Shown: positions 1-53,301 of the stretch, one piece after another
How the letters are laid out: each line of letters opens with the position of its first letter
How positions within the stretch are numbered: position 1 is the first letter of the stretch
DNA from: a virus
Lineage: Duplodnaviria; Caudoviricetes
DNA length: 53,301 bases
Direction: 5' to 3' (one strand)
Virus record (IMG/VR): IMGVR_UViG_3300032297_000671
Location: 1-53,301 of that record
The notes under the pieces: generated by a model
The model's input: only the letters and a program-made list of their open reading frames with translations
Databases searched by the model: none
Told to the model about the DNA's origin: nothing
Translations under genes and position numbers: made by a program

Positions 1-438
1 ATCTCCCGTTTGAATTTAGGAAGAATTGAAGCAGCTGAAAAAAACTTAACCGAGGCTAAGGATAAGCTCTCGAGAAAAGTTTACGCAGTTCAATTTGAAA
101 GCATGGAAGATATCACTGGATTTGTATCTTTCATTGAGAATGAAGCACAATGGAAGGAAAAGGAATCTTTGGGTATTATCGAGATCTCTAAGATCATGAA
201 TAATATAATCAAGGAGGGTATTAAAGATAATATCGTTTATCTTCAATCATTACCTCTTGAAGCTAGTCACTATTTTCTTTCAAAACAAAGTGGATCTGGA
301 TTGGCTGCTGCAGAAAGATTTATCAAGATGTTAAAGCCTTTCGAAAGAGCGCTAGAGTCTGCTAAAAAAGATGCTATGGAAATTCAGGCACTTGAGAAAG
401 AACTTGCTGCTGCACAACAAGGACTTGATCTTGCTTAA
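1..438 (+). CDS. hypothetical coiled-coil protein, probably 5'-truncated by the window edge
   Basis: The frame is open from position 1 (ATC TCC CGT TTG...) to TAA at 436-438. The product is helical/coiled-coil in composition and a terminator follows. Confidence 0.7.
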   Translation: MSRLNLGRIEAAEKNLTEAKDKLSRKVYAVQFESMEDITGFVSFIENEAQWKEKESLGIIEISKIMNNIIKEGIKDNIVYLQSLPLEASHYFLSKQSGSGLAAAERFIKMLKPFERALESAKKDAMEIQALEKELAAAQQGLDLA

Positions 439-461
439 TTAGCAGAAGATATAAATAACTT

Positions 462-486
462 AAAAGCACCTTAGGGTGCTTTTTTT
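462..486 (+). terminator. intrinsic terminator
   Basis: AAAAGCACC-TTAG-GGTGCTTTTTTT: a hairpin followed by a U-tract. Confidence 0.85.
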
Positions 487-506
487 GTGGTTAAAGTTTT
501 TTTATG

Positions 507-514
507 GATATATA
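507..514 (+). promoter_or_regulatory. putative late promoter GATATATA
   Basis: Recurrent intergenic motif, here 16 nt upstream of ATG 531. Confidence 0.7.
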
Positions 515-530
515 AAGAAATCTAAAAATT

Positions 531-821
531 ATGAATAACATGTTACAAAAGATTAAGGACAATTTCAACATTATCCTTTTATGTTTTCTGGTAATTCTTT
601 TTTTCAGACAATGTAGCGTAAATAGCAATGTTGCTAAAATTAAAAAAGAGAACCTTGAAATTTCTGCTAAACTTGATTCTATCAATACTCTTACTAAAGA
701 GGAAATGAGAAAAGAGATGAACCAGGTTATGTTCGAATTTCTAATTTATGAAGATGATTTTGATAAAAAGAAAATCTCTCTATCTGACATTAAAAACAAA
801 ATAGAAGGTGAAGACAAATAA
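531..821 (+). CDS. small membrane-anchored coiled-coil protein
   Basis: N-terminal hydrophobic helix IILLCFLVILFF followed by RQC and a coiled coil. Confidence 0.7.
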   Translation: MNNMLQKIKDNFNIILLCFLVILFFRQCSVNSNVAKIKKENLEISAKLDSINTLTKEEMRKEMNQVMFEFLIYEDDFDKKKISLSDIKNKIEGEDK

Positions 822-1593
822 AAAATCAAAGTTAGTAGGTGGTTTTATTATAGGAACCTTTGTATCACTGTACCTAATGGTATCTGTGATCTCTACTATT
901 CACGTGATAGACTTTTTCAAACTTTCTAATCCGACTTGGCTGGCAGTTTCCCTTGCTATAGCTTTTGAAGTTGGTGCAGCGGCTTCTCTTGCTTCTTTGA
1001 TAGCTATGCATAAAATGAATAAGACTCTAGTTTGGATTCTATTCTTTTTACTTACTGGAATGCAAGCAATGGGTAATACTTACTATGCTTATGTAAATCT
1101 CCACGATTTTACTGCATGGAGTGAATTATTTGGATTGATCGAGGAAGATCTTATATTTCAAAAAAGAGTACTCTCGATAGTTAGTGGTGCTATATTACCT
1201 ATTGTAGCACTTGGATTTATTAAATCCCTAGTTGACTATATAAAACCTGAAGATGGTGATTTAGACGATGTGGTGAATAATAACGGTCCGGAAGAAGTAG
1301 AAAAAGGAGAGGACGATAAAGCATCTAAATATCCTGAATTTGATAACAATATACTCGATCTCCAGGATTCTAATGTTAATAAAATATATGAGCCATTAGA
1401 AACCACCAAATTTAATTACGAGACAGAGAACATATCTGAAGAAAAAGAAGTTCCTGCTAAAAGTGATGTAAGAGAGATCAAGATAGATGATAACTCAATT
1501 TCATCGGAGTTTGAAAATGCAAATTCAAACAAATCTTCCCACCAGAGGGTTACACTGCCTTCAGCTGGAGACTCAAATCCTACTAGATTATAA
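808..1593 (+). CDS. multi-pass membrane protein (about 4 TM) with acidic C-terminal tail
   Basis: Four hydrophobic segments in the first ~140 aa; the GTG start overlaps the upstream gene. Confidence 0.7.
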   Translation: MKTNKKSKLVGGFIIGTFVSLYLMVSVISTIHVIDFFKLSNPTWLAVSLAIAFEVGAAASLASLIAMHKMNKTLVWILFFLLTGMQAMGNTYYAYVNLHDFTAWSELFGLIEEDLIFQKRVLSIVSGAILPIVALGFIKSLVDYIKPEDGDLDDVVNNNGPEEVEKGEDDKASKYPEFDNNILDLQDSNVNKIYEPLETTKFNYETENISEEKEVPAKSDVREIKIDDNSISSEFENANSNKSSHQRVTLPSAGDSNPTRL

Positions 1594-2267
1594 TGACAGC
1601 AAACATTGGTGATGATTTAGATATTTATGGTGGTGGAGCATCAAATGGTGCCACTGGTTCTAACGCATTTTTTGGGCTTGGTACTGCAAACCCAGGACTT
1701 AAGACAGGGCAGACTGGTCCATTTACCACCCAATATACTCTTATAGCTAATACTGAGGGATCTTTAAGAAGAGTGAACCTTACGTTCTCTAATTTTAATG
1801 ACCCACATGAAGTTAGATTATTCAATACATCACTTAATGTAGTTTACCAAGCAACAACAGACGATAAGCTTGAGCTGGTTGACTTCTTTCATCCTATACA
1901 ATCATTCTCAGGATACCAAAAACAGACTTTTGTTATTGCACCCGATACATCAGTAAACCTAGATCCAGGTGACTTTGACACTACGTACGGTGAGGTTAGC
2001 TTGGTTATGGCGAAAGCTGATTATTATGCTGATGCAACGGAAGACCAAAGGGTTCTTTATTGGCATTACAATAGCGTGGAGCGATACGTCATGAGTGATT
2101 TCATGGTCCTATCGGGTCAAGTTAAGCCTTATGCTTCTTGGAAGGGATGGGAGGTTTATCCTGACCCTAATAACCAAGCAGGATACACAGGTGCTGCTAC
2201 TGGAGGATTTATCTTTTCGAATCCGACTGAGTATTCTGTAAAATTAACAATATTGACAGCGAGCTAA
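1593..2267 (+). CDS. putative virion structural protein (paralog of next gene)
   Basis: Gly/Thr/Asn-rich, beta-type composition. The C-terminus GGFIFSNP..SVKL.IL is shared with 2267..2812. Confidence 0.6.
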   Translation: MTANIGDDLDIYGGGASNGATGSNAFFGLGTANPGLKTGQTGPFTTQYTLIANTEGSLRRVNLTFSNFNDPHEVRLFNTSLNVVYQATTDDKLELVDFFHPIQSFSGYQKQTFVIAPDTSVNLDPGDFDTTYGEVSLVMAKADYYADATEDQRVLYWHYNSVERYVMSDFMVLSGQVKPYASWKGWEVYPDPNNQAGYTGAATGGFIFSNPTEYSVKLTILTAS

Positions 2268-2812
2268 TGGCAACAAGACCTATAATTTGTCCACCAGTCC
2301 CTGCAAGCGGATTTATCTTCTTTAAGGATAAATTTGTCTTAGAGGAAGATTATAACATGACGACTTTTTTTGATTTTAAAAATATGATCGATGTCGTTTC
2401 TGCCTATTCTAGATTGAGAGTAACTCTAGATGCTGGAAAAAGTATAAAGATTAGTCAAACCGATCTTGCTGATGAATATGGATACGTCAAATGGATAGCA
2501 GTAAAGGTTAAATATCCTGCTCCCATAAATCCTATCCTATATGGATCTCAGGTTCCTATTATACCAGGAGTCCCTACACCAACTAACGGAACACCGCAAG
2601 TTCAAAAGTACATAACGTGGACATATCAAGGAAAGACATATAACATAGGACAATTAATGATACTTTCTGGTCCTAGGGTTGGGTCAACTGATGCTGATCA
2701 GACTGGATGGAATTTAAGTAAAGATACATTCCCGTACAATAATGGGGGTATAACTTTTACTAATCCACATACTGATTTTTCCGTAAAATTAGAGATATTG
2801 GTGGCTAGATAA
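2267..2812 (+). CDS. putative virion structural protein (paralog of previous gene)
   Basis: Shares the motifs W.Y, M.LSG, GW and GG..F.NP...SVKL.IL with 1593..2267; TAATG translational coupling. Confidence 0.6.
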   Translation: MATRPIICPPVPASGFIFFKDKFVLEEDYNMTTFFDFKNMIDVVSAYSRLRVTLDAGKSIKISQTDLADEYGYVKWIAVKVKYPAPINPILYGSQVPIIPGVPTPTNGTPQVQKYITWTYQGKTYNIGQLMILSGPRVGSTDADQTGWNLSKDTFPYNNGGITFTNPHTDFSVKLEILVAR

Positions 2813-2874
2813 GGTCTAATTTTTCTTATTATATGTTGAATATATAAGAAAGAAGGTTTCAATCTCGCTAAAGA

Positions 2875-2882
2875 GATATATA
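2875..2882 (+). promoter_or_regulatory. putative late promoter GATATATA
   Basis: Intergenic, 23 nt before ATG 2906. A variant AATATATA lies at 2839-2846. Confidence 0.7.
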
Positions 2883-2905
2883 GAAAGCAAAAAAACTAAA
2901 GTAAA

Positions 2906-5518
2906 ATGGATTTACTAAATCAATTGAAAACTCTAAGAGATAATACTAATTCTCCTGAAGTGAGAACACTGTGTGAATCTCACATAAAAAACATCCAAGA
3001 AGGAACTGTTACTTTGAATGAATCTGAAATTATTGAATCGGTTAACGAGGCAAATAATTCTGCTTCGAATGAAGTAAATCCAATGGAAATGCTAAGAAAG
3101 CAAGAACTTGAAAAATCTAAATCAATGGCTTCTAGACTTATGGAGTCTTGGGGTGGTTTAGGATCTTCTTTTTCTAAAACTTCTGGTTCTTACGTTGACG
3201 GAAAAACTGAGGAGAAAAAAGACTTAGCTTCTAATATTTCTGAGAGCCTATCTCAATTTGCTGATAATGATCCTGCAGCTAAAGCATTTGTTCAGTCACA
3301 AGGAGTTAATAACTTAGGAGTTTATGAATCTATACTTTCTATAAAAGGACAAGGAATATATGAGCATCCTAATGTTAAGGTTCTTTGTGAGAAATACACA
3401 CACCTTATTAAGTCTCAAAATTTACCAGAGTTTCTTGTAGCTGAATCGTTTGCTTCAGAAATACAAAACTTTACATGGGACAATAAAGTAAAATCCATTT
3501 ACGAAAAAATTTCAGAGAGCTTAAATTCTCTTAAACCTGAGATTGAGGTTTCTAAAGCTTTATATTCGATCGAAAGAAATGCTGGATCTGATTTCTATTC
3601 TCCTGTTACAGAGTCATTGAACAAATGGCTAGTTTCTGAGAATAAATCGGTTGCTTTGTTATCAAAAGAATTGTCTAGATGGTCTTTCAATCCAGCTGTA
3701 AGAAATCTTGTTAATAGTCTTTCATTAATGGAAAGCTCTAATGAAAAATTAAGCATTCCTGTTAATAGTGGAAATTCTTCAGTAAGTAGATTATTCTCTC
3801 CAGTTTTAGTTGGTAGCGGTAAAACAACATTTACTATCGGAAGTAACGTTTTTGAAGGTAATGCAGAAGGTATCAGAAAGTTATCTAACAAGGAGATTTC
3901 AGAATTACCTAAAAACTTTATGAGCTTATTGGAGTCTTTCTATTCTCCGATGGTTAAGGTTAACGAGAGCGGTATCTCATACTTTATTGGCGATAAAGCT
4001 TACAAATTGGTAGGGGAAAACGATTCAGTTAACATTTACTCAAAGGGTAATAAAATTAAATTCGCTGATAATACACAATTGGCAAAACAGATCGCTCTTG
4101 AGATTTCTGGAACTTTTGGTATTAACGAATCAAAAGCAATTTCTGATTTGATCAACATCTACGAAAATTTTGATCAAATCGTAGAATTGGACTTTGCAAA
4201 AAGATTAGATTCTAAGGTTTATGAGGGAGCATCAGTTAATCTTATTAAATGGGAGAATAAGCTCTATTTGAACAAGATCAATTCTGCAATGAATGAGAAT
4301 TCTTTGTACGTTGTAAACGGAACTCAGGCTTCTTCTATGATTAAGGAGTTTTTAAAGTATGACATATCAGAAGGTCTTACCGAGTTTTTAGACGGAGAAA
4401 ATAGAATCAAATCTATCATGATTAACGATAGAGCTCAGATTATTGAAAACATCACTATCGTGGAAAAAGAGATTCAGAAAATCGAAGCTACGATGTCTCA
4501 AAATCCTGTATTTACTAACTCTAAAGAATTACAAAGAGCTAAATCTCTCTTAGAGCAGGAGCTTAATACATTGAGACAAAAATGGTCTGCTGTTAACGAA
4601 GAAATTGAGAAAATCGATTCAGGAGTTTCAGAAGTTCAAAATGTTAACGAGGATGAAAAATTTAATGTTGGAGACTACATTAAAGTTAAAGAGTCTGGAA
4701 ACACAGGAAAAATTATTTCTGTAGATTCTACTTCAGGATCATACACTGTATTGATGGATAATGGCAAAACAGGCGATTATAGAGTAGATGAAATCGTTGA
4801 TATCGAAGAAGCTTTAGCTGATGCAGGTAAAGAGAACGACGAAAAAAGCAAACCACAGGAAGATGAGGAGGAAATAAAGGAGAATGAAATGGCTTCTGCT
4901 CCAACAAAAGCCACTGCCGGTTCTAAAGATATGACTCCTGCTGCTACTATGAAAGCAAATACAACTGCTGCTCCATCTTCGAAAGAGCAAGAAGTTACTA
5001 GCAAAAAAGATGTAGAAAATCTAGATCACGCTAACCTTGAAGAAGCACCTGAGGGTAAAGAAAAAGAAACTAAGTTCGAGGTTAAATTGAAAGATTCGTT
5101 AGTTGATAAGATTGGATACAATGTTAATGAATCAGATCTTGAAAAAACAAATCCTGAACTTGCTGAAGCACCAGGAGGAAAAAGCGATGCTGATTATAAA
5201 GTAGAGATTTCTATCCCTAAAGCTAATAACCCAGAAGCTAGTGATAAAGATCAAGATTTAGCTGATGCACCTGAATCTGGTGTATCTAAGGTAAAGGCTA
5301 ATACAGATCAGAATTTAGCTACCGCTCCAGGTGGAGAATCTGAAGCTGATTATAAAGTTGAAGTTACTATTCCTAAGGCAAATAAGCCAGAAGCTAATGA
5401 TGAAGATCAAAACTTAGCTGATGCACCTGCAGCTGGAACTGAAGCTCAGACTAACGTTGAGGTTAATTCTGAAATGGGATATAACATTGACGAGAGCGAA
5501 GAGTCAAAAAAAAACTAA
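2906..5518 (+). CDS. large putative head/core protein with coiled coil, KOW/SH3-like domain and acidic C-terminal repeats; probable -1 frameshift extension to 5691
   Basis: Many [LIV]xE(S) sites (LNES, VNEA, ISES, VNES, INES) and a KOW/SH3-like segment FNVGDYIKVKESGNTGKIISVD. The ORF ends in A AAA AAC TAA. Confidence 0.7.
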   Translation: MDLLNQLKTLRDNTNSPEVRTLCESHIKNIQEGTVTLNESEIIESVNEANNSASNEVNPMEMLRKQELEKSKSMASRLMESWGGLGSSFSKTSGSYVDGKTEEKKDLASNISESLSQFADNDPAAKAFVQSQGVNNLGVYESILSIKGQGIYEHPNVKVLCEKYTHLIKSQNLPEFLVAESFASEIQNFTWDNKVKSIYEKISESLNSLKPEIEVSKALYSIERNAGSDFYSPVTESLNKWLVSENKSVALLSKELSRWSFNPAVRNLVNSLSLMESSNEKLSIPVNSGNSSVSRLFSPVLVGSGKTTFTIGSNVFEGNAEGIRKLSNKEISELPKNFMSLLESFYSPMVKVNESGISYFIGDKAYKLVGENDSVNIYSKGNKIKFADNTQLAKQIALEISGTFGINESKAISDLINIYENFDQIVELDFAKRLDSKVYEGASVNLIKWENKLYLNKINSAMNENSLYVVNGTQASSMIKEFLKYDISEGLTEFLDGENRIKSIMINDRAQIIENITIVEKEIQKIEATMSQNPVFTNSKELQRAKSLLEQELNTLRQKWSAVNEEIEKIDSGVSEVQNVNEDEKFNVGDYIKVKESGNTGKIISVDSTSGSYTVLMDNGKTGDYRVDEIVDIEEALADAGKENDEKSKPQEDEEEIKENEMASAPTKATAGSKDMTPAATMKANTTAAPSSKEQEVTSKKDVENLDHANLEEAPEGKEKETKFEVKLKDSLVDKIGYNVNESDLEKTNPELAEAPGGKSDADYKVEISIPKANNPEASDKDQDLADAPESGVSKVKANTDQNLATAPGGESEADYKVEVTIPKANKPEANDEDQNLADAPAAGTEAQTNVEVNSEMGYNIDESEESKKN
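5159..5440 (+). repeat. intragenic direct repeat, 156-bp (52-aa) period, 2 copies
   Basis: LAEAPGGKSDADYKVEISIPKANNPEASDKDQDLADAP versus LATAPGGESEADYKVEVTIPKANKPEANDEDQNLADAP. Confidence 0.85.
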
Positions 5519-5691
5519 AAAAAATACTTAGTAGAGTTTGGTCGTTTGCACCATCAAGCTCTGATCAAAACGAAAGTCCAAAGCCTTTCGTTGATGATTT
5601 AAAAGATCGAATGAGCGTTGCACCTGATGGTAAAGAACCAGAGGACGCAACGCTCATTTCTTCTGATGAGGATTCTGAAGATCGTAAATAG
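5506..5691 (+). other. putative -1 frameshift/slippage site and 58-codon extension
   Basis: An A9 run gives the slippery heptamer A_AAA_AAC just before TAA. The -1 frame is open 5515-5691 (LKKILSRVWSFAPSSSDQNESPKPFVDDLKDRMSVAPDGKEPEDATLISSDEDSEDRK). Confidence 0.6.
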
Positions 5692-5699
5692 ACTAGACC

Positions 5700-5730
5700 G
5701 AAACTATCCTCGAGGTTTGGGGTAAGAATA
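5700..5730 (+). promoter_or_regulatory. putative ECF-like (middle) promoter GAAAC-N17-GTAAGAATA
   Basis: The same spacing recurs at 12853, 17339, 31886, 35992 and 38896. Confidence 0.7.
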
Positions 5731-5752
5731 CTAAGAAATATTTCTATAAACT

Positions 5753-6112
5753 ATGGCAAAAGAATATGTTAGAAATGCGGATTTAATGGCCGCTATCCTT
5801 GAATGTAAGGAAAAGGGCGAATTAACTCCGCGTACTATAAAGATGTTCACGCTTATGATAAACGGAATCTCTAAAAAAATGGCTTATAGAGATCCTGAAG
5901 ATAAGGAAGATTGCATGGCTTTTGCTATGGAGGACTTAGTAAAATATTGGAATAGATTTGATCCAACAAAATCTAATAACCCATTCTCGTACTATACACA
6001 AATTGCAAAGAATGGATTTGCGAAAGGATGGAAAAAAATACATCCACCAAAAGCACCAAAAACAATACCTTTTTCTTACATCACTGGTGAGGATAATTCG
6101 TACAACGTTTAA
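5753..6112 (+). CDS. gp55: T4 gp55-like sigma factor for late transcription
   Basis: YVRN..L and RFDPTKSNNPFSYYTQIAKNGF resemble the gp55 family signature (NFDP.KS.NPFAYFTQI); it sits next to head genes. Confidence 0.85.
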   Translation: MAKEYVRNADLMAAILECKEKGELTPRTIKMFTLMINGISKKMAYRDPEDKEDCMAFAMEDLVKYWNRFDPTKSNNPFSYYTQIAKNGFAKGWKKIHPPKAPKTIPFSYITGEDNSYNV

Positions 6113-6114
6113 GT

Positions 6115-6600
6115 ATGACAGATATCAAGAAAATAAAACCCAATGGGGATTATAAATCTGGACTCTATGTACCAAAAAACCCTGAAAAGTATATTGGTGA
6201 CGTCCATAATATAATTTGTAGATCCTCGTGGGAATTTAGATTCTGTAGATATTGTGATTCGAACGAGAGAATACTCAAATGGAGTTCAGAACCTTTAAAA
6301 ATTCCTTATTATAATCCGCTCGATAAGAAGGAGCATGTTTATAACGTTGATTTTTATATACAGGTTTTACAGGATGATGATAATAAGCAAGACTGGATAA
6401 TAGAGATAAAACCAGAATCACAATTTAAAAGACCCATCCTGGAAGGTAATGCTACTTTACAAAAGCTAAAATCATACAACCATAAAATGCAAGTCTGGAT
6501 TACTAACCAGGCAAAATTCAAATATGCTAAAGAATGGGCATCTGCGAGAGGATACAAATTTGGTGTGGTTGATGAAAATTTTCTATTTAAAAGCAAGTGA
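6115..6600 (+). CDS. gp4: head completion nuclease (T4 gp4-like, TnsA-type fold)
   Basis: Motifs PKNPEKYIGD, RSSWE, WSSE, IPY, H.Y.VDF, IEIKP and N.AK...A..W. Confidence 0.88.
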   Translation: MTDIKKIKPNGDYKSGLYVPKNPEKYIGDVHNIICRSSWEFRFCRYCDSNERILKWSSEPLKIPYYNPLDKKEHVYNVDFYIQVLQDDDNKQDWIIEIKPESQFKRPILEGNATLQKLKSYNHKMQVWITNQAKFKYAKEWASARGYKFGVVDENFLFKSK

Positions 6601-7199
6601 AAAACTTTGCTGAGCAAATAAAGGATTATCAGAACGGAGCTCAATCAATTAGTTCCCTGATACAGAAAACAAATTCTCTTTTTGAAGAAAAATATTTTTC
6701 ACCAAACGGAAAGGGTGAACCTTTAAGTGGTAATTATATACCAGGAAAAATATACACTGGAGAATATCTAACCAAGACAGATCTTTCCGATCGTATTAAA
6801 TTCATAGACAGAAGACCTGTATTTCTTTTTATTTCTGAGGAGAAAGTTAATGGTGAAAATATATTAAAAGGTCTTGATCTTAATATAGTTCCTAATGAAT
6901 ATAGAGCTAAAATTTTGGGATCCTATTTTGATAATTTTATAGGTAAGATTTCAGCGAATTTAAAAAATCCACCATCTTTACAGGAGCCTATATTGATAAA
7001 ATCGGTTTACCTTTCGTCCATCTTTGGTAATGATGGATATAAATTTGCTATGAATGGATTTAAAAAATCATATATGAAGTCTGTTAAAATCATATCTTAT
7101 GATGATTGGTCTAAAATACCTTTCTTAACAGATACACAAATACAAGGACTGACTGTTTCGGCGATATATAATCAATATAAGACGAAATTAAATGCTTGA
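6597..7199 (+). CDS. gp2: DNA end protector protein (T4 gp2-like)
   Basis: IPGKIY..Y, DRRP and GLDLNIVP...R resemble gp2 motifs (PG.MY.F.Y, D.FP, GLNLHYLP...R); adjacent to gp4. Confidence 0.6.
   Translation: MKNFAEQIKDYQNGAQSISSLIQKTNSLFEEKYFSPNGKGEPLSGNYIPGKIYTGEYLTKTDLSDRIKFIDRRPVFLFISEEKVNGENILKGLDLNIVPNEYRAKILGSYFDNFIGKISANLKNPPSLQEPILIKSVYLSSIFGNDGYKFAMNGFKKSYMKSVKIISYDDWSKIPFLTDTQIQGLTVSAIYNQYKTKLNA
7163..7170 (+). promoter_or_regulatory. putative late promoter for the portal genes
   Basis: GATATATA at the 3' end of the gp2-like gene, 63 nt before the portal ATG. Confidence 0.55.
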
Positions 7200-7233
7200 T
7201 TTGGTCTAAAGAAAGATATTGATGTATTAATAG

Positions 7234-8862
7234 ATGGCAGGATTCACAGATAACCCACAAGGAAATCCCATATTTCAAAGAATTAAGGATTCAGTAAAAT
7301 CCCTGAGTAATTTTGGATTAAGGTACGGTGATATGGTCATTAGGAACTCCCAGGCTATCGGTCAGACCGAAGCTGAGTTCATGAAGAAAGGTCCTATCGA
7401 AGATGATACAATGTTGTATTCACTAGGTAGACAAGATACAACAACAAAGCAATTTATTGGTTATTTTGATAAGGATTACGCAGGTAAGAGAGATTACCTT
7501 AGAAAGTTTTCACTAAATCCTGAAATCGAATATATTCTGGATACTGTTTGTGACGAGTCCATAACTTACGATTCCTATAATTTTTTTGCATACCCAGCTT
7601 TTCTTAATCTAACCAATATAAAAGAAAAGGTTATAAATAGAATTGACTCAAACTACAAGAAATTGTATGATATGTTTGGGTTTAGCGACGATAGCACTGC
7701 TTGGCAATATTTCAGGCAGCTTCTTGTTGACGGATTTATCGCATTTGAGATTATTTACGATGACAAGGGTAAAAATATCATAGGATTTAAAGAACTTGAT
7801 GCAACGACATTAATGCCATCTGTAGAAAAACAGAAGGATGGATCTTTTCTTAATGTTTGGTATCAATATCCTAAGGACATTAATAAGAAGAGAATGCTCT
7901 ATGATTCTCAGATAGTCTATATCTCATATGCTAAGGGAAATACAGTTTCCAGGGTTTCTTATGCTGAAAGATTGATTAGACCTTATAACATATTAAGAAT
8001 CATAGAGTATACCCGTGTTATATGGTCGGTAATGAACGCTTCATTCAGGATGAAGATGACAGTTCCTATCGGATCAAGATCACCTCAGAAGTCAATGCAA
8101 ACCTTAGGTGAATTGATGAGTATCTATAAAGAGGATATAAGATTTAATGACGATAGTGGAGAACTTACTGTAGACGGTAGACCGAAAATACAGTTCTACA
8201 AAAATTATCTTATGCCTTCAGGTGTAAATGGTACACCAACTATCGAGCCTTTAAACACTGCGGGTCCTAATCTTAATGATCCCGCTCCATTAGCATATTT
8301 CTTTGACAAATTAGCACAGGAATCAAAAATTCCTTTTTCTAGATTCCAAGGACCGGATGGAGGATCTATAGGTCAATATTCAAATTCTGCAGAAGGACTT
8401 GACAAGGAAGAAATCAGATTTGCAAAATTTGTAACGAGATTGAGATCTATATTTCAGGATATCCTTGTTAAGCCACTATGGATCCAGATGTGTAAGGATT
8501 TTCCGGAGCTTGAAAAGGATTATCTTTTTAAAAGTCAACTTGGATTAACTTTTGTTTCTGATAACCCATTTAGGGTAAATCAAGAAATAGAGACCATGAC
8601 AAAAAAGAAAGAGTCTATTGATAGTCTTTATGGGTTAACTGATGAAGATGGTAAGCCATTCTTTTCTTTAGCTTATCTTATAGAGAGCTATTTGGGTATG
8701 ACTGCTGATGATATTAAGGCTAATGAGGAGGCAAAGAAAAAAAGAAAAGAAGAATTAAAGAAGGAAGGTAAAAGTGAAGAAGCTGCTGCACCTGCTGAGG
8801 GATCTGCAGAACCTGCGGAACCTGCAGAAACACCCGAAACAGAAACACCTCCAGCTGAATAA
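7234..8862 (+). CDS. gp20: portal protein, paralog A (T4 gp20-like)
   Basis: PEIE..LD.VCDESI, FRQLLVDG, SYAERLIRPYNILRIIE...VIW, SKIPFSR and EEIRFAKFV.RLR..F are gp20 family motifs. Confidence 0.88.
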   Translation: MAGFTDNPQGNPIFQRIKDSVKSLSNFGLRYGDMVIRNSQAIGQTEAEFMKKGPIEDDTMLYSLGRQDTTTKQFIGYFDKDYAGKRDYLRKFSLNPEIEYILDTVCDESITYDSYNFFAYPAFLNLTNIKEKVINRIDSNYKKLYDMFGFSDDSTAWQYFRQLLVDGFIAFEIIYDDKGKNIIGFKELDATTLMPSVEKQKDGSFLNVWYQYPKDINKKRMLYDSQIVYISYAKGNTVSRVSYAERLIRPYNILRIIEYTRVIWSVMNASFRMKMTVPIGSRSPQKSMQTLGELMSIYKEDIRFNDDSGELTVDGRPKIQFYKNYLMPSGVNGTPTIEPLNTAGPNLNDPAPLAYFFDKLAQESKIPFSRFQGPDGGSIGQYSNSAEGLDKEEIRFAKFVTRLRSIFQDILVKPLWIQMCKDFPELEKDYLFKSQLGLTFVSDNPFRVNQEIETMTKKKESIDSLYGLTDEDGKPFFSLAYLIESYLGMTADDIKANEEAKKKRKEELKKEGKSEEAAAPAEGSAEPAEPAETPETETPPAE

Positions 8863-8873
8863 AATAAAACGAT

Positions 8874-10478
8874 ATGGCCGGATTTCTAGATAACGTAGCG
8901 GAAAGAACATTCTTAGGTAACCTGTACAAAAACCTATCCAGAATAGGTAAGTTTGGTATGGAGTACCAAGATATGGTTATTAAAAATTCACAGGCAATTG
9001 GTTCGACAGAATCTAATTTTTTTAATGAGCAAGGGAGCGGATTTACTGAGAATGATGCTTTTAGATGGACTCTTGGATATCAAGATACCCAAATTAGAAA
9101 ATACATTGCTTATTTTGATAAGGATTATGTAGGTAAGAGGGATTTTCTTCGAAAATTTTCCTTGAATGGTGAGATTGATTTTATTCTTGATACAATTACC
9201 GATGATTCTGTAAATTACGATGATAAGAATTTCTTTTCTTATCCATCACTAGCAAACATAGATCTTAAGAATAATGTTGTAGATAAGTTGGACGAAACGT
9301 ACAGGAATCTCTATATGCTTTTCGGTTTCCAGCAGAGTATTCTTGCCTGGCAATATTTTAGACAATTCCTGATAGACGGTTTTCTTGCATTTGAGATTGT
9401 ATATTCTACCGATGGTAAAAAAATTGTAGGTTTTAAAGAGCTCGATGCTACTTCACTTCAGCCAGCAACAGAAAAACAACCTAACGGTGAATTCCAGCAA
9501 ATTTGGATTCAATACCCGAATGATAATAAGATGACCAGAAGGTTAAAAGCTGAACAGATTATTTATATTTCTTATGCTAAGGGTAACACAGTCTCTAGAG
9601 TTAGCTATGTAGAAAGATTAATAAGATCATACAATATCCTACGTATAATGGAAAATACTAGGGTTATTTGGAATGTTATGAATGCCTCTTATCGTTTGAA
9701 ATTTGTCATCCCTGTTGGTAGTCAATCACAGCAGAAAGCAATGCAAACCCTTGGGCAGTTAATGTCTATCTACAAGGAGGAAATAGATCTGAATGATTTT
9801 TCCGGAGAATTAACAGTAAACGGTAGACCAAAGGTTCAATTTTATAAGAATTATTTGTTTCCTGAGAAAGATGGACAATCTCCAGATATTTCGACCCTGG
9901 ATCCTAATGGTCCGGATTTTAATGTGATGGAGAACGTTGTTTATTTCTATAATAAACTTAAACTAGATTCAAAAATACCTTATGCTAGATTTGCTTTTAG
10001 AGGGGGTACACCAGCAAATTATCAGATAGCCATAGATCAGCTTGAAAGGGATGAAATAAGATATGAGAAATTCTTAACTAGACTTAGATCAATCTTCCAA
10101 GAAATACTCGTTAAACCTCTTTATATTCAGATGTGTTTGGATTTTCCTGAATTATCAAAGGATAGATCATTTAAGGCTAATTTAGGTCTGGATTTTGTAA
10201 GAGAGAATTTGTTTGAAGAATTAATACAGCTTCAGAATTATACCAAGAGAAGCGATTTTATTACTGCTCTTGGAGGAATGAACCAGAAAATAGGAGAAGC
10301 TGAAACCCCTTACTTTGATAAAGAATTTCTAATAAAAAGATTCCTTGGTATTACTATGGATGAGTTTAGGAAGAATGAAAAGTATAAGGAAAACGAAGCT
10401 AAGGAAGCTAAAAAGGCTGAAAAAGAAGGTGGTGCTACTGAAGAAGGTGGCGGTGGTGGAGAAAGCTTTACTCTTTAA
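8874..10478 (+). CDS. gp20: portal protein, paralog B (T4 gp20-like)
   Basis: Colinear with paralog A throughout: YFDKDY.GKRD.LRKFSLN, FRQFLIDG, YISYAKGNTVSRVSY.ERLIR, SKIPYAR and DEIRYEKF..RLR. Confidence 0.88.
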   Translation: MAGFLDNVAERTFLGNLYKNLSRIGKFGMEYQDMVIKNSQAIGSTESNFFNEQGSGFTENDAFRWTLGYQDTQIRKYIAYFDKDYVGKRDFLRKFSLNGEIDFILDTITDDSVNYDDKNFFSYPSLANIDLKNNVVDKLDETYRNLYMLFGFQQSILAWQYFRQFLIDGFLAFEIVYSTDGKKIVGFKELDATSLQPATEKQPNGEFQQIWIQYPNDNKMTRRLKAEQIIYISYAKGNTVSRVSYVERLIRSYNILRIMENTRVIWNVMNASYRLKFVIPVGSQSQQKAMQTLGQLMSIYKEEIDLNDFSGELTVNGRPKVQFYKNYLFPEKDGQSPDISTLDPNGPDFNVMENVVYFYNKLKLDSKIPYARFAFRGGTPANYQIAIDQLERDEIRYEKFLTRLRSIFQEILVKPLYIQMCLDFPELSKDRSFKANLGLDFVRENLFEELIQLQNYTKRSDFITALGGMNQKIGEAETPYFDKEFLIKRFLGITMDEFRKNEKYKENEAKEAKKAEKEGGATEEGGGGGESFTL

Positions 10479-10490
10479 AACTAATATTCT

Positions 10491-11453
10491 TTGGATCTAG
10501 CCAATCTTATTTCAAAGAAAAGAATTCTCGTAGTAGGAGATTCTATACTCGACGAATACATTTACGGGAAAGTATACAGGATATCACCAGAAGCTCCAGT
10601 TCCTGTTGTGCTGAAATCTAATAGATCTTATTGTTTAGGTGGTGCCTCAAATGTAGCACAGAATATTATCTCTATGGGAGCTAGTTGTGATCTAATATCG
10701 ATTATAGGAAAAGATCATGCTGGTGATAAATTGTCATCCCTTTGTAAAGATATCGGAATAAATCTAATAGGATTAGATGACGGAAGATCAACTACTGTTA
10801 AATCTAGGGTTATTGGAAATGGCCATCAGATAGTAAGAATCGATGAGGAATCAACTTTTCCTATATCAGAGCATATTGAAAATTGTTTAATTGAGCTTGT
10901 GAATTCTGCTTCACATCTTGTAGATGGAGTTATCATACAGGATTACGGAAAGGGGTTGGTAACAAAAAGAGTTGTTGATCATATCAACTCGTTATTTTCT
11001 AAAAAATTAGTACCAGTTCTAGTCGATCCTAAGGATAATGATATTTCAAAATATTCGGGATCACACATAATAAAGCCAAATCTTTCTGAATTCAAGAATT
11101 TTTTAGGCGTAGATCAAAATATCAAGTTATCTGGGAATGATATAAAAAATAGAGCCATGGATCTAATGCTCAATAACAGCGTAGGATCGCTTTTAATAAC
11201 ACTTTCAGAAAAAGGTATGGTTTATGTTAAAGATGATCTTTTTGTTACCGACAGGGGTGTAAAAATCGATATAACTGATGTTTCTGGTGCGGGTGATACT
11301 GTTAGTGCAGTCTTTATGCTATTTTACCTTGCAGGAATGCCTATCAGTGATTGCTTAAGAGCCTCAAATCTAGCTGGATCACAAGTTTGTAAGATTTCCG
11401 GGGCAGTTCCAGTTAATCTAAATTTGCTTATAGCAGACTTTAATGCCGGATAA
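10491..11453 (+). CDS. rfaE: PfkB-family kinase, D-glycero-D-manno-heptose-7-phosphate kinase (RfaE/HldE domain I-like)
   Basis: Motifs VVGD.ILDEY..G...RISPEAPVPV, GGASNVA.N, DYGKG, VDPK, KPN..E and DVSGAGDT. Confidence 0.88.
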   Translation: MDLANLISKKRILVVGDSILDEYIYGKVYRISPEAPVPVVLKSNRSYCLGGASNVAQNIISMGASCDLISIIGKDHAGDKLSSLCKDIGINLIGLDDGRSTTVKSRVIGNGHQIVRIDEESTFPISEHIENCLIELVNSASHLVDGVIIQDYGKGLVTKRVVDHINSLFSKKLVPVLVDPKDNDISKYSGSHIIKPNLSEFKNFLGVDQNIKLSGNDIKNRAMDLMLNNSVGSLLITLSEKGMVYVKDDLFVTDRGVKIDITDVSGAGDTVSAVFMLFYLAGMPISDCLRASNLAGSQVCKISGAVPVNLNLLIADFNAG

Positions 11454-11501
11454 TTTTTTTATTAACGAAAATACTTTTTAATATTACGAAAAATAATAGA
11501 T

Positions 11502-12848
11502 ATGACGAAAGAACTTTGGGTATTAGCTGAAATTGAACTTCTGACTGGAAACGGCTCACAAAAGGAGAAGCAGAGAATGATTTCGGAGAATCTTAGCGAT
11601 GAGATGCTTTATATTTTGGATGTTTGTTTTAATCCATTTGTAACTACTAAATTACATAAACTTGAGATTGAGAAATCTAGAGGTATATTGCCTCCTTCTG
11701 AATTTCCTGGATTTTCTGTTTTTAAGTCTCTTGTGGAGGATTTAAAAAAAGCACCAGCTGCAAACGATGTTTTAAGACAGAGAGCAAATACTTTAATTAA
11801 CACCAGGATTTCATCCGACCCTAAGGAGGATTTAATTTTAAGGGATATTCTGATGAAGATCCTGACCAAGAGAATGAATATTGGGATTGGTGCAAAGCTA
11901 ATCAATAAAGCAGTTGGAAGAGAATTAATACCTGATCCTTCACTAATGTTAGCTTCAGATGACCAGAAAGAAGTTCCAAATTGGGGTAAAATATACTGTG
12001 AGGAAAAGTATGACGGTGTTCGTGTAATAGCGGTCGGGAATCGAGAAAATGGATTTCGTTTTTACACAAGAGCTTTTAATGAATTAGACAAAACTAAGCT
12101 TTCTAGAATAGAATTATCATTGTGTAATCTTTTGGATAAAGCAAATACTCCAGGTGAGGTATTTTTCGACGGGGAGCTTACTGACATAAATAGAAAATCA
12201 GTATCAGGTAAGGTAACCCAAATATTAAAAGGAACCGCATCAAACGACATTGATAAAGATTTCCTCTTCAATGTGTTTGATGTTGAAAAAGCTGAAGTGC
12301 TTAAAACAGGAAAGGGTACAACACCTTTTATAAAAAGGAGAGAGAAGTTAGAATTCTTGCTTGGGTTTCTCGAGTCTGGTTCTCCTGTAACTTTAGCACG
12401 TCAATGGGTAGTAGATTCTATTGAGGAAACTCAGAAAATATACGGATTGATAGTTTCGATGGGAGGAGAAGGGGTTATTTTAAAACCAGAAGACCATATC
12501 TATGAATGTAAAAGGAGTAAGAATTGGGTTAAGCTTAAACAAATTCAAGACTGTGATCTAGAAATTGTTGGCTGGTATCCAGGTGAAGGTAAAAGGGAAG
12601 GATTTATTGGTGGATTTATATGCACGGATCTTAGCAAAACCCTGAATGTTAAGGTTGGATCCGGATTTACAGATTCAGATCTACAATCGCTTAGCATCGA
12701 CCCGGATTCTTTGATAGGAAAGATCGCAGCAGTTCAATATAACGAGCCGATCACGGATAAACATGGTAATAGAAGCCTATTTCTTCCCCGATTTATCGAA
12801 TTGAGAAATGATAAGGATCTACCTGATGATATGTCTAAATCATTTTAA
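11502..12848 (+). CDS. lig: ATP-dependent DNA ligase
   Basis: Motif I EEKYDGVR, then FDGE, EGVILK, WVKLK and a C-terminal OB fold (KVGSGF, LFLPRF..LR.DK). Confidence 0.93.
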   Translation: MTKELWVLAEIELLTGNGSQKEKQRMISENLSDEMLYILDVCFNPFVTTKLHKLEIEKSRGILPPSEFPGFSVFKSLVEDLKKAPAANDVLRQRANTLINTRISSDPKEDLILRDILMKILTKRMNIGIGAKLINKAVGRELIPDPSLMLASDDQKEVPNWGKIYCEEKYDGVRVIAVGNRENGFRFYTRAFNELDKTKLSRIELSLCNLLDKANTPGEVFFDGELTDINRKSVSGKVTQILKGTASNDIDKDFLFNVFDVEKAEVLKTGKGTTPFIKRREKLEFLLGFLESGSPVTLARQWVVDSIEETQKIYGLIVSMGGEGVILKPEDHIYECKRSKNWVKLKQIQDCDLEIVGWYPGEGKREGFIGGFICTDLSKTLNVKVGSGFTDSDLQSLSIDPDSLIGKIAAVQYNEPITDKHGNRSLFLPRFIELRNDKDLPDDMSKSF

Positions 12849-12852
12849 ATGG

Positions 12853-12883
12853 GAAACTTCATGATTATTGTTCTCTAAAAAGA
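12853..12883 (+). promoter_or_regulatory. putative ECF-like promoter GAAAC-N17-CTAAAA
   Basis: Intergenic, upstream of the clamp loader, with the conserved 17-nt spacer. Confidence 0.55.
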
Positions 12884-12898
12884 TAAAGAGCATATATT

Positions 12899-13846
12899 AT
12901 GATTGATCAACTTCTAACTGAGAAGCTTCGCCCGAAAGAAATAAGGCACATGATTTTACCGAATAGAATTAGGGCTCTATTCGAAGATAAAGGACTAAAC
13001 CACAATGTACTTTTAGCTGGATCTCCTGGGTGTGGTAAAACCACATTAGCGAAGATCCTATCAAAAGGAATGCCCCACATATTTATAAACGTGTCTGATG
13101 AAAGTTCTGTAGAGACAATCCGTACTAAGATTAATGACTTCTGCTCAACTATTAGCATAATGGACGGTAAATCTTCTAAAAAGGTGGTCGTCCTGGATGA
13201 GTTCGATGGTGCATCGGATCAGTTTTATAAAGCACTCAGAGGAACTATTGAAAAATTTGCTGCAAATACAAGATTTGTAGCTACTTGTAACTGGCTTAAT
13301 AAAGTTCCGGAAGCAATTCAAAGTAGATTTGAGGTTATTAATTTCGATCCAGTAAATCAGGAAGAAGAGGATCAATTAAAAAACGAGTGGAAAGATCGGA
13401 TAAGATTGATACTAGGTAAACTTGGAATTTCCATAGACGATGAATCACTTAATGAATTTGAGAAGGAGTATTTCCCAGATTTGAGATCTTCTCTTAATAG
13501 AATACAATCATGGGTTATAGAGGGAACTAAAAGTATAGATGTTTCCAGAATAAAAGACTCTGCTTGGTCTTACGAAGAACTTTATAATCTGATTTTTGAT
13601 TCTAAGGATCCTGCTAAAAATTATCAAATTATAGTTGGTCAGTATTCATCCAAAGTAGATGATGTAATGGTAGCTATGGGAGAGGAATTTATTAATTGGG
13701 TTATCAAGAACAAATCAACATATGCTAAGATTATACCAGCGGTAGCTGTTTTGGTTGCTCAGCATCAGGCCCAGAGACAGGTTGTCATCGATCCGGTGGT
13801 AAGCTTGCTCTCCCTGATTTTCAGCATCCAGAAACTAATCGATTAG
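12899..13846 (+). CDS. gp44: clamp loader AAA+ subunit (T4 gp44/RFC-like)
   Basis: EKLRP, Walker A GSPGCGKTT, Walker B VVVLDEFD, SRF sensor and YFPDLR. Confidence 0.92.
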   Translation: MIDQLLTEKLRPKEIRHMILPNRIRALFEDKGLNHNVLLAGSPGCGKTTLAKILSKGMPHIFINVSDESSVETIRTKINDFCSTISIMDGKSSKKVVVLDEFDGASDQFYKALRGTIEKFAANTRFVATCNWLNKVPEAIQSRFEVINFDPVNQEEEDQLKNEWKDRIRLILGKLGISIDDESLNEFEKEYFPDLRSSLNRIQSWVIEGTKSIDVSRIKDSAWSYEELYNLIFDSKDPAKNYQIIVGQYSSKVDDVMVAMGEEFINWVIKNKSTYAKIIPAVAVLVAQHQAQRQVVIDPVVSLLSLIFSIQKLID

Positions 13847-13847
13847 C

Positions 13848-14192
13848 ATGAATAAGAATTTTATAGTTTTTTTGATTATAATAGCATTGTCCCAAGCTGG
13901 ATCGTGGATTCAGCAATTTGCTTTTATAAAATGGGACTGGTTTAAAAATAACATGATACTCTCTACTGTAATATTCGGTAGTTTGATATCTATTGGGTTC
14001 GTAATGGGAGCTAGAGTTGGATATGATATATGGGGAAATACTTGGAGTATTAGGTTAGTTCAGTTTTCAATTGGTATATTTGTTCTTACATTATGTTCTT
14101 GGTTATTTTTAGGTGAATCTATAGACTTGAAGAATGGAATATCACTTTCGCTTGCTTTTGCTATAGTTCTGTTACAGGTATTTTGGAAATGA
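13848..14192 (+). CDS. small 4-TM membrane protein (SMR/DMT-like size and topology)
   Basis: 114 aa with four hydrophobic helices and a WLFLGE motif before the last helix. Confidence 0.6.
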   Translation: MNKNFIVFLIIIALSQAGSWIQQFAFIKWDWFKNNMILSTVIFGSLISIGFVMGARVGYDIWGNTWSIRLVQFSIGIFVLTLCSWLFLGESIDLKNGISLSLAFAIVLLQVFWK

Positions 14193-14713
14193 TGAAAAGA
14201 ATAATTATAGTAGGTAAAGGTGGATCAGGTAAGGATCACCTTAGAAAAGAATTAGAAAAGTTAGGATTTAGATATTGTATCTCACATACAACACGTCCTC
14301 CTAGAGATGGTGAAATTAATGGTGTTGATTATCACTTTATATCTAGAGAATCAGCTGCATTTGAATTTGCTGCAAAGGGTAAATTCTACGAATATGTCAT
14401 ATTCAATGAATGGCTATACGGAACATCAGTTGAAGAATTCGAAAAAAGCAATCTCTTTATAATGACACCTTCGGGTCTTTCTAAAATGAAAGAATCAGAT
14501 AGAAAAGAATCGATTGTGATCTACCTTGATATAGATGAGAATGTGAGGAGGGATAGAATTTCTAAAAGAAATGATGCTGATAAAATAGAGAGAAGACTGG
14601 AGGCAGACAAGAATGATTTCTTGTCATTCACTGACTTTGATTATGTTATAACGGATCCTTTTTTCTCAGTAGGCGATCCGATTTTTGATTTAAATAGATA
14701 CACTCATGATTAA
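14189..14713 (+). CDS. gmk: guanylate kinase-like protein
   Basis: P-loop GKGGSGKD, SHTTRPPRDGEINGVDYHF and YGT. The ATGA overlap supports the start at 14189. Confidence 0.85.
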   Translation: MMKRIIIVGKGGSGKDHLRKELEKLGFRYCISHTTRPPRDGEINGVDYHFISRESAAFEFAAKGKFYEYVIFNEWLYGTSVEEFEKSNLFIMTPSGLSKMKESDRKESIVIYLDIDENVRRDRISKRNDADKIERRLEADKNDFLSFTDFDYVITDPFFSVGDPIFDLNRYTHD

Positions 14714-15839
14714 CGTTTTAATAGACGGAAACTATATTTTCCACAAAACTTTTGGTGTTTTTGGTGGATATGGATCTAAAGATCCTGGAGAGATCCTAAA
14801 AACTGCGGGAGAGCAGTCAATGTTTATAAGAAAAATAACTACAGATCTTTGCTCTGCTTTAAGGTCTCTTCCTATTGGAGGAAGATTAATTTTTACTGTT
14901 GATAGCAGAAGTTGGAGGAAGGATGTTGAAATTGAAGGTGGAGGATATAAATCAAATAGGGTTAAAGACGAGAATGTTGATTGGAGCGTATTTTTCGATT
15001 TATTGCAAGCTTACGGTGAGCATTTAGAAAACATGGGATTTGTGTTTTCTAAAGTTGATGGTGCAGAGGGTGATGATCTTCTTTATTTTTGGTCAGATTA
15101 TTTCAATACGAAGGGAGAGGATTGTATAATAATATCTGGTGATAAAGACATGTACCAGCTTGCTAGATGGAAGGGACCAAATTGGACTGTTGTTTGGAAT
15201 AGTAATTCTAAGAATAATATTCTTTCTGTTCCTCAATCTTGGGAATCTGATTGGTTGAACAAATCGGGGGAGGCAACTATTTTTAACATATCAGAATCGA
15301 TGGATCCTGACAAGGATAGATTTAAAGATTTCGTTAAAAAGATAGACGTCCAGGAAATAAATCCAAGGGATTTTGTTTTTGTTAAGATGTTGATAGGTGA
15401 TAAAGGAGATGCCGTTCCCGGTATTTGGGAAATGAAGGTCGGGGAAAAAACAAATAATTTAACTCCAAAAAAAGCTGAAAATATCCTTGCATCTCTACAA
15501 GAATCTAAATGGAAAGATTCAGAATTCAAAGATTTGATATCTGATTCTGAATTTTTAGATTGGATATCAGGAATGACCCTTAGAATAATGAAGGATGTTG
15601 ATAGCCAAGAAAACAGAGAGAAGGTTTCTTCCAATCTGCTGAGAAATTATAAGTTAATGTGGCTTGATAAGTATGTCATACCAAGGGAAGTTATAGAAAA
15701 GACTATATTGGAATTAAAAAGAGGAATATCTTTGCCTAGAAAATCTATAACACTTGATAGAGTAAAAATCCTTGACGGAACTAACTGGATTGTAACTCAG
15801 TCAGCACCTAAAAGCTTTGACCCATTTAACAACTTCTGA
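14706..15839 (+). CDS. rnh: 5'-3' exonuclease / T4 RNase H (FEN-like)
   Basis: Motifs LIDGN, D..SWRK, YK.NR, EGDD, ISGDKD..QL and GDKGD.VP. Confidence 0.88.
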   Translation: MINVLIDGNYIFHKTFGVFGGYGSKDPGEILKTAGEQSMFIRKITTDLCSALRSLPIGGRLIFTVDSRSWRKDVEIEGGGYKSNRVKDENVDWSVFFDLLQAYGEHLENMGFVFSKVDGAEGDDLLYFWSDYFNTKGEDCIIISGDKDMYQLARWKGPNWTVVWNSNSKNNILSVPQSWESDWLNKSGEATIFNISESMDPDKDRFKDFVKKIDVQEINPRDFVFVKMLIGDKGDAVPGIWEMKVGEKTNNLTPKKAENILASLQESKWKDSEFKDLISDSEFLDWISGMTLRIMKDVDSQENREKVSSNLLRNYKLMWLDKYVIPREVIEKTILELKRGISLPRKSITLDRVKILDGTNWIVTQSAPKSFDPFNNF

Positions 15840-16264
15840 TGGAATTATTTGATATAGTAAAATCGATATTTAAAAACGATAAAGAATGGAGCGTTGTAAG
15901 TCGTAACGACAAGGTTAAGAACTTCTTTATGATCAATAGGATTATGTCTATAGAATTTCCTATACAGGCTAATCAATTCAATCATACTAAGATATCTCCT
16001 AGGCCTGTTGTTGACTGGTGGCATGGAACTTTATCCAAGCATTATACAAGACCTCCTAAATGGATCTTTACTAAAACAAAAAAGAGTGAAGTCAAAGAAA
16101 GTAAAGTTTCTGATCCCCAAATAGACGATGATACTGAAAAATTTATTATGAACAAATTTGAGGTATCTAAAAGAGAATTAGCTGAATTGAAAAAATTCTA
16201 TCCTGAGAAATACAAGGAATGGGCTAGATCTATACAGGATCAATTGAAATCAATTTCTAAATGA
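15839..16264 (+). CDS. putative clamp loader small subunit (gp62-like)
   Basis: FFMINRIMS, ANQFN, KW and FIMNKFEVSKRE resemble the short gp62 of T4-like phages (PF.INR.LS, ANEMN, W.K, Y..S..KA). Confidence 0.45.
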   Translation: MELFDIVKSIFKNDKEWSVVSRNDKVKNFFMINRIMSIEFPIQANQFNHTKISPRPVVDWWHGTLSKHYTRPPKWIFTKTKKSEVKESKVSDPQIDDDTEKFIMNKFEVSKRELAELKKFYPEKYKEWARSIQDQLKSISK

Positions 16265-16267
16265 TCC

Positions 16268-16275
16268 GATATATA
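16268..16275 (+). promoter_or_regulatory. putative late promoter GATATATA
   Basis: Intergenic copy of the recurrent motif. Confidence 0.65.
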
Positions 16276-16288
16276 AAATAATTATCTG

Positions 16289-16837
16289 ATGTATATGAGA
16301 AAGGATTTTCAAAAATTAGTAGAAAAAGTGGTTCAGAGCTTAGATTGGGATACGATCTTTGAAGTCCATAAGGTTTTTCATTTTGGTGTTGGAGAAGGAA
16401 GCGAGGTAATACCTGGACTAAAGAGAAAAGTATTCAGCGACAATTTAACAAAGAATGACGTAAAGAATGAGTTAAAGTTCTTGCTTAGATTCGTTGTAAA
16501 TAATGATATACATAGATTTAGCTACGGGCAATGGATGATAATATGGTTTAATCAGGATTGGGAAATGCCTAACGAAGATGAAGAATTAGACGAGGAGTTC
16601 GAAGATGATATAGAAGAATTTATTCCTGAATCTAGACTTGAGGTATTTTATGCTCCCCAAAGGATTGCTTTAACCTTGAGAGCAGCACCTATAGTAATAT
16701 CCCCAGCCGAAGAAATAGAGAATGCAACTCTCAAACAAATGCTAGACAGTGCTTTATCTAAGGAGGACTACGAATTAGCAAGAAAAGTTCAAGATCTTAT
16801 AGATCACACAAAAACTGATATCAAAACGGATAAATAG
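16289..16837 (+). CDS. hypothetical protein with acidic linker and C-terminal UVR (UvrB/C) motif
   Basis: LKQMLDSALSKEDYELARKVQDLI matches the UVR pattern L...M..A...EDYE.A....D.I. Confidence 0.65.
   Translation: MYMRKDFQKLVEKVVQSLDWDTIFEVHKVFHFGVGEGSEVIPGLKRKVFSDNLTKNDVKNELKFLLRFVVNNDIHRFSYGQWMIIWFNQDWEMPNEDEELDEEFEDDIEEFIPESRLEVFYAPQRIALTLRAAPIVISPAEEIENATLKQMLDSALSKEDYELARKVQDLIDHTKTDIKTDK
16829..16836 (+). promoter_or_regulatory. putative late promoter variant GATAAATA
   Basis: 19 nt before TTG 16856, followed by an A-rich leader. Confidence 0.55.
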
Positions 16838-16855
16838 AGAAAATAAAAATCTATT

Positions 16856-17338
16856 TTGCGTCACATAAAATCTATAAATGAATTCTTCGACGTTGGTGTA
16901 TTTGGAGACACCTACGGATACGGTGGTGCAAATGGTGTTTTTAAAGTACAATATAAGCCTTATAAGGATCTTTCTGTTACTGTAGGTCCTGATCCTAATG
17001 TTGCAAGAACTATTCCAGGTGCAGAATTTCAGATCGGAGATACCGTTATCGGTTTACCTATAAACTCAAAAAAGAAAGTAGCTGGAATGATCGTGAAGGT
17101 CGATAAGGCTCCCGATGGTAAATCGTATAGATACTTTGCTCAGGTCTCTTCGAAAGGAAAGAAGAAGGAAGATGTGCTAGAGCTGGTTCCTAGTACAGTT
17201 GTTTTTGCCGATTCTGGAGACAAAGGACATAAGGAAATAATTTCTAAGTTTAAATTTAATAATCTCCCTTCCGAGGTATACAATTCACCTACTGTTTACA
17301 ATAACACCTCTCTTGGTATAGAGGCAATGGGTAGTTAA
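16856..17338 (+). CDS. putative internal head protein with SH3/KOW-like region
   Basis: N-terminus MRHIKSINEFF is capsid-targeting-like; the protein also has FQIGDTVIG...GMIVKV. Confidence 0.55.
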   Translation: MRHIKSINEFFDVGVFGDTYGYGGANGVFKVQYKPYKDLSVTVGPDPNVARTIPGAEFQIGDTVIGLPINSKKKVAGMIVKVDKAPDGKSYRYFAQVSSKGKKKEDVLELVPSTVVFADSGDKGHKEIISKFKFNNLPSEVYNSPTVYNNTSLGIEAMGS

Positions 17339-17369
17339 GAAACTTTAATCTTTTTTTACTGTAAAAGAA
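17339..17369 (+). promoter_or_regulatory. putative ECF-like promoter GAAAC-N17-GTAAAAG
   Basis: Intergenic, with the conserved spacing. Confidence 0.65.
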
Positions 17370-17372
17370 CTG

Positions 17373-18251
17373 ATGATCTTAAGTAAGAACACAGGTAATC
17401 TTGGTTGCGTAAATAAAAATTTTGGCAGGTCTATAACTTCCTGTTATGATTTCGTGCAGATGGTTTTGAATGAATCTATTGACGCTAATTCTAAATCAAT
17501 AAAATTGTCTTGTTTTGAGATTGGACAGGATTTTAATTTTCCTGACTTTTCTTCCATCGAGGAAGAAGATAAAGTGATGGATCTGATATGGGATCTTTCT
17601 AATTTAATTAGAACTAATTCACATAGGATATTTTTCTTTCTCCCTGGATATTATTTTTTGGGAAGTCAAATGCCAGATGTTGTTGAAAAAACTAGGGAAA
17701 CTGTTCTATCAATTTCTGTTTTTCTTGAAATGATAGGAGTTAGATCAACGTCGATTATATTAAGAGTTGGATCTGCTTATGGTGCTAGAAAAGCAACAAT
17801 GGAAAGATTTAACTCTGAGATTAATTCATTTTTACCTGGAGTTAAAAAATTAATCGCGGTTACGAACGACGAAAAACCTAGTCTTTTTTCGGTAACAGAT
17901 CTTTTGTCCGGTGTTTATTATCAAACCAAAATTCCTATATGTTTTAGATTCCTAGCTCATACCTTCAATAACGGTGGGCTTACATATAAGGAAGCACTAT
18001 TTCTTTCCTGCTCAACGTGGAAAGAAGGTGAAGTTCCAATTTTCATATATTCTGAATCTGACGAAATAGATGAGTTCGGGGCTTTTGTATCGCCAAAGAC
18101 AGCATTAAAGCTAAATCATAGAATCCCAACATTCGGCCTAGAGACAGACGTAATTATAGACTCTGAAAGATCTAAAGAAACCTGTATTAAGTATATGACT
18201 GAAAGAAGCTCATTGAGACCTATAGTCATCAACAAAATGTCTAAGAAATAA
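17373..18251 (+). CDS. uvsE: UV-damage endonuclease (UvsE/UvdE)-like protein, apparently lacking metal ligands
   Basis: VG.AYG.RK.TM.RF, NDEKPSLFSV.DL, IPI.F and TW....P...YSES are recognisable, but the expected His/Asp/Glu ligands are substituted. Confidence 0.7.
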   Translation: MILSKNTGNLGCVNKNFGRSITSCYDFVQMVLNESIDANSKSIKLSCFEIGQDFNFPDFSSIEEEDKVMDLIWDLSNLIRTNSHRIFFFLPGYYFLGSQMPDVVEKTRETVLSISVFLEMIGVRSTSIILRVGSAYGARKATMERFNSEINSFLPGVKKLIAVTNDEKPSLFSVTDLLSGVYYQTKIPICFRFLAHTFNNGGLTYKEALFLSCSTWKEGEVPIFIYSESDEIDEFGAFVSPKTALKLNHRIPTFGLETDVIIDSERSKETCIKYMTERSSLRPIVINKMSKK

Positions 18252-18275
18252 TTTTTTTATAGCGTTCTTTTTGGG

Positions 18276-18283
18276 TATTTTTG
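18276..18283 (+). promoter_or_regulatory. possible Bacteroidota-type housekeeping -7 element (TAnnTTTG)
   Basis: TATTTTTG in the intergenic region, 15 nt before ATG 18299. It is the only clear instance seen. Confidence 0.4.
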
Positions 18284-18298
18284 TAAAAAAAGAAAGAT

Positions 18299-19108
18299 AT
18301 GCCAGAATTAGCTGAGCTTAAGCTCACTGCAGATTATGTAAATAAACAATCGAGGGATCGTATATTTCATCTTGTAAAAAAACAGGAATATCATAAGGGA
18401 GAGGATATTTTCTCTTGTTTAGATTTTCCTTTTATCATAGAAGCAAGCAGTAGAGGAAAGGAATTAATGTTAACTATTTCAACTGCCCCTGAGTTTGCAA
18501 CTGAGGACAATATGCAGGTTAAGCATCTGATGATGACGATGGGAATGGGAGGATGTTTTAAATGGGTTCCTAAGAACGAAGAGCAAAAGCATGCACATAT
18601 CCATTTTATTTCAGATGATGGTTACCTTGCATTTGTTGATATTAGAAGATTTGGGAAATGGAAATGGGGACATTGGAACATTGATAGAGGACCTGATCCT
18701 ACGTTGGACTACACCGCTTTTGTCAATAACATAACGGAAAATTTGGATCATAGGGATTTTAGTAAGCCAATTTATGAAGTCCTTATGAATCAGAGATGGT
18801 TCAATGGAATAGGTAATTATTTACGTGCAGAAATACTTTATCGAATAGAAGGCGCAGACCCTTTCTCGAGTGCAAAGGATTATATTAATTCATATGGACC
18901 TGAATTATTTTCTTTGTGCCGTGACATTCCCATGCTAGTATATAAACTCGGAGGTGGTACATTAAGAGATTGGGAAAACCCATTCGGTGAAGTATCATCG
19001 ATCGGGTCTGTAATGAAATGCTATTACAATCCTACTATGAATAAGATGAAAGATAAAAACGGTCGTACTTTTTGGTATGACCCAAAATGGGAAAAATATG
19101 ATAAATAA
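18299..19108 (+). CDS. nei: Fpg/Nei-family DNA glycosylase/AP lyase, NEIL1-type with zincless finger
   Basis: N-terminal MPE, RGKEL, FVDIRRFG, H2TH motif NQRWFNGIGNYLRAEILYR and C-terminal DKNGRTFWY without zinc-finger cysteines. Confidence 0.92.
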   Translation: MPELAELKLTADYVNKQSRDRIFHLVKKQEYHKGEDIFSCLDFPFIIEASSRGKELMLTISTAPEFATEDNMQVKHLMMTMGMGGCFKWVPKNEEQKHAHIHFISDDGYLAFVDIRRFGKWKWGHWNIDRGPDPTLDYTAFVNNITENLDHRDFSKPIYEVLMNQRWFNGIGNYLRAEILYRIEGADPFSSAKDYINSYGPELFSLCRDIPMLVYKLGGGTLRDWENPFGEVSSIGSVMKCYYNPTMNKMKDKNGRTFWYDPKWEKYDK

Positions 19109-19808
19109 AGGTACACTTAAGAACTGTCTTTTCTTTGATGTTGAGACAGCAACAGGATTCAAAGATTTTTCTTCACTCAAAGAAAGCAACGAAAGACTTT
19201 CTAAGCTCTGGGAGAAAAGATGTGAATATTACAGGAAAGCATATCCAGAGTTATCAGACAAGTCTGTTGACGAGATATATCTTGAAAAAGCTTCATTGGA
19301 GCCTGAATTTTCTAGAATTGTTTGTGTTTCTTTTGGCACACTTGATAGCTCATCCAATCTAAGAATAGTTTCTTTCTGGGGCGATGATGAGATTCATATA
19401 CTCGAAAAAAGCTGTAAAGTATTTAGAAATGCATATGCTAAAGGTATGAAATTAGCTGGGCATAATATAAAGGGATTTGACGTTGCTTGTCTGGGCAAAA
19501 GAATAGTTTACACTGGTGTTGAAAATGGAACTGTTCCACCTAATCTTAATATATGGGATAAGAAGCCTTGGGATTTGCCATTTCTTGATTCATCCGAGAT
19601 ATTTTCTTTTGGTAACTGGGTACAACAAAAATATCTAAGCCTTGATCTTTTAGCATGCTCTTTAGGGGTAGAATCACCTAAAGAAAATCTTGATGGCTCG
19701 ATGGTCTCACATTTTTTCTGGGAATTGAAAGAATATGATTCAATTAAAGATTATTGCGAGCTTGATGTCAAAACCGTTTTTGAGGTCATGAATAAGGTGA
19801 GTATCTAG
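19098..19808 (+). CDS. DnaQ-like 3'-5' exonuclease (PolB-exo2-like)
   Basis: ExoI FFDVET, EFSRIVCVS, ExoII GHNIKGFD, KKPW and ExoIII YCELDV. Confidence 0.85.
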   Translation: MINKGTLKNCLFFDVETATGFKDFSSLKESNERLSKLWEKRCEYYRKAYPELSDKSVDEIYLEKASLEPEFSRIVCVSFGTLDSSSNLRIVSFWGDDEIHILEKSCKVFRNAYAKGMKLAGHNIKGFDVACLGKRIVYTGVENGTVPPNLNIWDKKPWDLPFLDSSEIFSFGNWVQQKYLSLDLLACSLGVESPKENLDGSMVSHFFWELKEYDSIKDYCELDVKTVFEVMNKVSI

Positions 19809-19836
19809 GTCTTAATCGGTTTTTTAAATTCTATCT

Positions 19837-19874
19837 AGGATTATTTGGATATATAAACCAAATAATCCTTTTTT
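19837..19874 (+). terminator. terminator-like hairpin enclosing a late promoter
   Basis: AGGATTATTTGG-ATATATAAA-CCAAATAATCCT-TTTTT. GATATATA at 19848-19855 spans the loop, and the hairpin abuts GTG 19875. Confidence 0.75.
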
Positions 19875-20666
19875 GTGAATACTGTTTTAGATTTTTCGTC
19901 ATATTTTCTTACTGAAGCAAAGATAGGCTCATTTTATAATGATGAGCTAAATCCTAAATTTTGGGATAAGTATACATCAAAAGACGGTAAGGTAAAATGG
20001 GTATTCGATCCTTTGGTTCGAAAGAAGCTTCTTAAAATAGCTGACGATTTCTATTCTAAGTTCGGGGATCTACTTGGAGATCTTCCTATATCTGATATCC
20101 AATTAACAGGATCTCTTGCTAACTACAATTATACGGATCAATCTGATTTGGATGTCCACGTTTTGGTTGATTTCAGCAAGATAAGTAACGATAAAAAAAC
20201 TTTAAAGGCTGCTATAGATGGTATCAGATTCATGTGGAATCTGAGACATGATGTTATAATAAGAGGCCATGATGTTGAGCTATATCTGCAGGATATCAAA
20301 GAACCTCACACAGCATCTGGATTATATTCACTTCAAGATAATAAATGGATCAGAGTTCCTAAATTCGATCCACCAGAAATTGATGAGCAAGATGTGAAGA
20401 AAAAATTCGAATCTATAGTTTCCGAAATCTCGAATTTAGAATCAAAGCTTGTACTTGTTCCAGAATTACCATCGGAAGCGAAAGATCTTTATAAGAGATT
20501 AAATAGGATCAAGGAAAAGGCTCAAAAAATGAGGAAAGAAGATCTAGGATCAAAGGGTGAATTCTCTGTTGGTAATCTCGTCTTTAAAAAGCTCAGAAAC
20601 GAGGGATATATAGCTAAACTGATAGATCTCATATCTAAGTCTTACTCAAGGATTTATTCAGAATAA
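19875..20666 (+). CDS. Pol-beta-superfamily nucleotidyltransferase
   Basis: DIQLTGSLANYNY...SDLDVHV carries the GS and DxD motifs, and DVELYLQD supplies the third acidic residue. The N-terminus MNTVLDFSSYFLTEA is CTS-like. Confidence 0.85.
   Translation: MNTVLDFSSYFLTEAKIGSFYNDELNPKFWDKYTSKDGKVKWVFDPLVRKKLLKIADDFYSKFGDLLGDLPISDIQLTGSLANYNYTDQSDLDVHVLVDFSKISNDKKTLKAAIDGIRFMWNLRHDVIIRGHDVELYLQDIKEPHTASGLYSLQDNKWIRVPKFDPPEIDEQDVKKKFESIVSEISNLESKLVLVPELPSEAKDLYKRLNRIKEKAQKMRKEDLGSKGEFSVGNLVFKKLRNEGYIAKLIDLISKSYSRIYSE
20605..20612 (+). promoter_or_regulatory. possible late promoter for 20680
   Basis: GATATATA 67 nt before ATG 20680, inside the 3' end of the upstream gene. Confidence 0.45.
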
Positions 20667-20679
20667 AAAATTTAAAAAG

Positions 20680-23316
20680 ATGATTCTAGTTTTTAGAAAA
20701 GGCGCTGTCTATAAGGCTACACCAGCCTCAGCAAAAAGAGATACAGTAAAGCCGGAGAATATTTTTCCATTAATGTCATTGCCTCTAAATGCTAAGGGTG
20801 TTGCAACAGATCTTAATGATTTTCAATGGTGGGCATATTCTGATAGATGGGATAAATGGTTAAAAGCTAATCCTAGAGAATGGACAGCTGAATCAATAGA
20901 TCCTGCTAAGTATGATTACAATACATTAAAGGAGGAGCTTGATAATAGAGTTAGACCTCTTACAAATTACATTTCTGATCAGGCATCTAGTCTAATCACT
21001 GGTGAAAAAGCAGTTAGCTTTACCGAGTATATGAAGATCCTCGAATCTAATGAAGAGGAAGCGTCTGGATCTAAAGATGCATTGAAAAAGTATATTAAAC
21101 TTGGATATGCAGTAGATTCCTTGAGAAAATCAGGAAAGCTAAAAACCACAATGGCGGTTTCTTCTCTCGAAGCAGGAAAACCTTATGCAGTGGTGGTTGA
21201 TTTCATGGACGAAACCCAAAAACCGATAGCTGAATCTAGGCAGGCTTTGAGAATGACTAAGATAAAGGAAACTCCGAAACTTGTTCTTGCAAAAGTTGAT
21301 TATAGTATCCCTACCGGAAAAATAGAGGATGAAGTTGATAGCTTTTTGGATAAGGTTATAGACGTTACAAAAAGCGTAGCAATTGCAGGAGTATCTTTAG
21401 CTGCTATCTACGGTGTTGTTCAAGTAGCCGGATCGATATGGGGTGGATGGCAACTATTCAAAACCGGAAATAAAATTTACAATTGGGCTACTAAAAAACC
21501 TGCTATAGAAGCTGCAGCAAAAAGCGGTGGTGGAGCATGGAATGCTATTAAGAATTTTGCAACAACTGCATGGAGTGGAAAAAATGCAGCATCTGTTGTT
21601 AATGCAGCAAGAACTACACTTCCTTCTGGAGCATTTGTTGAAGGCGGACTTGCCTATTCTGCTGAAGGTGTTCTCCTTAGAGGTGCAGCAGCAAACTCTG
21701 TTAAAGCAGCAGCAGGAAGACTAATTGCACAGAACGGTGGTGCAGCAGTTGCAGCAGCAGGAGCCGAAGCAGCAGGAGTATCTGGTATAGTTGCAGCAGA
21801 AGCATCTAACCCGATAGGATGGATAATAGCAGCGGCTTCGATCATAGGATCCGGTGTTAATCAGATATGGAACTGGATGAGTGATAAGCAAGCCCCAAGA
21901 TATTCTGATATCGATAGCTTTGCTTATGGAAGCTTCTCCCCTGGTGATATTCCTGTAGGAAAACCAATTACTGTTTGTTGGACTAGCGACGGTGGAGGTG
22001 GTGGATGGGGATTCGTTGCGGATCTTCTAACATTTTCTAAAGACGATACAAGAACTACAATGGAACTTGTTAAAATTGGAAGCTTTAAAGATAGATCTAT
22101 CTTCCTATTAACTCAGGTTAATTCTAAGGGTCTTCAGAAAATGATGAAGGATAACGATTTAATACTTCTTTCATTTGATAACGGTGATAAGTTCGAAAGA
22201 GGTACATTCGATAATGATGATCTTGAATTTGAAACTATCGCAATACAGGATATAACTAAGCTAACTATTGGAACTTCTTTTGTTGGATACAGCGGATGGG
22301 AAGATATGCAAAGTGCATATAACGAAGCACCCGATTCTGCATTTTATGTACCTGGTGGAGCTAGACAAGAATACCCATTCCACTATGAAAATGCGGAGGG
22401 TAAAAAAGTCAATGTAACAGGAACCCTTGTATCTAAGGATGAGCTTGAAAATATGGACATCGCTAGATTGGTTCCGATCCCGGGTGAGGGTGTTCTAGCC
22501 GAATCTAAATCTATTGTTTATGTAAATTCTTTAAATGAGAATAAATCAGTTCTTTCTTTTGACGAATTCTTTAGCGACAGAAAAGCAATTATGGAAGATG
22601 ATAAATCTGAGGATAATGAGACAGAGGATCAAGCTGAAATGAGTAATTGGTCTAGAGAATTCACCGAAAGAAAATCTTCATCCAACTATAGATCTTCATC
22701 TAGCTACGGACAAATTCCTATGGCTGTATACAAAGTTGATAATCTACAATATGTTGATCCGAATGAGAGTGGAAAAGCAGGAGACTTTTCTTACTATATA
22801 GTAGATCCGGATAGCTTGGATGCTCAACCTGGACAAGCTATTGGTGTTGAATCTGCATCTACTGAAGATGCTATCAACGATCCTAGATTTGGACTTGATA
22901 CTTACGTTAAACCTGAGGTTGAGCAACAGGAAGAGACACCTGAGGAGGAAGAAGTTATCATAGAGCCTGTAGAGGAAGAGCCGGGAGAAGTTATATCAAC
23001 ATCTAAGGGAGATGTTAATATCAGGAAAGGTAAAAATTCAGTAACTATAAAAGACAAGGAAGTTAGTGGAGGTGTTAATATACTTGATGAATTCGGTACA
23101 GATGAACTTAAGAAAGACCTTGCTATCAATAATTGGGATGGAGTTACTTCAGTTAAGCTAAGATACGATCGACTTGGCGAACCCCTTAATGTTATTATTA
23201 AAAATAGAGGAGCTTCTGCTGGAGATAAAAGAAGAGTTATCCGAAGAGGAGAGCTTGGATTTGATGATGCTGTAAAATTTGCAAAGGACGTTGAATCTGG
23301 AATAAAAACGATTTGA
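20680..23316 (+). CDS. large putative virion/ejection protein with Ala/Gly-rich hydrophobic helices
   Basis: Hydrophobic segments VAIAGVSLAAIYGVVQVAGSIWGGW and NPIGWIIAAASIIGSG, plus several [LI]xES sites. It lies directly upstream of the head genes. Confidence 0.6.
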   Translation: MILVFRKGAVYKATPASAKRDTVKPENIFPLMSLPLNAKGVATDLNDFQWWAYSDRWDKWLKANPREWTAESIDPAKYDYNTLKEELDNRVRPLTNYISDQASSLITGEKAVSFTEYMKILESNEEEASGSKDALKKYIKLGYAVDSLRKSGKLKTTMAVSSLEAGKPYAVVVDFMDETQKPIAESRQALRMTKIKETPKLVLAKVDYSIPTGKIEDEVDSFLDKVIDVTKSVAIAGVSLAAIYGVVQVAGSIWGGWQLFKTGNKIYNWATKKPAIEAAAKSGGGAWNAIKNFATTAWSGKNAASVVNAARTTLPSGAFVEGGLAYSAEGVLLRGAAANSVKAAAGRLIAQNGGAAVAAAGAEAAGVSGIVAAEASNPIGWIIAAASIIGSGVNQIWNWMSDKQAPRYSDIDSFAYGSFSPGDIPVGKPITVCWTSDGGGGGWGFVADLLTFSKDDTRTTMELVKIGSFKDRSIFLLTQVNSKGLQKMMKDNDLILLSFDNGDKFERGTFDNDDLEFETIAIQDITKLTIGTSFVGYSGWEDMQSAYNEAPDSAFYVPGGARQEYPFHYENAEGKKVNVTGTLVSKDELENMDIARLVPIPGEGVLAESKSIVYVNSLNENKSVLSFDEFFSDRKAIMEDDKSEDNETEDQAEMSNWSREFTERKSSSNYRSSSSYGQIPMAVYKVDNLQYVDPNESGKAGDFSYYIVDPDSLDAQPGQAIGVESASTEDAINDPRFGLDTYVKPEVEQQEETPEEEEVIIEPVEEEPGEVISTSKGDVNIRKGKNSVTIKDKEVSGGVNILDEFGTDELKKDLAINNWDGVTSVKLRYDRLGEPLNVIIKNRGASAGDKRRVIRRGELGFDDAVKFAKDVESGIKTI

Positions 23317-23350
23317 TAAAAAAACGTCAAATTTTCCGTAAAAGTAAAAA

Positions 23351-23358
23351 GATATATA
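23351..23358 (+). promoter_or_regulatory. putative late promoter GATATATA
   Basis: Intergenic, 25 nt before the protease ATG. Confidence 0.72.
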
Positions 23359-23383
23359 AACTTAAATAAACGATAGTCAACCA

Positions 23384-25396
23384 ATGGGAAATAATCCAAA
23401 TTCATTGAACGAGAATCTATTCTTTATATTAGAAAAGCAAAATGACAATCTTGCCGTTTCTAAAGTAGATTCCGATTCAGGTAAAGAATACATTCTTCAG
23501 GGAATAGCTGCTCAGTTTGGCAAGGAAAACAATAACAATAGAATCTATGAGGAAGGTGAATATCTTCCGCATCTTGACTATTTAAAGGACAAGATCAAAC
23601 AAAAAAGACTCCTAGGAGAATTGGATCACCCAGAAAAGTTTGATGTTTCTTTAAAAAATATTTCTCACGTTATCGACGATTTAGAATACGATAAAGACGG
23701 GAGAGTTCTTAAGATCAAGGTAAAATTGTTAGATACACCTGCTGGTCAGATAGCTAAAAAATTAGTTGATGCTGGAATTCCTTTAAGTATTAGTTCTAGA
23801 GCCGCTGGTCAAGTTGGACCAGATAAAAAGGTTCAAATCAAGAAGATTTTTACGTATGATTTAGTTGCTGATCCTGGTTTTCAAGATGCTCAGCTAGAGA
23901 GAGTTTATGAGTCTGCAGACTTTGTTACGTTCGTTGATCACCAAAAAAATTCAATAATAAACAGTCTTGAATGCGTAAATGAATCATTTGGATTAGAAAA
24001 TGAAAATTCATTGAAGATATATAAAGTTGAAAATAACGAGGAATTCGAAAAACTCTTTAAGTCAGAAGAAAAAAATAAATCCGCTACTATGGAGCAAAAA
24101 GAATATGTGACTGCTGATGAACTCAATAAATATTCTATCTTTTTAAAGAAGAAAATGGATGAGCTTGAGGCACAAATAAATGAAATGAAAAACGATGCTT
24201 CAGTATCTGAAGCTTCAACTGTTACAACTACTGACACTTCTGCTTTAGAAGAAAGGGTAGCTAAGCTTGAGAAATATTCAGAGTATCTTGCTGAAAATCT
24301 AGACGGTGCAATTAAATATGGTGAATATCTTGCTGAGAATCTAGACAACAGCATCACTTACTCTAAGTATCTTGCTGAAAATCTTGATAAGAACATCTCT
24401 TATGCTAAGTATCTAGCTGAGAATGTTGATAAGTCTATTTCATATTCAGAGTATGTTGCTGAGAATGTTGATAAGGCTATCGACTATTCTAAATATTTAG
24501 CTGAGAAAGTTGATGATGGTATTCAATACACAGAATATGTTGCTGAGAACCTTGATAAAAATATCGCTTATTCTGAGTATCTTGCAGAAAACCTAGATAA
24601 AGGTATCGCTTATTCTGAGTATCTTGCAGAAAACCTAGATAAAGGTATTGCTTATTCAGAATACATCGCAGAAAAATTAGATCAAGGAATTCACTTCACT
24701 GAATACCTTGCTGAAAACGTAAACAAGTCGGTATCTTATTCTGAATACATCGCAGAAAACTTAAATAAGGGTATCGCTTATTCAGACTATCTAGCTGAAA
24801 AGCTAAATGGTAACATCGCAGAAACTGAGTCTATCTCAGAGAGCGTAAAAAATGGTAAATCTGTTAACTTGAACGAAAGTGCAAGAGAAAATGCAGAAAT
24901 TATCGCTAACACAGAATTGGTAGAGTCTGGTTTTGCTGGAGATTATAATTCAATCTCAGGCAAAATTGACGCTCTAATTGAATCAGTCAAGACGCAAAAG
25001 ACTGAGGAGAATATAAACGAGGCAAGAACGAAAGTTCAGCCAACTGCTCAAACACAAAAAGCAGATGAGGCATTGAATGAAGGAATTGAATCTAATGTTA
25101 AGTCATCAGGTTACAAGTTTATCGATCAGATGCCAGAGGAATATGCTCAGGTTTGGGAATCCTTAAATGAAAACCATAAGCAATCTATTGTTGCTCAGGC
25201 TTCTTTCTACAATTTGGAAACTCAATATCAGATCAATAACTTCTGGTCTACTAGACAACTTGATACAAAAACAATTGGACTTCAAAAACTTCAAGAAAGC
25301 CAAGAAACACCAGAACCAACAAAAGAAAGCTTATCACCTGCATATTCTAACGACTATGTACAGTGGGTAGCTAAGTCTCTTGAAGGTAAGTTTTAA
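23384..25396 (+). CDS. gp21: prohead protease (T4 gp21-like) fused to scaffold/core domain
   Basis: N.NNRIY, LGELDHP, SHVI, LLDTPAG, ISSRAAG and YDLVADPGF..A, followed by a long coiled-coil/repeat C-terminal region. Confidence 0.9.
   Translation: MGNNPNSLNENLFFILEKQNDNLAVSKVDSDSGKEYILQGIAAQFGKENNNNRIYEEGEYLPHLDYLKDKIKQKRLLGELDHPEKFDVSLKNISHVIDDLEYDKDGRVLKIKVKLLDTPAGQIAKKLVDAGIPLSISSRAAGQVGPDKKVQIKKIFTYDLVADPGFQDAQLERVYESADFVTFVDHQKNSIINSLECVNESFGLENENSLKIYKVENNEEFEKLFKSEEKNKSATMEQKEYVTADELNKYSIFLKKKMDELEAQINEMKNDASVSEASTVTTTDTSALEERVAKLEKYSEYLAENLDGAIKYGEYLAENLDNSITYSKYLAENLDKNISYAKYLAENVDKSISYSEYVAENVDKAIDYSKYLAEKVDDGIQYTEYVAENLDKNIAYSEYLAENLDKGIAYSEYLAENLDKGIAYSEYIAEKLDQGIHFTEYLAENVNKSVSYSEYIAENLNKGIAYSDYLAEKLNGNIAETESISESVKNGKSVNLNESARENAEIIANTELVESGFAGDYNSISGKIDALIESVKTQKTEENINEARTKVQPTAQTQKADEALNEGIESNVKSSGYKFIDQMPEEYAQVWESLNENHKQSIVAQASFYNLETQYQINNFWSTRQLDTKTIGLQKLQESQETPEPTKESLSPAYSNDYVQWVAKSLEGKF
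24089..25396 (+). CDS. putative nested in-frame scaffold protein (435 aa, MEQKEYVT...)
   Basis: Internal GATATATA at 24016-24023 and an A-rich leader AAAAAAATAAATCCGCTACT precede an in-frame ATG at the protease/scaffold boundary. Confidence 0.5.
   Translation: MEQKEYVTADELNKYSIFLKKKMDELEAQINEMKNDASVSEASTVTTTDTSALEERVAKLEKYSEYLAENLDGAIKYGEYLAENLDNSITYSKYLAENLDKNISYAKYLAENVDKSISYSEYVAENVDKAIDYSKYLAEKVDDGIQYTEYVAENLDKNIAYSEYLAENLDKGIAYSEYLAENLDKGIAYSEYIAEKLDQGIHFTEYLAENVNKSVSYSEYIAENLNKGIAYSDYLAEKLNGNIAETESISESVKNGKSVNLNESARENAEIIANTELVESGFAGDYNSISGKIDALIESVKTQKTEENINEARTKVQPTAQTQKADEALNEGIESNVKSSGYKFIDQMPEEYAQVWESLNENHKQSIVAQASFYNLETQYQINNFWSTRQLDTKTIGLQKLQESQETPEPTKESLSPAYSNDYVQWVAKSLEGKF
24272..24817 (+). 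repeat. 13 tandem 42-bp (14-aa) repeats, consensus YSEYLAENLDKGIA
   Basis: Directly visible in both the protein and the DNA. Confidence 0.95.
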
Positions 25397-25419
25397 AAAA
25401 CAAAAAAAATAAAAAAACA

Positions 25420-27114
25420 ATGAAACTAATTAACGAAGCAGAAATCTTCGAAACCTGGTCTCCTATCATCGAGCAGAAGGCTGGAATCGCAGATACTGAA
25501 AAGAAACAGTGGCTTTCTAAATATTGTCACTACCACTCATTGAACGAATCAGCTGGTGCTTATTCTTCTTTGAACGTTGTTAACGGTATGGGTGCAGTTA
25601 CACCTCCTACCTTCCCAACTAACACCAACGCTAACGCTGGTTTTTATAACTCATCTTGGCAAGGATCTGGCGATAAATTCCCTTCACTTCTTCCATTGGC
25701 TATTCAGGTAGCTGCGAAGACTGTAGGTTTTGACATCGTTCCAGTTATCCCTATGTCAGGTCCTACTGGCGTATTGTCATACCTTGACTACGTTTACGCT
25801 GGTGGTAAAATCAGCCCAACTTCTGTTGGTGACACAGCTGCTGATGCTTTAGCTGCTGCTCCTGCAATGATCAAATTGCAAATCACTTCACTTGCTTCAG
25901 GATATCCTGCATCATTTGCGGTTGGTACTACTTACTACATCACTAACGCTTCTTCAGCTGGTGCATACATCACTACTAAATTCGTAGGTCTATCAAGAAT
26001 TGATGGTTACCCTATCTTTAGAGTAGAAGGTGTTACTGCTGGTGAGTCTATCGCAGCTGTTATCGACGGTGGTGCTACTAAAGTTGGTACTTCAATCAAC
26101 GGATCTCAAGCTGGTACTACTACTGCTTCTGCAGCATTAGTTAAAGCTTTAGAAGACCACATCCAAGGTTTCTCTGGTGCTGGTTTCCAAAACAGCGATA
26201 ACTGGCAAGGTCCATTCGTTGACGGTACTAAAACTTACAACCCAATGCTTAGAGCATACGGTGAGAGTAACTACTACCAGTCAATGGGTCTTTCGACTTT
26301 CACTAAGTTCGTTGAGGCTGACACTTTCCAAGTAGCTGCTTCTGTAACTACGGAGCAAATCCAAGACCTTAACAAACAATTCGGTATCGACGTTATCTCA
26401 ATGATCGAGAACGCATTGGTTAATGAGGTTTCACAAGCTATCAACAAGCACATCCTTTCTAGAGGATTCGCTCTTGGATGGTCTAACCACTACGACTTCT
26501 ACACTACAGAAGGACAAAACTTGAACCTTAACCTTGTAATTGGTGGTACTGCAGGTTCATACACTATCCCTTCATACGTAGGTAAAGATGACACTGGTTT
26601 AACTCTTGCTGGAACTGCTGGTCCTGCAACAGGAACTTACGAGAACTTGTCAACTCTTCAGAGAAGATTATTCTCAAGAATTCTTGCTGCTGCTAACGTA
26701 GTTGCTAACAGAGGTAGAAGAGGTCCTGCTAACTTCATCGTTACTAACGCTAACGTTGCAAGTGCATTGCAAGATATCTCTCAGTTCACTTTCGCTCCTT
26801 TCTCTAACACGTTGACTCAGAACAACGGTACATTATACCCTGTAGGTTCACTTGCTGGTATGACTGTTTACGTTGATCAGAACATGACGTTCTCTGATAC
26901 GAGAGTATTGGTAGGTAGAAAAGGTGGTGATGACGAACCAGGACTTAAGTTCATGCCTTACATGATGGCTGAGTCTATTCAGACAATCTCTGAAGGTACT
27001 ATGTCACCTAAGATCGCAGTTAAATCTCGTTACGCTTTAGTAGAAGCTGGTTTCCACCCAGAAACTATGTATTTCTGCTTCAACGTTAACTTGCCTGCTG
27101 GAGGTATCTCCTAA
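25420..27114 (+). CDS. gp23: major capsid protein (T4 gp23-like, HK97 fold)
   Basis: LPLA..VAAKTVGFDIVPV.PMSGPTG, EQIQDL....GID, RGRRGPANFIV, G.LAG.TVYVD, FMPY and P..AVKSRYAL. Codon usage is strongly biased, as expected for a highly expressed gene. Confidence 0.93.
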   Translation: MKLINEAEIFETWSPIIEQKAGIADTEKKQWLSKYCHYHSLNESAGAYSSLNVVNGMGAVTPPTFPTNTNANAGFYNSSWQGSGDKFPSLLPLAIQVAAKTVGFDIVPVIPMSGPTGVLSYLDYVYAGGKISPTSVGDTAADALAAAPAMIKLQITSLASGYPASFAVGTTYYITNASSAGAYITTKFVGLSRIDGYPIFRVEGVTAGESIAAVIDGGATKVGTSINGSQAGTTTASAALVKALEDHIQGFSGAGFQNSDNWQGPFVDGTKTYNPMLRAYGESNYYQSMGLSTFTKFVEADTFQVAASVTTEQIQDLNKQFGIDVISMIENALVNEVSQAINKHILSRGFALGWSNHYDFYTTEGQNLNLNLVIGGTAGSYTIPSYVGKDDTGLTLAGTAGPATGTYENLSTLQRRLFSRILAAANVVANRGRRGPANFIVTNANVASALQDISQFTFAPFSNTLTQNNGTLYPVGSLAGMTVYVDQNMTFSDTRVLVGRKGGDDEPGLKFMPYMMAESIQTISEGTMSPKIAVKSRYALVEAGFHPETMYFCFNVNLPAGGIS

Positions 27115-27137
27115 TCTTAGTTAACTAGGAATATATT

Positions 27138-27167
27138 AAACCCCAGGTTTCGGCCTGGGGTTTTTTT
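27138..27167 (+). terminator. intrinsic terminator after the capsid gene
   Basis: AAACCCCAGGT-TTCG-GCCTGGGGTTTTTTT, with a UUCG tetraloop. Confidence 0.93.
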
Positions 27168-27176
27168 GTTTGTATG

Positions 27177-27184
27177 GATATATA
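27177..27184 (+). promoter_or_regulatory. putative late promoter GATATATA
   Basis: Immediately after the terminator and 22 nt before ATG 27207. Confidence 0.72.
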
Positions 27185-27206
27185 GAATAAATCCATTTAC
27201 TGTGTA

Positions 27207-28316
27207 ATGAAGAGAATATTAAAACATCAGGAATTTTTAAAGAGAAGAGACCTTTATGAACCGATTGACGAGTCCATAATGATGGACCTAATGAACATAT
27301 CGTTAAATGAGGGATCTGTTTTAGATTCTCTTAAAAATTCATTAGATAAAACTATTTTCGGTAAACTTTCTAGACTTTCCATAATTGATAGAATAAGAAA
27401 GAGTAATCTTGAAATTCAGAAGGAGATCATAAACAAAGAATATGACGTAAAGGAGGATATTGCTGCTTTGGAAGTTAAAATGGATACCCTAAGAAAAAGA
27501 GGGGCCGATAAGAAAGATTTTTTGCAGATTGAACAGGAGATAGAAAGGAAAAAGAAAGAATTTTCTTCTTATATAAAAATGCAAAAAGCAAAGATGGATC
27601 AGGGTAGAAATCTCCTTGATAAAACCATCTCTAATAACGAAAGAAGAAGAGAGTATTATGAAGCTGGAGCAGCTGATGATAGATTCGAGATCGCAAAATT
27701 TGAATATGAATTAGCTAAGAATAAGACATCAGATAAAGATGAAGTTGATAAGCTAAAAGTTAAATTTGAGGAAGCTGCTAAAAAGGCAGAGGAGATGATT
27801 AAAAGCTCTATGGATTCTTCAAAGAAATCTTCAAAGAAATCTTTGAATGATAATGATCTCTCCGATCTCTCAGCTTTAAGAAAAACTATCGGCGAAAATG
27901 ATGCTGATACTATCATAGAGTTAAAACAAAAAACTGCTGATAGATCTGATGAATTAAAGAATAAGCTTAAAGATGGTCTTAAAGATTTGACTGATTTTAT
28001 CAAAAAAATGCACATTAAGAAAGTTCCTGTTTCTGATCGAGTTATAGAGAAAAAGCTAGATCCACTAGTTAAGCTTTCCAATGAGATCGATGCCTGTGAT
28101 AATCTATATAAGCTATATAGCAGAATGGGTAAAAGCAGATCTCAGATAGCAAAGAGCATCTCAACGACATCTGCTTTAAGTGATCTTTTCACTAAGATTA
28201 ATAGCGCTATCTTAGATGGTAAAGATGCAGGGTCTGGTTTAACTAGTATGCTTTTGGTTCTTGAGGCTGACCCAACCGCGGATAATATTCAGAAAGTAAT
28301 AAAAAAAATATCTTAA
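27207..28316 (+). CDS. coiled-coil putative internal head protein (paralog of next gene)
   Basis: N-terminus ILKHQEF...IDES...LNEG; Lys/Glu-rich helices. Confidence 0.6.
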   Translation: MKRILKHQEFLKRRDLYEPIDESIMMDLMNISLNEGSVLDSLKNSLDKTIFGKLSRLSIIDRIRKSNLEIQKEIINKEYDVKEDIAALEVKMDTLRKRGADKKDFLQIEQEIERKKKEFSSYIKMQKAKMDQGRNLLDKTISNNERRREYYEAGAADDRFEIAKFEYELAKNKTSDKDEVDKLKVKFEEAAKKAEEMIKSSMDSSKKSSKKSLNDNDLSDLSALRKTIGENDADTIIELKQKTADRSDELKNKLKDGLKDLTDFIKKMHIKKVPVSDRVIEKKLDPLVKLSNEIDACDNLYKLYSRMGKSRSQIAKSISTTSALSDLFTKINSAILDGKDAGSGLTSMLLVLEADPTADNIQKVIKKIS

Positions 28317-28317
28317 G

Positions 28318-29208
28318 ATGCTTTTGAAATTTAAAGAATGGGATAACTCAAACCCAGCAATAAACGAATCTGCTCCATTAGAAAAAATAATGAATTGGCT
28401 TAGCTCCAATTTTGGTGGAACAGTTTCTGAAATTGACGGATTACTTTCTAAGGTGTCTTCAATAGAAGCCCAATATGTAGAAGACTGGAATGATATCCAA
28501 ACCGATATAGATTCACTCGAGGTTAGAAAGGCACAAACAAAATCTGATGCTGCTGAGCTTAAAAAGCTAGAGAGGATGATCGATAGAAATCGTAAGTTAC
28601 TAACTGCTTTACAGAGAAAAAAGAAAGCAGATTTAGAAAAGATTGATGCCAAAGCTGAAAAAATAATCGGTGGCAAATCAAGACTGATTTCATATTGGAA
28701 TCTTAAGAAGGCAGAACTTGAATCAGATATAGCTGAAAAGTTATTTGGTTTATCTAAAGAACTTACAGACGAAAGCATTGCGGATGAACTTTATAATAAG
28801 TATAAGGATGCTGCTTTGGATGCTAAGAAAAAGGATGAAGCTTTTAGAGAAAAATTCGGAAAGCTTGATCTAGCCAAATCTTCTACCATAGAAAAAGAAA
28901 CAGAGTCTATATCTAAATCAAACTTTTCTTTAGACCCTATTCTAGCCATGAATGCTGTCCAGTTTACTAAATATGTTCAGGGGCTAGAAAAATCTCAGGT
29001 TAAGGATCTGATAAAGTTTATAACAAGAGAAAGAAACGAGAAGTATGCAACTCTTGATACAGAGAAAGATAGATTAAAAGACCAGGCTAAGAAAAAAGGT
29101 TTGAGTGATGAGTCTGTTTCTTCTAGCATAAGTGATCTCAGAGAAACCTTGATGGAGCAAATTAGGGATCTAAGAACTAAAATAACTATTGCAAGAAGAT
29201 ATGCGTAA
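28318..29208 (+). CDS. coiled-coil putative internal head protein
   Basis: N-terminus MLLKFKEW...INES; aligns with 27207 around DI..LEV and Y.......IA.....L.K. Confidence 0.6.
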   Translation: MLLKFKEWDNSNPAINESAPLEKIMNWLSSNFGGTVSEIDGLLSKVSSIEAQYVEDWNDIQTDIDSLEVRKAQTKSDAAELKKLERMIDRNRKLLTALQRKKKADLEKIDAKAEKIIGGKSRLISYWNLKKAELESDIAEKLFGLSKELTDESIADELYNKYKDAALDAKKKDEAFREKFGKLDLAKSSTIEKETESISKSNFSLDPILAMNAVQFTKYVQGLEKSQVKDLIKFITRERNEKYATLDTEKDRLKDQAKKKGLSDESVSSSISDLRETLMEQIRDLRTKITIARRYA

Positions 29209-29470
29209 GTACATTAAGCCCCTTAGTTCCGAACCACTACTAGAAGGAGTAAATGAGGATCTAGTAAAATCAAAAGCTGATGTTAACGCAAAGTTGGCAG
29301 AGATAGCTGCTGAGATAGCAGTTCAAAAAGAAGCTGAAACTACTTTAAATAAAATCGCTTCTATAAAAAAACAGGCTACTCTTTATTCACAACTACCAGC
29401 TTTATTAAATAAGCTCGCTTCTTCAATGGAGGCCAAAGAAAAATCTGGTGACACAACAACTATTTACTAA
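29201..29470 (+). CDS. small helical putative head protein
   Basis: The ATG at 29201 overlaps the end of the upstream gene; the protein begins MRKYIKPL...LLEGVNED. Confidence 0.6.
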   Translation: MRKYIKPLSSEPLLEGVNEDLVKSKADVNAKLAEIAAEIAVQKEAETTLNKIASIKKQATLYSQLPALLNKLASSMEAKEKSGDTTTIY

Positions 29471-29472
29471 AG

Positions 29473-31881
29473 ATGAATAATAATTATTTTAACCAAAATC
29501 CCATAGCTAGACAAATATCAATTAGTACATTAAGACTATTTGAGAATGAGAATGTTGATTCACTTATTCAAAAGATAAGTGATATTACATTGGATACCTT
29601 CAAGAAGGTTGTTTTTGATATAGCATCTACTAAGAATAGAAATCCTGATGTTTTAAGAGCTAAGATTGCTGATATATCGGGAACTACAACATTGAAGAAT
29701 CTTTCTGCAAAGATTAAGGATTATGCTCAAGATGCTGAACTTGTTGATCCTGCTTATGCTGAGGTTAAGAAAATGTACATTGATGGTTTAAATATGATAA
29801 CAGATGCTCTTAAAAGAGCTGTTGAGGTTGATCCTTCTTTGGAAGCTAAGATTATAGACAGATTTGTCAATTCGTCTGATAAACTTCAAAAAGTGGTTGA
29901 TTATATTGCTTCTGAGATGCAAAAATCAGGTAGGTTGAATGAATCATTGGTAATTGGATTTCAAGGCCGTATAGACAAGTTATTGAAGGTTCTTGTTAAT
30001 CTTATAACTGATTCTAAAGGAAAGGATGCAAAATCCGGATACGGTAGGGATTGGCACAGATTATTTCAAACCCTTGAGCAAAAGGCTTATGCTATCCAAC
30101 AATCTAAATCTTTAGCTGGTGAAAAGGATAGAAAAACATTAGCAGAGCTTGAAAAGAAAGTTGATACACTTTCACAGGAGTACTATCAATATAAGATTAA
30201 AGCTTCTGAGATGGCAATGAAGAAGATTAGCGACGACGATGAACTAATTACTAAATTTGGAGACGTTAATGACCTTTTTACTTCTGCTCTTGATCTTATA
30301 GCTAAGGCTAATACTCAGGAAGGAATAGTTGAAGTTAAAATTAGAGAGGATCTTGAGGAAAGAGAATCTAAGATGAATGATAAGGTTTTCCCAATTAAAA
30401 AAGGAGATAAGGACACTGACCCTAAATTCAAAGGATCTAATATAATCGCTTCTATACAGAAAGCCTTAATGAATGGATTTGTTCCTATTAAGAATATACT
30501 TACACCTAGAGGTGGAGTTGATGGTAAATATGGTACGGGAACAACCTCTGTAATCAAATCAATCCAAACAATATTTGGCAACAAGAACGTTGATGGAAAT
30601 TTGGATAAATCTTTGATTGATTCGATATTAAAACTTGATCAGATATCAAGTGAAGATAAGGAGGATATTAGAGAAAGCCTATCTAAACTCAGAAAATCCT
30701 ATTCTACTGTTAGCGAATCTGGTAAGGCATTAAATGCTTCTGATTTCTTTGCATTAATGGAAGCAATGAGCTATATAGATCCTCAAGAATTAGAAGGGGT
30801 TTTAAATAAATTCAATGACGAGCTTGAGAATGATCCGGAGGATAAAAAAATCTCTATGATTAGCGACGAGGTTCTAGCAGAGAAACTAGCTAAATTACTT
30901 AGAACTAAGGGATATAATAAAAATGCAGAAGCTGACGATTTTTTACGAGAGGATGGATCACTAAAAGGATCTTATCCAAGGGAATTTGTAGAATCGTGGG
31001 GAATTGCTATAGATAATGCTGACGATGCTGCTTATTTTGTAGAAGATAAAGACGATGATATTGAAGGTATCTACACTACTAAGAGATTGTCTTCGACTGT
31101 AAATAAACCAAGTAACTGGCCTAAATATTCGGAGATATCAGGAAATGATGATTCTGATATTAATGATTTCGGTAAATGGTACACGTCATATTGGAAAAAT
31201 TTTGCAGGGGTGAATTCGGATTCAAAGGCTTCATCAATAACTTCTCTGCTTCAAAAAAATTCCGATCTTAAGAAAGATGAGGATAAGGATATAGCAGCTT
31301 CTTATTATGATTCTCTTTCAGATCTTATAGCTAGTAAAAAAGCTGAGATCTCGTCAGGTTATCTAGATTTCAGAACTGCTGAAAGAATTAAGGAAATGAT
31401 TAGTTCTAATCTTGGAGACATCAGCGATATTGATGGTCTAAAGCCTTCTGAGATGAGATTCATTTATAATCTTATTGCAATTTTAGCAGGTACAATAACT
31501 TATGACAAGAAGGAAGAAAAATGGGTAGATAGTATTAGTTACGTCACTTCTTTCAACGATTCTAAGGATTTTTATGATTTACTTAAAAATATAGCTAAGA
31601 CAAAGGCATTCTTCGAGGTTGGAGCTGACGATGAGTTATTTGCTTATTTAAATATTCCTGAATCTGGACCAGCAGAATTGGTTGTTGCAAAAACAACTGG
31701 ACCTGAATTTACACAAAAAACTAATCAGGGATCTCCTTTGCAAATTAAAGCAATATCAATATTAGCTGATATGTCGGAAAAAGCTAAGAAGCATGCTAAG
31801 AGGGCATCTCTTTCCAATTCTAAGGAAGCAGCAGATTCTCAGTTCTCAGACATCTATGTAATTAAAAAACAAGAGGAATAA
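29473..31881 (+). CDS. large helical protein with peptidoglycan-binding-like domain
   Basis: IQKAL...GGVDGKYGTGTTSVIKSIQ...VDG resembles PG_binding_1 (LQ..L...DG.FG..T..AV..FQ...DG). LFE, LNES and VSES sites are present. Confidence 0.6.
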   Translation: MNNNYFNQNPIARQISISTLRLFENENVDSLIQKISDITLDTFKKVVFDIASTKNRNPDVLRAKIADISGTTTLKNLSAKIKDYAQDAELVDPAYAEVKKMYIDGLNMITDALKRAVEVDPSLEAKIIDRFVNSSDKLQKVVDYIASEMQKSGRLNESLVIGFQGRIDKLLKVLVNLITDSKGKDAKSGYGRDWHRLFQTLEQKAYAIQQSKSLAGEKDRKTLAELEKKVDTLSQEYYQYKIKASEMAMKKISDDDELITKFGDVNDLFTSALDLIAKANTQEGIVEVKIREDLEERESKMNDKVFPIKKGDKDTDPKFKGSNIIASIQKALMNGFVPIKNILTPRGGVDGKYGTGTTSVIKSIQTIFGNKNVDGNLDKSLIDSILKLDQISSEDKEDIRESLSKLRKSYSTVSESGKALNASDFFALMEAMSYIDPQELEGVLNKFNDELENDPEDKKISMISDEVLAEKLAKLLRTKGYNKNAEADDFLREDGSLKGSYPREFVESWGIAIDNADDAAYFVEDKDDDIEGIYTTKRLSSTVNKPSNWPKYSEISGNDDSDINDFGKWYTSYWKNFAGVNSDSKASSITSLLQKNSDLKKDEDKDIAASYYDSLSDLIASKKAEISSGYLDFRTAERIKEMISSNLGDISDIDGLKPSEMRFIYNLIAILAGTITYDKKEEKWVDSISYVTSFNDSKDFYDLLKNIAKTKAFFEVGADDELFAYLNIPESGPAELVVAKTTGPEFTQKTNQGSPLQIKAISILADMSEKAKKHAKRASLSNSKEAADSQFSDIYVIKKQEE

Positions 31882-31885
31882 TACC

Positions 31886-31915
31886 GAAACCTGATTAAAT
31901 GTTTTCAATAGAATC
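31886..31915 (+). promoter_or_regulatory. putative ECF-like promoter GAAAC-N17-ATAGAAT
   Basis: Intergenic, with the conserved spacing. Confidence 0.55.
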
Positions 31916-31920
31916 CATGG

Positions 31921-32844
31921 ATGAATAATTCTGGATTATATCTTTTGAGTTTTTGTAGTAAAGGAAGTCCATGGGATTTGGGAAGGGACCTTTCTGCTAA
32001 TTCTGAAATGATCAGATTGATCCTGTCTCCCTATTTTAATGAAATTTACATATACTCTCCTGAGGATATAAAAACAATGGGAGGGACAGATTTTTGTAAT
32101 CAACGTCCCGGCGAATTTCCTCTTAATCCTGGAATAAATGATCTAGGATGTGGTGACTTCAAACCATTCCTGATAGATCATACACTTAAGATGATTCCAG
32201 AGGGATCTATTTTAATATACCATGATTGTAATTTTTCTAAGTATCCACAATATTGGCAAACAGATTGGAAAAATCTATATGAGACTTGTTCAAGTTTACT
32301 TGAGATAAACAAGTCCGATATTTTTATGCCATTTGAAACCCCAATTAGGCCAACTAAAGGTATTCAGCCAAAAGTAAGAATGCACGGAAAGAGGCACACC
32401 ACACTTTCTATAATAAAAGATCCGATAGAGGCAGAGATAGTTTCTGAATGTTATGAGATCGCTTCTGGAAGAATGGTAATAAGGAATTCGAATTTCTCCA
32501 GAGACTTCTTTTCTGAGTACCTTCGGCTTTGTTCAATTCCAGAATTAATAGAAAAATATCCAAATCCAAATCCATATCCACAATTTACTCATCACTGTCC
32601 AGAACAACATATATTAAATTGTTTAATTTATAAGTATATTTTGGATGGAAAATTAGATCCCCTTTTTCCAAGATTTATGTTTCCTATGAGAAGACTGTTG
32701 ATTGATGACGATGTAAAATCTTTCGTAAATCACAAATTGACGAAATATCTTTCTGAAAAATCAATACAAATATTACAAAAAGAGGATTATGATAACGATT
32801 TTCGAGGGACAAAGGAATTCGGGGAAGACATTTTTAGCACATAA
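31921..32844 (+). CDS. putative glycosyltransferase-like (GT-A fold) protein
   Basis: FKPFLI..TL....EGSILIYHDC and H..EQ.IL resemble the KPY.I...L...GD.L.Y.D / HR.DQS.L pattern of GT-like proteins. Confidence 0.5.
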   Translation: MNNSGLYLLSFCSKGSPWDLGRDLSANSEMIRLILSPYFNEIYIYSPEDIKTMGGTDFCNQRPGEFPLNPGINDLGCGDFKPFLIDHTLKMIPEGSILIYHDCNFSKYPQYWQTDWKNLYETCSSLLEINKSDIFMPFETPIRPTKGIQPKVRMHGKRHTTLSIIKDPIEAEIVSECYEIASGRMVIRNSNFSRDFFSEYLRLCSIPELIEKYPNPNPYPQFTHHCPEQHILNCLIYKYILDGKLDPLFPRFMFPMRRLLIDDDVKSFVNHKLTKYLSEKSIQILQKEDYDNDFRGTKEFGEDIFST

Positions 32845-33331
32845 GTTTGCTTCAATCTCAGATTTACCTATATTTAAATTTGAATTTGTCGATTGGTTCA
32901 AAAATTTAGAATTAGTAGATTCCCAAGAATCTACCCATTTATTTGCATTAGGAAAAGAGTCTATGCTAATGCAATTGAATAGAGATGGTCTTTTACCTGA
33001 TTTCATTCTCGATAGAGGTATTTTAACAGTTATGACCTGGGGAATACTTTCAGGAAGAATAACTGAATCCAAGGCACATGAGCAACTTTCCATGATTTGT
33101 GAAGCAGGTCTTTTCGATAACATTAGGATATTCTATGTGGTTGGTGAAAATCCAGACCGGTCTAGTAGGAATAAGGATGTTTGGGACTTTAGAGAATCCG
33201 ATAATAGAGAATCTGAGATCATGGAAAATCTAAGAGATCATATTTCTAATAATCCATATAACGTGCAGGTTGAGTACATTTTTAATGAATTCAACGAAGA
33301 TTCTGTACGATCTCTACATAAATTTATATAA
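32789..33331 (+). CDS. P-loop nucleoside monophosphate kinase (thymidylate kinase-like)
   Basis: IFEGQRNSGKT P-loop and ILDRG motif. Confidence 0.7.
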   Translation: MITIFEGQRNSGKTFLAHKFASISDLPIFKFEFVDWFKNLELVDSQESTHLFALGKESMLMQLNRDGLLPDFILDRGILTVMTWGILSGRITESKAHEQLSMICEAGLFDNIRIFYVVGENPDRSSRNKDVWDFRESDNRESEIMENLRDHISNNPYNVQVEYIFNEFNEDSVRSLHKFI

Positions 33332-33332
33332 A

Positions 33333-34730
33333 ATGTGCGGTATACTAATAACTAAAGAAATCTCGGACAGAGTAATCGATTCGATTAAACATAGAGGAAT
33401 TGAAAAAACAATTGTTAGTAAGGGATTGTTTAATCTTTGTCATCACAGACTTCCTATCCAAACCTCAGATGGCGATGATTGGAACCAGCCAAAGGAGATA
33501 AGTCCTGGGATCTTCCTCTTGTTCAATGGAGAGATATTTAATTACGATAGAAATAGGTATTCATCAGACATCGAGTATCTCTGTAGTTTATTTTCTAACT
33601 ATCGTGGTGGAAACTTCGATTTATTTTGTGCTTTCTATCTTTCTCAGATACAAACATGGGATGGATTTTGGGCTATAGTTTTATATGATGCTAATCTTAA
33701 TGAGGCTATTGCTTTTACAGATCCTTTAGGAAAGAAGTCTTTGTATTTCAATAATATTGGTGAGATCTGTTCTGAGATAAAGGGAGTAGTTAGTGATAAT
33801 TCCCCGATTGATGAAATCTTTATGAGCTCAGTTAGAAAATGGGGATATAATACAGACGAGAGAACTCCATATACGGATGTCAAGAGAATTTTACCAAATG
33901 ACATCTACCATTTGAATCTAGATAACGTAGAAATTAGAAAGATCTATAAAGAATATTACAAGGGATTCGATTCCCCAATAACTGAATTAATAGGTGCTTC
34001 CTACGAGGATCACATGGAGTGGTTATGGAGCAAAATGTTTGAGTCAGTTAAGAATAGACTTGTATCAAAAAACTACCCAATTTCTTTGCTAATTTCTGGT
34101 GGACTTGATTCCTCTATCATAGCTTCTATATTAAAAGAAATTGGTGCTGACGTCAGGTGGTTTAGTATAGAGAATGGTGAAAGGGAATATGTTGAATTGC
34201 TTTCTGAGTACTTATCAACTAACGTAACATTCCTTGACTATTCGATGGAGGATGATAAGAATGACGAGATATACAAAAAATGGAACGAGTCCCCAATTGA
34301 TCTCGGATCAGCTATTCCTCAGTATTACTTATTTGAAGCTATTAAAAAATTCGGAGGATATCGTATAGTTTTAAGTGGTGATGGATCTGACGAACTCTTT
34401 GGAGGATACAGAAGGATCCACGAATACGATTCACAGAAATCTGATATCTTCGAGGAGCTTTCTTATTATCACTTGCCTAGACTTGATAAGATGTCAATGG
34501 CACATACTTTAGAATTGAGAAGCCCATTCCTTAATCTTGATCTTGTTAGATTTGCTCTACATTTACCTAAGGAATGGAGAACAGATAAAAAAATTCTAAA
34601 GGACACCTTTGCACCGATATTACCCGAGGAAATAGTCAATAGAAAAAAAGAAGCTCTAAAGAATCCTCAGATAAAAGAAGATAAAATAAAGTATCGATAT
34701 AAGGTAATTGACAGATTTATTAAGCAGTAG
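33333..34730 (+). CDS. asnB: asparagine synthetase (glutamine-hydrolysing)-like amidotransferase
   Basis: The true start is MCGI at 33333 (Ntn cysteine). Other motifs: HRG, HHRL.I, FNGEIFNY, SGGLDSS, LSGDGSDELFGGY and DKMSMAHTLELRSPFL. Confidence 0.88.
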   Translation: MCGILITKEISDRVIDSIKHRGIEKTIVSKGLFNLCHHRLPIQTSDGDDWNQPKEISPGIFLLFNGEIFNYDRNRYSSDIEYLCSLFSNYRGGNFDLFCAFYLSQIQTWDGFWAIVLYDANLNEAIAFTDPLGKKSLYFNNIGEICSEIKGVVSDNSPIDEIFMSSVRKWGYNTDERTPYTDVKRILPNDIYHLNLDNVEIRKIYKEYYKGFDSPITELIGASYEDHMEWLWSKMFESVKNRLVSKNYPISLLISGGLDSSIIASILKEIGADVRWFSIENGEREYVELLSEYLSTNVTFLDYSMEDDKNDEIYKKWNESPIDLGSAIPQYYLFEAIKKFGGYRIVLSGDGSDELFGGYRRIHEYDSQKSDIFEELSYYHLPRLDKMSMAHTLELRSPFLNLDLVRFALHLPKEWRTDKKILKDTFAPILPEEIVNRKKEALKNPQIKEDKIKYRYKVIDRFIKQ

Positions 34731-34749
34731 CAATTTACTTATTGGAAAG

Positions 34750-34757
34750 GATATATA
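34750..34757 (+). promoter_or_regulatory. putative late promoter GATATATA inside a 7-bp inverted repeat
   Basis: TGGAAAG-GATATATAGAAAAAAA-CTTTCCA (34743-34772), ending 3 nt before ATG 34776. Confidence 0.68.
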
Positions 34758-34775
34758 GAAAAAAACTTTCCATCA

Positions 34776-35480
34776 ATGAGTAGTTCAATTAAGAGCTTTA
34801 ACGAATTTAGAAATCAATCCTCAGCTAATGAAGCTGAAGGCTGGGAAAACTATATAGGTGATGTTTTTTCTTCCGCAGTAGGAGGATTCAGCGATGTGAT
34901 AAAAGGTAAGGTTACAAATTACCTTCTTGAATTTTTCGGCATCAACGAGCAATCTATATTTAGTAAATTAATCCAGAATTTCGTAGAGCAATTCCCTGTT
35001 TCAGATCTTTTCTCTATAATATTCAACGGAAAAGCAAATGCATCATATTTAGCTCCAAAGGCAGCCGATGCAACTATAGAGTTCCTACAAGAGAAAGGAC
35101 TTGATGGTATAGCAAAGGATTTAAAGATCGATCCAAATGGGTGGATTTATAGAACGATATCAGAAATGCTTTCGAATCAGACTAAGAGGGAAGATTTTAG
35201 AAAGGGATTAGAAGGATTCTATCTAGAAGCTTTCAATGGATTTGAAAGTCTTAATCAGGATGAATTTGCATCATCACTTTCCCCATCAGAAAGAAGTAAA
35301 ATGACTTCTTCATTAGAAGCATCTGCAAGAAGACAAGGTCAAACTATATCTGGTGGAAATCAAAGCAACTCTAACGAGCCTGGTATTCTGGATAGATTTT
35401 TAGGAACCGTTGCTAATTCTTCTCAGCAGGGTGCATCACAAGGAACAACAACCGGATCTATTCTGGGAAACATTAGATAA
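34776..35480 (+). CDS. putative internal head protein
   Basis: CTS-like N-terminus SIKSFNEF...ANEA and an upstream late promoter. Confidence 0.6.
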   Translation: MSSSIKSFNEFRNQSSANEAEGWENYIGDVFSSAVGGFSDVIKGKVTNYLLEFFGINEQSIFSKLIQNFVEQFPVSDLFSIIFNGKANASYLAPKAADATIEFLQEKGLDGIAKDLKIDPNGWIYRTISEMLSNQTKREDFRKGLEGFYLEAFNGFESLNQDEFASSLSPSERSKMTSSLEASARRQGQTISGGNQSNSNEPGILDRFLGTVANSSQQGASQGTTTGSILGNIR

Positions 35481-35491
35481 AAAACAAAATT

Positions 35492-35857
35492 ATGAATATT
35501 AACGACGTTTCAAAGAGAGATATACTAGATTTCGATCAGTTTAGAAAAATGGTTCATGACGACACGTACAAACCATTTGCTCCAGAAAATCAAGAGGATA
35601 GCTCAGATAAAACTGGATTGCATAAAATTAAGAGAGAACCTGCTTACGATTGGGTTGGCTACGCTGATGCTGTATTTAGTCCTGATAAAGCTGGAATTGA
35701 GGTTCCTGGATATAATGCTTCTGGAGACAGACAATATGTAAATGCTATAGGTGGACCTGGTATTAAACAAATAGGTGACGGAATTAGATCTATAATGGAT
35801 ACTAGTGAAAGTCACGTACAGGAATCACTTATCATTAAATATAAGGATTTTGAATAA
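35492..35857 (+). CDS. hypothetical protein (CTS-like motifs at both ends)
   Basis: ILDFDQF near the N-terminus and VQESLIIKYKDFE at the C-terminus. Confidence 0.6.
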   Translation: MNINDVSKRDILDFDQFRKMVHDDTYKPFAPENQEDSSDKTGLHKIKREPAYDWVGYADAVFSPDKAGIEVPGYNASGDRQYVNAIGGPGIKQIGDGIRSIMDTSESHVQESLIIKYKDFE

Positions 35858-35858
35858 T

Positions 35859-35993
35859 ATGGCAAAAGCTAGAAAAGAGGGTAAGCCAAAGAGAAATAGG
35901 ACAAACCTACTAAAGAATATAAAGAGGATGAGAAAGAATAACATCTTTCTATCTAGAATAAAAGAAGAAATGAAAAAGGAAGGACAAGTTTGA
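35859..35993 (+). CDS. small very basic protein (44 aa)
   Basis: The ATG lies just after the upstream TAA; sequence MAKARKEGKPKRNRTNLLKNIKRMRKNN... Confidence 0.55.
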   Translation: MAKARKEGKPKRNRTNLLKNIKRMRKNNIFLSRIKEEMKKEGQV

Positions 35994-36008
35994 AACTTGT
36001 CCTTTTTT
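35980..36008 (+). terminator. intrinsic terminator overlapping an ECF-like promoter
   Basis: AAGGACAAGT-TTGAA-ACTTGTCCTT-TTTT. Confidence 0.75.
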
Positions 36009-36022
36009 GTGCTGTAAGAATA
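35992..36022 (+). promoter_or_regulatory. putative ECF-like promoter GAAAC-N17-GTAAGAATA
   Basis: Both boxes and the spacer length are identical to the promoter at 5700. Confidence 0.72.
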
Positions 36023-36036
36023 GTAAACGCCTTAGT

Positions 36037-36705
36037 ATGAAGATAAGACTTGTCCACATTTTAACTGAGCCTGATACGGAGAGAGAATTAAAATCAATTG
36101 CTTCATTATCTCCCTTGGGTGATATGGGGATAGAGTATATTCAGCAGGTCAACCAAAGGTATGTTGGTGACGATTGGAAAATTATACCTGCAGCAACACA
36201 GAGTGAGTACACGAACCACGGTCCAGGTCATTATGGTGCTTTTAATTCTTTTAAGAAAGCAATGGTTGATAATTTTGATGAAGATCTTGACGCTCTTGTT
36301 TTATGTGAGTGTGATTGTATATTAACTGTCGAGCCGGATATCTTCTTAGATAAGCTTGTTGATGGGATTAATTTCTGTAACTCTAAAGAAATTTCTTATC
36401 TTTCTCTCGGATCTAGATTTGTTAATGGTCATTTACAATCTCCTATATTAGATTCATACTCAGATTTTCCAGACTATTATAAAACTAATAAGATAATTTT
36501 AGCTCATTGTGTAGTCTTACCATCTAGTTCTAGAGAATCAATACTCGGAGCTTTAGAAAATGTGCCATGGGATAGCCCTGATATATGGTTCAATGAAGCC
36601 TTATGGAGAATGGGTAAGAGTAATTTTGGTATAATAAGGGATAGGCTCGCTAGACAACACGAGGGGGTTTCACTTATAGATAACGTTTGGAAGGAATCTC
36701 AGTAG
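36037..36705 (+). CDS. putative GT25-like glycosyltransferase
   Basis: GHYGAFNSFKKA...LVLCECDC resembles GT25 (G..GC..SH...W....LILEDD) with substitutions. The start is placed at MKIRL, downstream of the promoter. Confidence 0.45.
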   Translation: MKIRLVHILTEPDTERELKSIASLSPLGDMGIEYIQQVNQRYVGDDWKIIPAATQSEYTNHGPGHYGAFNSFKKAMVDNFDEDLDALVLCECDCILTVEPDIFLDKLVDGINFCNSKEISYLSLGSRFVNGHLQSPILDSYSDFPDYYKTNKIILAHCVVLPSSSRESILGALENVPWDSPDIWFNEALWRMGKSNFGIIRDRLARQHEGVSLIDNVWKESQ

Positions 36706-37431
36706 CTATTCATTTTCAGTAGCACCTTGACTCATCTCTCTCATAAACAATTCTTTCGCTATCTTGGTTATGACTGAATTATTGTTGAAATCCTCCGATA
36801 TTTCCATTACTGTTACCCTAGGCTGAGTTTTATTATCAATTTTAAGGTAATCTATGACTTCGTGGATAATAAACTCGTACGACAAAGAAAAATAGCAATT
36901 TAGCATCGGAACCTGCTTCATAATTATGCTTTTCTCTCCGACATTCGTTTTACCAGATTGCCACCAATATGGTATTATTTCATCAGTTGCCATATTTCTT
37001 AATATCAATATACCATAATCATTACTTCTAGAGTATTCACTTGTTACTTCGAAGGTTCTTATCCTATTTTCGATATTTTTCCATAGATCCATTCCAAGAT
37101 CGGCATATTTATATAGTATATCTAGAGATGAATCCAGTATGGACAATGCCTCGTTCGATTCGTCTTCAGATAGATTACATTCTTTTATTATATCTAGCAA
37201 CTCTCTTGTCGATTGTGTTAGATATTTAGATGGGATAATATCTTTTTCCTCTAGAAGACATTTTACGTGGGATAGCTCTTTAATCATTGAAAATATTTTT
37301 TTAACCGGATAGTAAATATTTTCTTTCTCAATTTCTTTATTAACACTTTTTAAAAAGTCCAATAGGATATACTGCTTATGCTCCAGGTCTATTGGATGCT
37401 GTATAAACCATGTTTTCTTGAGATTTTTCAT
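36706..37431 (-). CDS. hypothetical protein (only credible minus-strand gene)
   Basis: It fills the gap between + strand genes. The likely start MKNLKKTWF has an A-rich leader and an AATATATA element (37456-37463, minus strand). Confidence 0.75.
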   Translation of the reverse strand: MKNLKKTWFIQHPIDLEHKQYILLDFLKSVNKEIEKENIYYPVKKIFSMIKELSHVKCLLEEKDIIPSKYLTQSTRELLDIIKECNLSEDESNEALSILDSSLDILYKYADLGMDLWKNIENRIRTFEVTSEYSRSNDYGILILRNMATDEIIPYWWQSGKTNVGEKSIIMKQVPMLNCYFSLSYEFIIHEVIDYLKIDNKTQPRVTVMEISEDFNNNSVITKIAKELFMREMSQGATENE

Positions 37432-37513
37432 GGTGTTGAATTTTTTTATATGTCTTATATATTGAACTAATATTTTTTCATTCGAGACTAAAAAAGAAGC
37501 TGATCTTAGTTTT

Positions 37514-37521
37514 GATATATA
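37514..37521 (+). promoter_or_regulatory. putative late promoter GATATATA (divergent from the minus-strand element)
   Basis: 26 nt before ATG 37548. Confidence 0.68.
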
Positions 37522-37547
37522 ATACATAAAAATAGTGTACAAGAAAA

Positions 37548-37985
37548 ATGCCAAGAATATCCGATTATTCTAGTTTCAATTCACAAAAATCAAAGAAGAT
37601 CTCTAGCGAGCATATATTTACTCAGAATTTAGATTTTCTTGACATAGAATTAGTAAATAGACCCCCTGAATTAGCAGACGTTGACTCTGCTGAATGTGAA
37701 ATAGAATATGAGGTTGGAATAGACAGAGTTAAATCAGGTATCGTTGATTTGGCTTTTTCTGTTTCTAATATAGAAATTGATCTTGGTGTAGATGACTACC
37801 CAAATGAACAGAAGGATTTCGAATTTGATATAGTCCCTGGTGAGAATATAGACCACACCTCGGTTTTTTGTAGAAAGATGGAAAGATTAATTCCTTGTGC
37901 ACCTTCTAAGATTAGGATCGATATGAAAAAATCGATGAATACTCAGGATTTTAAAATTGAAGTATTTTTTGGAGATGGCGAATAA
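37548..37985 (+). CDS. acidic hypothetical protein, putative head-internal
   Basis: CTS-like N-terminus RISDYSSF. Confidence 0.6.
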   Translation: MPRISDYSSFNSQKSKKISSEHIFTQNLDFLDIELVNRPPELADVDSAECEIEYEVGIDRVKSGIVDLAFSVSNIEIDLGVDDYPNEQKDFEFDIVPGENIDHTSVFCRKMERLIPCAPSKIRIDMKKSMNTQDFKIEVFFGDGE

Positions 37986-38889
37986 TAGGGCTTTAAATTT
38001 TTCTTCTTTTAATAAAATAAATGAATCTAGCACATTCTCTAAAAAAAATCTGGGTATTTTAGGACCCTTTGAGGATGGTGAAATGAAAATCAGGATAAAT
38101 CCTGATAATGGGTTTTCCGTTAAGGATTCAGTGGATAACATTACTCTATCCTTCGGAGATCATTCTATTGATATTCCTTCAAGATGCTGCAAGATTGATG
38201 ACGATAGAATTATTCTTAAAACCAAGATGAATTGGTTTGATGATAATGAGAATATGGAGAATTTATATTCTATGGTAGAGGATTACATTTCACAGAAAAA
38301 TGATTATTCTGTTTCAGATGACGATAAAATCATGGACGACGTTGCTATGCTATGTGATATACTTGGCATTGATGTTATAGATCCTAGTATTAGTAAAACC
38401 TCTAAGAATGATTACGAGTGCTCGATAGGAAATGATCGTGAGGTTGAAATATCTAAATCTGACTCTAATGATTTATTTAAAAATTTTAGAATGTATAAGA
38501 ATCAGGAGTCTATACATCCGGATCTTCATATAAAGAAAAAATCTGGTGATTTTTCTTGCAAATATCGAACAGATAAGGGGGTTTTCGATACATCACACGA
38601 TAATTTTAAAGATATACTTAGAAGTCCTATAGATGCTTATCTTATAAACGTTTGCTTAGAAAAAGATGACAACAAGGATAGTGAAAGGGTACTTGTTGAT
38701 CATTTAATGAAGATCCTTAAGTATCACGATTGGAAATTGCCAGAATCAGAAACATCCTCACCTGAAAAACACAAGAAGGAATCTGCTGAGATCAAAAAGA
38801 TAATGAATATTCTTTCTAATACTATCCCAGAAGAACACATTGAAGAGATGTATACTGATGCAAGACAGAGATTTCTGAAGACGCAGTAA
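37975..38889 (+). CDS. hypothetical protein, putative head-internal
   Basis: Start MANNRALNFSSFNKINES is CTS-like and includes an INE site. Confidence 0.6.
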   Translation: MANNRALNFSSFNKINESSTFSKKNLGILGPFEDGEMKIRINPDNGFSVKDSVDNITLSFGDHSIDIPSRCCKIDDDRIILKTKMNWFDDNENMENLYSMVEDYISQKNDYSVSDDDKIMDDVAMLCDILGIDVIDPSISKTSKNDYECSIGNDREVEISKSDSNDLFKNFRMYKNQESIHPDLHIKKKSGDFSCKYRTDKGVFDTSHDNFKDILRSPIDAYLINVCLEKDDNKDSERVLVDHLMKILKYHDWKLPESETSSPEKHKKESAEIKKIMNILSNTIPEEHIEEMYTDARQRFLKTQ

Positions 38890-38895
38890 TTTTTT

Positions 38896-38926
38896 GGAAC
38901 ATAAACCCATATTTTCAGTATAAATA
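38896..38926 (+). promoter_or_regulatory. putative ECF-like promoter GGAAC-N17-GTATAAATA
   Basis: Conserved spacing; overlapped by the inverted repeat CAGTATA/TATACTG. Confidence 0.5.
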
Positions 38927-38995
38927 AAAAATATACTGGATGTTATTCTCAATACCGCTCATATATGCTTTTTTTATCGCTTAAGTGTATGACTT

Positions 38996-39646
38996 ATGGA
39001 ATGGCTGAAAAAGATTTTTTCAAAGAAGAAAAAAATGGACTTTAAAGATAAAACACTGCCTGAGCTTCAGGAAGAACTCTCACAATTTGACTTTACTTGG
39101 ATTAAAGGCGATCAGATGGGAAATATTGAAAGATATGACGATGTCGTATCTGACGAAACCACAGGCATGACATTCGTTTGCTTTAAAAGTGGAGGAAGAA
39201 TTAACATAGAACTACTTAGTGAATATCTAGATCCATTCCCAGCTACTAAAGTAAACTATGGAAATGTTACAGAATCTGCTCCAATCCAAGCCCCTCAACT
39301 AGATCGAATCCATCAAGATTCCCCGCAGAAGTCTCAGCGATCAGGAAGCAATCAGGTTTCTTCTGTTGAGGTTGAGGATTCCCCGATATATACATTGCTT
39401 AAAAAACAGAAGACAAATTGGGTTAATGTAAACATAAGCCTGAAGTTGAATCTACCTTCTAAGAGTCTTTATGGTATCCTAATAAATTCTTTTGATGAAG
39501 CAGAAAGCGAAATTATAGACTATGTAACAGAGGGTATTGACATAGAAGATATTAGAAACGCTCTTGGAGATTCTATTTCTGCTTATTATGATAAGAAAAA
39601 GTCCTCCAGTGTAGTAAGTGAAAAAAACAATTCCGAAGATGAATAA
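38996..39646 (+). CDS. hypothetical protein
   Basis: 216-aa ORF with an amphipathic N-terminus MEWLKKIFSKKKK. An alternative start is MDFKDK. Confidence 0.7.
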   Translation: MEWLKKIFSKKKKMDFKDKTLPELQEELSQFDFTWIKGDQMGNIERYDDVVSDETTGMTFVCFKSGGRINIELLSEYLDPFPATKVNYGNVTESAPIQAPQLDRIHQDSPQKSQRSGSNQVSSVEVEDSPIYTLLKKQKTNWVNVNISLKLNLPSKSLYGILINSFDEAESEIIDYVTEGIDIEDIRNALGDSISAYYDKKKSSSVVSEKNNSEDE

Positions 39647-40214
39647 TAAAATTCTTTATGAAACCGATAAGATCAATTTGATCGAAAGAGATGGTGTTAT
39701 TGGGGTATTACCTCTTTTCATGAATGTCGTAATAATGCCCTTTGTATCAGATGAACAAGGTTTGCCATTATCAATCGGTGTACTTATGGAGCCAAATCCA
39801 TTTAGAGAAGGTGGTCAAAGCATGACTTTGATTACTGGGACTAGTGAAGATGAAGATCCAGATCTACTTTCTACTGCTAAAAGAGAACTTAAGGAAGAGA
39901 GCGGATTTGATGCTCAGGAGAATAACAGATGGTATTATTTAGGGTCTGTTACATCATCTAAATTCGTAGATCACGAGCAACCTTGCTTTGCTGTCGACGT
40001 AACTGGATTACAAAAAGGTGAGGCAGAGACTGACGGTACGGATAAAGAAAAAAATATGGAATTCAAATTCATCCCTGCTAATGATGTTGTAAAAGCAAAG
40101 GACATTTTCATTCCAGGGCTTTTCCTTAAATTATTTAAATATGTACTTGGTATCGAAATCCAAGGAACAGAGAAAGGAAAGGAACAAAATAAAGGTTACA
40201 ATTTTTCAATCTAA
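39639..40214 (+). CDS. NUDIX hydrolase
   Basis: Nudix box GTSEDEDPDLLSTAKRELKEESGF. Confidence 0.85.
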   Translation: MNNKILYETDKINLIERDGVIGVLPLFMNVVIMPFVSDEQGLPLSIGVLMEPNPFREGGQSMTLITGTSEDEDPDLLSTAKRELKEESGFDAQENNRWYYLGSVTSSKFVDHEQPCFAVDVTGLQKGEAETDGTDKEKNMEFKFIPANDVVKAKDIFIPGLFLKLFKYVLGIEIQGTEKGKEQNKGYNFSI

Positions 40215-40219
40215 ATAAG

Positions 40220-40543
40220 ATGAGTTTATCAAGAAGACAAAGAAGAGATATTGCCAAGCGTTTGGGATACCTAGGAAAATCATCAAGTTTGGATGATATG
40301 AGGGATCGTTTTAAAAGATCTAACGAGATGGGAAAACACTTCCATTTAATGCATCTAGAAAACGTAAAGAATTCTCAAATTGAAGCGGAGAGATCTAAGG
40401 AGCTAGAAAGAGAAGATGCACTAATATCTTCTTTACAAGCAAGTAATCCTGAATTTAGCAGTTCCGATTCTTTTAATTTCTTAAAAGTTGAAGATTCTCT
40501 ACCAGAATCATCGGATCAAATGGAAGAAAATCTGGATGGATAA
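40220..40543 (+). CDS. hypothetical protein (basic N-terminus, acidic C-terminus)
   Basis: Begins MSLSRRQRR and is coupled to its neighbours. Confidence 0.65.
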   Translation: MSLSRRQRRDIAKRLGYLGKSSSLDDMRDRFKRSNEMGKHFHLMHLENVKNSQIEAERSKELEREDALISSLQASNPEFSSSDSFNFLKVEDSLPESSDQMEENLDG

Positions 40544-40871
40544 AGAGATAAGCCAAGTAAGATTTATTTTAACTAAATGCTCTTTAAAAGAAGCTAAGAG
40601 GAAGTATTGTAGTGATACCTCTTTCTTTGTCGTTGACATCGGAAAAATAATAAGAGATCTTGGATATGACATCCAGGCTCTAACCAAAGAATCTGAATTT
40701 GTAATTAATTACGCCGTTCAGAAGAAAATAACGCAGGGAATATATAGTACAAGAAGTCAAGATATCCTAGTGGTGTATAAGAACATATCAAACAATTTCG
40801 TAGAAAATCTAGAGCATTTTCTAAATTATGAGATTGACGAGACTGTTACTTACACCATAGAGCTTGTCTAA
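40536..40871 (+). CDS. hypothetical protein
   Basis: The ATG at 40536 overlaps the end of the upstream gene. Confidence 0.6.
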   Translation: MDKEISQVRFILTKCSLKEAKRKYCSDTSFFVVDIGKIIRDLGYDIQALTKESEFVINYAVQKKITQGIYSTRSQDILVVYKNISNNFVENLEHFLNYEIDETVTYTIELV

Positions 40872-40888
40872 AAAAGTACTTGTATTAA

Positions 40889-42820
40889 ATGCCATCATCA
40901 TTTATCCCATCTGGACTCCCGACTCCTGGAACATCAGTTTCACAAATTCTAAGTAGCAGGAATAGGATAAGTTCGAATCTAATTTACGGATCTAACACTG
41001 CATTACTAAATCAATCATCTGCTGATCTAACCGGTAGGACCTCTAACCTTGGTAGCTCTAATCCTCTTAAAGGACCAACTGCTAGAACTCTATTTTATAA
41101 TGGTGGTTTCTATTCAGGAGAGGACGCTAAATATGGCCAATTCCTCTTCTATTCTTTTGGTAGTCAATCAAATGATTTTGTACAGGAATACTATAGATCC
41201 GAAAATGCGGCTTACAACTCTAGCGTATCTTCAGTAAATCCTATAAGTGGTGCTTCAAAAAATCCATCTGCTGGATCCTTGGTTAAGGAAACTGCTGCTG
41301 CTATCGAAAAAGCTGGGGCAAATCCTAGACAACAGCTGCCTGGATCTAATAGCGATGCACAATCTACTGGAGGATTTATTATAGGCGGTCTTTCAGCCCC
41401 TTATTTCTGGAAGGACTTCCTTTATTGCAAGTACTATGGATCGATTCCAAACAACTATATGATAACTCTTAGGAGATTTCCTGCTCCGATGAGGGACAAT
41501 CTAAGCTTACCTGACCAACTTGTACAAACCACCCTTTATAAGCAGCAGGGTGCAGGTAGACCTGTCGCACAAGCTGTTACCTGGTGGGGAGGAGGAACCG
41601 GAAACACCTTAAATGATGTTATTGGTTTTACTACAGGGTTAAAATGGACTCCAAGAACCCAAGAAGAACTTAAGGAGCAAGAAGGATTTGACCAAGGATT
41701 CTTCAAATCTGTATTAGGAAGAGCTTTTGCTGGCGCTGGCTCTCAAGCTGGTGCCGCTGATATAATATCTAAGCTTGGGGATGGTGCTAATATTGCTCTA
41801 TCTGCTACACAGGGTGCTAATGATGAAGTGACAATACCTAAGATAAATTACGCACTTAGAGATAAAATGACCCAACCAGGAGGTCCTTTATCTGATTTTA
41901 TATTTAATTCAGTTGATACTGTTGATGGTGTTCAGGTAAGAGAAAGAGGTTTGACGTTTAACCAAAATGCTGAAATCTCGATAAATTTCCATTATGAGCT
42001 AACTTCAGTAGGTGAGGTTAACACTAAAGCAGCTATGTTTGATATCATCGGAAATCTGCTTGCTATTGGTACCAACTATGGTCAGTTTTTAACGCCGGAG
42101 ATAAGATACAATAATAAATTCCCGGTAATTGGATTTCCTGGAGGTGATCCTGGATTACTTTCTTTTTATAGTGATCCTATAGCATGGACAAAAACCGCTA
42201 TAAAATATTTGGCTGATCCTGATGCAACAACAATGAATAATCCTGATGCTCAAAGATTCAAAGAATCTGCTGATCAAGTTGATCAAAGTGTTGCACAATT
42301 ACAAAGTGTAATCAAGCAGATGGCCTCTACAGATCTTAAATCCCTAGCTGCTGAGATTGACAAAGATTCAGCTATAGGAAATATAATAGCATTTTCATTA
42401 GCTGATGATTTCATATCGGAGATAAAGGTTCCTCTTGGTCTTCAAACAGGTGCACCTACAGGAGAATGGCATCTTGTTGTTGGTAACCCGATGAACCCTA
42501 TAGCTATGATAGGAAACCTAGTATGTACTGGATTGACTATAGAATTTGGAGAAGTATTAGGTCCGGATGATTTCCCTACTGAGATTAATGCAACATTTAC
42601 ATTAAAACACGGTAGGGATAGGGAAAGAGGAGAAATTGAGAGTATGTTCAATCGAGGTGATGGAAGATTATATCAAAGTTCTGTTCCGACATATGCTAAT
42701 GGACAGTCTATTTACAATCAAGGAACTGTTAACGGCGATATAATAACTACAAATCCTACTGATCCAACTAATGTAAATCCTAGAGAAAATTTATCTTTTA
42801 ATAGAACACAGCAACAATAA
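40889..42820 (+). CDS. putative baseplate/tail-tube initiator protein
   Basis: The C-terminal GNL.C....IEF....GPDDFPTEI...FTLKHG resembles tube-initiator folds; it is the first gene of the baseplate cluster. Confidence 0.45.
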   Translation: MPSSFIPSGLPTPGTSVSQILSSRNRISSNLIYGSNTALLNQSSADLTGRTSNLGSSNPLKGPTARTLFYNGGFYSGEDAKYGQFLFYSFGSQSNDFVQEYYRSENAAYNSSVSSVNPISGASKNPSAGSLVKETAAAIEKAGANPRQQLPGSNSDAQSTGGFIIGGLSAPYFWKDFLYCKYYGSIPNNYMITLRRFPAPMRDNLSLPDQLVQTTLYKQQGAGRPVAQAVTWWGGGTGNTLNDVIGFTTGLKWTPRTQEELKEQEGFDQGFFKSVLGRAFAGAGSQAGAADIISKLGDGANIALSATQGANDEVTIPKINYALRDKMTQPGGPLSDFIFNSVDTVDGVQVRERGLTFNQNAEISINFHYELTSVGEVNTKAAMFDIIGNLLAIGTNYGQFLTPEIRYNNKFPVIGFPGGDPGLLSFYSDPIAWTKTAIKYLADPDATTMNNPDAQRFKESADQVDQSVAQLQSVIKQMASTDLKSLAAEIDKDSAIGNIIAFSLADDFISEIKVPLGLQTGAPTGEWHLVVGNPMNPIAMIGNLVCTGLTIEFGEVLGPDDFPTEINATFTLKHGRDRERGEIESMFNRGDGRLYQSSVPTYANGQSIYNQGTVNGDIITTNPTDPTNVNPRENLSFNRTQQQ

Positions 42821-42833
42821 TTAAAACAGGGTT

Positions 42834-43400
42834 ATGCTTAATATAGACACGTTATCTAAAAATAAGGATATTTTCAATCCAAATTCTGTTGACCAGGAAA
42901 ATAACTATGGTATATGGGATCTCACTAGATCCAGTATGACTTTTAAAAACATAGATCTTTCATACAAGAGATATATGGTGGTCACACAGGATTTCCAGAT
43001 GAGACCAGATCAACTTGCATTTCAGGCATATTCTTCTGAGGAGTATGTTGGATCTTTAATGAAAATAAACGGAATATCAAATCCCTTTGCTTTGGAGGAG
43101 GGTGATGTTGTCGTTGCACCAACTAAGGAGAGCATAGATGCTTCGTTTAATGCTAGGGAAGCAACAATTAAAAGTAACGAGGGTGGAAATAATCCAAACC
43201 AGAAATTTAGGGATTCCCAAGAGCAGAAGAAATTTAAGATGTCTGATTCTAGGCAGAAGTTTCTTGAGCAAAGAAATAGAGCTAAAAATGCTCCGAGTCA
43301 AGTTTTACCTCCTAATGTGATGCAGGAGGGAGAACGTCAAACAGTTAGAACAAATAGTGTTATTGGATTAGCTCCAGATGTAAGTAACAGAAATTCTTAA
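42834..43400 (+). CDS. baseplate wedge protein, gp53/LysM-like
   Basis: RPDQLAFQAYS......LMKINGISNPFALEEGDVVVAP pattern. Confidence 0.7.
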   Translation: MLNIDTLSKNKDIFNPNSVDQENNYGIWDLTRSSMTFKNIDLSYKRYMVVTQDFQMRPDQLAFQAYSSEEYVGSLMKINGISNPFALEEGDVVVAPTKESIDASFNAREATIKSNEGGNNPNQKFRDSQEQKKFKMSDSRQKFLEQRNRAKNAPSQVLPPNVMQEGERQTVRTNSVIGLAPDVSNRNS

Positions 43401-43404
43401 TTAT

Positions 43405-44913
43405 ATGGCATCTCCAGAGATCATAATAAATAACATAGCTAGAACATCGATTAAATTGGATGAGCTTGTTGTTCCGAATAGGACAGGAAATACTGATCCT
43501 AATAGTACGTCAGATGCTTTAGCACAGGACACCGACGATAAATCGTTTGGAGCTTATAGACCAGTTGTTTTTATTAATGGATATTACGTAGAAAAATTCC
43601 TAGACTACTTTGAAATGGATATGAATGGATTTCTACCTGTTCTAAGATTTCAATTTAGAATGGGTGATCCTCTTTTCATATCTGTGAATTATCCTAAGGA
43701 TGGTGATATAGTTTCTCTTTATATAAGATCCTGGATTGATGTTTATAAACCAATCAGAATGGATTTTAATATACTATCGGTTAGATCTACACAATCAAGT
43801 GGACCTGAAGGTGAAGCTATGGTATTCAATATACTGGCTGAGACTAGGATACCTGGATTATATAGTGAAGTATCTAAAGCTTTTCCTAACAAAACCTCTT
43901 ACGACACACTTTTTGACGTCTCTCAGGATCTGGATCTTGGTTTTTCTGCTAATGAGACTGATATGGACGATCTCATGACGTGGATCTGTCCAAATCTATC
44001 TTACTATGATTTCATTAAGGAGGTAGTTAGTAGATCTTATAAGGACGACAGAAGTTTCTTTAGAGTATGGGTTGATCCATATTATAATCTGACGTTTGTT
44101 AATTTAGAAAATCAGCTTTCCGCTACCGATTATATACAGAATGTAAAAGTCATCAGGGGTCTTGGTACACGTAGTGCAGACGATACAGCATTTGTTGGTA
44201 CCGATCTCCCTTTACAGGAAATGCCTTTAGCTCTAACCAACCAGAAGGGATCGGGGGATTTGTCAACCTTTATCCAGAATTATACCCTCGTTTCTTCTGC
44301 AGGTAATATCACAAACTACAGAGGTTACGTACAGGAAGTTCAATTCTATGATGAGGGATTAGTAACAGATAACCCAATTGAAAAGTATATACATTATACG
44401 ATAGAGTCAGTAACTGCAGAAAATGTTGGAACTAATGAGATCCTACAAAAAGGTAGAGCCGTTGAGAATGAATATAAAATAGAGGTTAGAAAAAATTGGT
44501 ACGGTGTACTAAACAACTTCGAATCAGGGGGTGTCCATGAAAATTTTATACAGGCTTTAATACAGAATGAATTTAACTCTGACGATCTCTCCAAATTCAC
44601 ATTAAGAGTTGAAACAGCTGGTTATTTTGGGGGAATATACAAGGGACAAGCAATACCTGTTGCTATTTATGTAAATAGTCAGGGTAAAAGAAAAGAGAAT
44701 GTCGGTGCTAATGACGACCAGAGAGCTCAAGAAAGCATAAATCCTGTAATGGATATGTTCCTATCTGGTATATACATTCTCACAGGGGTAACTATTAAAT
44801 ATGATCCGTTGGGTGGTATAACACAAGTGCTTAATTTAAGCAAAAGAGAATGGACCCTCAATAGTGCAGGAGAATTCCCTAAGTTTTTCCCTGTTAATTT
44901 TAACGTCAGATAA
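43405..44913 (+). CDS. putative baseplate hub protein (gp27-like)
   Basis: Position between the LysM-like and spike genes, ~500-aa size, and a C-terminal LSGIYILTGV.......TQVLNL.KR typical of hub proteins. Confidence 0.55.
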   Translation: MASPEIIINNIARTSIKLDELVVPNRTGNTDPNSTSDALAQDTDDKSFGAYRPVVFINGYYVEKFLDYFEMDMNGFLPVLRFQFRMGDPLFISVNYPKDGDIVSLYIRSWIDVYKPIRMDFNILSVRSTQSSGPEGEAMVFNILAETRIPGLYSEVSKAFPNKTSYDTLFDVSQDLDLGFSANETDMDDLMTWICPNLSYYDFIKEVVSRSYKDDRSFFRVWVDPYYNLTFVNLENQLSATDYIQNVKVIRGLGTRSADDTAFVGTDLPLQEMPLALTNQKGSGDLSTFIQNYTLVSSAGNITNYRGYVQEVQFYDEGLVTDNPIEKYIHYTIESVTAENVGTNEILQKGRAVENEYKIEVRKNWYGVLNNFESGGVHENFIQALIQNEFNSDDLSKFTLRVETAGYFGGIYKGQAIPVAIYVNSQGKRKENVGANDDQRAQESINPVMDMFLSGIYILTGVTIKYDPLGGITQVLNLSKREWTLNSAGEFPKFFPVNFNVR

Positions 44914-44920
44914 ATATATA
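44909..44920 (+). promoter_or_regulatory. putative late promoter (overlapping GATAAATA/AATATATA)
   Basis: Upstream of ATG 44937. Confidence 0.55.
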
Positions 44921-44936
44921 AATATTTTTTAGACCG

Positions 44937-47258
44937 ATGGGTATTAAAGCTACAGATAAGAATAGGAATTTATTCCTGAAGGGTTTCAGATTATCCCAGT
45001 CTGGGATGAATGAGGATCCTACTTACCTCGGCTTTAAGGTTATATTTGATTTCGGAAACCTTCCTGTTAATCCTGATACTGGACTTCCCCCGAGTCCTCT
45101 TTTAAGAAGAGCCAATTACACTCTTGATAATGGTGCATCCATGATGACAAATAATCCATTTGGTCAACCACAATATGATTTGAGAGAAGGAGATGTAACT
45201 TTCTATTCAGCATATAATTTTTTAAAACAAAGGGAGGCTAATTTCGGTAGAAACAACACGGAGAAAAGAGCAAACGCTATTTTACAATTCCAAAAACTTC
45301 TACAAGAAATTAATACAAATTCTCCTTGGTTTTTTCAGTCCATAGAAGGACTTGATGAATTGGGAAAGATTTCTAGGGGTGGCTTCCAGAATTCTTCAGA
45401 ACTTGACACGTTCGATCCACAGAGAACCATCGATAAAACACTTACCTTCAATTGTTTGGAATCGATAAATCTTAGAATGAATGCTCTAGCTGATCTATAC
45501 CATCAGGCAGTTTTTGATGCTGATAATATGAGATGGTTGGTTCCAAGAAACTTAAGAAAATTCACTATGTGGATTTTCGTGACTGAGATTAGAAATTTCT
45601 TTAAAACAAGCCGTCTTGCAGCATCAAGCACTGCTCTTGCAGCTTTAGATGATCTTTCATCAACACTAACTAATAATAGAAACCCTGGTTCTAGTATAGT
45701 TACTAACACGGAAACCGGAAATTATTCGGTTGATGGATTTAATCTTGGTGGAAGCTACGGAGCAGATTCTAATAGTGGAAACGGAAGTTCCTTTACTAGC
45801 TTTGTCAGCAACGTATTTGATTCCTCAGGATTGCAAAACGAAGCACAAGCATTTAGAAACCAACAGGATCAAACTGGTATAAAACCAGTATTGATATACG
45901 AGTGCAGCCAATGTGAATTTGATTTTAGTGATAGTAGTTCAATAAAGAGCTCTATTGACAATGGATCAGGTAATGCTGACCCCGAAACTCAGTCTTTTAA
46001 AATCTATGTTGGTAAGGTTAGAACTAAGAACCAGTATCCAAATATTAGACAAGACGGTAAACCATTAATACTTGCTGATGGTTGGGATCAAGATAGATCA
46101 AGTGTTCAGAATCTTGATAGCGTCCTTGATATTGAAAGTGTACTTGGTGCAGGATCACAACTCCTTACTAACTTTGTTTCTTCTGCTGTTAGTGATCTTG
46201 TTAACGAGGGTATAAATCAATTCGTGAATCCATTGTTATCTGGAGTAAATCAGAGTCTTCTTGGAAACATATACAGTTTCAATCCGGTTCAATTAGGAAG
46301 AATGACAAACGAGAGAGGTAACTTCGGGTTTAATAACGCAGAAAACTTTCTCAATGGAGCAGCAGAAACCGGTATAGATAACATATTTAAAGGAAATCTA
46401 CCAACCCCGCAGAAAACTGGTCAAGGTGGTCCACCAGAAAGGGTTTATCCAGTGATACAAACTGATCCTGATGTTTATAAGAATGTTCCAGGATCTGATC
46501 TTGGTGTTCCCGGAAGGGTTTACCCAGCTCCATCCGGTGATGCCTACACAAATGTTCCAGGATCTGATCTAGGAGTTCCTAATAGAGTTTATTCAAACCC
46601 TTCGGGTGATGCATATTCTGATGTACCTGGTGCTGATCTTGGTGTACCTGACAGGGTTTATCCTGCTCCGGGTGGTGACGCTTATGCGGGTGTTCCTGGT
46701 GCGGATCTCGGTGTACCTGATAGGGCTTATCCTGCCCCAGGAGGCGATGTTTATGATAATGTTCCAGGATCTGATCTTGGTGTACCTGACAGGGTCTATC
46801 CCGTACCGGGAGGTGATGTATATGCTAATGTACCTGGATCAGATCTCGGAGTACCTGATCGAAACTACACACCAAATTTAAATGATGATGTCTATTCTGG
46901 TGTACCTGGACAAGATCTTGGTGTTCCTAACAGATCATATAGAACTATAGATGATGATGTTTATACTGATCAAATAATACCTGAAAAATTAGGTAGGGAG
47001 GATGTTTACAAAGATACATCACTAGTTTCATCAAATGGAGAGCTTAGATCTCCTGAAAATACTTTTACACAGCCTCCAGGAAGTGTATACGATCCGATCC
47101 AAAATCAACAACAAAGAGGAATACTAGGAAAGGTTTATCCACAAACCTCCGGAGATTTTATCATTGATGCACCAATAAATTTAGGCAACGCAAAACCGGC
47201 TGATAAATATAACATAAGTCTTGGAGATTTTAATCCTGAAGACTATCCAGAACAATAA
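44937..47258 (+). CDS. tail/baseplate structural protein (tube-like N-terminal domain) with C-terminal Pro/Gly repeats
   Basis: Baseplate context and 23-aa repeats. The tube-fold assignment is tentative. Confidence 0.5.
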   Translation: MGIKATDKNRNLFLKGFRLSQSGMNEDPTYLGFKVIFDFGNLPVNPDTGLPPSPLLRRANYTLDNGASMMTNNPFGQPQYDLREGDVTFYSAYNFLKQREANFGRNNTEKRANAILQFQKLLQEINTNSPWFFQSIEGLDELGKISRGGFQNSSELDTFDPQRTIDKTLTFNCLESINLRMNALADLYHQAVFDADNMRWLVPRNLRKFTMWIFVTEIRNFFKTSRLAASSTALAALDDLSSTLTNNRNPGSSIVTNTETGNYSVDGFNLGGSYGADSNSGNGSSFTSFVSNVFDSSGLQNEAQAFRNQQDQTGIKPVLIYECSQCEFDFSDSSSIKSSIDNGSGNADPETQSFKIYVGKVRTKNQYPNIRQDGKPLILADGWDQDRSSVQNLDSVLDIESVLGAGSQLLTNFVSSAVSDLVNEGINQFVNPLLSGVNQSLLGNIYSFNPVQLGRMTNERGNFGFNNAENFLNGAAETGIDNIFKGNLPTPQKTGQGGPPERVYPVIQTDPDVYKNVPGSDLGVPGRVYPAPSGDAYTNVPGSDLGVPNRVYSNPSGDAYSDVPGADLGVPDRVYPAPGGDAYAGVPGADLGVPDRAYPAPGGDVYDNVPGSDLGVPDRVYPVPGGDVYANVPGSDLGVPDRNYTPNLNDDVYSGVPGQDLGVPNRSYRTIDDDVYTDQIIPEKLGREDVYKDTSLVSSNGELRSPENTFTQPPGSVYDPIQNQQQRGILGKVYPQTSGDFIIDAPINLGNAKPADKYNISLGDFNPEDYPEQ
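46470..46964 (+). repeat. about 7 tandem ~69-bp (23-aa) repeats, consensus D(V/A)YxxVPGxDLGVPDRVYPAPGG
   Basis: Directly visible in both the protein and the DNA. Confidence 0.95.
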
Positions 47259-47263
47259 ACATT

Positions 47264-47932
47264 ATGTCATCACCAAGATTATACCTCGGAGAAATTGTAG
47301 ATATTAATGATCCTCTAAAACAAGGAAGGGCTAAGGTAAGGGTATTTGGTCTATTTGATACTATTGAACCTGAACACATTCCATGGGCTGATCAAATTAG
47401 CGGATTGTCTTTTGGTAAAAATGGTAGTGGTGGAATAACCGTACCTAGATTGGGAGCTGTTGTAGCTGTTGAATTTGATGGACAGAATTACTATAAAATG
47501 TCATACCACTATGAGAAAGAAAGTGCTCCTGATCTAATCGAGGAAATCACTGATTCTTATGAGGGAGCTCACTCATTAATATATGATGGTGATGCAGATC
47601 CGGGTCCTTTAAAATTATTTTATACTAAAAAGAAGGGATTTGTTTTTTCTCTAGGAGATGCCAAAGTACAACTCGATACACAGGATGGAGGACAACTAAG
47701 AGTTGTTATAGAAATGGGTGAGGATCAGATTAGAATGGAAAATAACAAGGTTATTATAAATTCTAACAACATAGAGCTTGGAGAAGCAGCAATAGAATCT
47801 GTAATAAAGGGGAATACATTCCAGACGTATTTTAATACACACACACATATAGGTAATTTAGGTGCTCCTACGAGTCCTCCTGTAATACCATCGGATCCAA
47901 CCCATTTGTCTAACGTATCAAAAACTAGGTAA
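47264..47932 (+). CDS. gp5: baseplate central spike (gp5/gpV/VgrG-like OB fold), no lysozyme domain
   Basis: YLGEIVDINDPLKQGRAKVRVFG, IPWA, VP.LG..V.VEF and a C-terminal HTH (His-x-His) metal-binding tip motif. GATAAATA lies upstream at 47202-47209. Confidence 0.82.
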   Translation: MSSPRLYLGEIVDINDPLKQGRAKVRVFGLFDTIEPEHIPWADQISGLSFGKNGSGGITVPRLGAVVAVEFDGQNYYKMSYHYEKESAPDLIEEITDSYEGAHSLIYDGDADPGPLKLFYTKKKGFVFSLGDAKVQLDTQDGGQLRVVIEMGEDQIRMENNKVIINSNNIELGEAAIESVIKGNTFQTYFNTHTHIGNLGAPTSPPVIPSDPTHLSNVSKTR

Positions 47933-47934
47933 GC

Positions 47935-50667
47935 ATGGCATCAATATTACCTGATAAAATATTATCGGATGCCCAGATTTCTAAGTTTGTCGACCGTGTT
48001 AATACGGGATCAAAAGAAATTATTAGCGACTCCAAATTCGAAATACCTGATCCAGCACTCCCTGGTATTGGTATGCTTATAAAACTACTCATAAGATCAT
48101 TCGAAAAAAGTATAGCATCATCTTTAGCCCCGATACTTATCGGTAAGAAAACACTCGAGGAGGGTGTAAGCGCTCTGGATGATTTTTTTGAGACTGTAAA
48201 AAAGATATTTACAAATCCTATACAGTTTGTTATTGATGAGGGAATAAATAGTGTTTTAAGAGAATTCCCATTTCCTATAGCTTTTAAAATTGGTTCTGTT
48301 GGTGGTGATGTTAATAAGCTTAAAGAACTAGTTGACAAGGCGGGGGATCCCAGATTGGGAGGTGAATTCCAATCTAGCTCTTTGACCTTTTATAATTACG
48401 ATTTGGTTTTTTCAGCCAGCGAGCCTCCTAAATCTGGAGAGATCACAACAGTTTCAGATTCTCTTTCTTCTATAAAGGAAGTTACAGTTAGCTACACTAC
48501 TAAAACGAATGAGCAAAACAAATCCCTAACAAATCTTAAAATCCAGGATAGAATTACTATATCTGATGGGAATGATTCTGCTGTATTCGTGATTACAGAA
48601 TTGTCTGATGGTATTGGTGAGAGAAAACTAATTTTAACAAAAGAATTTGATCAAAATGAATCACAAAAGGATATCTTCGTTCCTGGATTTTCTGGGATTG
48701 GTAACAGCTCATCCTTTTTATTAAGAGATTTTATAACTGAGGACGGGTCCATATTAATACCCTTATCTGTTTTAGGTATCAATTTACCCTTAATTTCATC
48801 ACTTAATCTCAGTCTAGGGAACTTTAATGTACTTCCTGATGATTCACCGACCAAAAAATATTTGGCTCAGCTAGGACAAGATTCTGGCCTTGATTTCAAC
48901 CAGGTTTTTTCTGGTATGATAACTGGAAAATTCCCAGCGGTTGATTTTTCTAAATTACAGAATGATCCTTCGGATGCCAAGGAGAAAGCTAAGGAGGATA
49001 TGATATCCTTTGCTAGACTCATGCAAATATCTATAGAAAATCCTTTTTTCCTTATAAAGATTGTTGGTAATTATTTTAGGCTTTTGCTTTTACCTATAAA
49101 CGTGCTTGTTGGTGTATTAAAAGGACTCGCTGAAAAAATAACTAGCCCGATAAAATTAATTAAAGCAATTATACAGGGAATAACAAATCCAATAAAACTG
49201 ATATGTGATCTTGTTTCTGAAGCATTCCTACAGTTTCTTGATCCTTACATTAGACCTGTAATAGAACCGATAATGCCTTATCAGGAAGCACTTGTCGATC
49301 CTAATGATAAAAACAGAGGAATAAAGCCGTTGTTTTCTGATTTGATTTGTGGTAAATTCAAAAAGGGACTTGCATCGTACGAACCTAACCAGGATTTTTT
49401 CAAAGAGCAGTCCAGATTGATAAGCTCTTCGTCCAGTGGTAAAAATACAGTTGATCTGCCATACTATATAATTACCGATGGTGCGATACCTGATGTTGGC
49501 CAAATATCTGTTGATAACGAGGATCTATCCCAGATTAGATCTATAAAAATATCGAATCTTACAAACACCGTTGAAAATTCTACCGGTGTGATAGCTGCAT
49601 CTCCTGTAAATTCAACAATATCACTTTCAGTTAATGAGTCATATTACACATACCGAATAAATTATAAATCCTTAATACAGAAAGAGAACACATCATATTT
49701 TGAACTCCTAGTTTCACCTACTGTAACTCTGGTACAGTCAAACAACGACTTGGTTAAATCGGGCAGTAATTCAGATGCTCTTAAAGCAGTTTTAACTGCA
49801 GATAACCCTAACAAGACACTTCTTTATATAATTGAAAAATATCTTCCAGTTAAGCTTGTCTCTGTCTGGGAATCTTTGAAGGGTATTATAGCAATCACTG
49901 CTTCTCTTGCCGCTGAAATACCTTCGCTTGTTCCTAGTGTCATAAAAAGCGTTTTGAGTGGAAATTCAAACGATAGCGAGATTGCCGAATCTGGTGCTAA
50001 TATTTCCGATGTATCGTTAGGTACAGAAAATTTACTTAGAATAATGTTTGAAGGTCAGAAGTCACTGTTGTATCTAGCTTCAAAGCCACCAGAATTATCT
50101 CCAATAACAAGTGAACAGCTGACTAGTTATAGAAACGAGGTAGCCGATATAATACAAAATAGTTCGACAAGCACCGAAGATGGTATAGAGACTCCATTCT
50201 TTGATATGTATGATATAAGCACATCCCAAGGAATTAACAACTATATCTCAAGAGATAATCTCTCCAATATAAGTGGTGGAATCACAGCGGATTCTACCCT
50301 TATTTTCAATCCGATTGATATTGTAGGTCCTTTGCTGGATAAAGAGGATTTCTACTACGGTCAATTGTCATTGAGAGACCTTGGTAAATCTGTAAAGGTT
50401 CTTTCTGTGATATCTGATTCATTAACTACATATTATTTTGATCAGATTGGTTCACCGAATGTGAGAGATAATAATATATCTGGAGTATACATAACTGAAA
50501 ATGGGCAGAGGGTCAATATATTTTCGGGTGATCTCGTAGAAGGAGTAGAGAGATTTAAGGTCAGTAAGGAATCCCTATCTGATATAAGGGAACCTAGAGA
50601 ATTCCGTGTATTTATAAATAGAGAGATTAATCTAATCTACAGATACCTTCTTCCTTCAGTAAAGTAG
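47935..50667 (+). CDS. large hypothetical structural protein with internal duplication
   Basis: Follows the spike gene. Amphipathic TNPI-containing helices and a beta-rich P..G.I......LS.I..(V/I).(V/I)S..T domain each occur twice. Confidence 0.6.
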   Translation: MASILPDKILSDAQISKFVDRVNTGSKEIISDSKFEIPDPALPGIGMLIKLLIRSFEKSIASSLAPILIGKKTLEEGVSALDDFFETVKKIFTNPIQFVIDEGINSVLREFPFPIAFKIGSVGGDVNKLKELVDKAGDPRLGGEFQSSSLTFYNYDLVFSASEPPKSGEITTVSDSLSSIKEVTVSYTTKTNEQNKSLTNLKIQDRITISDGNDSAVFVITELSDGIGERKLILTKEFDQNESQKDIFVPGFSGIGNSSSFLLRDFITEDGSILIPLSVLGINLPLISSLNLSLGNFNVLPDDSPTKKYLAQLGQDSGLDFNQVFSGMITGKFPAVDFSKLQNDPSDAKEKAKEDMISFARLMQISIENPFFLIKIVGNYFRLLLLPINVLVGVLKGLAEKITSPIKLIKAIIQGITNPIKLICDLVSEAFLQFLDPYIRPVIEPIMPYQEALVDPNDKNRGIKPLFSDLICGKFKKGLASYEPNQDFFKEQSRLISSSSSGKNTVDLPYYIITDGAIPDVGQISVDNEDLSQIRSIKISNLTNTVENSTGVIAASPVNSTISLSVNESYYTYRINYKSLIQKENTSYFELLVSPTVTLVQSNNDLVKSGSNSDALKAVLTADNPNKTLLYIIEKYLPVKLVSVWESLKGIIAITASLAAEIPSLVPSVIKSVLSGNSNDSEIAESGANISDVSLGTENLLRIMFEGQKSLLYLASKPPELSPITSEQLTSYRNEVADIIQNSSTSTEDGIETPFFDMYDISTSQGINNYISRDNLSNISGGITADSTLIFNPIDIVGPLLDKEDFYYGQLSLRDLGKSVKVLSVISDSLTTYYFDQIGSPNVRDNNISGVYITENGQRVNIFSGDLVEGVERFKVSKESLSDIREPREFRVFINREINLIYRYLLPSVK

Positions 50668-50689
50668 AATCAAGAAAGAAATTTCTTTC

Positions 50690-50697
50690 GATATATA
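50690..50697 (+). promoter_or_regulatory. putative late promoter GATATATA preceded by a 16-bp perfect palindrome
   Basis: GAAAGAAATTTCTTTC (50674-50689) directly abuts GATATATA. Confidence 0.62.
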
Positions 50698-50728
50698 CTA
50701 CAATTAACTTTTTTTAAACCAAAAATAA

Positions 50729-51895
50729 ATGAACAAGTCAGAAATTCCTACAGTAGGGTATGAAAACTTTGATTGGGATATTCCCAGTAAACTAACAGCG
50801 AACAAAAAAATTAAAACAATCGACGGATCTAAAGTTTTCTGTCACGAGCCTTATGCTGAGGAGCTTTATAGGCTAATGGCAGAATCTATCGAGAGTCTTA
50901 ATACTTCTAAAGATTTAAAAACAGGAATGGCTTACAATTGTAAGATCATTACACTTAATGATGATCATGCAATTGCTCAGACTGATTCTGGACAATCTGT
51001 TTATGTAGATCTTAACAAAGAAAGAAAGGATGCTAAGAGGCTAAATATCTCTGGTATCGAATTTAGAATTGGTGGTGAAATCCAGGCAATTGTAAGAAGC
51101 GTAATGGGAACATATTACGGATCTGTTGTTGAAGGATACATCGCAAACACTAAAGCAGAATTCTTTGAGCAAATCAAGAAAGAATCTTTAGCTTATGAGG
51201 CTAGAGTTGAGTCTATAAACAAGGGAGGATATTTGGTAGATGTTCAGGGGGTTAAATGCTTTTTACCTGGTTCTCTTGCTGCTGCCAATAAGATTACTGA
51301 TTTTGAATCATATATCGGTAAAAAATTCTATGTCATGATAGATGGATATGTTCAGCACAAGGATATATTCGTTGTTTCATACAAAAAATATCTTTCTAAG
51401 ATCATGGATCAGAAGATCCAAGAATTGGATCTAACGAAGAAATATACCGGCCACGTTACAGGTACTTCAAACTTCGGAGTATTCGTAGAATGGGAAGACA
51501 TCTACACTGGGCTTATTCACAAAACAGAGTTCGAAAATCAACAAATTACTGGATTTACAGCTGGTGATGAAATCGAATTCTACATCAAGGAAGTTAAGGA
51601 AGACAATAGATTAACTCTTACCCTTGGTGAACCAATCGAGAAAACTGTAAAAATCTATGATCTTAAAAAAGATGTAGATGAAGGTAATGCTCCTATTTTA
51701 AGAGCTACAGTCAAGCATAAGAGAAAAAATGGTGCATTGATCGAACTTCATGAGATTGGCCTGATGGCTATGATCCCACAAGGAAGATTGACACAAGCAC
51801 ATAAAAATCTTAAAACAGGTGATGTTATAGACGTTAAGGTCTATGAGGTTGATCCTGTGATGGGAAAAATTTTCGCACAACCTGAGAATGAATAA
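50729..51895 (+). CDS. rpsA: ribosomal protein S1-like protein (about four S1 domains)
   Basis: NKGGYLVDVQGVKCFLPGS (S1 domain 2-like), G.VTG...FGVFVE.....GLIH.TE and LKTGDVIDVKVYEVD. Confidence 0.8.
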   Translation: MNKSEIPTVGYENFDWDIPSKLTANKKIKTIDGSKVFCHEPYAEELYRLMAESIESLNTSKDLKTGMAYNCKIITLNDDHAIAQTDSGQSVYVDLNKERKDAKRLNISGIEFRIGGEIQAIVRSVMGTYYGSVVEGYIANTKAEFFEQIKKESLAYEARVESINKGGYLVDVQGVKCFLPGSLAAANKITDFESYIGKKFYVMIDGYVQHKDIFVVSYKKYLSKIMDQKIQELDLTKKYTGHVTGTSNFGVFVEWEDIYTGLIHKTEFENQQITGFTAGDEIEFYIKEVKEDNRLTLTLGEPIEKTVKIYDLKKDVDEGNAPILRATVKHKRKNGALIELHEIGLMAMIPQGRLTQAHKNLKTGDVIDVKVYEVDPVMGKIFAQPENE

Positions 51896-53282
51896 TAGCT
51901 TTTTTAATAAATCCAACGCTCTTGCCTCTTCCGTAATCGGATTTGAGTTCGAATTCTTTTCTGATATGACGAGAGGCAGGATCGTGGATTCTCTTTCTAA
52001 GCTATTAAACAAAAAGATTGTTCTGAGTAATAAATATCACTCAGATGTACCTGTATCTGCAAATACATTTAAACTTGAACCTGATTATTCAGGGGGAAGT
52101 AAAATGAATGAGCTTATTACTGGACCTATGCCTTATGTCGAGGCAATTCCAATTCTTATTAAAGTTTTAAGATGGATCGATGCAAACGGATGGACCACTG
52201 ACGAATGTGCTTTCCAATTCTCGATTAGCTTTGATAAAATGAATAGGGATATAAACAGGATGGAAGAATTGGATAGACTAAAATTCGTTCTTGGTATAGA
52301 TGAGGGATTAATCTACTCTAAATTTGGGAATAGAACAAATTCTGTTTATGCTAAATCTATAAAAAGGGTAGTTCCTAGAAATAGATTCGCAATGATAGAA
52401 AATCTAACTACGATAGATCCTAAATTATTTAGAATTCCTGATGAAAAATACTTTGGTGCTAATTTTACCAAAGTACCTGATGGGTATATCGAAATTAGGT
52501 ATTTAGGTGGTAGGGACTACCAGAAGAAAATATCTTCGATAAGGGAGGTTATAGATTATGTTGTTCTTTTACTCCATGACATTCTTACCGGAAAAAAACC
52601 TTATGACAAGAAGGATCTCGAAAAATTGAAAGAGATGATGAAGGATTATTCTAAAGTCGTTAGAAGCTTCTCTGACCCTGATTCTTTCTTTTTAAATTTT
52701 CCTGATTTCCATCTTCTTGTAGATCTTAAGGGGTATGAGGAAAATATTAAAACTTACTTCCCAATGATAAGAGAGAAGATATTCGATCTTATTGTGGAAG
52801 GTAATGTTAGATCTGGATTTTTTAATTATGATACCACTACAGGTAGATTCCAATTGAAAGATGCTAAATGTAAGCACTCTATATTCTTAAAGGATCTTGA
52901 CCTTATTGACTGTAAAATAAGAAACGCTAAGGTTATTAACTGTAAACTTTATGGATGTGAGGTAAAGAATTCTGAACTTCATGAATGTCAAATAGAGAAT
53001 GGTAATAAGATCTTTTCTGGAAAGATTAAGGATACATCAGCTTCCTACGGTAATCTAATAGAGGGATGTTATATAGATTGTCCTCGCCATATGATAGATT
53101 GTGAAGTCAAAGGTGGCGTAATAAGAAAAGCTGATTTGGGTGGAAACGCTGAAGTTAGCGAAGAGACTGAAAAAGTTAAAGACTTTAATGAAATAAGACA
53201 ATCTAGATTTATAACAGATTCTAGACTAAAAGACTTGAATAATCCGATGAGAAGGATTATTTTCAAAAATCAGAATTACTAA
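51888..53282 (+). CDS. putative amidoligase (COOH-NH2 ligase, Amidoligase_2-like) with C-terminal beta-helix-like repeats
   Basis: IGFEFEF, LEPDYS, ELITGP, KY..ANF and IEIRYLGG; the C-terminus has short repeats (IDCKI, INCKL, HECQI, EGCYI, IDCEV). Confidence 0.68.
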   Translation: MNNSFFNKSNALASSVIGFEFEFFSDMTRGRIVDSLSKLLNKKIVLSNKYHSDVPVSANTFKLEPDYSGGSKMNELITGPMPYVEAIPILIKVLRWIDANGWTTDECAFQFSISFDKMNRDINRMEELDRLKFVLGIDEGLIYSKFGNRTNSVYAKSIKRVVPRNRFAMIENLTTIDPKLFRIPDEKYFGANFTKVPDGYIEIRYLGGRDYQKKISSIREVIDYVVLLLHDILTGKKPYDKKDLEKLKEMMKDYSKVVRSFSDPDSFFLNFPDFHLLVDLKGYEENIKTYFPMIREKIFDLIVEGNVRSGFFNYDTTTGRFQLKDAKCKHSIFLKDLDLIDCKIRNAKVINCKLYGCEVKNSELHECQIENGNKIFSGKIKDTSASYGNLIEGCYIDCPRHMIDCEVKGGVIRKADLGGNAEVSEETEKVKDFNEIRQSRFITDSRLKDLNNPMRRIIFKNQNY

Positions 53283-53283
53283 T

Positions 53284-53301
53284 ATGACTCTAGAAGAATT
53301 A
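53284..53301 (+). CDS. start of next gene, truncated by the window edge
   Basis: ATG just after the upstream TAA (MTLEEL...). Confidence 0.4.

Follow-up and report, generated by a model that had tools for sequence, protein, structure and literature searches.

Frameshifting in E. coli dnaX is assisted by a Shine-Dalgarno element and a stem-loop, neither of which is conserved in the phage loci described here; the lambda G/GT shift takes place at the heptamer G_GGA_AAG, and the slippery run of IS1 is shorter than nine. The dnaX gene offers a close likeness to these loci, since its tau and gamma products share their N-terminal part, differ in their C-terminal region and arise at a poly-A site (PMC5009743, PMC3711429). 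As described in these two sources, the T. thermophilus gene is recoded by transcriptional slippage on a run of 9 and that of E. coli by -1 ribosomal frameshifting at A_AAA_AAG, and among dnaX orthologs the long form is produced either by standard decoding or by a shift. High-efficiency slippage of bacterial RNA polymerase in vivo on nine A's or T's, with Thermus dnaX as an example, is reported in PMC5009743; transcriptional realignment sites are typically homopolymers of at least 8 (PMC3711429), and the slippage sites named in both sources are runs of 9 or 10.

Other described systems resemble the phage loci in single respects. In Shigella spa13 and related type III secretion genes, polymerase slippage leaves 25-30% of the product C-terminally extended (PMC5009743), but spa13 is a cellular, plasmid-borne gene in which slippage was demonstrated experimentally, whereas in the phage gene we infer it. 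IS1 insA-insB' shifts on the same A_AAA_AAC in a bacterial setting, with no established stimulator in the account of PMC4066793; its shift joins a DNA-binding protein to a transposase, while the phage run always counts 9 or 10 A's and is abutted by a stop. In lambda G/GT, a late gene undergoes a conserved -1 shift close to its end, and this fixes the ratio of two products (PMC5009743), but the product is a chaperone encoded between tail genes, and no similarity of sequence or position to it was found. Recoding near the 3' end of a late gene, yielding a minor, C-terminally extended form, is also described for capsid or tail proteins of T3, T7 (gene 10A/10B), Lactobacillus phage A2 and Listeria phages A118, A500 and PSA (PMC5009743); there the genes encode major capsid or tail proteins and several of the extensions are Ig-like domains, whereas the present gene is not a capsid gene, belongs to no known family, and has a motif-repeat tail and a homopolymer site.

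The gene lies in a viral DNA record of 53,301 nt that was analysed over its whole length and is called the window below. On its + strand, positions 2906-5518 hold an ORF of 870 aa whose final codons are TCA AAA AAA AAC TAA. The nine A's (5506-5514) provide two overlapping in-phase heptamers, A_AAA_AAA (5506-5512) and A_AAA_AAC (5509-5515), and adjoin the 0-frame stop TAA (5516-5518). Read in the -1 frame from 5509, the sequence encodes 60 residues without a stop up to the TAG at 5689-5691, 58 of the codons lying past the run (5515-5688). A first-pass annotation of this DNA had described an ORF ending with the heptamer A_AAA_AAC inside nine A's, followed by a -1 frame in the protein's own vocabulary; every one of these sequence statements is borne out by the coordinates, and SFAP, QNES, MSVAPDGKE and the acidic end all appear in the translation. 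The gap behind the ORF, which had been called one of the longest, measures 234 nt (5519-5752) and is the largest stretch of the window without a + strand ORF, except for 36706-37547, which carries an ORF on the - strand. The run at 5506-5514 is the sole run of nine or more A's or T's in the window, for which a first-order Markov model predicts 3.7 A runs and 1.3 T runs of that length. Since the run is the only one of its kind and the arrangement recurs in 139 of 142 related loci, it represents more than chance.

The comparative set consisted of 154 related loci plus the window, and 142 of these reach the 3' end of the gene. In 139 of the latter, a run of nine (134 loci) or ten (5 loci) A's is followed by a single base and then directly by the 0-frame stop, and the tail is open in the -1 frame. 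Among the 84 unique contexts the run contains nine A's in 80 and ten in 4, and is never shorter. The nine A's (entropy 0) and the T of the stop are fixed in all of them, while all flanking positions vary (entropy 0.3-1.95). The stop, adjacent to the run in 84 of 84 contexts, is TAA in 74, TGA in 5 and TAG in 5. It is overlapped by a Leu or Val codon of the -1 frame whose third base is only ever A or G, which preserves the stop; this restriction of a four-fold site indicates that the 0-frame stop is held by selection. The ninth A, which forms the third base of the codon preceding AAA AAA, has undergone no change on the tree, compared with 7-25 changes at other third positions and at least 14 in that codon overall (TCA, TTA, CTA, GTA, CAA and GAA are seen). 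The heptamer A_AAA_AAN is in phase, and the direction of the shift is -1, in all 84 contexts, 11 of which contain the classic bacterial heptamer A_AAA_AAG. A C-terminal KKN is found in 120 of 120 homologs among the matches listed, and homolog identity drops to 37-45%. Across 798 kb of related loci, runs of nine or more A's occur 131 times at the recoding site and 16 times elsewhere. In a phage collection, megablast gave no match and tblastn a single distant record, whose 631-aa homolog has neither the repeats nor the recoding site; scans of IMG/VR with P0117 and P0199 yielded no relative. The homologs thus keep both the A-run with its stop and the open -1 frame, in agreement with the earlier proposal that two isoforms arise by a programmed -1 shift at the run, be it ribosomal or transcriptional.

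The tail of the window protein begins with a basic hydrophobic segment, contains two x-A-P motifs and ends in an acidic stretch; it is a low-complexity motif repeat and is predicted to be disordered. Among 114 close pairs, dN/dS is 0.11 in the tail frame, compared to 1.84 and 2.26 in the other two frames, and by this measure the tail is under purifying selection. At least two AP dipeptides occur in all 81 complete unique tails, which range from 49 to 77 codons. Upstream of the tail the -1 frame is blocked by a stop at a distance of 3-18 codons, so that in the tightest cases the shift must occur within the run itself, and in none of the 84 contexts does an ATG, GTG or TTG lie between that stop and the point where the conserved tail begins. 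The invariance of the nine A's and the following T, the purifying selection on the tail and the lack of a start codon for it together argue for programmed recoding that produces isoforms of 870 and 928 aa, and it is very probable that recoding of some kind takes place at this run.

In the remaining three of the 142 loci the tail is fused in frame to the main protein through AAC CCY AGT. These loci differ from the split ones by TA -> CCY and not by the length of the run: the nine A's are retained, and -1 stops follow 3-5 codons later. The fused lineages with their retained run are a reversal of the arrangement as in dnaX, and the phage family, like dnaX, exists in split (139 loci) and fused (3 loci) states. 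Unlike dnaX, the phage protein, which is unrelated to it, carries a short extension (49-77 aa) that is predicted to be disordered. A distant subfamily has the same nine A's followed by G at a different position of the protein, with the 0-frame stop 0, 1 or 2 codons away; all 23 of its loci that bear the nine A's show A_AAA_AAG and the -1 direction, and no conserved RNA structure was found at this second site. A by-eye alignment had placed the second run inside the SH3-like module, a placement that BLASTP against the window protein failed to confirm; also unconfirmed by BLASTP (E 1.8) was a resemblance of the -1 ORF of one locus, L156, to the C-termini of P0134-P0143.

A local hairpin of 10 bp (5533-5542/5553-5562) lies downstream of the run in the window and is contained in the minimum-energy structure predicted for 5516-5600 (-23 kcal/mol, z -4.66, with none of 200 shuffles as good). 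It begins 17 nt from the heptamer. Its individual pairs are retained in 3 to 14 of the 14 sequences from clade A, and in clades B and C most of them are disrupted; at the main site alifold gave no consensus structure on either side of the run, and positions +3 to +12 after the run are highly variable. The stem proposed in the first-pass annotation therefore exists with its 17-nt spacer, whereas the suggestion that the stem or a pseudoknot formed from it acts as a stimulator is not supported, the stem being confined to the window and close relatives of it. An upstream hairpin in clade B (GAAGGT/ACCTTC) was not kept in relatives, as judged by eye and by alifold. A Shine-Dalgarno-like motif precedes 1 of 45 gene starts, which makes a Shine-Dalgarno stimulator unlikely as well, and neither a stimulatory structure 5-9 nt downstream nor a Shine-Dalgarno-like element upstream was found at the recoding site.

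Indel errors classically arise in homopolymers, and the window taken by itself would have been compatible with a sequencing error within a single uninterrupted ORF, or with a frameshift mutation of recent date that left a pseudogene tail. Such a reading is already refuted by the comparative sequences: 139 independent loci, drawn from many assemblies, share the arrangement, with an invariant stop and a tail under purifying selection, among homologs down to 37-45% identity, and no assembly has a plain A10 that would put the tail in frame, the sign of an assembly error named in the first-pass annotation. Were the tail a separate small gene, the in-frame ATG present in the window (the Met of MSVAP) might serve as its start; but a conserved block lies upstream of this Met, Leu replaces it in some lineages, three loci have the tail joined to the main protein, and the 84 contexts offer no start codon ahead of the conserved block, so that this explanation is hardly credible. 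With the tail as the sole query, proteins of 106-2000 aa yielded no match, which is weak evidence; those of 33-105 aa yielded one, the 79-aa P0123, in which KKK and the tail are in one frame. The DNA behind P0123 was not found in IMG/VR and the protein stays ambiguous, but it would fit phase variation at the DNA level, in which replication slippage, to which homopolymers are prone (general knowledge; PMC3711429), would generate A10 genomes and a population would toggle between short-only and long-only states. This seems very improbable to us: a plain one-base change in length that puts the tail in frame occurs in 0 of 142 loci, the five A10 loci keep the shift arrangement, the three fused loci differ by TA -> CCY, and contigs of four sequencing runs span the run without an indel, bearing in mind that contigs drop rare variants.

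If recoding takes place, programmed -1 ribosomal frameshifting could account for the long form entirely or almost entirely, with tRNAs re-pairing on A_AAA_AAC or, a codon before it, on A_AAA_AAA while the stop slows decoding, and without any structure. The in-phase X_XXY_YYZ heptamer, the conserved and selected -1 ORF and the uniform direction are all present, and by a rule of thumb in PMC3711429 one conserved direction of shift predicts ribosomal frameshifting. The converse heuristic in that source, by which slippage is recognised from orthologs that differ in direction or phase, is given as a heuristic and not as a requirement; here, direction and phase are identical in all 84 contexts and at the site of the second subfamily. 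The invariant adjacent stop, held by selection, would be directly explained by a ribosomal signal, the overlap of A_AAA_AAA and A_AAA_AAC would explain the nine A's, and A_AAA_AAG is found in 11 unique contexts and in 23 of 23 A9-bearing loci of the second subfamily. Moreover, IS1 is a proven site on A_AAA_AAC, and accepted sites of its type without an established stimulator (PMC4066793) imply that a stimulator is usual but not obligatory. Nevertheless, no conserved stimulator occupies the positions 5-9 nt downstream, the window's own stem being 17 nt away and not conserved, Shine-Dalgarno motifs are absent from these genes, and the run is never 7 or 8 although a single heptamer would suffice. 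The 0-2 codons that separate stop and run in the second subfamily indicate that adjacency of the stop is not a general need. Finally, known bacterial ribosomal frameshift sites have six A's before the final base, versus the 9 or 10 of slippage runs. A purely or almost purely ribosomal origin of the long form is thus a serious possibility, but one towards which we do not lean.

We favour, with a probability of roughly 0.55, recoding that is dominated by transcription, in which RNA polymerase slips on the nine A's. The run, a conserved homopolymer within the range of about 8-9 or more that is expected of a slippage site, is never shorter than nine and its ninth A is fixed, although one heptamer needs only seven bases; neither an RNA structure nor a spacer is conserved, and a Shine-Dalgarno stimulator is unlikely. 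Slippage is also suggested by the distant subfamily, which has nine A's and G elsewhere in the protein with a stop 0-2 codons off and no conserved structure, by the fused lineages, which keep the run, and by the rarity of other runs of nine or more A's in the related loci. Under transcriptional slippage, most of the product would terminate at the TAA (5516-5518) as the 870-aa protein. The polymerase, assumed to be the host's as in T4, would add one A to part of the transcripts, and ordinary translation of these would enter the tail and yield the 928-aa form with its 58 further codons, to which the ribosome may contribute additional -1 slips at the same run. The tail would thereby supply a basic hydrophobic segment, two further x-A-P copies and an acidic end. 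Among the sequencing runs listed for 3500-6500, none was of RNA. The site, its invariance, the selection on the tail, the absence of a tail start codon and the fused forms are matters of observation, whereas the machine that slips, the isoform ratio and the role of the tail are inferred.

The identity of the protein was approached through family, profile and structure searches. The 870-aa protein matches no PHROG family, its Pfam matches all fall below the curated cut-offs, and a sequence profile search of the PDB gave no relative; the label of head protein in the first-pass annotation is unsupported. An AlphaFold2 model (mean pLDDT 64) places in order a helical N-terminal part, beta domains, a coiled-coil hairpin, a Tudor/SH3-like module and disordered acidic repeats (643-870), the repeat region having a pLDDT of 30-40. 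The sole informative fold match came from Foldseek against the PDB, a Tudor/KOW/SH3-like match to a small domain. VIA-align against representative chains found only coiled-coil hairpins (residues 481-576), BFVD only proteins that are uncharacterised, those of Tenacibaculum phages PTm1 and pT24 among them, and the ESM Atlas one unnamed viral cluster at 0.76. Residues 662-841 contain 5 copies of the motif [LMFIVWY][AS]x[AST]P, whereas the window's other 50 ORFs contain 4. The major capsid protein is encoded by a separate gene (25420-27114; phrog_28442, phrog_138), as are the protease and the portals, and the recoded gene is not a major capsid gene of the T7 10A/10B type; nor, with its 870 aa and no match to a chaperone family, does it resemble a tail assembly chaperone of the G/GT type, a small gene beside that of the tape measure protein in which the shift falls near the end. 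The novelty that the first-pass annotation had seen in recoding of a head gene rather than a tail chaperone is likewise not upheld, as extended capsid proteins are already described in PMC5009743 for T3, T7, A2 and the Listeria phages.

The neighbours of the gene are a gp55-like sigma factor, a gp4-like head completion protein and portals, and the recoded gene is a late-class gene of an uncultured T4-like phage. A late-promoter-like motif, GATATATAG (2875-2883, + strand), lies 23 nt upstream of its ATG. The corresponding pattern GATATATAR has 11 matches in the window, all on the + strand, compared with 2.68 expected and none of 100 shuffles reaching 11; further copies stand just upstream of the first portal gene (7163-7171), the protease gene (23351-23359) and others. 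Between the tail stop and the next gene is a 61-nt spacer (5692-5752, + strand) with GAAAC (5700-5704) and the palindrome CCTCGAGG (5708-5715), a block that is also present after the tail stop in clade A relatives, while hairpin and T-run blocks were seen by eye in other clades. A scan for sigma-70 promoters and terminators gave 0 sites, and the statement that the tail stops just before the next promoter was not substantiated, a conserved GAAAC spacer being what follows the tail. The downstream gene (5753-6112, + strand) encodes a T4 gp55-like late sigma factor (phrog_234, E 1.3e-14); of the 137 related loci whose end is complete, 132 have a gp55-like gene downstream, on the same strand.

A limited literature search found no earlier published account of this recoding. 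Taking the observations together, we put forward, as a tentative and rather doubtful generalisation, that in a clade of T4-like phages that lack Shine-Dalgarno motifs and probably infect Bacteroidota, a bare run of nine A's may be a general, stimulator-free recoding device. The ratio of isoforms would follow from polymerase slippage in the range of tens of percent, the device would have been installed at two or more positions of one family (before a motif tail of 50-60 aa and before a C-terminal part of >200 aa), and switching between split and fused states would keep the run, as in dnaX.

The family provides a very well-sampled natural case for the old question of whether polymerase or ribosome slips at poly-A. 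The independent sequences number well above one hundred, the fused loci serve as natural controls, a further site occurs within the family, and ribosomes of the host group seldom rely on Shine-Dalgarno pairing. For annotation, it means that gene callers truncate the protein in every record; the three single-frame loci came to light in a metagenome scan. For the biology of these phages, it points to an abundant late protein with a multivalent x-A-P repeat region, maintained in two forms under selection.

The 870-aa open reading frame (ORF) of the window (2906-5518, + strand) closes with the codons TCA AAA AAA AAC TAA, in which a run of nine adenines (A9, + strand, 5506-5514) is separated by a single base from the 0-frame TAA stop (5516-5518). 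From position 5509 the -1 frame reads through 60 codons without a stop to a TAG at 5689-5691; 58 of them lie beyond the run (5515-5688) and form the tail of a predicted shifted product of 928 aa (the 870-aa ORF plus 58 codons). The first-pass annotation had described this site exactly in all its details, down to the 17-nt spacer and the 5533-5562 stem. No other run of A or T in the 53-kb window reaches nine; a first-order Markov model predicts 3.7 A runs and 1.3 T runs of such length. The 234 nt from 5519 to 5752 are the longest + strand ORF-free stretch in the window, save 36706-37547, which carries a - strand ORF. An A8 run (5517-5524) begins one base past the A9-C and ties as the second-longest A run in the window; it is not conserved, as relatives show GAAAAATA, AGAAGATA and similar sequences.

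The comparison drew on 154 related loci, of which IMG/VR supplied 74 and metagenome contigs 80 (155 with the window); 13 of the 155 end before the 3' end of the gene. The site and extension proposed in the first-pass annotation are both kept among these homologs: 139 of the 142 loci that include the 3' end are shift-type (run, adjacent 0-frame stop and open -1 tail), and the other three are fused, with the tail in the same frame as the main ORF. Merging of identical contexts left 87 unique ones, 84 shift-type and 3 fused. Of the 84, 80 carry an A9 run and four an A10 run, the following base is C (58), T (15) or G (11), and the 0-frame stop, adjacent in all, is TAA (74), TGA (5) or TAG (5). The codon before the run is TCA, TTA, CTA, GTA, CAA or GAA, with A as the third base throughout. 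Per-position entropy is zero at the nine adenines and at the T of the stop, compared to 0.3-1.95 at every flanking position. On a FastTree tree of the 79 unique contexts (of 87) whose locus extends to the conserved domain, the codon before the run changed at least 14 times and its third base not once, while other third positions upstream and downstream of the run show 7-25 changes. Among the protein-search matches listed, all 120 homologs end in KKN at the C-terminus, and gene callers therefore truncate the protein everywhere.

Judging from sequence comparison, the tail is translated as part of an extended form of the 870-aa protein. For 114 close pairs among the 36 unique tails that the first 69 loci provide, pairwise dN/dS is 0.11 when read in the -1 frame, versus 1.84 and 2.26 for the other two frames. 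The 81 complete unique tails are 49-77 aa long, each with at least two "AP" pairs, and carry a mean charge of +2.0 in the first 12 residues and -4.8 in the last 20. The -1 frame closes 3-18 codons upstream of the tail, and in none of the 84 contexts does an ATG, GTG or TTG occur between that stop and the tail; the tail therefore cannot start alone, and the shift must take place in or right beside the run. A separate small gene for the tail was set aside for want of a start codon in this interval, as were an assembly error and a pseudogene, given the 139 shift-type loci and the low dN/dS of the tail. In 132 of the 137 loci with a complete end, a gene for a gp55-like protein follows on the same strand, 21-123 nt after the tail stop in 116 of the 132.

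The three fused loci, all on long contigs, show the run (L134, 3684-3692; L142, 3984-3992; L144, 3972-3980) followed by AAC CCY AGT and then the same tail in a single frame. At the level of sequence, they are a natural demonstration that the tail belongs to the 870-aa protein. They represent a single architecture change on the tree. They retain the A9, and past it the -1 frame closes after 3-5 codons, so both forms may still arise in the fused lineages with their roles exchanged, a dnaX-like situation. Easy switching between split and fused genes would agree with shifting in tens of percent of cases. In addition, a 79-aa protein from a 2480-nt contig (P0123) reads KKK and tail-like sequence in one frame, and the approximately 20 residues before KKK resemble the ends of proteins from clade B, one of three groups of related loci (A-C; the window belongs with A); it may represent a fused form or else a variant with A10.

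As to mechanism, we favor recoding dominated by slippage of RNA polymerase on the A9 run, with a probability of roughly 0.55. The run is never shorter than nine, whereas a heptamer needs only seven, and nine is the run length on which bacterial RNA polymerase is a highly efficient slipper in vivo and which Thermus dnaX uses (PMC5009743, PMC3711429). Ribosomal -1 frameshifting on an A_AAA_AAN heptamer as the dominant process is quite possible, and overlapping heptamers (A_AAA_AAA and A_AAA_AAN) could also account for nine adenines. All 84 contexts have an in-phase heptamer and shift in the -1 direction, and a single conserved direction is the published heuristic for recognizing ribosomal frameshifting (PMC3711429, section 10). 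The adjacent stop is kept in place by selection, the overlapping Leu/Val codon having only A or G at its four-fold site; some lineages carry A_AAA_AAG, and IS1 shifts on A_AAA_AAC without an established stimulator (PMC4066793). However, the minimum of nine, the absence of a conserved stimulator of any kind and the lack of Shine-Dalgarno motifs in these genes all speak against the ribosome and for the polymerase. Slippage is further supported by the rarity of long A runs outside the recoding site: in 798 kb of related loci, A runs of at least nine occur 131 times at the site and 16 times elsewhere (T runs of this length: 5 versus 21.6 expected). Polymerase and ribosome may both contribute. A search for sequencing runs with this stretch listed no RNA run, and the runs compared across it were represented by contigs. 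Phase variation of run length at the DNA level is very improbable, as in none of the 142 loci does a plain length change bring the tail into frame.

Examination of RNA structure bears on the question of a stimulator. The stem noted in the first-pass annotation is present in the predicted fold of window positions 5516-5600 (-23 kcal/mol, z -4.66), but does not hold as a conserved signal: its ten pairs are retained by 3-14 of the 14 sequences in clade A, and clades B and C disrupt most of them. Its 17-nt spacing from the heptamer would be unusual. Alifold gave no consensus structure upstream or downstream of the run, overall or in any of the three clades.

The same bare A9 signal is predicted to serve at a second position in the protein family. 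A profile search of 1.84 billion representatives yielded 346 clusters at E <=0.001 (100 at E <=1e-30); KK[NK] forms the C-terminus of 22 of the best 150 among these 346, and in others a further one or two residues follow KKK. In a distant subfamily, NNA AAA AAA AAG is present in 23 of the 33 loci from IMG/VR (L157-L178 and L182; 15 unique contexts), with the 0-frame stop 0 codons after the run in six loci, one in eight and two in nine; stop adjacency is thus not a general requirement. The -1 ORF is 156 to more than 200 codons long, and no conserved RNA structure was found at this site. L157, for example, codes for a 520-aa 0-frame part (97-1659) and a 219-aa -1 part (1647-2306); gp55-like and gp4-like genes come next, an order shared with the window. 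P0195, a relative with one continuous ORF, can be aligned with each of the two parts (E 3e-75 and 5e-7). Further A9+G runs occur downstream of the first at L158:3362 and L174:4040, by position inside the long -1 ORF. In a single locus, L156, another subfamily member, the ORF at 1441-3822 ends GCA AAA AAA AAG TAA and overlaps an 80-aa -1 ORF (3813-4058), which is helical-looking and of unrelated sequence; a resemblance to the C-termini of longer relatives was unconfirmed by BLASTP.

The window, which is the single contig of its genome record, represents part of a myovirus distantly related to T4. Family matches include the gp55-like late sigma factor (5753-6112, + strand), a gp4-like head completion protein, DNA ligase, clamp loader, exonuclease, the major capsid protein (25420-27114) and two tandem gp20-like portals (7234-8862 and 8874-10478; Pfam Portal_T4, E 2.3e-60 and 7.8e-59). 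The prohead protease (23384-25396, 670 aa) has about 370 C-terminal residues beyond its protease match (residues 16-296). Only one of 45 gene starts shows a Shine-Dalgarno-like motif, and the leaders are A-rich, which fits a Bacteroidota-type host; with the Tenacibaculum phage proteins named below also considered, Bacteroidota is the likely host phylum. The motif GATATATAR occurs 11 times in the window, all on the + strand, versus 2.7 expected (507, 2875, 7163, 16268, 19848, 20605, 23351, 24016, 27177, 34750 and 37514), mostly just upstream of gene starts. It is probably a late promoter, which we take to be the analogue of the T4 late motif TATAAATA. Since one copy (2875-2883) lies just upstream of the 870-aa gene, as for the first portal and the protease, this gene belongs to the late class. 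The spacer after the tail stop (5692-5752) contains a conserved GAAAC and the palindrome CCTCGAGG in clade A; in the other clades, hairpins with T runs and then GAAA(C/T) were seen by eye. This block may combine a terminator with the promoter of the gp55-like gene; a sigma-70 and terminator scan of it found no site.

The label "head protein" given in the first-pass annotation found no support, as the 870-aa protein has no PHROGs match, only Pfam matches below curated cut-offs and no relative by sequence in the PDB. In an AlphaFold2 model from 32 homologs (mean pLDDT 64), residues 1-276 form a helical N-terminal part, residues 291-470 beta domains and residues 492-571 a coiled-coil hairpin. A small module at 591-632 is Tudor/SH3-like, its PDB matches reaching TM 0.74 on the target, and residues 643-870 are acidic and disordered. 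Among cultured phages, only Tenacibaculum phages supplied fold relatives, all of them uncharacterised proteins. The disordered region holds five copies of the motif [LMFIVWY][AS]x[AST]P, against four in total across the other 50 ORFs of the window, and the tail holds two more, in line with the first-pass remark that it shares the vocabulary of the protein. The tail thereby extends a region composed of x-A-P motifs by two further copies and an acidic end; we would guess that, in a constant share of the molecules, it alters the valency or reach of this multivalent stretch of short motifs.

In phages T3/T7 (gene 10) and A2 and in Listeria phages, a late protein also exists as a minor form whose C-terminal extension arises by recoding, and the lambda G/GT products are a related case (PMC5009743). 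Thermus dnaX and Shigella spa13 produce two isoforms by poly-A slippage, as proposed here for the 870-aa gene. Among the papers listed by our literature searches, none appeared to describe recoding in this gene. The kind of recoding is already known, the gene family is new and uncharacterised, and what sets the case apart is a strictly invariant run, together with naturally fused forms and a second site within the family.

Follow-up and report, generated by a model that had tools for sequence, protein, structure and literature searches.

The stretch of DNA examined here (53,301 nt, hereafter the window) is from a T4/Lak-like jumbo phage of a Bacteroidota host, and the phage record ends where the window ends. 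The genes and transcription signals that concern us are collected in Table 1. The product of the gp55-like gene matches phrog_234 ('late sigma transcription factor', E 1.3e-14) and scores 23.1 bits against Pfam Sigma70_r2, marginally below the 24-bit cut-off; both the profile match and the small, region-2-only make-up are those of a gp55-type late sigma. Exact copies of the late motif GATATATA number 13 on the + strand of the window and 0 on the - strand. Within the clamp-loader operon the genes are separated by gaps of -10 to +1 nt, and the genes at 31921-34730 are two ORFs without a known family followed by an AsnB-like gene. Profile matches bear out the AsnB-like, UvdE-like, clamp-loader and gp55-like labels given in a preliminary description of this DNA, whereas its labels 'GT' and 'kinase' for the genes at 31921, 32789 and 36037 find no Pfam or PHROG support; the start it placed at 36007, for the gene after the 35992 site, is corrected to the ATG at 36037.

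Table 1. Genes and predicted transcription signals in the window
Feature	Position	Strand	Remarks
Late promoter GATATATA	507..514	+	24 nt 5' of start at 531
Late promoter GATATATA	2875..2882	+	31 nt 5' of start at 2906
Class-2 promoter of gp55-like gene	5700..5730	+	GAAAC-N17-GTAAGAATA
gp55-like late sigma, 119 aa, region-2-only	5753..6112	+	phrog_234 + Sigma70_r2
Late promoter GATATATA of portal genes	7163..7170	+	kept in relatives
Possible seventh class-2 site, weak	8842..8872	+	GAAAC-N17-ATAAAACGA; PWM score 9.3
Class-2 promoter of clamp-loader operon	12853..12883	+	GAAAC-N17-CTAAAAAGA
Operon: clamp loader, 114-aa ORF, guanylate kinase, 5'-3' exonuclease	12899..15839	+	PHROG, Pfam
Late promoter GATATATA	16268..16275	+	exact match
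Class-2 promoter of UvdE-like endonuclease gene	17339..17369	+	GAAAC-N17-GTAAAAGAA
UvdE-like UV endonuclease gene	17373..18251	+	PF03851, E 1.7e-10
Host-type (early) promoter of Fpg/Nei-like gene	18245..18283	+	T-run, CG, TATTTTTG (TAnnTTTG)
Late promoter GATATATA	19848..19855	+	kept in relatives
Late promoter GATATATA	20605..20612	+	exact match
Late promoter GATATATA of prohead protease and major capsid protein genes	23351..23358	+	
Late promoter GATATATA	27177..27184	+	directly 3' of terminator 27138-27163
Class-2 promoter of 31921-34730 genes	31886..31916	+	GAAAC-N17-ATAGAATCC
Late promoter GATATATA	34750..34757	+	exact match
Intrinsic terminator hairpin and T-run	35976..36008	+	-17.1 kcal/mol, z -4.55
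Class-2 promoter overlapping terminator	35992..36022	+	GAAAC-N17-GTAAGAATA
Gene of 35992 promoter, 222 aa, no family match	36037..36705	+	start re-placed
Late promoter GATATATA	37514..37521	+	exact match
Class-2 promoter, 77 nt 5' of 38996 gene	38896..38926	+	GGAAC-N17-GTATAAATA
216-aa ORF, then NUDIX-domain protein; genes of 38896 promoter	38996..40214	+	gene calls, domain match
Late promoter GATATATA	50690..50697	+	exact match

The preliminary description had reported a second class of promoter-like motif (class 2), G(A/G)AAC-N17-nTA, at six gene junctions, and this observation is confirmed: all six sites (5700, 12853, 17339, 31886, 35992 and 38896) are present on the + strand, each with a spacer of exactly 17 nt. 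The motif begins with the -35 box G(A/G)AAC, in many cases with a T after it, and ends, past a gap of 16-17 nt, in the -10 box nTA(t/a)AA(t/a), which is TA-rich (TATAAT or TAAAA-like) and contains no CGT. It lies on the coding strand only, 9-80 nt upstream of start codons, and the genes that it precedes are non-structural. The reported mutual exclusion of the two classes also holds, in that 0 copies of GATATATA fall between any class-2 site and its gene.

Enrichment, which the preliminary description had made a condition of its proposal, depends on where one looks. The pattern GRAAC-N17-NTA, as first written, is too loose: counted on both strands over the whole window, it gives 18 matches against 15.62 +/- 4.15 in shuffled sequence, and 18 or more matches occur in 31 of 100 shuffles, so that no enrichment is seen at this scale. 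Within the 80 nt upstream of called genes, taken in gene orientation (n=50 in the window), the same pattern occurs at five genes against a shuffle mean of 0.56, and a stricter form ending in NTA[ATG]AA occurs at four against 0.06; 0 of 300 shuffles reach the observed count in either case. The spacing is equally restricted: when GRAAC-N{k}-TA[ATG]AA is counted in upstream windows of 100 nt, k=18 (that is, N17 plus n) yields 5 matches in the window and every other k from 10 to 26 yields 0-2. An unbiased search through all 5-mer/gap/4-mer words in 116 upstream windows (from the window and its closest relative) ranked GAAAC-N18-TAAA as the top spaced word, with 6 occurrences against 0.68 at other gaps.

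Related phage genomes show the same signal. Upstream class-2 sites number 5 in the closest relative, G005 (0.12 in shuffles; 0/300 reach 5), 15 among the 428 genes of G001 (0.83; 0/300) and 16 in G002 (0.77; 0/150), and a single spacing peak at k=18 is common to these three records and the window. All six strict matches in G005 lie within the non-coding 5% of that record. The G001 targets include a UvsX-like recombinase, a methyltransferase, two glycosyltransferases, the clamp loader and a SET-domain protein. LR756500.1 also carries class 2, with its spacing peak at k=17 and no site directly upstream of gp55; the peak is not seen in Lak-C1, the signal in phage PTm1 is weak (3 vs 0.60; 6/150 shuffles reach 3), and the gp55 relative L007 has no site at the junction, its sole match lying in the upstream coding end. 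These exceptions (Lak-C1, PTm1, LR756500.1 and L007), together with the lack of loose enrichment over the whole window, count against the reading that we favor below.

At the junctions themselves, we scored orthologous upstream regions for G[AG]AA[CT]-N16/17-nTA[ATG][AG]A. The pattern is present upstream of gp55 in 4/4, the clamp loader in 7/7 and UvdE in 4/4 relatives, and upstream of 20/21, 24/26 and 47/48 orthologues of the genes starting at 31921, 36037 and 38996; several of these loci are near-duplicates, and the unique N17 sites, including those of the window, number 5, 6, 4, 15, 9 and 25 in the same order. Spacers and flanks are only 31-63% identical in the orthologous regions, apart from the hairpin spacer at 36037; at all six junctions both boxes are conserved in diverged relatives as the spacer drifts. 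At the gp55 junction, a class-2 site is found in the window and in about 7-8 relatives (L001, L002, L005 and G001-G005), as GAAAC-N17-(C/A)TAAAA in L001, L002, L005 and G004 and as GAAAT-N17-(C/G)TAGAA in G001-G003. The 12853 site has a variable spacer in its relatives, and a class-2 site likewise precedes the clamp-loader gene of G001, a distant genome. The 17339 site is kept as GAAAC-N17-CTAAAA; since the ATG lies 11 nt past the T of its -10 TA, the UvdE-like mRNA is probably leaderless. Orthologues of the 31886 site mostly read GAAACtta-N14-CTATAAT. The 38896 site has the highest score in the window (23.8) with a PWM built from G001 and G002 only. The weak seventh candidate, at 8842, falls at the end of portal paralog A, with the T of its TA 9 nt upstream of portal paralog B.

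Two of the sites might suggest that class 2 is some other junction signal, such as part of a terminator, an RNA-processing site, or a place where a replication or packaging protein binds. The GAAAC at 35992 sits in the loop and 3' arm of the terminator hairpin, whose stability is equalled in 0/200 shuffles and which is kept, with compensatory changes, in 24/26 relatives; the spacer of the 5700 site contains a near-palindrome, CCTCGAGG, that is conserved in relatives. However, the fold test finds no RNA structure at five of the six sites (z 0.07 at 5700), and even at 35992 24/26 relatives retain G(A/G)AAC and, 16 or 17 nt further on, nTATAAA or nTAAGAAT, the window's version sharing the 9-mer GTAAGAATA with the gp55 site. 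A bipartite motif at sigma-type spacing, confined to the coding strand close to start codons and conserved in both halves while its spacer drifts, makes such a signal extremely unlikely. Class 2 instead shows the properties of sigma promoters: two boxes at a fixed spacing of 16-18 nt, an upstream coding-strand location and conserved boxes.

A -35 box at fixed distance could not be read by the 119-aa, region-2-only gp55-like protein, and therefore a sigma domain 4 would be needed. A profile search of the window reveals no full sigma gene. The preliminary description had called for an ECF/sigma70-family gene elsewhere in the genome, and relatives supply one: all nine that cover the relevant region (G001-G005, L157, L158, L203 and L204) carry a trio of dCMP deaminase, ECF-type sigma of 202-210 aa and small membrane protein. 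The window is collinear with positions 22292-65446 of G005, whose sigma gene, at about 20287-20907, ends ~1.4 kb before the match of window base 1. From this collinearity and the constancy of the trio, we infer that the ECF sigma operon of the window's own phage would lie just beyond the window, ~1.4-2 kb 5' of base 1.

Each of G001-G005 has an ORF of 202-210 aa with Sigma70_r2. The G005 protein (206 aa) scores 50.2 bits for Sigma70_r2 and 43.4 bits for r4_2, with no r3, and 73.0 bits for TIGR02937 (sigma70-ECF; cut-off 42.9, with 64.6 bits in a second relative); no subfamily or equivalog cut-off is reached by the phage sigma of the relatives. ECF (group 4) sigmas measure about 170-220 aa and consist of regions 2 and 4, lacking regions 3 and 1.1; the 206-aa protein of relatives (L061:1426-2046) has this make-up, with no r3. 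Among five relatives the sigma is 63-70% identical overall with regions 2 and 4 invariant, which would be compatible with a conserved promoter specificity. Among solved structures, the phage sigma profile matches B. subtilis SigW best (5wuq, E 8.3e-12). Orthology to SigW was rejected, because the phage sigma lies far below the equivalog cut-offs (59-68 bits vs 209-243). SigW promoters have the form TGAAAC-N16-CGTA, with the TA in the same register as that of GAAAC-N17-GTA; unlike them, the phage sites show no conserved CG ahead of the TA, which continues as TAtAAt or TAAAA. The SigW-class -35 box, tGAAACnTTTt as given in a section of PMC5758882, resembles the GAAACtt of the phage sites, and excerpts of PMC5758882 and PMC9723704 describe a CGT-containing -10 box for ECF sigmas of B. 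subtilis and Flavobacterium.

These comparisons bear on the 'hijacked' branch of the earlier proposal, in which the stress of infection activates an ECF sigma of the host, which then reads class 2. Bacteroidota do have several ECF sigmas (7 in F. psychrophilum, according to part of PMC9723704), and AAC-type -35 boxes are described as common among ECF sigmas in the relevant portion of PMC5758882. Against this, the CGT in the -10 region of the Flavobacterium ECF motif (same portion of PMC9723704) does not occur in the candidate class-2 targets, which combine an AAC-type -35 box, G(A/G)AAC(t), with a -10 box without CGT. Further, the phage lineage has its own conserved, early-promoted ECF-type sigma gene, and the nearest cellular homologues of its product are at most 33% identical. 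We thus regard a host ECF sigma as very improbable and favor a phage-encoded one.

The conserved membrane protein encoded 3' of the sigma gene (144-155 aa) has no Pfam or NCBIfam match; a co-transcribed anti-sigma factor is common, though not universal, among ECF sigmas. Upstream of the sigma operon, a host-type TAnnTTTG promoter is found in all six relatives examined (5/5 plus L157). The T-run/CG/TAnnTTTG layout of the window's Fpg/Nei-like gene recurs in relatives upstream of both this operon and the RpoD-like sigma genes, and all three carry the Bacteroidota sigma A -7 box, which is TAnnTTTG in flavobacteria according to the part of PMC9723704 consulted. Many ECF sigmas are autoregulated, which the sigma operon, with its host-type promoter, would not be; this and the TA-rich -10 box of class 2 count against the ECF assignment, as does the absence of the ECF gene from the window, its presence in the window's phage being predicted from synteny.

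The RpoD-like gene raises another possibility, namely that a phage sigma of group 1-3 type reads class 2 and the ECF sigma serves another gene set. In the complete relatives G001 and G002, a sigma of 300-304 aa, made up of regions 1.2, 2, 3 and 4, is also encoded behind a host-type early promoter. Housekeeping-type sigma region 2 reads TATAAT, and the -10 box of class 2 comes close to this sequence in G001, G002 and LR756500.1. That an early-promoted RpoD-like sigma in two complete relatives could read such a -10 box counts against the ECF assignment. Its region 4.2, on the other hand, keeps (by eye) the ERIRQI motif, which we take to mark sigmas that read TTG-type rather than AAC-type -35 boxes. 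It appears in just two of five relative records, a weak point since the other three are fragments, and the evidence at hand would lend no support to such a sigma in the window's own clade. We therefore consider this reading unlikely. According to the part drawn on here of a survey by Iyer et al. 2021 (PMC7824862), every group 2 jumbo phage, Lak and PTm1 among them, has genes for gp33 and for sigma factors, the latter in a minimal and an RpoD-like form, and uses the host core polymerase; 'ECF' occurs 0 times in the text of the survey. Unlike that part of the survey (PMC7824862), the present analysis gives promoter motifs and proposes a cascade order.

The architecture of the sites is also informative with regard to a scheme in which host sigma A reads the -10 TA and a phage activator bound to GAAAC replaces the -35 contact. 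This would be an analogue of MotA/AsiA, the sigma appropriation by which T4 middle transcription proceeds. Class 2 and the host TAnnTTTG box do share a leading TA, and the T4 middle class runs by activator and appropriation, as one section of PMC2988021 describes. Yet class-2 sites are without the TTTG half of the host box, and a hexamer-like box, 17 nt and a -10 box are arranged as in promoters that sigma regions 4 and 2 recognize directly. Pfam AsiA and MotA_activ have no match in G001, G002 or G005, a result that weighs little because control genomes also gave none. On balance, we find this scheme rather improbable.

We therefore propose, with a probability of roughly 0.6, that class-2 sites would be middle promoters read by a phage ECF sigma within a relay from sigma A through the ECF sigma to gp55. 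Host sigma A would read the T-run/CG/TAnnTTTG promoters, leading to production of the ECF sigma; this group 4 factor of ~206 aa, on host core RNA polymerase, would read the class-2 promoters, which serve the gene for the gp55-like late sigma as well as genes of replication, repair and modification; and gp55 would in turn read the GATATATA promoters of structural genes. Both the assignment of the sigma to class 2 and the temporal order are what we infer from sequence. With a host-type promoter before the sigma operon and a class-2 site before gp55, the order fits a cascade, and the earlier suggestion of an ECF sigma that switches on the late sigma thus gains support from the relatives' ECF gene and promoter types.

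In SPO1, host sigma A serves early, gp28 middle and gp33/34 late transcription. The relay proposed here would resemble this system in that the host sigma acts early and successive phage sigma-70-family factors then act on host core polymerase, each class with its own bipartite or -10 motif (as described in part of PMC13401047). Unlike SPO1, the present phage has a T4-like virion and late system (gp23, gp20, gp55-like, clamp loader), the middle sigma is ECF-type by profile, and the host is a member of the Bacteroidota with TAnnTTTG promoters. T4 itself combines a MotA box near -30 with a sigma-70 -10 box at middle promoters, and its late transcription depends on gp55/gp33/gp45 and the motif TATAAATA. 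The present phage shares with T4 the gene set, the gp55-like late sigma, a -10-only, TATA-rich late motif (here GATATATA) and a middle class that serves replication and repair genes; it differs in that class-2 sites carry GAAAC, with no MotA box at -30, and in that the gp55 gene itself lies behind a middle-class promoter.

An ECF-like phage sigma was reportedly described in phiEco32 by Savalia in 2008. As set out in a section of PMC7881722, gp36 of phiEco32/Kuravirus is likewise a case of a lytic phage that gives an ECF-family sigma to host RNA polymerase. Unlike phiEco32, an enterobacterial podovirus with one phage sigma, the jumbo myovirus-like phage considered here would use its ECF sigma as a middle tier above a gp55-type sigma.

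The six class-2 promoter sites (G(A/G)AAC-N17-nTA) claimed in the preliminary description are all present at their gene junctions, each with a 17-nt spacer, and the observation of these sites is confirmed. That description also held that a motif not enriched genome-wide would speak against the class, and GRAAC-N17-NTA as written is indeed not enriched in the window (18 matches on both strands vs 15.6 expected), a result that, taken alone, counts against it. In this form the pattern is too degenerate, and the signal emerges once position and spacing are considered. Within 80 nt upstream of genes, the pattern occurs for 5 of 50 window genes, compared with 0.56 in dinucleotide-preserving shuffles, none of 300 of which reached the observed count. 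The stricter form GRAAC-N17-nTA[ATG]AA gives a single spacing peak (5 matches vs 0–2 at sixteen other gaps), and a search with no prior motif, run on the upstream regions of the window and of G005 (the closest of five relative genomes, G001–G005), ranked GAAAC-N18-TAAA first among spaced words. The class is also found in genomes outside those from which the pattern was derived, preceding 15 of 428 genes in G001 (0.83 expected), 16 of 376 in G002 (0.77 expected), and 16 of 664 in the 462-kb uncultured phage LR756500.1 (1.29 expected); in the last it is very clean, reading GAAAC(a/t)-N16-TATAAT with a spacing one base shorter at the 17 sites listed. A matrix built from G001 and G002 only picks out four of the six sites in the window and an extra one at 8842, and misses those at 5700 and 35992, both of which have a TAAGAAT −10 box. 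The class-2 signal is weak in phage PTm1, and no spacing peak was seen in Lak-C1. A scan for E. coli-type promoters found 43 vs 54 expected and is uninformative for this phage, and the window has no Rfam match at gathering thresholds.

At all six junctions, relatives retain both boxes at the same distance, and the spacer and flanks drift. A site is present in 7/7 relatives at the clamp-loader junction, 4/4 at the UvdE junction, 20/21 before g31921, 24/26 before g36037 (with a spacer of 16 or 17 nt), and 47/48 before g38996, counts that include many near-duplicate loci, so that unique sites are fewer. The gp55 junction reads GAAAC in the window, in homologous loci L001, L002, and L005, and in G004, and GAAAT, also at the 17-nt distance, in G001–G003; locus L007 has no class-2 site there. 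We see only a very slim chance that the class-2 sites are not promoters at all.

Several of these sites carry features of their own (see the table). The GAAAC of the 35992 promoter falls within a strong terminator hairpin, in its loop and 3′ arm; the −10 nonamer of this promoter, GTAAGAATA, is the same as that of the gp55 site. The hairpin persists in 24/26 relatives with compensatory stem changes, the GTTT..(G)AAAC pairing always being retained and nTATAAA or nTAAGAAT following 16–17 nt further on; we read the whole as a putative compact terminator–promoter module. A folding test ruled out hairpins as the explanation of class-2 sites for the other five of the six. The palindrome in the gp55 promoter spacer is conserved in L001, L002, G004, and G005, as other class-2 spacers are not, and may be an operator adding further control of the late sigma. 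At the UvdE-like gene and g31921, in the window and in relatives alike, the start codon comes 11–12 nt past the T of the TA in the −10 box; if the start distance is the usual one, both mRNAs would have little or no leader. Orthologs of g38996 (L015–L028, L044) have a leader of roughly 75 nt between promoter and gene, with a stretch, aatgctgtccggtgaattgtt, conserved in several of them that may be a 5′-UTR element; the window's own leader differs from those bearing it. Finally, the truncated first ORF of the window has orthologs in G005 and in L157 (a locus from genome contigs) that are preceded by GAAAC-N16-CTAAAAAA, and the window probably starts just inside a class-2 transcription unit.

Positions of the promoter sites and associated features
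Feature	Sequence	Positions	Strand	Remarks
Class-2 site	window	5700	+	before gp55-like gene
Palindrome in gp55 promoter spacer	window	5705–5721		CCTCGAGG; form in relatives, AACCTCGAGGTT
gp55-like late sigma gene	window	5753–6112	+	119 aa
Portal (gp20) paralog A	window	7234–8862		
Seventh class-2 match	window	8842–8872		GAAAC-N17-ATAAAACGA; end of paralog A, just before paralog B; mostly coding
Portal (gp20) paralog B	window	8874–10478		
Degenerate host-type site	window	upstream of 11502		ligase gene
Class-2 site	window	12853	+	before clamp-loader operon
Class-2 site	window	17339	+	before UvdE-like gene
−10 to start codon	window	17362–17375		UvdE-like gene
Host-type promoter (T-run/CG/TAnnTTTG)	window	18245–18283		before Fpg/Nei-like gene
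Class-2 site	window	31886	+	before g31921
−10 to start codon	window	31909–31923		g31921
Terminator hairpin	window	35976–36008		
Putative terminator–promoter module	window	35976–36022		
Class-2 site	window	35992	+	before g36037
Minus-strand ORF	window	36706–37554	−	putative; 282 aa
Class-2 site	window	38896	+	before g38996
GAAAC-N16 site before first-ORF ortholog	G005	about 22170–22215		
GAAAC-N16 site before first-ORF ortholog	L157	about 3430–3480		
RpoD/RpoS-like sigma gene	L060 (G001)	1342–2256		

The window has 35% G+C, and its + strand carries nearly all genes; the only long ORF on the minus strand occupies the interval between a pair of + strand genes and matched neither Pfam nor PHROG. 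Profile searches identified T4-type proteins, among them a gp23-type major capsid protein, two gp20-type portal paralogs, a prohead protease, a clamp loader, an ATP-dependent DNA ligase, and the gp55-like late sigma. The capsid protein shares 40–46% identity with its counterparts in Prevotella Lak megaphages and LR756500.1, and about 32% with those in phages of Flavobacterium and Tenacibaculum. The IMG/VR record spans this 53.3-kb contig only; the window has many relatives in IMG/VR, on contigs of up to 349 kb. The T4-type proteins, the capsid identities, and these long relatives mark the window as one piece of a T4/Lak-like jumbo phage. For the Mahaphage clade, which includes Lak, Bacteroidetes are the predicted hosts (PMC7162821). 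A search among metagenome contigs for a longer contig of the same phage, using an exact 32-mer from the window start, gave no match, and a protein-based scan with the first ORF gave no relative. The two portal genes stand in tandem, their products 53% identical over 505 residues, and both are kept in G005.

Two further promoter classes accompany class 2. Exact copies of the late motif GATATATA number 13 on the + strand and none on the − strand; most stand 21–75 nt upstream of structural genes. A third class, absent from the preliminary description, consists of a T-run, CG, and TAnnTTTG. In relatives it precedes the ligase gene, where the window's own site is degenerate, and in G001 and G002 its extended consensus, about TTTTTaTCCCGt-N9-CTTATnnTTTG, is the strongest spaced word in an unbiased search. 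The primary sigma of flavobacteria has TAnnTTTG as its −7 box (PMC9723704), a correspondence that fixes the predicted host phylum as Bacteroidota and marks this class as putatively early and read by the host sigma.

Which factor, then, would read class 2? The preliminary description proposed an ECF-type sigma, phage-encoded or hijacked, that switches on the late sigma. The window encodes no ECF/sigma70 gene besides the gp55-like protein, which is ruled out as the class-2 reader: it has a region-2-like domain only, with no domain able to read a −35 box, so that some other factor must recognize a −35 box held at a fixed distance. All nine relatives that cover the relevant region do encode one. 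Each of G001–G005 has an ORF of 202–210 aa with Sigma70_r2, regions 2 and 4 are invariant among five relatives, and the ORF of G005 contains r2 and r4_2 but no r3 and passes the ECF superfamily model TIGR02937 (73 bits vs a cut-off of 42.9). The gene lies between those for a dCMP deaminase and a membrane protein of 144–155 aa, in that order, and the same trio stands at the same place in L157, L158, L203, and L204. Since window and G005 run collinear from position 22292 of G005 on, and the G005 sigma gene ends near 20907, the window's counterpart would be expected about 1.4 kb before the window start. L157, a 70-kb contig whose sigma is 87% identical and whose DNA is about 72% identical to G005 over 2.6 kb, sits in a MAG that bears the label Saprospirales, probably as a phage contig placed in the bin of its host, which gives a weak hint as to that host.

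Among solved structures, the phage sigma best matches B. subtilis SigW, and the SigW-class −35 box, tGAAACnTTTt (PMC5758882), much resembles the GAAACtt of the phage sites. Its best matches in GenBank phage records are in Lak and other huge phages (23–30% identity), and its cellular relatives, at 33% identity or less, are too distant for a known promoter motif to be borrowed from them; that an ECF sigma of the host reads class 2 appears highly improbable. Two findings count against an ECF reading: the class-2 −10 box is TA-rich, whereas known ECF promoters are of CGT type, and the ECF sigma operon is not autoregulated. A TATAAT-like box could in principle be read by the 300–304 aa RpoD/RpoS-like sigma (regions 1.2, 2, 3, and 4) that the complete relatives G001 and G002 (L059) encode behind a host-type promoter, but its region 4.2, inspected by eye, looks TTG-reading rather than suited to GAAAC, and we consider this sigma an unlikely reader. 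An activator working with the host sigma, in the manner of MotA/AsiA, seems distinctly unlikely; profile searches of the relatives matched neither protein, although a control went unmatched too, so this is weak counterevidence. On balance, we put the probability that class 2 is read by the phage ECF sigma at roughly 0.6.

The last part of the ECF sigma gene contains a class-2 site in G001 and G003 (L065, L063), oriented toward the membrane protein gene, which may thus be under the sigma's own control; the site at this place in G002 has 16 nt, and the closest relatives, G005 and G004, have none. A complex prediction for the sigma and the membrane protein scored 0.00, which is no answer and says nothing either way on an anti-sigma role.

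The order of promoters and genes suggests a relay. The ECF sigma operon lies behind a host-type TAnnTTTG promoter in 5/5 relatives and in L157, and the RpoD/RpoS-like sigma operon likewise (L061–L065, L059, L060, and L157 for the two operons together); the gp55-like gene lies behind a class-2 site, except in L007 and in LR756500.1, which has the class yet none directly before gp55; and structural genes lie behind GATATATA. The earlier view that class-2 genes are non-structural holds in the window and G001 for every gene with an assignable function: those of the window encode a clamp loader, guanylate kinase, 5′–3′ exonuclease, UvdE, an AsnB-like protein, and a NUDIX protein, and those of G001 encode, among others, a UvsX-like recombinase, a methyltransferase, two glycosyltransferases, a clamp loader, and a SET-domain protein. 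In the proposed scheme, host sigma A would act on TAnnTTTG promoters to produce the phage ECF sigma, which would act on class-2 promoters to produce non-structural proteins and the gp55-like sigma, which in turn would act on GATATATA to express structural genes. The proposal of a phage-encoded ECF-type sigma that turns on the late sigma is supported, short of proof, by the sigma gene and promoter order in relatives. We would give even odds to the full picture, in which a widespread uncultured clade of jumbo and mega-phages of aquatic Bacteroidota relays the host core polymerase from sigma A through the ECF sigma to the gp55-like sigma, the ECF-type sigma replacing T4's MotA/AsiA at a hybrid promoter (an ECF-like GAAAC −35 with a housekeeping-like TAtAAt −10) whose −35 sometimes shares the 3′ arm of the terminator before it, with the membrane protein after the sigma gene also under the relay in some members.

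Phage sigma cascades are known from SPO1, and the gp55 late system from T4. Bacteroidota jumbo and mega-phages are, to our knowledge, almost only metagenomic, and we know of no cultured member of this lineage. An ECF-like phage sigma is known from phiEco32 (PMC7881722), and group 2 jumbo phages encode minimal and RpoD-like sigmas according to a survey (PMC7824862), the closest paper found, which notes only their presence. Searches of a literature collection of limited coverage gave no description of an ECF sigma as a middle tier above gp55. The novelty would lie in combining such a middle tier over gp55, in a Bacteroidota jumbo phage of T4-like type, with a defined promoter code conserved over many uncultured genomes.

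The three-class code allows many unknown genes to be sorted into early, middle, and late by sequence only, and it points to a predicted phage protein for the reprogramming of the host polymerase; the small sigma and its promoters offer parts suited to tests in vitro or in Flavobacterium. If the scheme is true, phage evolution would have placed a T4-type late system (gp55) under an ECF-type sigma rather than MotA/AsiA, and sigma biology would gain an ECF-type sigma that functions with a TATAAT-like −10 box.

Follow-up and report, generated by a model that had tools for sequence, protein, structure and literature searches.

Two portal genes in tandem

The window, by which we mean the whole stretch of 53,301 nucleotides that was analysed, carries two adjacent portal genes, here called A and B, within a T4-like head module that also holds gp4-like, prohead protease and gp23-like genes. 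The features discussed below are as follows.

5753-6112, plus strand: gp55-like late sigma factor, conserved upstream neighbour, PHROG match (PHROG 234 and 218 are among the matches of the upstream genes)
6115-6600, plus strand: gp4-like head-completion protein, conserved upstream neighbour, PHROG match (from the same set)
6597-7199, plus strand: conserved 200-aa open reading frame (orf200), upstream neighbour, synteny by tblastn
7234..8862, plus strand: portal paralogue A, T4 gp20 type, 542 aa, open reading frame from ATG, PF07230, PHROG 213
8068..8133, plus strand: clip tip of A, aa 279-300, placed by phmmer alignment to 3JA7 (T4 gp20 around residues 291-296)
8278..8388, plus strand: channel-loop Asp349 (8278-8280), stem helix alpha7 and tunnel loop of A, aa 365-385 (8326-8388), from the AF2 model, the T4 map and charge analysis
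8863..8873, plus strand: A-rich spacer of 11 nt from the stop of A to the start of B, read from the sequence
8874..10478, plus strand: portal paralogue B, T4 gp20 type, 534 aa, open reading frame from ATG, PF07230, PHROG 213
9714..9779, plus strand: clip tip of B, aa 281-302, sequence nearly as in A
9924..10031, plus strand: channel-loop Val351 (9924-9926), stem helix alpha7 and tunnel loop of B, aa 367-386 (9972-10031), with Arg376 (9999-10001), from the AF2 model, charge analysis and consensus comparison
23384-25396, plus strand: prohead protease, PHROG 207
25420-27114, plus strand: gp23-type major capsid gene, the only one, PF07068 (E 7e-41)

An earlier, sequence-only reading had described this locus as two intact, full-length and colinear tandem portal paralogues of 542 and 534 aa, and the open reading frames lie exactly where it had placed them. 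The three peptide blocks that it took to be common to both proteins were all found (A 77-95 and B 80-98, A 229-249 and B 231-251, A 309-326 and B 311-328), as was the divergence of the underlying DNA, which is 59.3% identical over the aligned codons. By BLASTP the two proteins align colinearly from residue 1 to about residue 500, with 269/505 identities (53%), 8 gap positions and E = 0.0. The Portal_T4 family PF07230, whose curated cut-off is 22.9 bits, matches A with 205 bits (E 2.3e-60, model positions 7-432 of 433) and B with 200 bits (E 7.8e-59, positions 9-432 of 433), and the portal family PHROG 213 matches them with E values of 1.4e-56 and 1.2e-56, respectively. In an all-against-all comparison of the 51 open reading frames of the window A and B were the sole strong paralogue pair, and two full-length PF07230 genes were found in the window and in each of G001-G004. 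Capsid assembly starts from the portal, which also carries the packaging motor, controls the passage of DNA and connects the head to the tail; to our knowledge the portal of tailed phages and herpesviruses has always been described as a homododecamer made from a single gene. The window departs from the one portal gene per genome expected of this canonical ring.

Gene neighbourhood

The gp4-like gene lies upstream of the portals, and the protease and capsid genes follow 13-17 kb downstream on the same strand. The three genes that precede A (gp55-like, gp4-like and orf200; 5753..7199) also precede the lone portal gene of single-copy relatives (tblastn, among the 30 loci listed). Searches for capsid and terminase genes, in records of up to 230 kb, gave one PF07068 match per record (4/4 records); Terminase_6N was found as one gene in 3/4 records and not within the 53-kb window, and Terminase_6C had no match in the four records. 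A search for tail-tube genes with PF06841 matched nothing in 4/4 records, and for a 188-aa open reading frame with a tail-sheath PHROG match (42834-43400) no paralogue was found in either G000 or G001.

Consensus scans of the 11-nt spacer found neither a terminator-like nor a promoter-like site, and sigma-70 and terminator scans of the window gave background levels. The T4 late-promoter motif TATAAATA has 9 matches in the window, with 8.1 expected, and none upstream of A or B. Given the 11-nt spacing and the lack of any terminator-like or promoter-like site within it, A and B are probably co-transcribed. No fused A-B protein was found at E <= 1e-10 among proteins of 950-2710 aa, which is weak evidence; a 1084-aa open frame in G004, considered as a possible fusion, proved to be two separate in-frame open reading frames with a stop between them.

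Retention of the pair and duplication history

The order A then B was found in 78/80 related loci of a first set, of which the remaining two stop at A, in 80/80 loci of a second clade and in 42/82 loci from a metagenome scan, where the only single copy within the clades (L243) has just 135 bp of downstream flank. Altogether there were 122 distinct A/B pairs. Among the in-clade loci with enough flank, in three clades, none was missing A or B, and no lineage with a lost or truncated copy was seen apart from a frameshift-like break in B in 1/78 loci (L052), which may be a sequencing error. Across the three clades orthologues are 55-89% identical for A and 52-89% identical for B, and the search with B alone matched thousands of protein clusters. 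Informative loci and mirrored trees agree that both paralogues have been retained jointly across the clade and that neither is dispensable.

In GenBank A matches T4 and 1075 further phage records, which hold a single full-length portal copy, in contrast to the two in tandem here; the matches fall in 1077 places, the sole additional ones being a 101-aa fragment in LR756501 and its twin record. The single-copy portals of related uncultured huge phages (P0002/P0003-like loci, LR756500 and Lak phages) are about 35-52% identical to A and B and share with them a MAGF N-terminus and the N-terminal motif. One portal was found in each of 17/17 such loci with 1.8 kb or more of flank on each side, in LR756500 (462 kb) and in 4/4 whole bins holding 254-607 kb contigs. 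Where flanks were examined the gene order was sig55, gp4-like, orf200, portal, as upstream of the pair, and in the tree all 17 loci fall outside A and B.

The tree groups all A sequences (SH-aLRT 99), all B sequences (96) and A with B (99); the branching ((c1,c2),c3) is mirrored in both clades, and the stem branches have similar lengths (0.17 for A, 0.14 for B). Independent duplications in different clades were rejected on the basis of an AU test, in which a duplication of clade c3's own had p 0.0003. A single ancient tandem duplication in situ gave rise to A and B, and the phylogeny supports the idea that they are old sister clades kept as pairs in three deep clades.

Selection and divergence between the copies

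Purifying selection on the two genes is strong and symmetric. Median dN/dS was 0.023 for A and 0.014 for B, with maxima of 0.077 and 0.039, as calculated from the usable pairs only (73 for A, 56 for B); of the 1378 pairwise comparisons, 1288 for A and 1302 for B had saturated dS. Among the observations that the sequence-only reading had named as counting against it, two are open to computation: relaxed selection, which the low dN/dS values speak against for either gene, and absence of one copy from relatives, which was not seen in any informative relative. Identical residues other than Met and Trp use the same codon in A and B in 124/268 cases, where codon usage alone would give 126.2, and the longest nucleotide run common to the two genes is 18 bases. 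Gene conversion or concerted evolution was considered and rejected on the grounds of this chance-level codon identity and of the separate A and B clades.

Of the 523 columns of the alignment, 105 hold one and the same invariant residue in both proteins, and only five are fixed and different, all by conservative changes. Conservation is confined to A in a further 57 columns and to B in 60, so that the conserved columns sum to 167 for A and 170 for B. When the 175 columns conserved in single-copy relatives are followed, 92 are kept in both copies, 19 in A only, 27 in B only and 37 fully in neither. At 13 sites A and B differ in charge consistently across the clades, and most of these sites belong to the first 75 residues, the loops or the crown. 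The C-terminal tails are acidic in A and B alike in all three clades. The stem, the clip beta-strands and the second wing segment appear to hold hardly any of the fixed differences.

Fold, clip tip and channel loops

All portal domains are kept in both proteins, including the N-terminal motif, wing, stem, clip tip and crown. The AF2 models, of moderate confidence (pLDDT 71.1 for A and 73.7 for B) and of low confidence in the clip and tunnel loops, have the same order of secondary-structure elements and predict for A and B alike the wing, two stem helices, clip, tunnel loop and crown of the portal fold. Foldseek placed T4 gp20 chains as the best matches of both models (E 3e-19 for A, E 2.8e-21 for B; TM 0.5-0.66), followed in each case by other phage portals. 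By sequence both proteins also match T4 gp20 (PF07230; PDB 3JA7, 6UZC, 9MKB, 9LU6/9LU7) at E of about 5e-10 and share with it the domain order wing, stem, clip, tunnel loop, crown, although identity in the structural alignments is only about 17-20%.

The consensus strings of the clip tip are nearly identical among A, B and the single-copy relatives. The account of the T4 portal in PMC4493910 assigns the binding of the terminase gp17 to gp20 around residues 291-296 and has the clip tip contacting both terminase and neck; it also describes tunnel loops which touch their neighbours, help to set the 12-mer and hold back packaged DNA.

It is in the channel-lining loops that the copies part. In A position 349 is Asp, as in 85% of the single-copy relatives, whereas the equivalent B351 is Val or Ile. 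The net charge of the tunnel-loop region is -1.2/-1.9/-3.6 in A, 0/+0.1/+0.9 in B and -2.2 in the single-copy relatives, whose channel and tunnel loops are acidic and A-like, not B-like; the tunnel-loop Arg of B (R376 in the window) is found in all three clades. In the model of A a helix spans residues 351-364 and a low-confidence loop residues 374-386. The alignments indicate that the ancestral acidic charge of two channel-lining loops has been kept in A and lost in B. The difference between the copies amounts to about 2 charge units, and the charges are not truly opposite; the strict tunnel loop in the window itself has a charge of +1 in A and +3 in B.

Discussion

A tandem pair kept in every sampled relative of three deep clades suggests a DNA-entry ring made of two kinds of subunit. 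As A and B lie side by side, are retained together under symmetric constraint and show no evident fixed divergence at the interfaces, we consider it somewhat probable that they are functional subunits which co-assemble into one mixed, hetero-oligomeric portal ring. When paralogues of a homomer are expressed together they normally assemble with one another, unless something insulates the interface, and with so few fixed differences mixing would be the default. Both proteins would be made together from one late transcript and would assemble in a single ring at the unique capsid vertex, each copy having relaxed a different minority of the ancestrally conserved positions until the two came to depend on one another by complementary degeneration. 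The DNA channel of a mixed ring would be lined by two kinds of loop, since those of A are acidic and those of B carry Val or Ile and Arg, and pairing between them could tighten the valve that holds in a genome of some 270-350 kb. A prediction of the A/B complex (A 60-505 with B 63-508, each with its own alignment) scored 0.04 against a mark of 0.32 and, run without controls, speaks neither for nor against binding.

A more specific form of the mixed ring is an obligate heterododecamer, most simply an alternating A6B6 with six-fold instead of twelve-fold symmetry, in which the acidic loops of A and the Arg-bearing loops of B interlock as a DNA valve. This we put forward tentatively, as possible rather than probable; ordered alternation would be expected to leave fixed radical differences at the interface faces, and the five fixed differences that exist are all conservative.

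Two separate homododecameric rings with different jobs are a rather unlikely explanation, and one that can be drawn in two ways: two capsid subpopulations might each be nucleated by one kind of ring, or one ring might sit at the capsid vertex and the other be stacked on it or used elsewhere in assembly. The channel-lining loops of B, consistently unlike those of A and of the single-copy relatives, could mark a ring with different DNA-gating properties; the 57 A-only and 60 B-only columns imply that each copy is under constraints of its own, and very few substitutions can insulate paralogous homomers. Against this, no fixed radical interface difference was found, and the clip tip, stem helix, N-terminal motif and wing are conserved in both copies as in single-copy portals, so that neither looks specialised for another partner. 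Of the partners with which both copies must work, one capsid gene and one terminase gene were found, and with genes 11 nt apart and no signal between them both proteins would be present together in one infected cell. As regards the pair of explanations offered by the sequence-only reading, the heteromeric portal is the one that the evidence best supports, and separate packaging and ejection vertices find no support in a setting with one gp23-type capsid gene and one terminase large-subunit gene in records of up to 230 kb and the same clip tip in both proteins.

It is quite improbable that one copy is the virion portal and the other a non-virion helper, such as a nucleator or chaperone-like template, a packaging regulator or an immune-sensor decoy, even though host sensors that recognise portal proteins do exist (Avs-type). 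In a helper some portal domains should have come under weaker constraint, but all domains are constrained in both copies, with near-equal numbers of conserved columns, similar stem branches and equally low dN/dS, and, the break in L052 aside, neither copy has been lost or truncated in any lineage. Scarcely credible, with no point found in its favour, is a redundant duplicate (dosage or neutral leftover) or an assembly artefact, which selection, trees and the distinct pairs already contradict: an artefact is ruled out by recurrence on many independent contigs, 53% identity and randomised synonymous sites show that A and B are not collapsed strain variants, redundancy should have led to decay or loss instead of purifying selection in three deep clades, and a dosage benefit seems implausible as a virion needs only 12 portal subunits.

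In the papers searched, neither two portal genes in a tailed phage nor a heteromeric portal in a tailed phage or herpesvirus is described. The nearest mentions were poxvirus core pore heterododecamers, which in the account found are AlphaFold models of unrelated proteins, and the Alicyclobacillus phage MMB025, whose description as found merely lists 'two portal-associated proteins'.

Within T4 itself there is a parallel in gp24, a paralogue of gp23: there too a head structural gene has been duplicated and both copies are kept and used in one particle, as A and B presumably are. The two cases differ in that gp23 and gp24 take distinct lattice positions (hexamers and pentamers), the pentamers of gp24 being described as occupying the eleven non-portal vertices, whereas the portal is a single closed ring at one vertex. 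Unlike T4, moreover, the phages studied here gave no sign of a gp24-like paralogue, having only the one PF07068 match. Hetero-oligomers have arisen from homomeric rings by duplication in RuvBL1/2, the V-ATPase proteolipid ring, the proteasome and chaperonin rings. The logic proposed for the mixed portal ring is alike (duplication, cross-assembly and complementary loss that makes both copies indispensable), as an analogy between unrelated proteins, and the symmetric type-I divergence of A and B (57 vs 60 columns; 19 vs 27 ancestral positions) fits the pattern of a hetero-ring.

Ever since one old duplication, a large clade of uncultured phages has required two portal genes, which challenges the single-gene rule. 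If the A6B6 reading is true, the HK97-fold virus lineage would have its first hetero-oligomeric portal and, in it, a natural case in which a homomeric viral ring has become the product of two genes. The pair is a natural experiment on how symmetric viral machines gain complexity, and it bears on how a 12-fold ring copes with 5-fold and 6-fold partners and on how very large genomes stay retained under pressure.

Two intact portal genes in tandem

The two adjacent, intact, same-strand ORFs that a sequence-only reading had picked out were found exactly at the positions it gave, and each of the three peptide blocks quoted there occurs in both products. Its remark that the DNA has diverged corresponds to 59.3% nucleotide identity between A and B over aligned codons. 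The genes around the pair all lie on the + strand and are arranged as follows.

Portal pair and neighbouring genes
Before A, in this order, +: gp55-like late sigma factor, gp4-like head-completion protein, conserved 200-aa ORF
7234-8862, +: portal paralogue A, intact ORF, 542 aa
8874-10478, +: portal paralogue B, intact ORF, 534 aa
10491-11453, +: PfkB-family sugar kinase, directly 3' of B
After the kinase, +: DNA ligase, clamp loader
Farther downstream, +: prohead protease (23384-25396) and gp23-type capsid gene

A and B share 269 of 505 residues (53%, E = 0.0) and are colinear from residue 1 to about 500. The model PF07230 (Portal_T4), which has a cut-off of 22.9 bits, is covered by A over 426 of its 433 positions (205 bits) and by B over 424 (200 bits), and both proteins match PHROG 213, "portal protein". 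Their AlphaFold2 models (pLDDT 71.1 from a 55-row alignment for A, 73.7 from 54 rows for B) have an identical order of helices and strands, and the top Foldseek matches in the PDB are chains of T4 gp20 (E 3e-19 for A and 2.8e-21 for B), followed by the portals of other phages. By sequence, fold, and gene context A and B belong to the T4 gp20 portal family; the rule in that family is one gene forming a homododecamer, whereas here there are two genes. Of 268 identical residues, 124 also share their codon, against the 126.2 that codon usage by itself would produce, so the shared blocks have been kept through selection on the protein and not by recent gene conversion.

The two genes are 11 nt apart, a spacing from which we infer that they are co-transcribed, and consensus scans found no promoter-like or terminator-like site within this spacer. 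No other strong paralogue pair turned up when 51 ORFs of the window were compared; the ORFs at 1593-2267 and 2267-2812 (+), with no assigned function, show weak paralogy (26% identity over 154 aa, E 5e-5). The 870-aa ORF at 2906-5518 (+) matches no PHROG and has no strong Pfam match, and the acidic C-terminal third of its product holds a pair of near-identical repeats, each about 35 aa long (ADYKVE..IPKAN.PEA.D.DQ.LADAP). The protease profile spans residues 16-296 alone of the 670-aa prohead protease, whose long C-terminal extension might be a fused scaffold. Metabolic and RNA-binding genes are scattered among the replication and structural genes of the window, including, besides the PfkB kinase, which some relatives have and others do not, a guanylate kinase (14183-14713), an asparagine-synthase-like protein (33270-34730), a NUDIX hydrolase (39618-40214), and an S1/OB-fold protein (50729-51895).

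CheckV puts the completeness of the 53.3-kb record at 18% and that of a 230-kb relative at 85%, and related contigs reach 319-349 kb; the pair-bearing phages are jumbo phages of roughly 270-350 kb. No tRNA genes were found in the 53-kb window. Shine-Dalgarno-like 4-mers precede only two of 50 gene starts (random positions, 20%), the regions upstream of these starts are A/T-rich and G-poor, and contig L256, which carries an 86% orthologue, was binned in a MAG titled "uncultured Saprospirales bacterium"; together these features, the last by binning only, hint at a Bacteroidota host.

Distribution of the pair

Querying IMG/VR with A left 80 loci, in 78 of which a B-type gene stands right behind the A-type gene; the other two (L034 and L058) stop at or within A and are therefore uninformative. 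One of the 78 pairs, at L052 (7650-9145), has its B-type match in two overlapping pieces in different frames, a frameshift which is either real or a sequencing error, and this is the only disrupted copy seen. A second clade, collected via the representative P0001, has the pair in all 80 loci, with first copies 55-59% identical to A and second copies 52-59% identical to B. A scan of metagenomes that used the closest outgroup proteins as seeds (82 loci with L174-L175 added) gave 42 loci with the pair, among them a third clade whose identity to A and B is about 70%, 17 with a single portal and at least 1.8 kb of flank on each side, all of the outgroup type, 22 with a single portal and a short flank, and one fragment. 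Just one single, L243, is of the in-clade type, and its downstream flank measures 135 bp. Since the two collections share some contigs we counted distinct pairs and not loci: with identical sequences removed there are 122 (51 + 13 + 58 across the three clades), alongside 39 distinct relatives with a single copy.

Among GenBank phages A matches 1077 places in 1075 records, the second places occurring only in LR756501 and its twin record, as a 101-aa fragment. LR756501.1, a 735-kb uncultured phage, has one full portal gene; the 101-aa ORF (15166-15351), 57 kb away, reaches 22.4 bits against the portal profile, of which it matches nothing but the C-terminal end. Whole bins with more distant contigs of 254-607 kb each gave one portal match (four of four), and the bin containing the 86% orthologue gave two.

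A single old duplication

The sequence-only reading had proposed a phylogeny to test whether A and B form ancient sister clades retained as pairs, and this is what the trees returned. In a 92-row tree the orthologues of A and those of B are sister clades and reciprocally monophyletic, and in a 67-row tree of all three clades and the single-copy relatives SH-aLRT values are 99 for A, 96 for B, and 99 for A+B, the trees being quick LG+G4 runs without bootstraps. The branching ((c1,c2),c3) of the three pair-bearing clades is the same in both subtrees, the stem branches are similar (0.17 and 0.14), and every single-copy sequence falls outside A+B. Forcing the clade-3 A and B together cost 141.7 log-likelihood units (p-AU 0.0003), this group having been named after the tree was seen. 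The sigma factor, gp4-like, and 200-aa genes also precede the lone portal gene of the single-copy relatives. Mirrored sister clades, singles outside them, and the same neighbours mean that the pair originated once, in place, before the three clades split, and has co-diverged since with no loss detected.

Constraint and divergence of the two copies

For each gene, selection was estimated from 1378 pairwise comparisons among 53 distinct pairs belonging to the clade of the window itself. Of these comparisons, 1288 (A) and 1302 (B) had saturated synonymous sites, while nonsynonymous distance to the window is only 0.09-0.18. The usable comparisons (0.05 < dS < 2) numbered 73 for A, with a median dN/dS of 0.023 and a maximum of 0.077, and 56 for B, with a median of 0.014 and a maximum of 0.039; across clades the portals diverge at about the pace of the flanking core genes. 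Neither copy is under relaxed selection; relaxation of one of them would have spoken against the original proposal.

Domain boundaries were transferred from T4, as given in PMC4493910, by phmmer alignment to 3JA7 and AlphaFold2 secondary structure. Of 523 aligned columns, 105 hold the same residue at 90% conservation or more in both copies and all three clades, 57 are conserved in A alone and 60 in B alone, across all domains, and only five are fixed but different (Q73K, M327F, T334S, L353V, and D390E), all conservatively. Almost none of these few fixed differences falls within the stem, the strands of the clip, or the second segment of the wing. The 175 columns at least 80% conserved among single-copy relatives are kept by both copies in 92 cases, by A only in 19, by B only in 27, and fully by neither in 37. 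The clip tip, which aligns with terminase-binding residues of T4, is almost identical in A, B, and the singles; MAGF at residues 1-4 and FGM.Y.DMV..NSQA.G.TEA at about 27-47 are conserved in both copies and nearly all singles. The T4 counterpart of this N-terminal region is described in PMC4493910 as disordered in the isolated portal and required for head assembly.

Thirteen columns differ in charge between A and B in the same direction in all three clades, several of them within the N-terminal 75 residues (position 19 is Asp/Glu in A vs Lys/Arg in B). Residue 349 of A, in the channel loop, is Asp, which 85% of singles also have, and residue 351 of B is Val/Ile; the tunnel loop of B carries Arg at 376 throughout the three clades, against Pro/Glu in A and mostly Glu in singles. 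Net charge of the tunnel-loop region is -1.2/-1.9/-3.6 in A, 0/+0.1/+0.9 in B, and -2.2 in singles, a shift of about two charge units and not truly opposite charges. Judged from these residues, the ancestral acidity of the channel lining persists in A and is gone from B. The C-terminal tails are acidic in both, not oppositely charged.

One mixed ring or two

The comparative data show two functional portal-type genes kept together since one old duplication, fully equipped, equally constrained, and serving, as far as gene content tells, one capsid and terminase set. By default, the paralogues of a homomer assemble with each other as long as their interface has not diverged. The A and B proteins would be made together, they have few fixed differences, and their loss of constraint is symmetric and complementary, the pattern expected once two subunits have come to depend on each other; on these grounds we lean toward co-assembly of A and B into one mixed ring.

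The main rival, with a distinctly smaller chance, is that each protein makes a ring of its own, A12 and B12, the two being either stacked or housed in different capsids. In the four records searched, including the 230-kb one, nothing pointed to a second capsid or packaging system that would match a second portal: each has a single gp23-type capsid gene (PF07068 match), no gp24-like vertex paralogue was detected, and three of the four have one Terminase_6N gene, with none within the 53-kb window. A pair of tail-tube genes was looked for and not seen. That one copy is a non-virion helper seems improbable, both genes being fully equipped, and redundancy or artefact is very unlikely given a pair retained in three clades.

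In a mixed ring acidic A loops would stand beside Arg-bearing B loops. Neighbouring tunnel loops in T4 touch, help to determine the 12-mer, and restrain the genome once it is packaged (PMC4493910), which makes it plausible, as speculation by analogy, that such a ring would be a functional gain for a very large genome. The T4 change from 12- to 6-fold symmetry sits, according to PMC12929587, below the portal between gp13 and gp14, so a six-fold portal would be a real departure. Searches of published full text turned up no tailed phage described as having two portal genes or a heteromeric portal, the best 120 family proteins listed carry no source name except "hypothetical protein", and among cultured phages of the GenBank set none exceeds 46% identity. 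Demonstration of a heteromeric ring would make the finding categorically new.

Follow-up and report, generated by a model that had tools for sequence, protein, structure and literature searches.

The question raised by this locus is how a bacteriophage comes to encode a DNA glycosylase of the NEIL1 type, a group usually regarded as eukaryotic and mostly animal, with distant bacterial relatives only, and what such a gene does for the phage and says about the origin of its eukaryotic counterpart. The window, i.e., the whole 53,301-nt stretch of DNA that was analysed, belongs to an IMG/VR virus record and codes for a T4-type portal, a prohead protease, a gp23 capsid protein and a clamp loader, which bears out the phage setting claimed for the gene by the first-pass annotation. 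It represents ~18% of the genome of its source, a large uncultured T4-like phage, and has an even G+C content (0.32–0.39). The exact open reading frame described in that annotation was recovered, with an ATG start at 18299 and the N-terminus MPELAEL; it has neither introns nor a eukaryote-type tail. The gene and its recognizable domains are as follows:

18299..19108, + strand: predicted NEIL1-type Fpg/Nei DNA glycosylase/AP lyase gene, 269 aa (ORF, phmmer, Pfam, structural model), without a C-terminal tail
18299..18661, + strand: N-terminal beta-sandwich catalytic domain, residues 1–121 (Pfam PF01149, E 8.3e-13), with Pro2, Glu3, Glu6, Lys54 (RGKEL), Met83, Arg116 and Phe118
18689..18877, + strand: helix-two-turn-helix (H2TH) DNA-binding region, residues 131–193, with the FNGIGNYLRAEILYR motif (Pfam PF06831, E 1.4e-4)
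19013..19081, + strand: zincless finger, residues 239–261, a beta-hairpin with Arg256, Trp259 and a single Cys (Pfam PF09292, E 2.6e-8)

The kinship to NEIL1 is apparent from every comparison made. A phmmer search aligned residues 1–261 of the phage protein with residues 1–282 of the human NEIL1 chain (E 7.8e-46, 160 bits), a likeness far beyond chance, and human NEIL1 took the first 15 places among 32 PDB sequences (E 7.8e-46 to 2e-43, 152–160 bits), whereas the best non-NEIL1 chain, the bacterial Fpg 4cis, reached 29 bits (E 5.5e-6), with the other Fpg/Nei structures weaker still. Fpg, Nei-type, plant and Mimivirus chains among the PDB sequences all scored 29 bits or less, and no NEIL2 or NEIL3 chain was found at E 0.01 or better in the same search. 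The PDB matches listed at the top by Foldseek were likewise all human NEIL1, with a full-chain TM of 0.84–0.87, 34–37% identity and E down to 7e-27, while the identity of the phage protein to animal NEIL1 ranges over 32–43%. The six colinear motif pairs quoted in the first-pass annotation were each recovered when HMMER aligned the protein with human NEIL1 chains (phage/human): assrgkel/ASARGKEL, khahihf/RHAHLRF, fvdirrfgkw/FVDIRRFGRW, the H2TH pair nqrwfngignylraeilyr/DQRFFNGIGNYLRAEILYR, the pair lcrdip..vyklgg/LCHSVP..VVQLGG and the finger pair kcy.np.m....dkngrtfw/RCY.MP.M....DRHGRTIW. The sequence comparison, the NEIL1 finger model of Pfam, the fold and the phylogeny agree in placing the protein with NEIL1 rather than with bacterial Fpg/Nei; the further qualification of the likeness as metazoan proved too narrow, since a sequence of Paulinella (EukProt) and one of an MMETSP protist also fall within the eukaryote clade.

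The residues on which Fpg/Nei chemistry depends are retained throughout. Against the Pfam models, the catalytic domain scores 49.4 bits (PF01149, cut-off 25.5) and the finger 33.9 bits (PF09292 Neil1-DNA_bind, cut-off 25); PF06831 H2TH gives 22.2 bits, below its 34.7 cut-off, and the H2TH motif has invariant N169, G172, N173 and Y174 together with model helices that superpose on NEIL1. The AlphaFold model (pLDDT 92.6, pTM 0.89) has helices in the H2TH region and strands at 248–251 and 257–260. The Pro2 nucleophile and Glu3 directly follow the initiator Met and, along with Glu6, Lys54, Met83, Arg116 and Phe118, are invariant in alignment A1; these seven and N169, G172, N173, Y174, R256 and W259 are present in 81/81 IMG/VR and 11/11 MAG homologues. 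K54 is also found in 72/72 short representative rows and 37/38 long rows, Q165, N169, G172, N173 and Y174 in all 202 ingroup rows, and R256, which pairs with human Arg277 in the HMMER alignment, in all 202 ingroup rows and the outgroups likewise. The C4 zinc finger reported as missing is indeed absent: residues 236–261 hold one Cys, against the CxxC...CxxC ends of the Fpg/Nei outgroups, so that the phage protein would bind no zinc. It ends 9 residues past the finger motif (...GRTFWYDPKWEKYDK), in keeping with a division of the aligned proteins into short-type rows with C-terminal tails of at most 32 aa and long-type rows with tails of 40–383 aa.

A phylogeny places the tail-less family together with eukaryotic NEIL1 (sponge, cnidarian, molluscs, protists) apart from Fpg/Nei with a support of 100/99, the outgroup being 6 Fpg/Nei sequences, with NEIL2/3, MvNei and plant/fungal Fpg left out. 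The grouping with ordinary bacterial Nei/Fpg that would have spoken against the first-pass reading was thus not seen with these outgroups. Within the ingroup, a eukaryote clade of 15 rows (99/99, 98% of bootstrap trees) leaves out the phage protein and all 59 short-type rows, and in a 140-row tree the eukaryote clade comprises 40 rows with a support of 100. The phage protein, lying outside the eukaryotic NEIL1 clade, is hence not a strict orthologue; among known sequences, none stands nearer to eukaryotic NEIL1 than the tail-less, mainly phage-borne family to which it belongs.

Far from being an isolated case, the gene is a member of a very large, mostly phage-borne family. The tail-less NEIL1-type family spans 360 IMG/VR loci and 1901 protein clusters at 90% identity, with 134 clusters at 50% identity and E<=1e-30. 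A few Poribacteria chromosomes carry it too, in ordinary surroundings and with no other gene of the Fpg/Nei family, and its presence is patchy in the phylum of the Poribacteria MAG (2/61 sampled genomes). All 92 of the fetched homologues are intact open reading frames of 258–292 aa, and a median dN/dS of 0.087 over 162 pairs (range 0.037–0.298) shows the gene to be under purifying selection. Among cultured phages in INPHARED, megablast of positions 17000–21000 gave no match and no close relative was found, the 10 tblastn records all being distant Fpg-like sequences with 24–30% identity. The PHROGs match of the glycosylase, phrog_21295, is labelled 'unknown function'. Sigma-70 promoter and terminator scans gave chance-level results only. 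As to the host, MAG binning gives a tentative hint of Bacteroidota, whereas a Bacteroidota-type promoter motif (TAnnTTTG) 23 nt 5' of the glycosylase start was dropped as evidence, since it precedes 2/50 window genes against a chance of ~3% per position.

The analysis establishes the family and fold of the protein, the integrity of its catalytic residues, the purifying selection on the gene and its surroundings; from these we infer its activity, substrates, lyase chemistry and partners. It is probably a minimal, catalytically active bifunctional DNA glycosylase/AP lyase of the NEIL1 type, which the phage would use during infection to repair oxidised bases in its own DNA. The homology with NEIL1 and Nei points to a mechanism in which removal of the initiator Met would free the Pro2 amine to attack C1' of the flipped-out damaged base, with Glu3 assisting, yielding a Schiff base, while Met83, Arg116 and Phe118 would occupy the gap in the helix, and the H2TH motif, together with Arg256 in the zincless finger, would grip the phosphates of the lesion strand. 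Beta,delta-elimination would then leave a one-nucleotide gap with phosphate ends. Completion of the repair would fall to an enzyme of phage or host origin that cleans the 3' end, together with a polymerase and the phage's own ligase. The lesion-recognition loop of human NEIL1 features Lys/Arg242 and Tyr244; the phage protein reads G218-G-G-T-L-R223-D-W225 in this region, with a basic and an aromatic residue whose pairing with the human ones depends on the alignment. The column of W225 is Tyr in 31/38 eukaryote-type rows in the MAFFT alignment, whereas HMMER instead pairs human R242 with G220. As this loop differs from that of human NEIL1 and the two alignments place Arg242 differently, the substrate range could differ from that of the human enzyme.

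The genes around the glycosylase include several with repair-type assignments:

11502..12848, + strand: ATP-dependent DNA ligase (Pfam PF01068, 1.3e-19; PHROG 114, 2e-76), same syntenic block
14706..15839, + strand: 5'-3' exonuclease/flap endonuclease (Pfam PF02739, 4.2e-12; PHROG 107, 2e-22), same syntenic block
17373..18251, + strand: UvdE-like UV-damage endonuclease gene, directly upstream (Pfam PF03851, 1.7e-10; PDB 3tc3, 3.1e-14)
19077..19808, + strand: PolB-exo2-type 3'-5' exonuclease gene (Pfam PF10108, 8.6e-9; PHROG 25228 '3'-5' exonuclease', 8e-25), overlapping the glycosylase ORF end by 32 nt

A phage base-excision repair set formed by the glycosylase and these neighbours is plausible, in which the UvdE-like protein could assist with UV lesions, AP sites or the cleaning of 3' ends, the PolB-exo2 exonuclease could take part in 3'-end processing, and the phage ligase could seal the repaired nick. 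The order ligase...UvdE–NEIL1–exonuclease...protease is common to 34/92 loci from many samples, with T4-like genes on both sides; the UvdE-like gene is upstream in 34/92, the PolB-exo2 exonuclease downstream in 33/92 (and upstream in a distant locus, L007), the flap endonuclease present in 33/92, and the ligase syntenic in 32/92 (61–83% identity), 6 more loci having a 23–25% ligase match elsewhere only. As the 34 loci with the UvdE–NEIL1–exonuclease order belong to one phage lineage, this is largely plain synteny, and the adjacency is therefore weak evidence of shared function. In two other lineages, either a PolB-exo2 exonuclease or a PNKP-type 3'-phosphatase adjoins the gene in differing arrangements; the latter, a HAD phosphatase (PF25109, 8e-30) of the class that clears away the 3'-phosphates produced by beta,delta-elimination, lies just upstream in 6/92 loci. 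No homologue of it was found in the 53 kb window, which covers ~18% of the genome. A guanylate kinase is close to the gene in 60/92 loci.

Other readings of the gene may be weighed against the one favoured here. For a phage gene, 32–43% is an unusually high identity to animal NEIL1, which might evoke a recent transfer from a eukaryote, or a contaminated or chimeric contig, in which case the likeness would be uninformative regarding any phage family. This is extremely improbable and already contradicted by the present results: the spread of the family over hundreds of IMG/VR loci and over divergent clusters, the eukaryote clade without any phage sequence, the recurrence of the same gene order with T4-like flanks in 34 loci, the even base composition of the window, and the absence of introns and of a eukaryote-type tail are all at odds with it. 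That the protein persists as a catalytically dead DNA-binding relic is scarcely more credible, given the invariant catalytic residues and a dN/dS of ~0.09.

A less remote, although still improbable, reading is that the Fpg/Nei chemistry has been kept and turned from general repair of oxidative damage to another task, such as cleaving host DNA at particular bases that are modified or damaged, editing modified bases in the phage DNA itself or counteracting a host defence. The strong conservation in phages of a family-specific loop, GGGxL(K/R)DWxNP (W225 in 81/81 and D224 in 80/81 viral loci), would suit such a role, as would neighbours that vary by phage lineage, the frequent proximity of the guanylate kinase, and a PHROGs family of 'unknown function'. 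However, all residues for standard NEIL1/Nei catalysis and DNA binding are kept, the neighbours with an assignable function are of the repair type (UvdE, 3'-5' exonuclease, PNKP phosphatase, ligase, flap nuclease), and the retention of the same gene by Poribacteria as their only member of the superfamily on an ordinary chromosome suggests housekeeping repair. A role in repair of the phage's own oxidised DNA stays the favoured interpretation.

The bearing of the family on the origin of NEIL1 depends on how the short-type proteins relate to the eukaryote clade. In a careful free tree, the eukaryotes fall inside the short-type radiation, with 4/59 short rows branching first, and monophyly of the short type appears in 10% of its bootstrap trees; this nested tree passes the AU test (p-AU 0.43 and 0.27 under two models). 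In the five-tree AU test, the best tree under both models was a constrained one, with the phage/bacterial family as sister to the eukaryote clade. Both the sister and the nested topologies thus survive, so that the trees are compatible with transfer in either direction. Quick trees in which eukaryotes were nested among phage lineages were set aside, as their root shifted between runs and their topology was rejected (p-AU 0.012 and 0.020); an AU test on the quick tree, in which the constrained tree was 99 lnL better than the free one, showed only that the quick search had been poor, and a '-fast' LG+F+G4 pair (p-AU 0.051 against short-type monophyly) was superseded by the five-tree test. A review suggests that H2TH glycosylases came to eukaryotes from the mitochondrial ancestor (PMC8307549). 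A tentative scenario, which we hold to be possible rather than probable, is that eukaryotic NEIL1 descends from a tail-less family of the prokaryotic world that phages carry and spread and a few bacteria, e.g., Poribacteria, have fixed, the phage enzymes being the ancestral minimal form to which eukaryotes later added an insert and a regulatory tail.

No paper on NEIL1-type genes in phages or Poribacteria was found in a literature search that reached few subscription journals. Taken alone, the gene looks like an ordinary representative of a known class of enzymes; what makes it interesting is that a phage carries it and what it is related to. At ~40% identity to human NEIL1, a very large phage family would stand closer to that enzyme than any other non-eukaryotic relative and offers a concrete outgroup for the question of its origin, and a 269-aa tail-less protein with a different recognition loop is a natural minimal NEIL1 for structure-function work. 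The findings also suggest that large aquatic phages carry their own base-excision repair of oxidative damage beside UV repair.

Among known systems, the closest parallel is with eukaryotic NEIL1 (1TDH, 5ITX, 6LWx, 8FTJ), with which the phage protein is colinear over the whole catalytic core, with 36–37% identical residues in structural alignment and a TM of 0.85–0.87, the two having in common Pro2/Glu3/Lys54, the Met-Arg-Phe intercalating residues, the H2TH motif and the zincless finger with the Arg277 equivalent. They differ in that animal NEIL1 has a ~100-residue basic C-terminal tail, a disordered segment that binds repair and replication partners, and eukaryotic NEIL1 a ~20-residue insert after the H2TH region, both lacking in the phage protein; in the recognition loop, which is GGGTLRDWENP in the phage and GGRGYGSE in NEIL1, the consensus of the eukaryotes being GG(K/R)GY; in the FWYDPKW end, which is specific to the phage family; in the phylogeny, where the eukaryotic clade (99/99) leaves the phage protein outside; and in that the present protein is encoded by a phage. 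Bacterial Fpg (MutM), Nei (endonuclease VIII) and the Fpg-like genes of cultured phages, such as Bacillus phage G gp292 and Acinetobacter phage MD-2021a MutM, share with it the superfamily, the fold and the N-terminal Pro/Glu chemistry; unlike it, they carry the C4 zinc finger, and they show 23–29% identity to it, the bacterial Fpg/Nei forming a branch apart (100/99). The PDB entries 3A42, 3A45 and 3VK7, annotated only as 'formamidopyrimidine-DNA glycosylase', are presumably chains of Mimivirus Nei1 (MvNei1). These putative MvNei1 chains match the phage protein at E 2e-5 to 4e-5, against 8e-46 for human NEIL1; on these values the phage protein appears much nearer to NEIL1 than MvNei1 is. MvNei1, published as a 'viral NEIL1 ortholog' (Bandaru 2007, Imamura 2009, as cited in PMC3188539), is likewise an Fpg/Nei glycosylase that is encoded by a virus and has a zincless finger, but comes from a virus of eukaryotes, whereas the present protein comes from a phage.

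The open reading frame that the first-pass annotation read as a phage glycosylase resembling metazoan NEIL1 (endonuclease VIII-like 1), rather than bacterial Fpg/Nei, lies exactly where that annotation had placed it:

18299..19108, + strand: NEIL1-type glycosylase; ATG start, 269 aa, N-terminus MPELAEL

Its residues 1-121 constitute the Fpg/Nei N-terminal catalytic domain (Pfam PF01149, 49.4 bits, cut-off 25.5) and residues 239-261 match the NEIL1-specific finger model (PF09292, Neil1-DNA_bind, 33.9 bits, cut-off 25); the Pfam H2TH model stays under its cut-off (22.2 vs 34.7 bits). A search of all PDB chains recovered 32 distinct chain sequences at E<=0.01, the 15 best of which are all human NEIL1 (E 7.8e-46 to 2e-43, 152-160 bits, window protein residues 1 to 261). 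A bacterial Fpg follows with 29 bits (E 5.5e-6), and no NEIL2 or NEIL3 chain appears at that threshold. Chains 3A42, 3A45 and 3VK7, which we take to be Mimivirus Nei1 (the search output names no organism), reach only 2e-5 to 4e-5. Every motif pair noted at first pass is present in the alignment to the human PDB sequences, and the NEIL1 likeness is confirmed, far beyond chance.

An AlphaFold2 model of the protein, built from a 27-row alignment, has a mean pLDDT of 92.6 and a pTM of 0.89; the Foldseek matches listed against the PDB are human NEIL1 entries only, with full chains at TM 0.84-0.87, identities of 34-37% and E values as low as 7e-27. The human equivalents of key residues, read from the PDB search alignment, are:

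window Pro2, Glu3, Glu6, Lys54: same numbers in human NEIL1
window Met83: human Met81
window Arg116: human Arg118
window Phe118: human Phe120
window Arg256: human Arg277, the finger arginine

All of these, along with N169, G172, N173, Y174 and W259, are kept in 81/81 IMG/VR and 11/11 MAG homologues. The finger region (residues 236-261) has one cysteine and hence no Cys4 zinc site, which bears out the reported absence of a C4 zinc finger and sets the protein apart from the Fpg/Nei outgroups with their C-terminal CxxC...CxxC. It also departs from animal NEIL1: it stops 9 residues past GRTFWY, whereas the animal proteins continue into a C-terminal tail; it is missing their ~20-residue insert after the H2TH region; and its lesion-recognition loop reads GGGTLRDWENP (family consensus GGGxL(K/R)DWxNP) as against human GGRGYGSE. 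Under MAFFT, 31 of 38 eukaryote-type rows have Tyr in the column of Trp225; HMMER aligns the loop differently, so the equivalence of 223/225 to human 242/244 depends on the alignment. Many phage homologues (L050, L052, L054-L064, L069, L080-L094 and others), the window excepted, encode a C-terminal extension ending in a conserved ...HYSGLPNPxAY or SGMPSPEAY, which may be a partner-binding peptide in place of the eukaryotic tail.

The family is widespread in viruses. Of 2037 candidates from a word-indexed protein search with the window protein, 1901 reached E<=0.001; the 120 of these listed share 50-100% identity, span 251-295 aa and are nearly all metagenomic, many already bearing the JGI pipeline name 'endonuclease VIII-like 1'. 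The 50%-identity representatives, searched exhaustively, gave 1194 hits at E<=1e-3, of which 134 reached E<=1e-30; one degenerate pattern retrieved 360 confirmed IMG/VR loci (80 kept), and in the ESM Atlas neighbour clusters 'Viruses', mostly Uroviricota, make up 84-95%; among the INPHARED cultured phages no close relative was found. The 92 homologues fetched (81 viral, 11 MAG) are without exception intact ORFs of 258-292 aa, with a median dN/dS of 0.087 (range 0.037-0.298; 162 pairs at 80-97% protein identity, dS<2).

As for bacteria, one exact pattern gave at least 11 confirmed loci in 185,579 species genomes. One binned in a Saprospirales MAG (L009) reproduces the complete gene order of the window's phage lineage and is thus a phage contig; another, in a Flavobacteriaceae MAG (L010), has the NEIL1-Gmk arrangement of other phage loci. 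Poribacteria MAGs account for 8 of the 11, and in two loci (L013:4720-7930, L016:4741-7873) the gene is flanked by a THUMP/RlmL-type methyltransferase and a YkuD transpeptidase with sulfatases adjoining, a setting that is cellular (chromosomal) and conserved between both. The gene is the sole PF01149 match in 5/5 genomes checked and is patchy in the Poribacteria MAG's phylum (2 of 61 sampled genomes). Among longer proteins, 42 matched at E<=1e-10, and those with names are animal NEIL1 at 29-43% identity (abalone, oysters, Aplysia, crabs, sea urchins, Acropora, amphibians, sharks, tardigrade); a cluster look-up adds sponge (Sycon), tardigrade (Hypsibius), Paulinella (EukProt) and an MMETSP protist transcript. 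Thus, the likeness to NEIL1 stands, and its restriction to metazoans proves too narrow in view of Paulinella and the protist.

For phylogeny, 110 of 150 listed representatives were kept, requiring the H2TH motif, >=140 residues before it and the finger motif, and were labelled by post-finger tail length before any tree as short (<=32 aa) or long (>=40 aa). With the proteins of the 92 loci and 4 outgroups added and near-duplicates removed, 140 rows were left, in whose tree the window's clade comprises 23 rows at 97, namely IMG/VR contigs and two Bacteroidota-MAG contigs. Slower analyses used 80 rows hand-picked after a quick tree: 59 of the short type, 15 of the long type and 6 Fpg/Nei proteins as outgroup (Fpg and Nei of E. 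coli, two Fpg from phages, two zinc-finger Fpg/Nei from the Poribacteria MAG's phylum). In the careful tree (LG+C20+F+G4 PMSF), with a bootstrap not yet fully settled, the outgroup splits off at 100/99 and the long, eukaryotic clade has 99/99 (98% of bootstrap trees); the window protein groups with phage sequences in a starred clade. The short-type rows do not form a single clade there and are monophyletic in only 10% of bootstrap trees, with only 4 of 59 outside the group sister to eukaryotes; a search constrained to short-type monophyly gave a better tree than the free search. Five trees were compared under both models:

AU comparison of five trees (lnL, p-AU)
Constrained, short-type monophyletic (best): PMSF -35594.70, 0.68; LG+F+G4 -36622.79, 0.80
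Careful free tree, eukaryotes nested: PMSF -35603.27, 0.43; LG+F+G4 -36650.58, 0.27
'-fast' free tree, LG+F+G4 search: PMSF -35652.60, 0.011; LG+F+G4 -36646.38, 0.38
'-fast' constrained tree, LG+F+G4 search: PMSF -35707.05, 0.0017; LG+F+G4 -36721.28, 0.020
Quick free tree: PMSF -35685.94, 0.012; LG+F+G4 -36740.99, 0.020

The quick and '-fast' constrained trees are rejected under both models and the '-fast' free tree under PMSF only. In the best tree the phage/bacterial family and eukaryotic NEIL1 are sisters, the phage-family stem being very short (0.04); the careful free tree, which nests the eukaryotes, is rejected under neither model. With placements beside and just inside the family both compatible with the data, the trees do not fix the direction of transfer. 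Each of the two groups has the other as its closest relative. The outgroup, a small one, omits NEIL2/3, Mimivirus Nei and plant or fungal Fpg; the PDB scores argue against any of these being closer.

Our literature search turned up no publication describing NEIL1-type genes from phages or Poribacteria. PMC3188539 treats the NEIL1 clade as metazoan and the Mimivirus enzymes as the viral cases, and PMC8307549 proposes that H2TH glycosylases are of mitochondrial origin. Such proteins already receive labels from automatic annotation (JGI names, Pfam); the matching PHROGs family is of 'unknown function'. The enzyme's design is ordinary; its setting and its relationships are the notable points.

The window is an entire, linear IMG/VR record of 18% completeness (CheckV), and thus part of a genome that may measure some 300 kb, with even G+C (0.32-0.39), long ORFs nearly all on the + strand and T4-type genes (two gp20-type portals, prohead protease, gp23-type capsid protein, clamp loader). 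Its features include:

6115-6600: TnsA-like endonuclease domain protein
7234-8862 and 8874-10478, +: tandem T4 gp20-type portals (full Pfam Portal_T4 matches, E 2e-60 and 8e-59)
2.5-7 kb upstream of the NEIL1-type gene: ATP-dependent ligase, guanylate kinase (14183-14713), flap nuclease
directly upstream: UvdE-like UV-damage endonuclease (PF03851 1.7e-10; PDB 3tc3 3.1e-14)
directly downstream, 32-nt ORF overlap: PolB-exo2-type 3'-5' exonuclease (PF10108; PHROG 25228 8e-25)
19875-20666, +, after the exonuclease: conserved protein, weak nucleotidyltransferase-fold matches (PHROG 36119, 'unknown function', 1.8e-39)
20680-23316, +: 878-aa protein, no family match
33270-34730: asparagine synthase
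39618-40214: NUDIX hydrolase

The portal proteins are 53% identical to each other over 505 aa, a duplication unusual for a tailed phage. The genes at 19875-20666 and 20680-23316 are both syntenic in 30 of the 92 loci.

The window protein has the family membership, the fold, intact catalytic and DNA-binding residues and the mark of strong purifying selection; it is most likely an active enzyme, a bifunctional glycosylase/AP lyase that acts on oxidised bases in the DNA of the phage. As in NEIL1 and Nei, Pro2 would form the Schiff base, and beta,delta-elimination would leave a 3'-phosphate. Gene context lends this repair role modest support. UvdE lies upstream in 34/92 loci and the exonuclease downstream in 33/92, all in one syntenic lineage; guanylate kinase is near the gene in 60/92, across most phage lineages and often directly downstream. 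More telling than the UvdE and exonuclease synteny are two arrangements elsewhere: in a distant homologue (L007, 36% identity) the PolB-exo2 exonuclease sits upstream rather than downstream, and in another phage lineage (L002-L006, L071; 6/92 loci) the gene immediately upstream is a phosphatase:

L002:5545-5988: PNKP-type HAD 3'-phosphatase (PF25109, 8e-30)

No homologue of it was found in the window, which covers about a fifth of the genome. In mammals, repair by NEIL1 depends on PNKP, and the adjacency of phosphatase and glycosylase in these six phage loci mirrors that mammalian NEIL1-PNKP pairing.

Follow-up and report, generated by a model that had tools for sequence, protein, structure and literature searches.

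A gene at positions 19875-20666 of the phage DNA analysed here (a stretch of 53,301 nucleotides, hereafter the window, on whose + strand all features described below lie) resembles that of a nucleotidyltransferase (NTase) and stands at the head of a cluster of capsid-assembly genes. The locus raises the question of where such an enzyme acts: in the cell that produces it, inside the phage head, or in the next host. We judge it probable, and the best explanation of our data, that the protein is a late, tag-packaged, protease-trimmed and injected NMP-transferase. The open reading frame encodes 263 amino acids and begins with GTG, the first start codon past an in-frame TAA at 19863-19865; its frame, start and motifs were reproduced, and the ORF is real.

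The source phage is giant and T4-like, of a clade termed jumbo. Its NTase gene is flanked by an exonuclease-like gene and an 878-aa ORF, and repair genes lie upstream. Beyond the 878-aa ORF come a prohead protease of the T4 gp21 type (23384..25396; PHROG 207, 7.4e-40, with Peptidase_S77 and Peptidase_S80 matches) and a Gp23-type major capsid protein (25420..27114; Pfam Gp23, 7e-41). A sequence-only reading of this DNA had placed the NTase gene at the head of an ejection-protein, protease and capsid cluster; the protease and capsid genes are indeed downstream, while the name 'ejection protein' for the 878-aa ORF is a guess, because that ORF has zero matches in Pfam or PHROG.

Sequence and model together support the protein as an intact Pol-beta-type nucleotidyltransferase, predicted to be catalytically competent. 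The putative mature enzyme (19917..20666, including the stop codon) comprises a Pol-beta-fold domain (residues ~25-165) and a C-terminal helical bundle (~168-263), and its AF2 model has a pLDDT of 89.3 overall. Alignments locate the catalytic motifs G79-S80 (20109-20114) and D91-L-D93 (20145-20153), where T-G79-S80 represents the hG[GS] motif that the Pol-beta superfamily carries on the turn following its first helix, and D91-L-D93 the metal-binding [DE]x[DE] pair of the strand after it. Across the query and 149 representatives of clusters at 50% identity, G79 is kept in 148/149 and S80 in 144/149, and the D91 and D93 positions are D in 148/150 and 149/150. A candidate third metal-binding carboxylate, E135 (20277-20279), lies in the sequence V-E-L-Y on strand 132-140 of the model, and its position is E in 143 of the 150 proteins, D in 4 and Q in 3; judged by this position rather than by metal superposition, it is likely the third metal ligand. 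The GS and DxD...E/D motifs reported from sequence alone are thus intact and near-invariant across the family.

The fold agrees with this assignment. Residues 25-160 align, at a moderate Z of 5.7-6.8, to MNT-type, CD-NTase, AadA, TENT5 and Tailor nucleotidyltransferases. The best Foldseek matches among solved structures are likewise all nucleotidyltransferases, again at moderate strength (AAD(9), 1.3e-3; CdnE, 1.5e-3; ANT(6)). The list from a wide VIA search was filled by matches of up to Z 10.4 that are uninformative, because the region matched is the helical bundle. Among sequence profiles, NTP_transf_2, MTPAP-like_central and Polbeta all match the G79-D93 stretch of the query, each below its cut-off, and Pfam NTP_transf_2 matches 35 of 51 family members at E <= 0.01; a search of solved-structure sequences with the single NTase protein gave a best E of 0.18.

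The gene also carries marks of late expression. A terminator-like hairpin (19837..19874) with 12-bp arms (19837-19848 and 19858-19869), a 9-nt loop and a T run (19869-19874) ends immediately 5' of the GTG start; its predicted RNA fold has an energy of -14.9 kcal/mol (z -3.17), and 3/200 shuffles are equally stable. In twelve relatives a hairpin is predicted at the corresponding site although the stems differ in sequence, and for nine of these twelve no more than 1/200 shuffles matches its stability. Within the loop, 27 nt before the start codon, lies a late-promoter-like motif, GATATATAA (19848..19856). The window holds 13 copies of GATATATA, including the one at 19848-19855, and every copy is on the + strand; 4.56 are expected, and 0/100 shuffles reached 13. 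Nine of the 13 copies sit 21-39 nt 5' of an ORF start, and copies precede the protease gene (23351) and tagged late genes (27177, 34750). Of 15 syntenic relatives, 14 have the motif 22-29 nt 5' of the start of their NTase gene; it is present in the fifteenth (L010) too, where the automatic start call is a TTG inside the motif. Its presumed reader is a gp55-like late sigma factor encoded at 5753..6112 (PHROG 234, 1.3e-14; Sigma70_r2 below cut-off). The T4 late-promoter consensus TATAAATA was without enrichment in the window (9 copies versus 8.1 expected), and a sigma-70 promoter and terminator scan of 16000-27500 gave counts equal to those of shuffles and did not list the hairpin at 19837. The putative late control noted in the sequence-only reading is supported by the promoter-like motif, shared with the head genes, within the conserved hairpin. 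We propose that transcripts from the upstream repair genes would meet the hairpin and its T run, whereas late transcripts, since the motif lies in the loop, would begin inside the hairpin and escape the terminator, by analogy with T4 late genes. A hairpin with a late promoter in its loop would be a compact device for strict late expression, so that the NTase would be made only late in infection.

The first 14 residues, MNTVLDFSSYFLTE (19875..19916), form a candidate capsid-targeting propeptide ending in L-T-E (residues 12-14), and we propose a protease cut after E14. A CTS-like leader ending in LTE had been described from the sequence, and this description holds: the segment is present, lies outside the fold, and has a site conserved in relatives. 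Residues 1-20 have a mean pLDDT of ~50, versus 89 for the whole AF2 model, and residues 1-14 are outside the predicted fold. The leaders of relatives follow the pattern M..V..F..[FY] plus [LI]xE, in which any residue may fill the middle position of the site and the length of the linker varies. A simple count of N-terminal [LIV]xE does not discriminate as a test for a tag, for the motif begins within the first 20 residues in 20 of 51 window ORFs, including such cytoplasmic enzymes as the ligase, the clamp loader and an Fpg-like glycosylase; we therefore used conservation in relatives instead. In the closest clusters at 90% identity, [LI]xE occurs in 100 of the 104 leaders that are 12-45 aa long, where shuffling the leaders gives 25.0 +/- 4.1, and in the more independent set of 50%-identity representatives it occurs in 40 of 71, against 20.0 +/- 3.3 (maximum 28 in 500 shuffles). 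Just before the proposed cut, the first position is L or I in 112/115 sequences, the second varies freely (F, N, L, S, V or T, among other residues), and the third is E in 115/115. Among 145 representative homologues, 74 have no leader of 12-45 aa, and some members (P0122-P0124, P0128 and P0132) begin at the conserved core. Leaderless members also occur in head modules (L021, L034 and L040-type loci), which shows that only part of the family bears the tag. The leader appears to be a separable tag.

Other late proteins of the clade bear the same type of tag, at least seven of them besides the NTase. A 160-aa protein (16856..17338) begins with the 9-aa leader MRHIKSINE, similar to that of T4 internal proteins, whose pattern M[KR]H[IL]KS[IL][NY]E is kept in 13/13 relatives, and this protein is probably another head cargo. 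Further tagged late ORFs occupy 27207..38889, with starts at 27207, 28318, 29189, 29473, 34776 and 37957; their relatives share the pattern M..hydrophobic..[FY]..[FW], a variable linker and [LIV][N/x]E, derived from up to 14 distinct N-termini listed per ORF among 26-49 tblastn hits. The capsid protein has four [LI]xE sites in its N-terminal region, where HSLNE|SAGAY is invariant; all 9 relatives whose N-terminus could be read have an identical N-terminal sequence. The prohead protease itself ends in an array of ~14-aa repeats (24326-24805), each with [LIV]AE, and we propose it as the enzyme that removes the NTase leader. Because the NTase shares its tag with capsid cargo, it is probably carried in the particle to the next host.

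A homologue in cyanophage S-CREM2, which belongs to a different phage family from the source phage, provides evidence from virions. ORF156 of S-CREM2 (126012-126725) matches the NTase by tblastn with 30.8% identity (E 2e-25). Mass spectrometry of virions purified on CsCl found 6 unique peptides of ORF156, covering 15.2% of it (PMC10665884, Table 3), and it was published there as a 'hypothetical protein'; the authors caution that abundant non-structural proteins may co-purify with virions. Its virion-detected neighbour ORF154 has the N-terminus MKNFSSFLTE|A, a near match to the end of the NTase leader, FSSYFLTE|A. The leader, the shared tag, the late control and the homologue in virions together make packaging likely. 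The claim of packaging in the sequence-only reading is thereby strengthened by the T4-CTS-like tag and the ORF156 detection, and for the source phage itself we infer it from sequence.

The family to which the NTase belongs, PHROG 36119, is very large and restricted to viruses, with 3655 clusters at 50% identity and members in thousands of phages with very different head genes. An ESM Atlas search returned just the NTase's own viral clusters, and 11 BFVD matches at E <= 0.001 are all phage proteins that are unnamed or generically named. The order of NTase, protease and capsid gene is kept at 13 of 80 viral loci, and two more loci end before the protease. Among 29 annotated remoter loci, seven have the NTase gene flanked by the large terminase on one side and by head-closure or portal genes on the other, and a further two have it within a tail sheath and tube module. 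In cyanophages and Maribacter phages it lies among replication or nucleotide-metabolism genes.

This last setting bears on the strongest alternative, a minority possibility that we nonetheless take seriously: that the protein is a late cytoplasmic enzyme rather than cargo, serving RNA 3'-end repair or tailing, or nucleotide metabolism, in the producing cell. The N-terminal segment would then be no more than a helix of the usual kind, perhaps one used in oligomerisation, and the homologue would have reached the virion preparation by carry-over, as the co-purification caution of the S-CREM2 authors allows (PMC10665884). A cytoplasmic metabolic or RNA-repair role fits the fusions of homologues to a 2H phosphoesterase (P0207), an adenylate kinase (P0156), a NUDIX domain plus 5'-nucleotidase (P0237) and a cytidylyltransferase-like stretch (P0199), and it fits several neighbours, namely a NUDIX gene adjoining the homologue in Maribacter phage Molly, a 5'-3' deoxyribonucleotidase at two loci (L059 and L062), a PNK/HAD-like gene at another (L025) and the replication genes beside the cyanophage homologues. 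There is also a precedent, since jumbo phages carry Pol-beta NTases of the RlaP family for RNA repair, according to an excerpt of PMC7824862. Against this, most of the fusions examined, in 43 proteins compared with Pfam and 39 of these with PHROGs as well, go to regions without a known family, and positions in head or tail modules recur in separate lineages. RlaP itself was unmatched by 51 family members (Pfam, E <= 0.01) and by the query (E <= 1); no RNA ligase is adjacent, the sole ligase in the window being a DNA ligase 7 kb upstream of the NTase. The leader lies outside the predicted fold with the pattern expected of a protease site, and late proteins of the clade that are unrelated to the NTase start with this tag as well.

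Tag, late control and head-module position would fit equally well with an enzyme that is packaged and acts within the prohead or head, for example by nucleotidylating a head protein or a DNA end while DNA is packaged, or a component of the core or scaffold. We consider this reading improbable: the active site is strongly conserved across phages whose head genes are very different, leaderless members better fit a target outside the head, and the supply of NTP in a sealed head seems doubtful. Least probable is a catalytically dead Pol-beta-fold binding module or decoy, which could account for the query's score of 18.5 bits, under the NTP_transf_2 gathering cut-off of 21, but not for a full and almost invariant set of catalytic residues and the many further conserved polar and aromatic positions (H95, W121, K177, R220, K238 and R241).

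We thus return to an injected enzyme, and propose the following sequence of events. The catalytically competent NTase would be carried into the assembling prohead core by its first 14 residues, acting as a propeptide of the T4-CTS type. The gp21-type protease would then cut after L-T-E14, leaving a mature enzyme inside the head with the new N-terminus AKIGSF, as the comparative evidence suggests. On infection the enzyme would exit the head with the DNA and move an NMP from an NTP to an acceptor in the new cell; our preferred guess for this acceptor is a host protein or other macromolecule, much as RNA polymerase is the target of T4 Alt. Speculatively, loss of the leader might double as an activation step, so that the enzyme stays silent in the producing cell. 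The sequence-only reading had suggested an undescribed effector system, which is too strong for the delivery, because the route is the known T4 CTS/gp21 route; the enzyme family, on the other hand, appears to be undescribed as head cargo, and among the papers listed by literature searches on packaged Pol-beta nucleotidyltransferases none describes such a protein.

To our knowledge, few enzymes are carried inside phage heads to work ahead of genome expression. Those that are, such as T4 Alt, the N4 virion RNA polymerase and P1 DarB, decide the first minutes of infection. MntA AMPylates HEPN RNases, and by analogy a bolder extension of our model has the injected NMP-transferase acting before phage gene expression to disarm or reprogram a host macromolecule, for example a defence nuclease or toxin (in the style of MntA-HEPN) or a component of transcription or translation, with a propeptide that both loads the enzyme and silences it up to its removal by the prohead protease. 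If the injected-effector reading is true, the 3655 clusters and their differing leaders would suggest a widespread class of phage-delivered effectors that has gone unrecognised; we regard this full version as rather unlikely. A very large virus-only family that was formerly just 'hypothetical', one virion-proteome protein included, can now be given a fold and an intact active site, together with a probable means of delivery. If the enzyme is injected, NMP transfer would represent a new chemistry for early host takeover or counter-defence, and the phage would be a natural case in which a T4-style tag brings an enzyme into the capsid of a jumbo phage.

Comparison with known nucleotidyltransferases places the enzyme near several groups. 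The best neighbours of the catalytic domain are minimal nucleotidyltransferases (Sulfolobus 2rff, Z 6.8, rmsd 3.9 over 97 aligned residues; MNT 8xeo, Z 6.3; HI0073, Z 6.2), and weak MNT-like signals appear in sequence (MntA, 13-14 bits; PADLOC PDC-S09, E 5e-4 to 3e-2). The NTase has twice the length of MNT and MntA and adds to the catalytic domain a C-terminal helical bundle of its own; assignment as a type VII MntA/MNT antitoxin was rejected at 13.2 bits versus an NCBIfam cut-off of 60, with no HEPN match within the window. The weak PADLOC and NCBIfam hits of the family are all below cut-off. AAD(9), ANT(6), AadA, ANT(4') and LinB combine a Pol-beta domain with a helical domain, as the NTase does, and these aminoglycoside and lincosamide enzymes are its top full-length Foldseek matches (E 1.3e-3 to 6e-2, with TM-scores of ~0.2). 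Membership among the aminoglycoside nucleotidyltransferases was rejected (ANT(4')-II, 11.1 bits versus a cut-off of 350, in one relative), Pfam Adenyl_transf matches 1 of 51 family members, and there is no reason to expect an antibiotic as substrate.

The likeness to the CD-NTase fold (CdnE, E 1.5e-3; CdnD, Z 6.3) is no closer than that to other nucleotidyltransferases, and a CD-NTase of CBASS was rejected as an identity for the protein: no PADLOC CD-NTase model was matched by 8 family members at E <= 1, and no effector gene lies nearby. The activation of host CD-NTases by phage prohead proteases, the subject of a preprint (PMC12991175), is a separate matter from NTase cargo. The best match of the family profile among solved-structure sequences is the AMPylation domain of DrrA/SidM (E 0.0052, over the G-S...DxD stretch), and Pfam SidM_N is touched by 6 of 51 family members. 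DrrA/SidM, which bacteria deliver by type IV secretion, is an effector that transfers NMP to a protein of the host once injected; its match to the NTase family is short and weak, and offers an analogy of mechanism only.

Of the two virion-associated enzymes of the T4-like cyanophage S-CREM2, ORF156 is a true NTase homologue, whereas ORF154 is NMNAT-like. The leader of ORF156 would be much shorter (MKKLISE), and its gene lies beside a late sigma factor and replication genes, in contrast to the position of the NTase gene at the head cluster.

The T4 head offers the closest parallels. According to excerpts of PMC5694885, gp21 recognises short motifs and cleaves them behind a Glu, propeptides (CTS) 10-20 aa long direct Alt as well as the internal proteins into the head, and the cleavage sites of Alt are ITE-6 and LTE-619; an excerpt of PMC8442874 gives the T4 CTS as MKTYQEFIAE. 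The NTase leader shares with these the propeptide of ~10-20 aa ending in [LI]xE and the hydrophobic positions 4 and 7, and in both phages one tag is common to unrelated cargo. In the NTase clade, by contrast, the tag is longer, its linkers vary and there is a second aromatic position, and where the internal proteins of T4 are small and basic, the cargo here is an enzyme. Together with the internal proteins, Alt is the closest analogue, a late enzyme that is taken into the prohead as cargo and trimmed by gp21 at (L/I)xE, as we predict for the NTase at LTE-14. Packaging, cleavage and injection have been demonstrated for Alt and are proposed here for the NTase, with the difference that Alt carries out ADP-ribosylation, whereas the NTase is predicted to transfer NMPs by means of its Pol-beta fold.

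The ORF at 19875-20666 (+ strand) is a real gene for a protein of 263 residues, whose GTG is the first start past an in-frame TAA at 19863-19865, and its product is with high probability a Pol-beta-fold enzyme that is predicted to be active and belongs to a family of its own. The protein is outside curated families: it scores slightly under the cut-offs in Pfam (NTP_transf_2, 18.5 bits with a cut-off of 21; MTPAP-like_central, 17.9; Polbeta, 15.2) and belongs to PHROG 36119 (E 1.8e-39), which has no assigned function. At E <= 0.001 the family takes in 1242 of 2226 candidate 90%-identity clusters and 3655 representatives of 50%-identity clusters, 668 of them at E <= 1e-30, and its ESM Atlas neighbours with known taxa are 94-100% viral. 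Among 51 aligned members (E <= 0.01), NTP_transf_2 is matched by 35, MTPAP-like_central by 22, Polbeta by 14 and SidM_N by six. An intact Pol-beta-type active site is under strong conservation: across the query and 149 representatives the catalytic positions are nearly invariant (G79 148/149, S80 144/149, D91 148/150, D93 149/150), position 135 is Glu in 143 of 150 and Asp in four, and H95, W121, W158, P162, K177, R220, K238 and R241 are conserved as well.

The 51-sequence alignment yielded an AlphaFold2 model with a mean pLDDT of 89.3 and a pTM of 0.78. Searched with this model, Foldseek returned no solved structure at E <= 0.001; the best rows are AAD(9) (1.3e-3), CdnE (1.5e-3) and ANT(6) (8.3e-3), and the top rows are without exception CD-NTases or nucleotidyltransferases having a helical second domain. 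Over residues about 25-160, VIA-align gives Z scores of 5.7-6.8 against 2rff, MNT 8xeo, CdnD, AadA, HI0073, TENT5 and Tailor, and the family profile, compared with solved-structure sequences, finds the DrrA AMPylation domain (E 0.0052) and 2rff (E 0.024).

Since the window, an IMG/VR virus record with a GC content of 35%, holds 53,301 bases at an estimated completeness of 18%, the source phage is roughly 300 kb in size. Nearly all ORFs lie on the + strand, and the T4-type core genes comprise a gp55-like late sigma factor, a TnsA-like head-closure protein, a clamp loader and DNA ligase, a Peptidase_S77/S80 prohead protease (23384-25396), a Gp23-type capsid protein and two Portal_T4 genes (7234-8862, E 2.3e-60; 8874-10478, E 7.8e-59). 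The tandem portal genes share 53% identity over 505 residues; to our knowledge, side-by-side portal paralogues are unusual in a phage. A PfkB-family sugar kinase (10491-11453), an asparagine-synthase-like gene (33270-34730) and a NUDIX gene (39618-40214) are dispersed through the structural region.

The nucleotidyltransferase gene follows DNA-repair-type enzymes (UvdE-like, Fpg/Nei-like and PolB-exonuclease-like) and is followed in turn by an 878-residue ORF, the protease and the capsid protein. The 878-residue ORF (20680-23316) has no Pfam or PHROG match; it has a hydrophobic Gly/Ala-rich centre at about residues 225-400, keeps just 28-46% identity among relatives and is replaced in five loci (L013-L017). 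The order nucleotidyltransferase, protease, capsid on one strand recurs in 13 of 80 viral loci, whose nucleotidyltransferases are 52-74% identical to the query; two more loci end ahead of the protease, and in a further four the gene adjoins portal, head-closure or protease genes. PHROG annotation of 29 more distant loci, with 145 flanking ORFs, puts the gene between large terminase and head-closure/portal genes in seven, within a tail sheath/tube module in two, and next to topoisomerase II in one and a 5'-3' deoxyribonucleotidase in two; most of the other loci have neighbours without known family. The cyanophage homologue sits among replication genes, and that of Maribacter phage Molly adjoins a NUDIX gene. 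Fusion partners (43 proteins in Pfam, 39 of these also in PHROGs) are mostly regions without known family; a few are adenylate kinase, NUDIX plus 5'-nucleotidase, 2H phosphoesterase, a peptidoglycan-binding domain or an M23 peptidase.

The predicted fold does not include the N-terminal segment, which has a pLDDT of about 50 over residues 1-20 (the remainder of the model is confident) and carries the pattern of a putative protease site. The closest relatives begin M-x-x-[VI]-x-x-[FY]-x-x-[FY], followed by 0-8 residues, [LI]-x-E and x-[KQ]-[IV]-x-x-F-Y-N-D-E. When 115 close relatives are aligned on the Glu, which is invariant there by construction, position -2 is Leu or Ile in 112, the intervening residue is unconstrained (F in 33, N in 28, L in 27, S in 9, V in 8, others in the rest), and residues upstream are far more variable. 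[LI]xE occurs in 100 of 104 close leaders versus 25.0 +/- 4.1 after shuffling, a difference whose weight as independent evidence is overstated by kinship among the sequences; among leaders of 50%-identity representatives it occurs in 40 of 71 versus 20.0 +/- 3.3 (maximum 28 in 500 shuffles). A plain [LIV]xE near the N-terminus says little when taken alone: it is found in 20 of the 51 ORFs of the window. A leader of 12-45 residues is missing from 74 of 145 representatives, and in P0122-P0124, P0128 and P0132 the first residues already belong to the conserved core; the leader is thus an add-on, separate from the enzyme. Three remote homologues (P0162, P0168 and P0221) instead start ...ELSDEELEQV.GGS, resembling bacteriocin double-glycine export leaders, which would be another kind of cleavable leader on this family.

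The tag is common to unrelated late proteins of this phage, which encodes a T4-type protease. Among relatives fetched around the nucleotidyltransferase gene and around the asparagine-synthase-like gene at 33270, ORF 16856-17338 (160 residues, no known family), which lies amid repair genes 3' of a copy of the late-promoter-like motif GATATATA at 16268, has the nine-residue leader MRHIKSINE, and all 13 relatives start M[KR]H[IL]KS[IL][NY]E. The capsid protein has HSLNE/SAGAY (a slash marks the putative cut site) in 9/9 relatives, and the protease retains LNE and ILE near its N-terminus. ORFs at 27207, 28318, 29189, 29473, 34776 and 37957 show a hydrophobic/aromatic start, a variable-length linker and [LIV][N/x]E (up to 14 distinct N-termini listed per ORF, from 26-49 hits), and these N-termini suggest that 27207-38889 encodes numerous cargo proteins of the head; the same comparison gave no such tag for ORFs at 31921, 35492 and 38996. 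The protease also has C-terminal repeats (24326-24805) of about 14 residues, with a period of 42 or 84 nt, each unit holding [LIV]AE, one gp21-type site; it looks like a protease with a fused scaffold that would be cut into 14-mers.

GATATATA has 13 copies in the window, all on the + strand, versus 4.56 expected (0 of 100 shuffles reach 13), and nine lie 21-39 nt 5' of ORF starts, including those of the nucleotidyltransferase, the protease and tagged ORFs 27207 and 34776. The nucleotidyltransferase copy lies in a 9-nt loop closed by a 12-bp stem (hairpin at 19837-19869); a T run and then the GTG come next. Of 15 syntenic relatives, 14 have the motif 22-29 nt ahead of a GTG/TTG start; the fifteenth has it too, the start codon picked by our script falling inside the motif. 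This promoter-in-hairpin arrangement is kept among relatives: twelve have the hairpin with differing stem sequences (z -1.1 to -6.5), and in nine of these at most one of 200 shuffles is as stable. The hairpin would terminate read-through transcripts from the repair genes or block their translation, and late transcripts would start within it and so escape it. T4 offers precedents for such control, for example at the lysozyme gene. Two copies lie in coding DNA, at 20605-20612 in the 3' end of the nucleotidyltransferase gene, where the motif encodes a family-wide G-Y-I, and at 24016-24023 in the protease gene; both are retained among relatives and may act as internal promoters, or the matches may be a coincidence of the coding sequence.

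Taken as a whole, a packaged and delivered enzyme is the reading we moderately favor: the protein would be packaged in the virion, cut after E14 and ejected along with the DNA, and we infer that it would transfer NMP to a host target. Any specific target we rate much lower than either delivery or the enzyme assignment. Tblastn found homologues in 45 phage records, including megaphages, Lak phages, Maribacter phages Molly and Colly, Caulobacter phage Cr30 and a T4-like cyanophage cluster, and virion detection has been shown by others for a distant one. Synechococcus phage S-CREM2 matches at ORF156 (126012-126725, coordinates with which the supplement of PMC10665884 agrees), a 'hypothetical protein' found in CsCl-purified virions with six unique peptides and 15.2% coverage (PMC10665884, Table 3). 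The same table lists ORF155 and the NMNAT-like cytidylyltransferase ORF154, and the authors consider co-purification of abundant non-structural proteins possible (PMC10665884). ORF156 starts MKKLISE/L, ORF154 (2588-3448 of the fetched locus, L085) starts MKNFSSFLTE/A, and S-CRM01 g127 starts MKLFNQFFKE/A; the parts of PMC10665884 consulted hold no mention of a tag.

The route that we propose for delivery is already established for T4, and among the matches listed we found no literature report of a Pol-beta nucleotidyltransferase as its cargo. In T4, propeptides of 10-20 residues direct internal proteins and Alt into the prohead core, and gp21 cuts them off after Glu, with Alt sites at ITE-6 and LTE-619 (PMC5694885). 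The start of S-CREM2 ORF154 is like the T4 capsid-targeting sequence MKTYQEFIAE (PMC8442874), and the leader of ORF 16856-17338 is like those of T4 internal proteins. The tag pattern of our phage, as read from sequences, agrees with the published T4 propeptide scheme.
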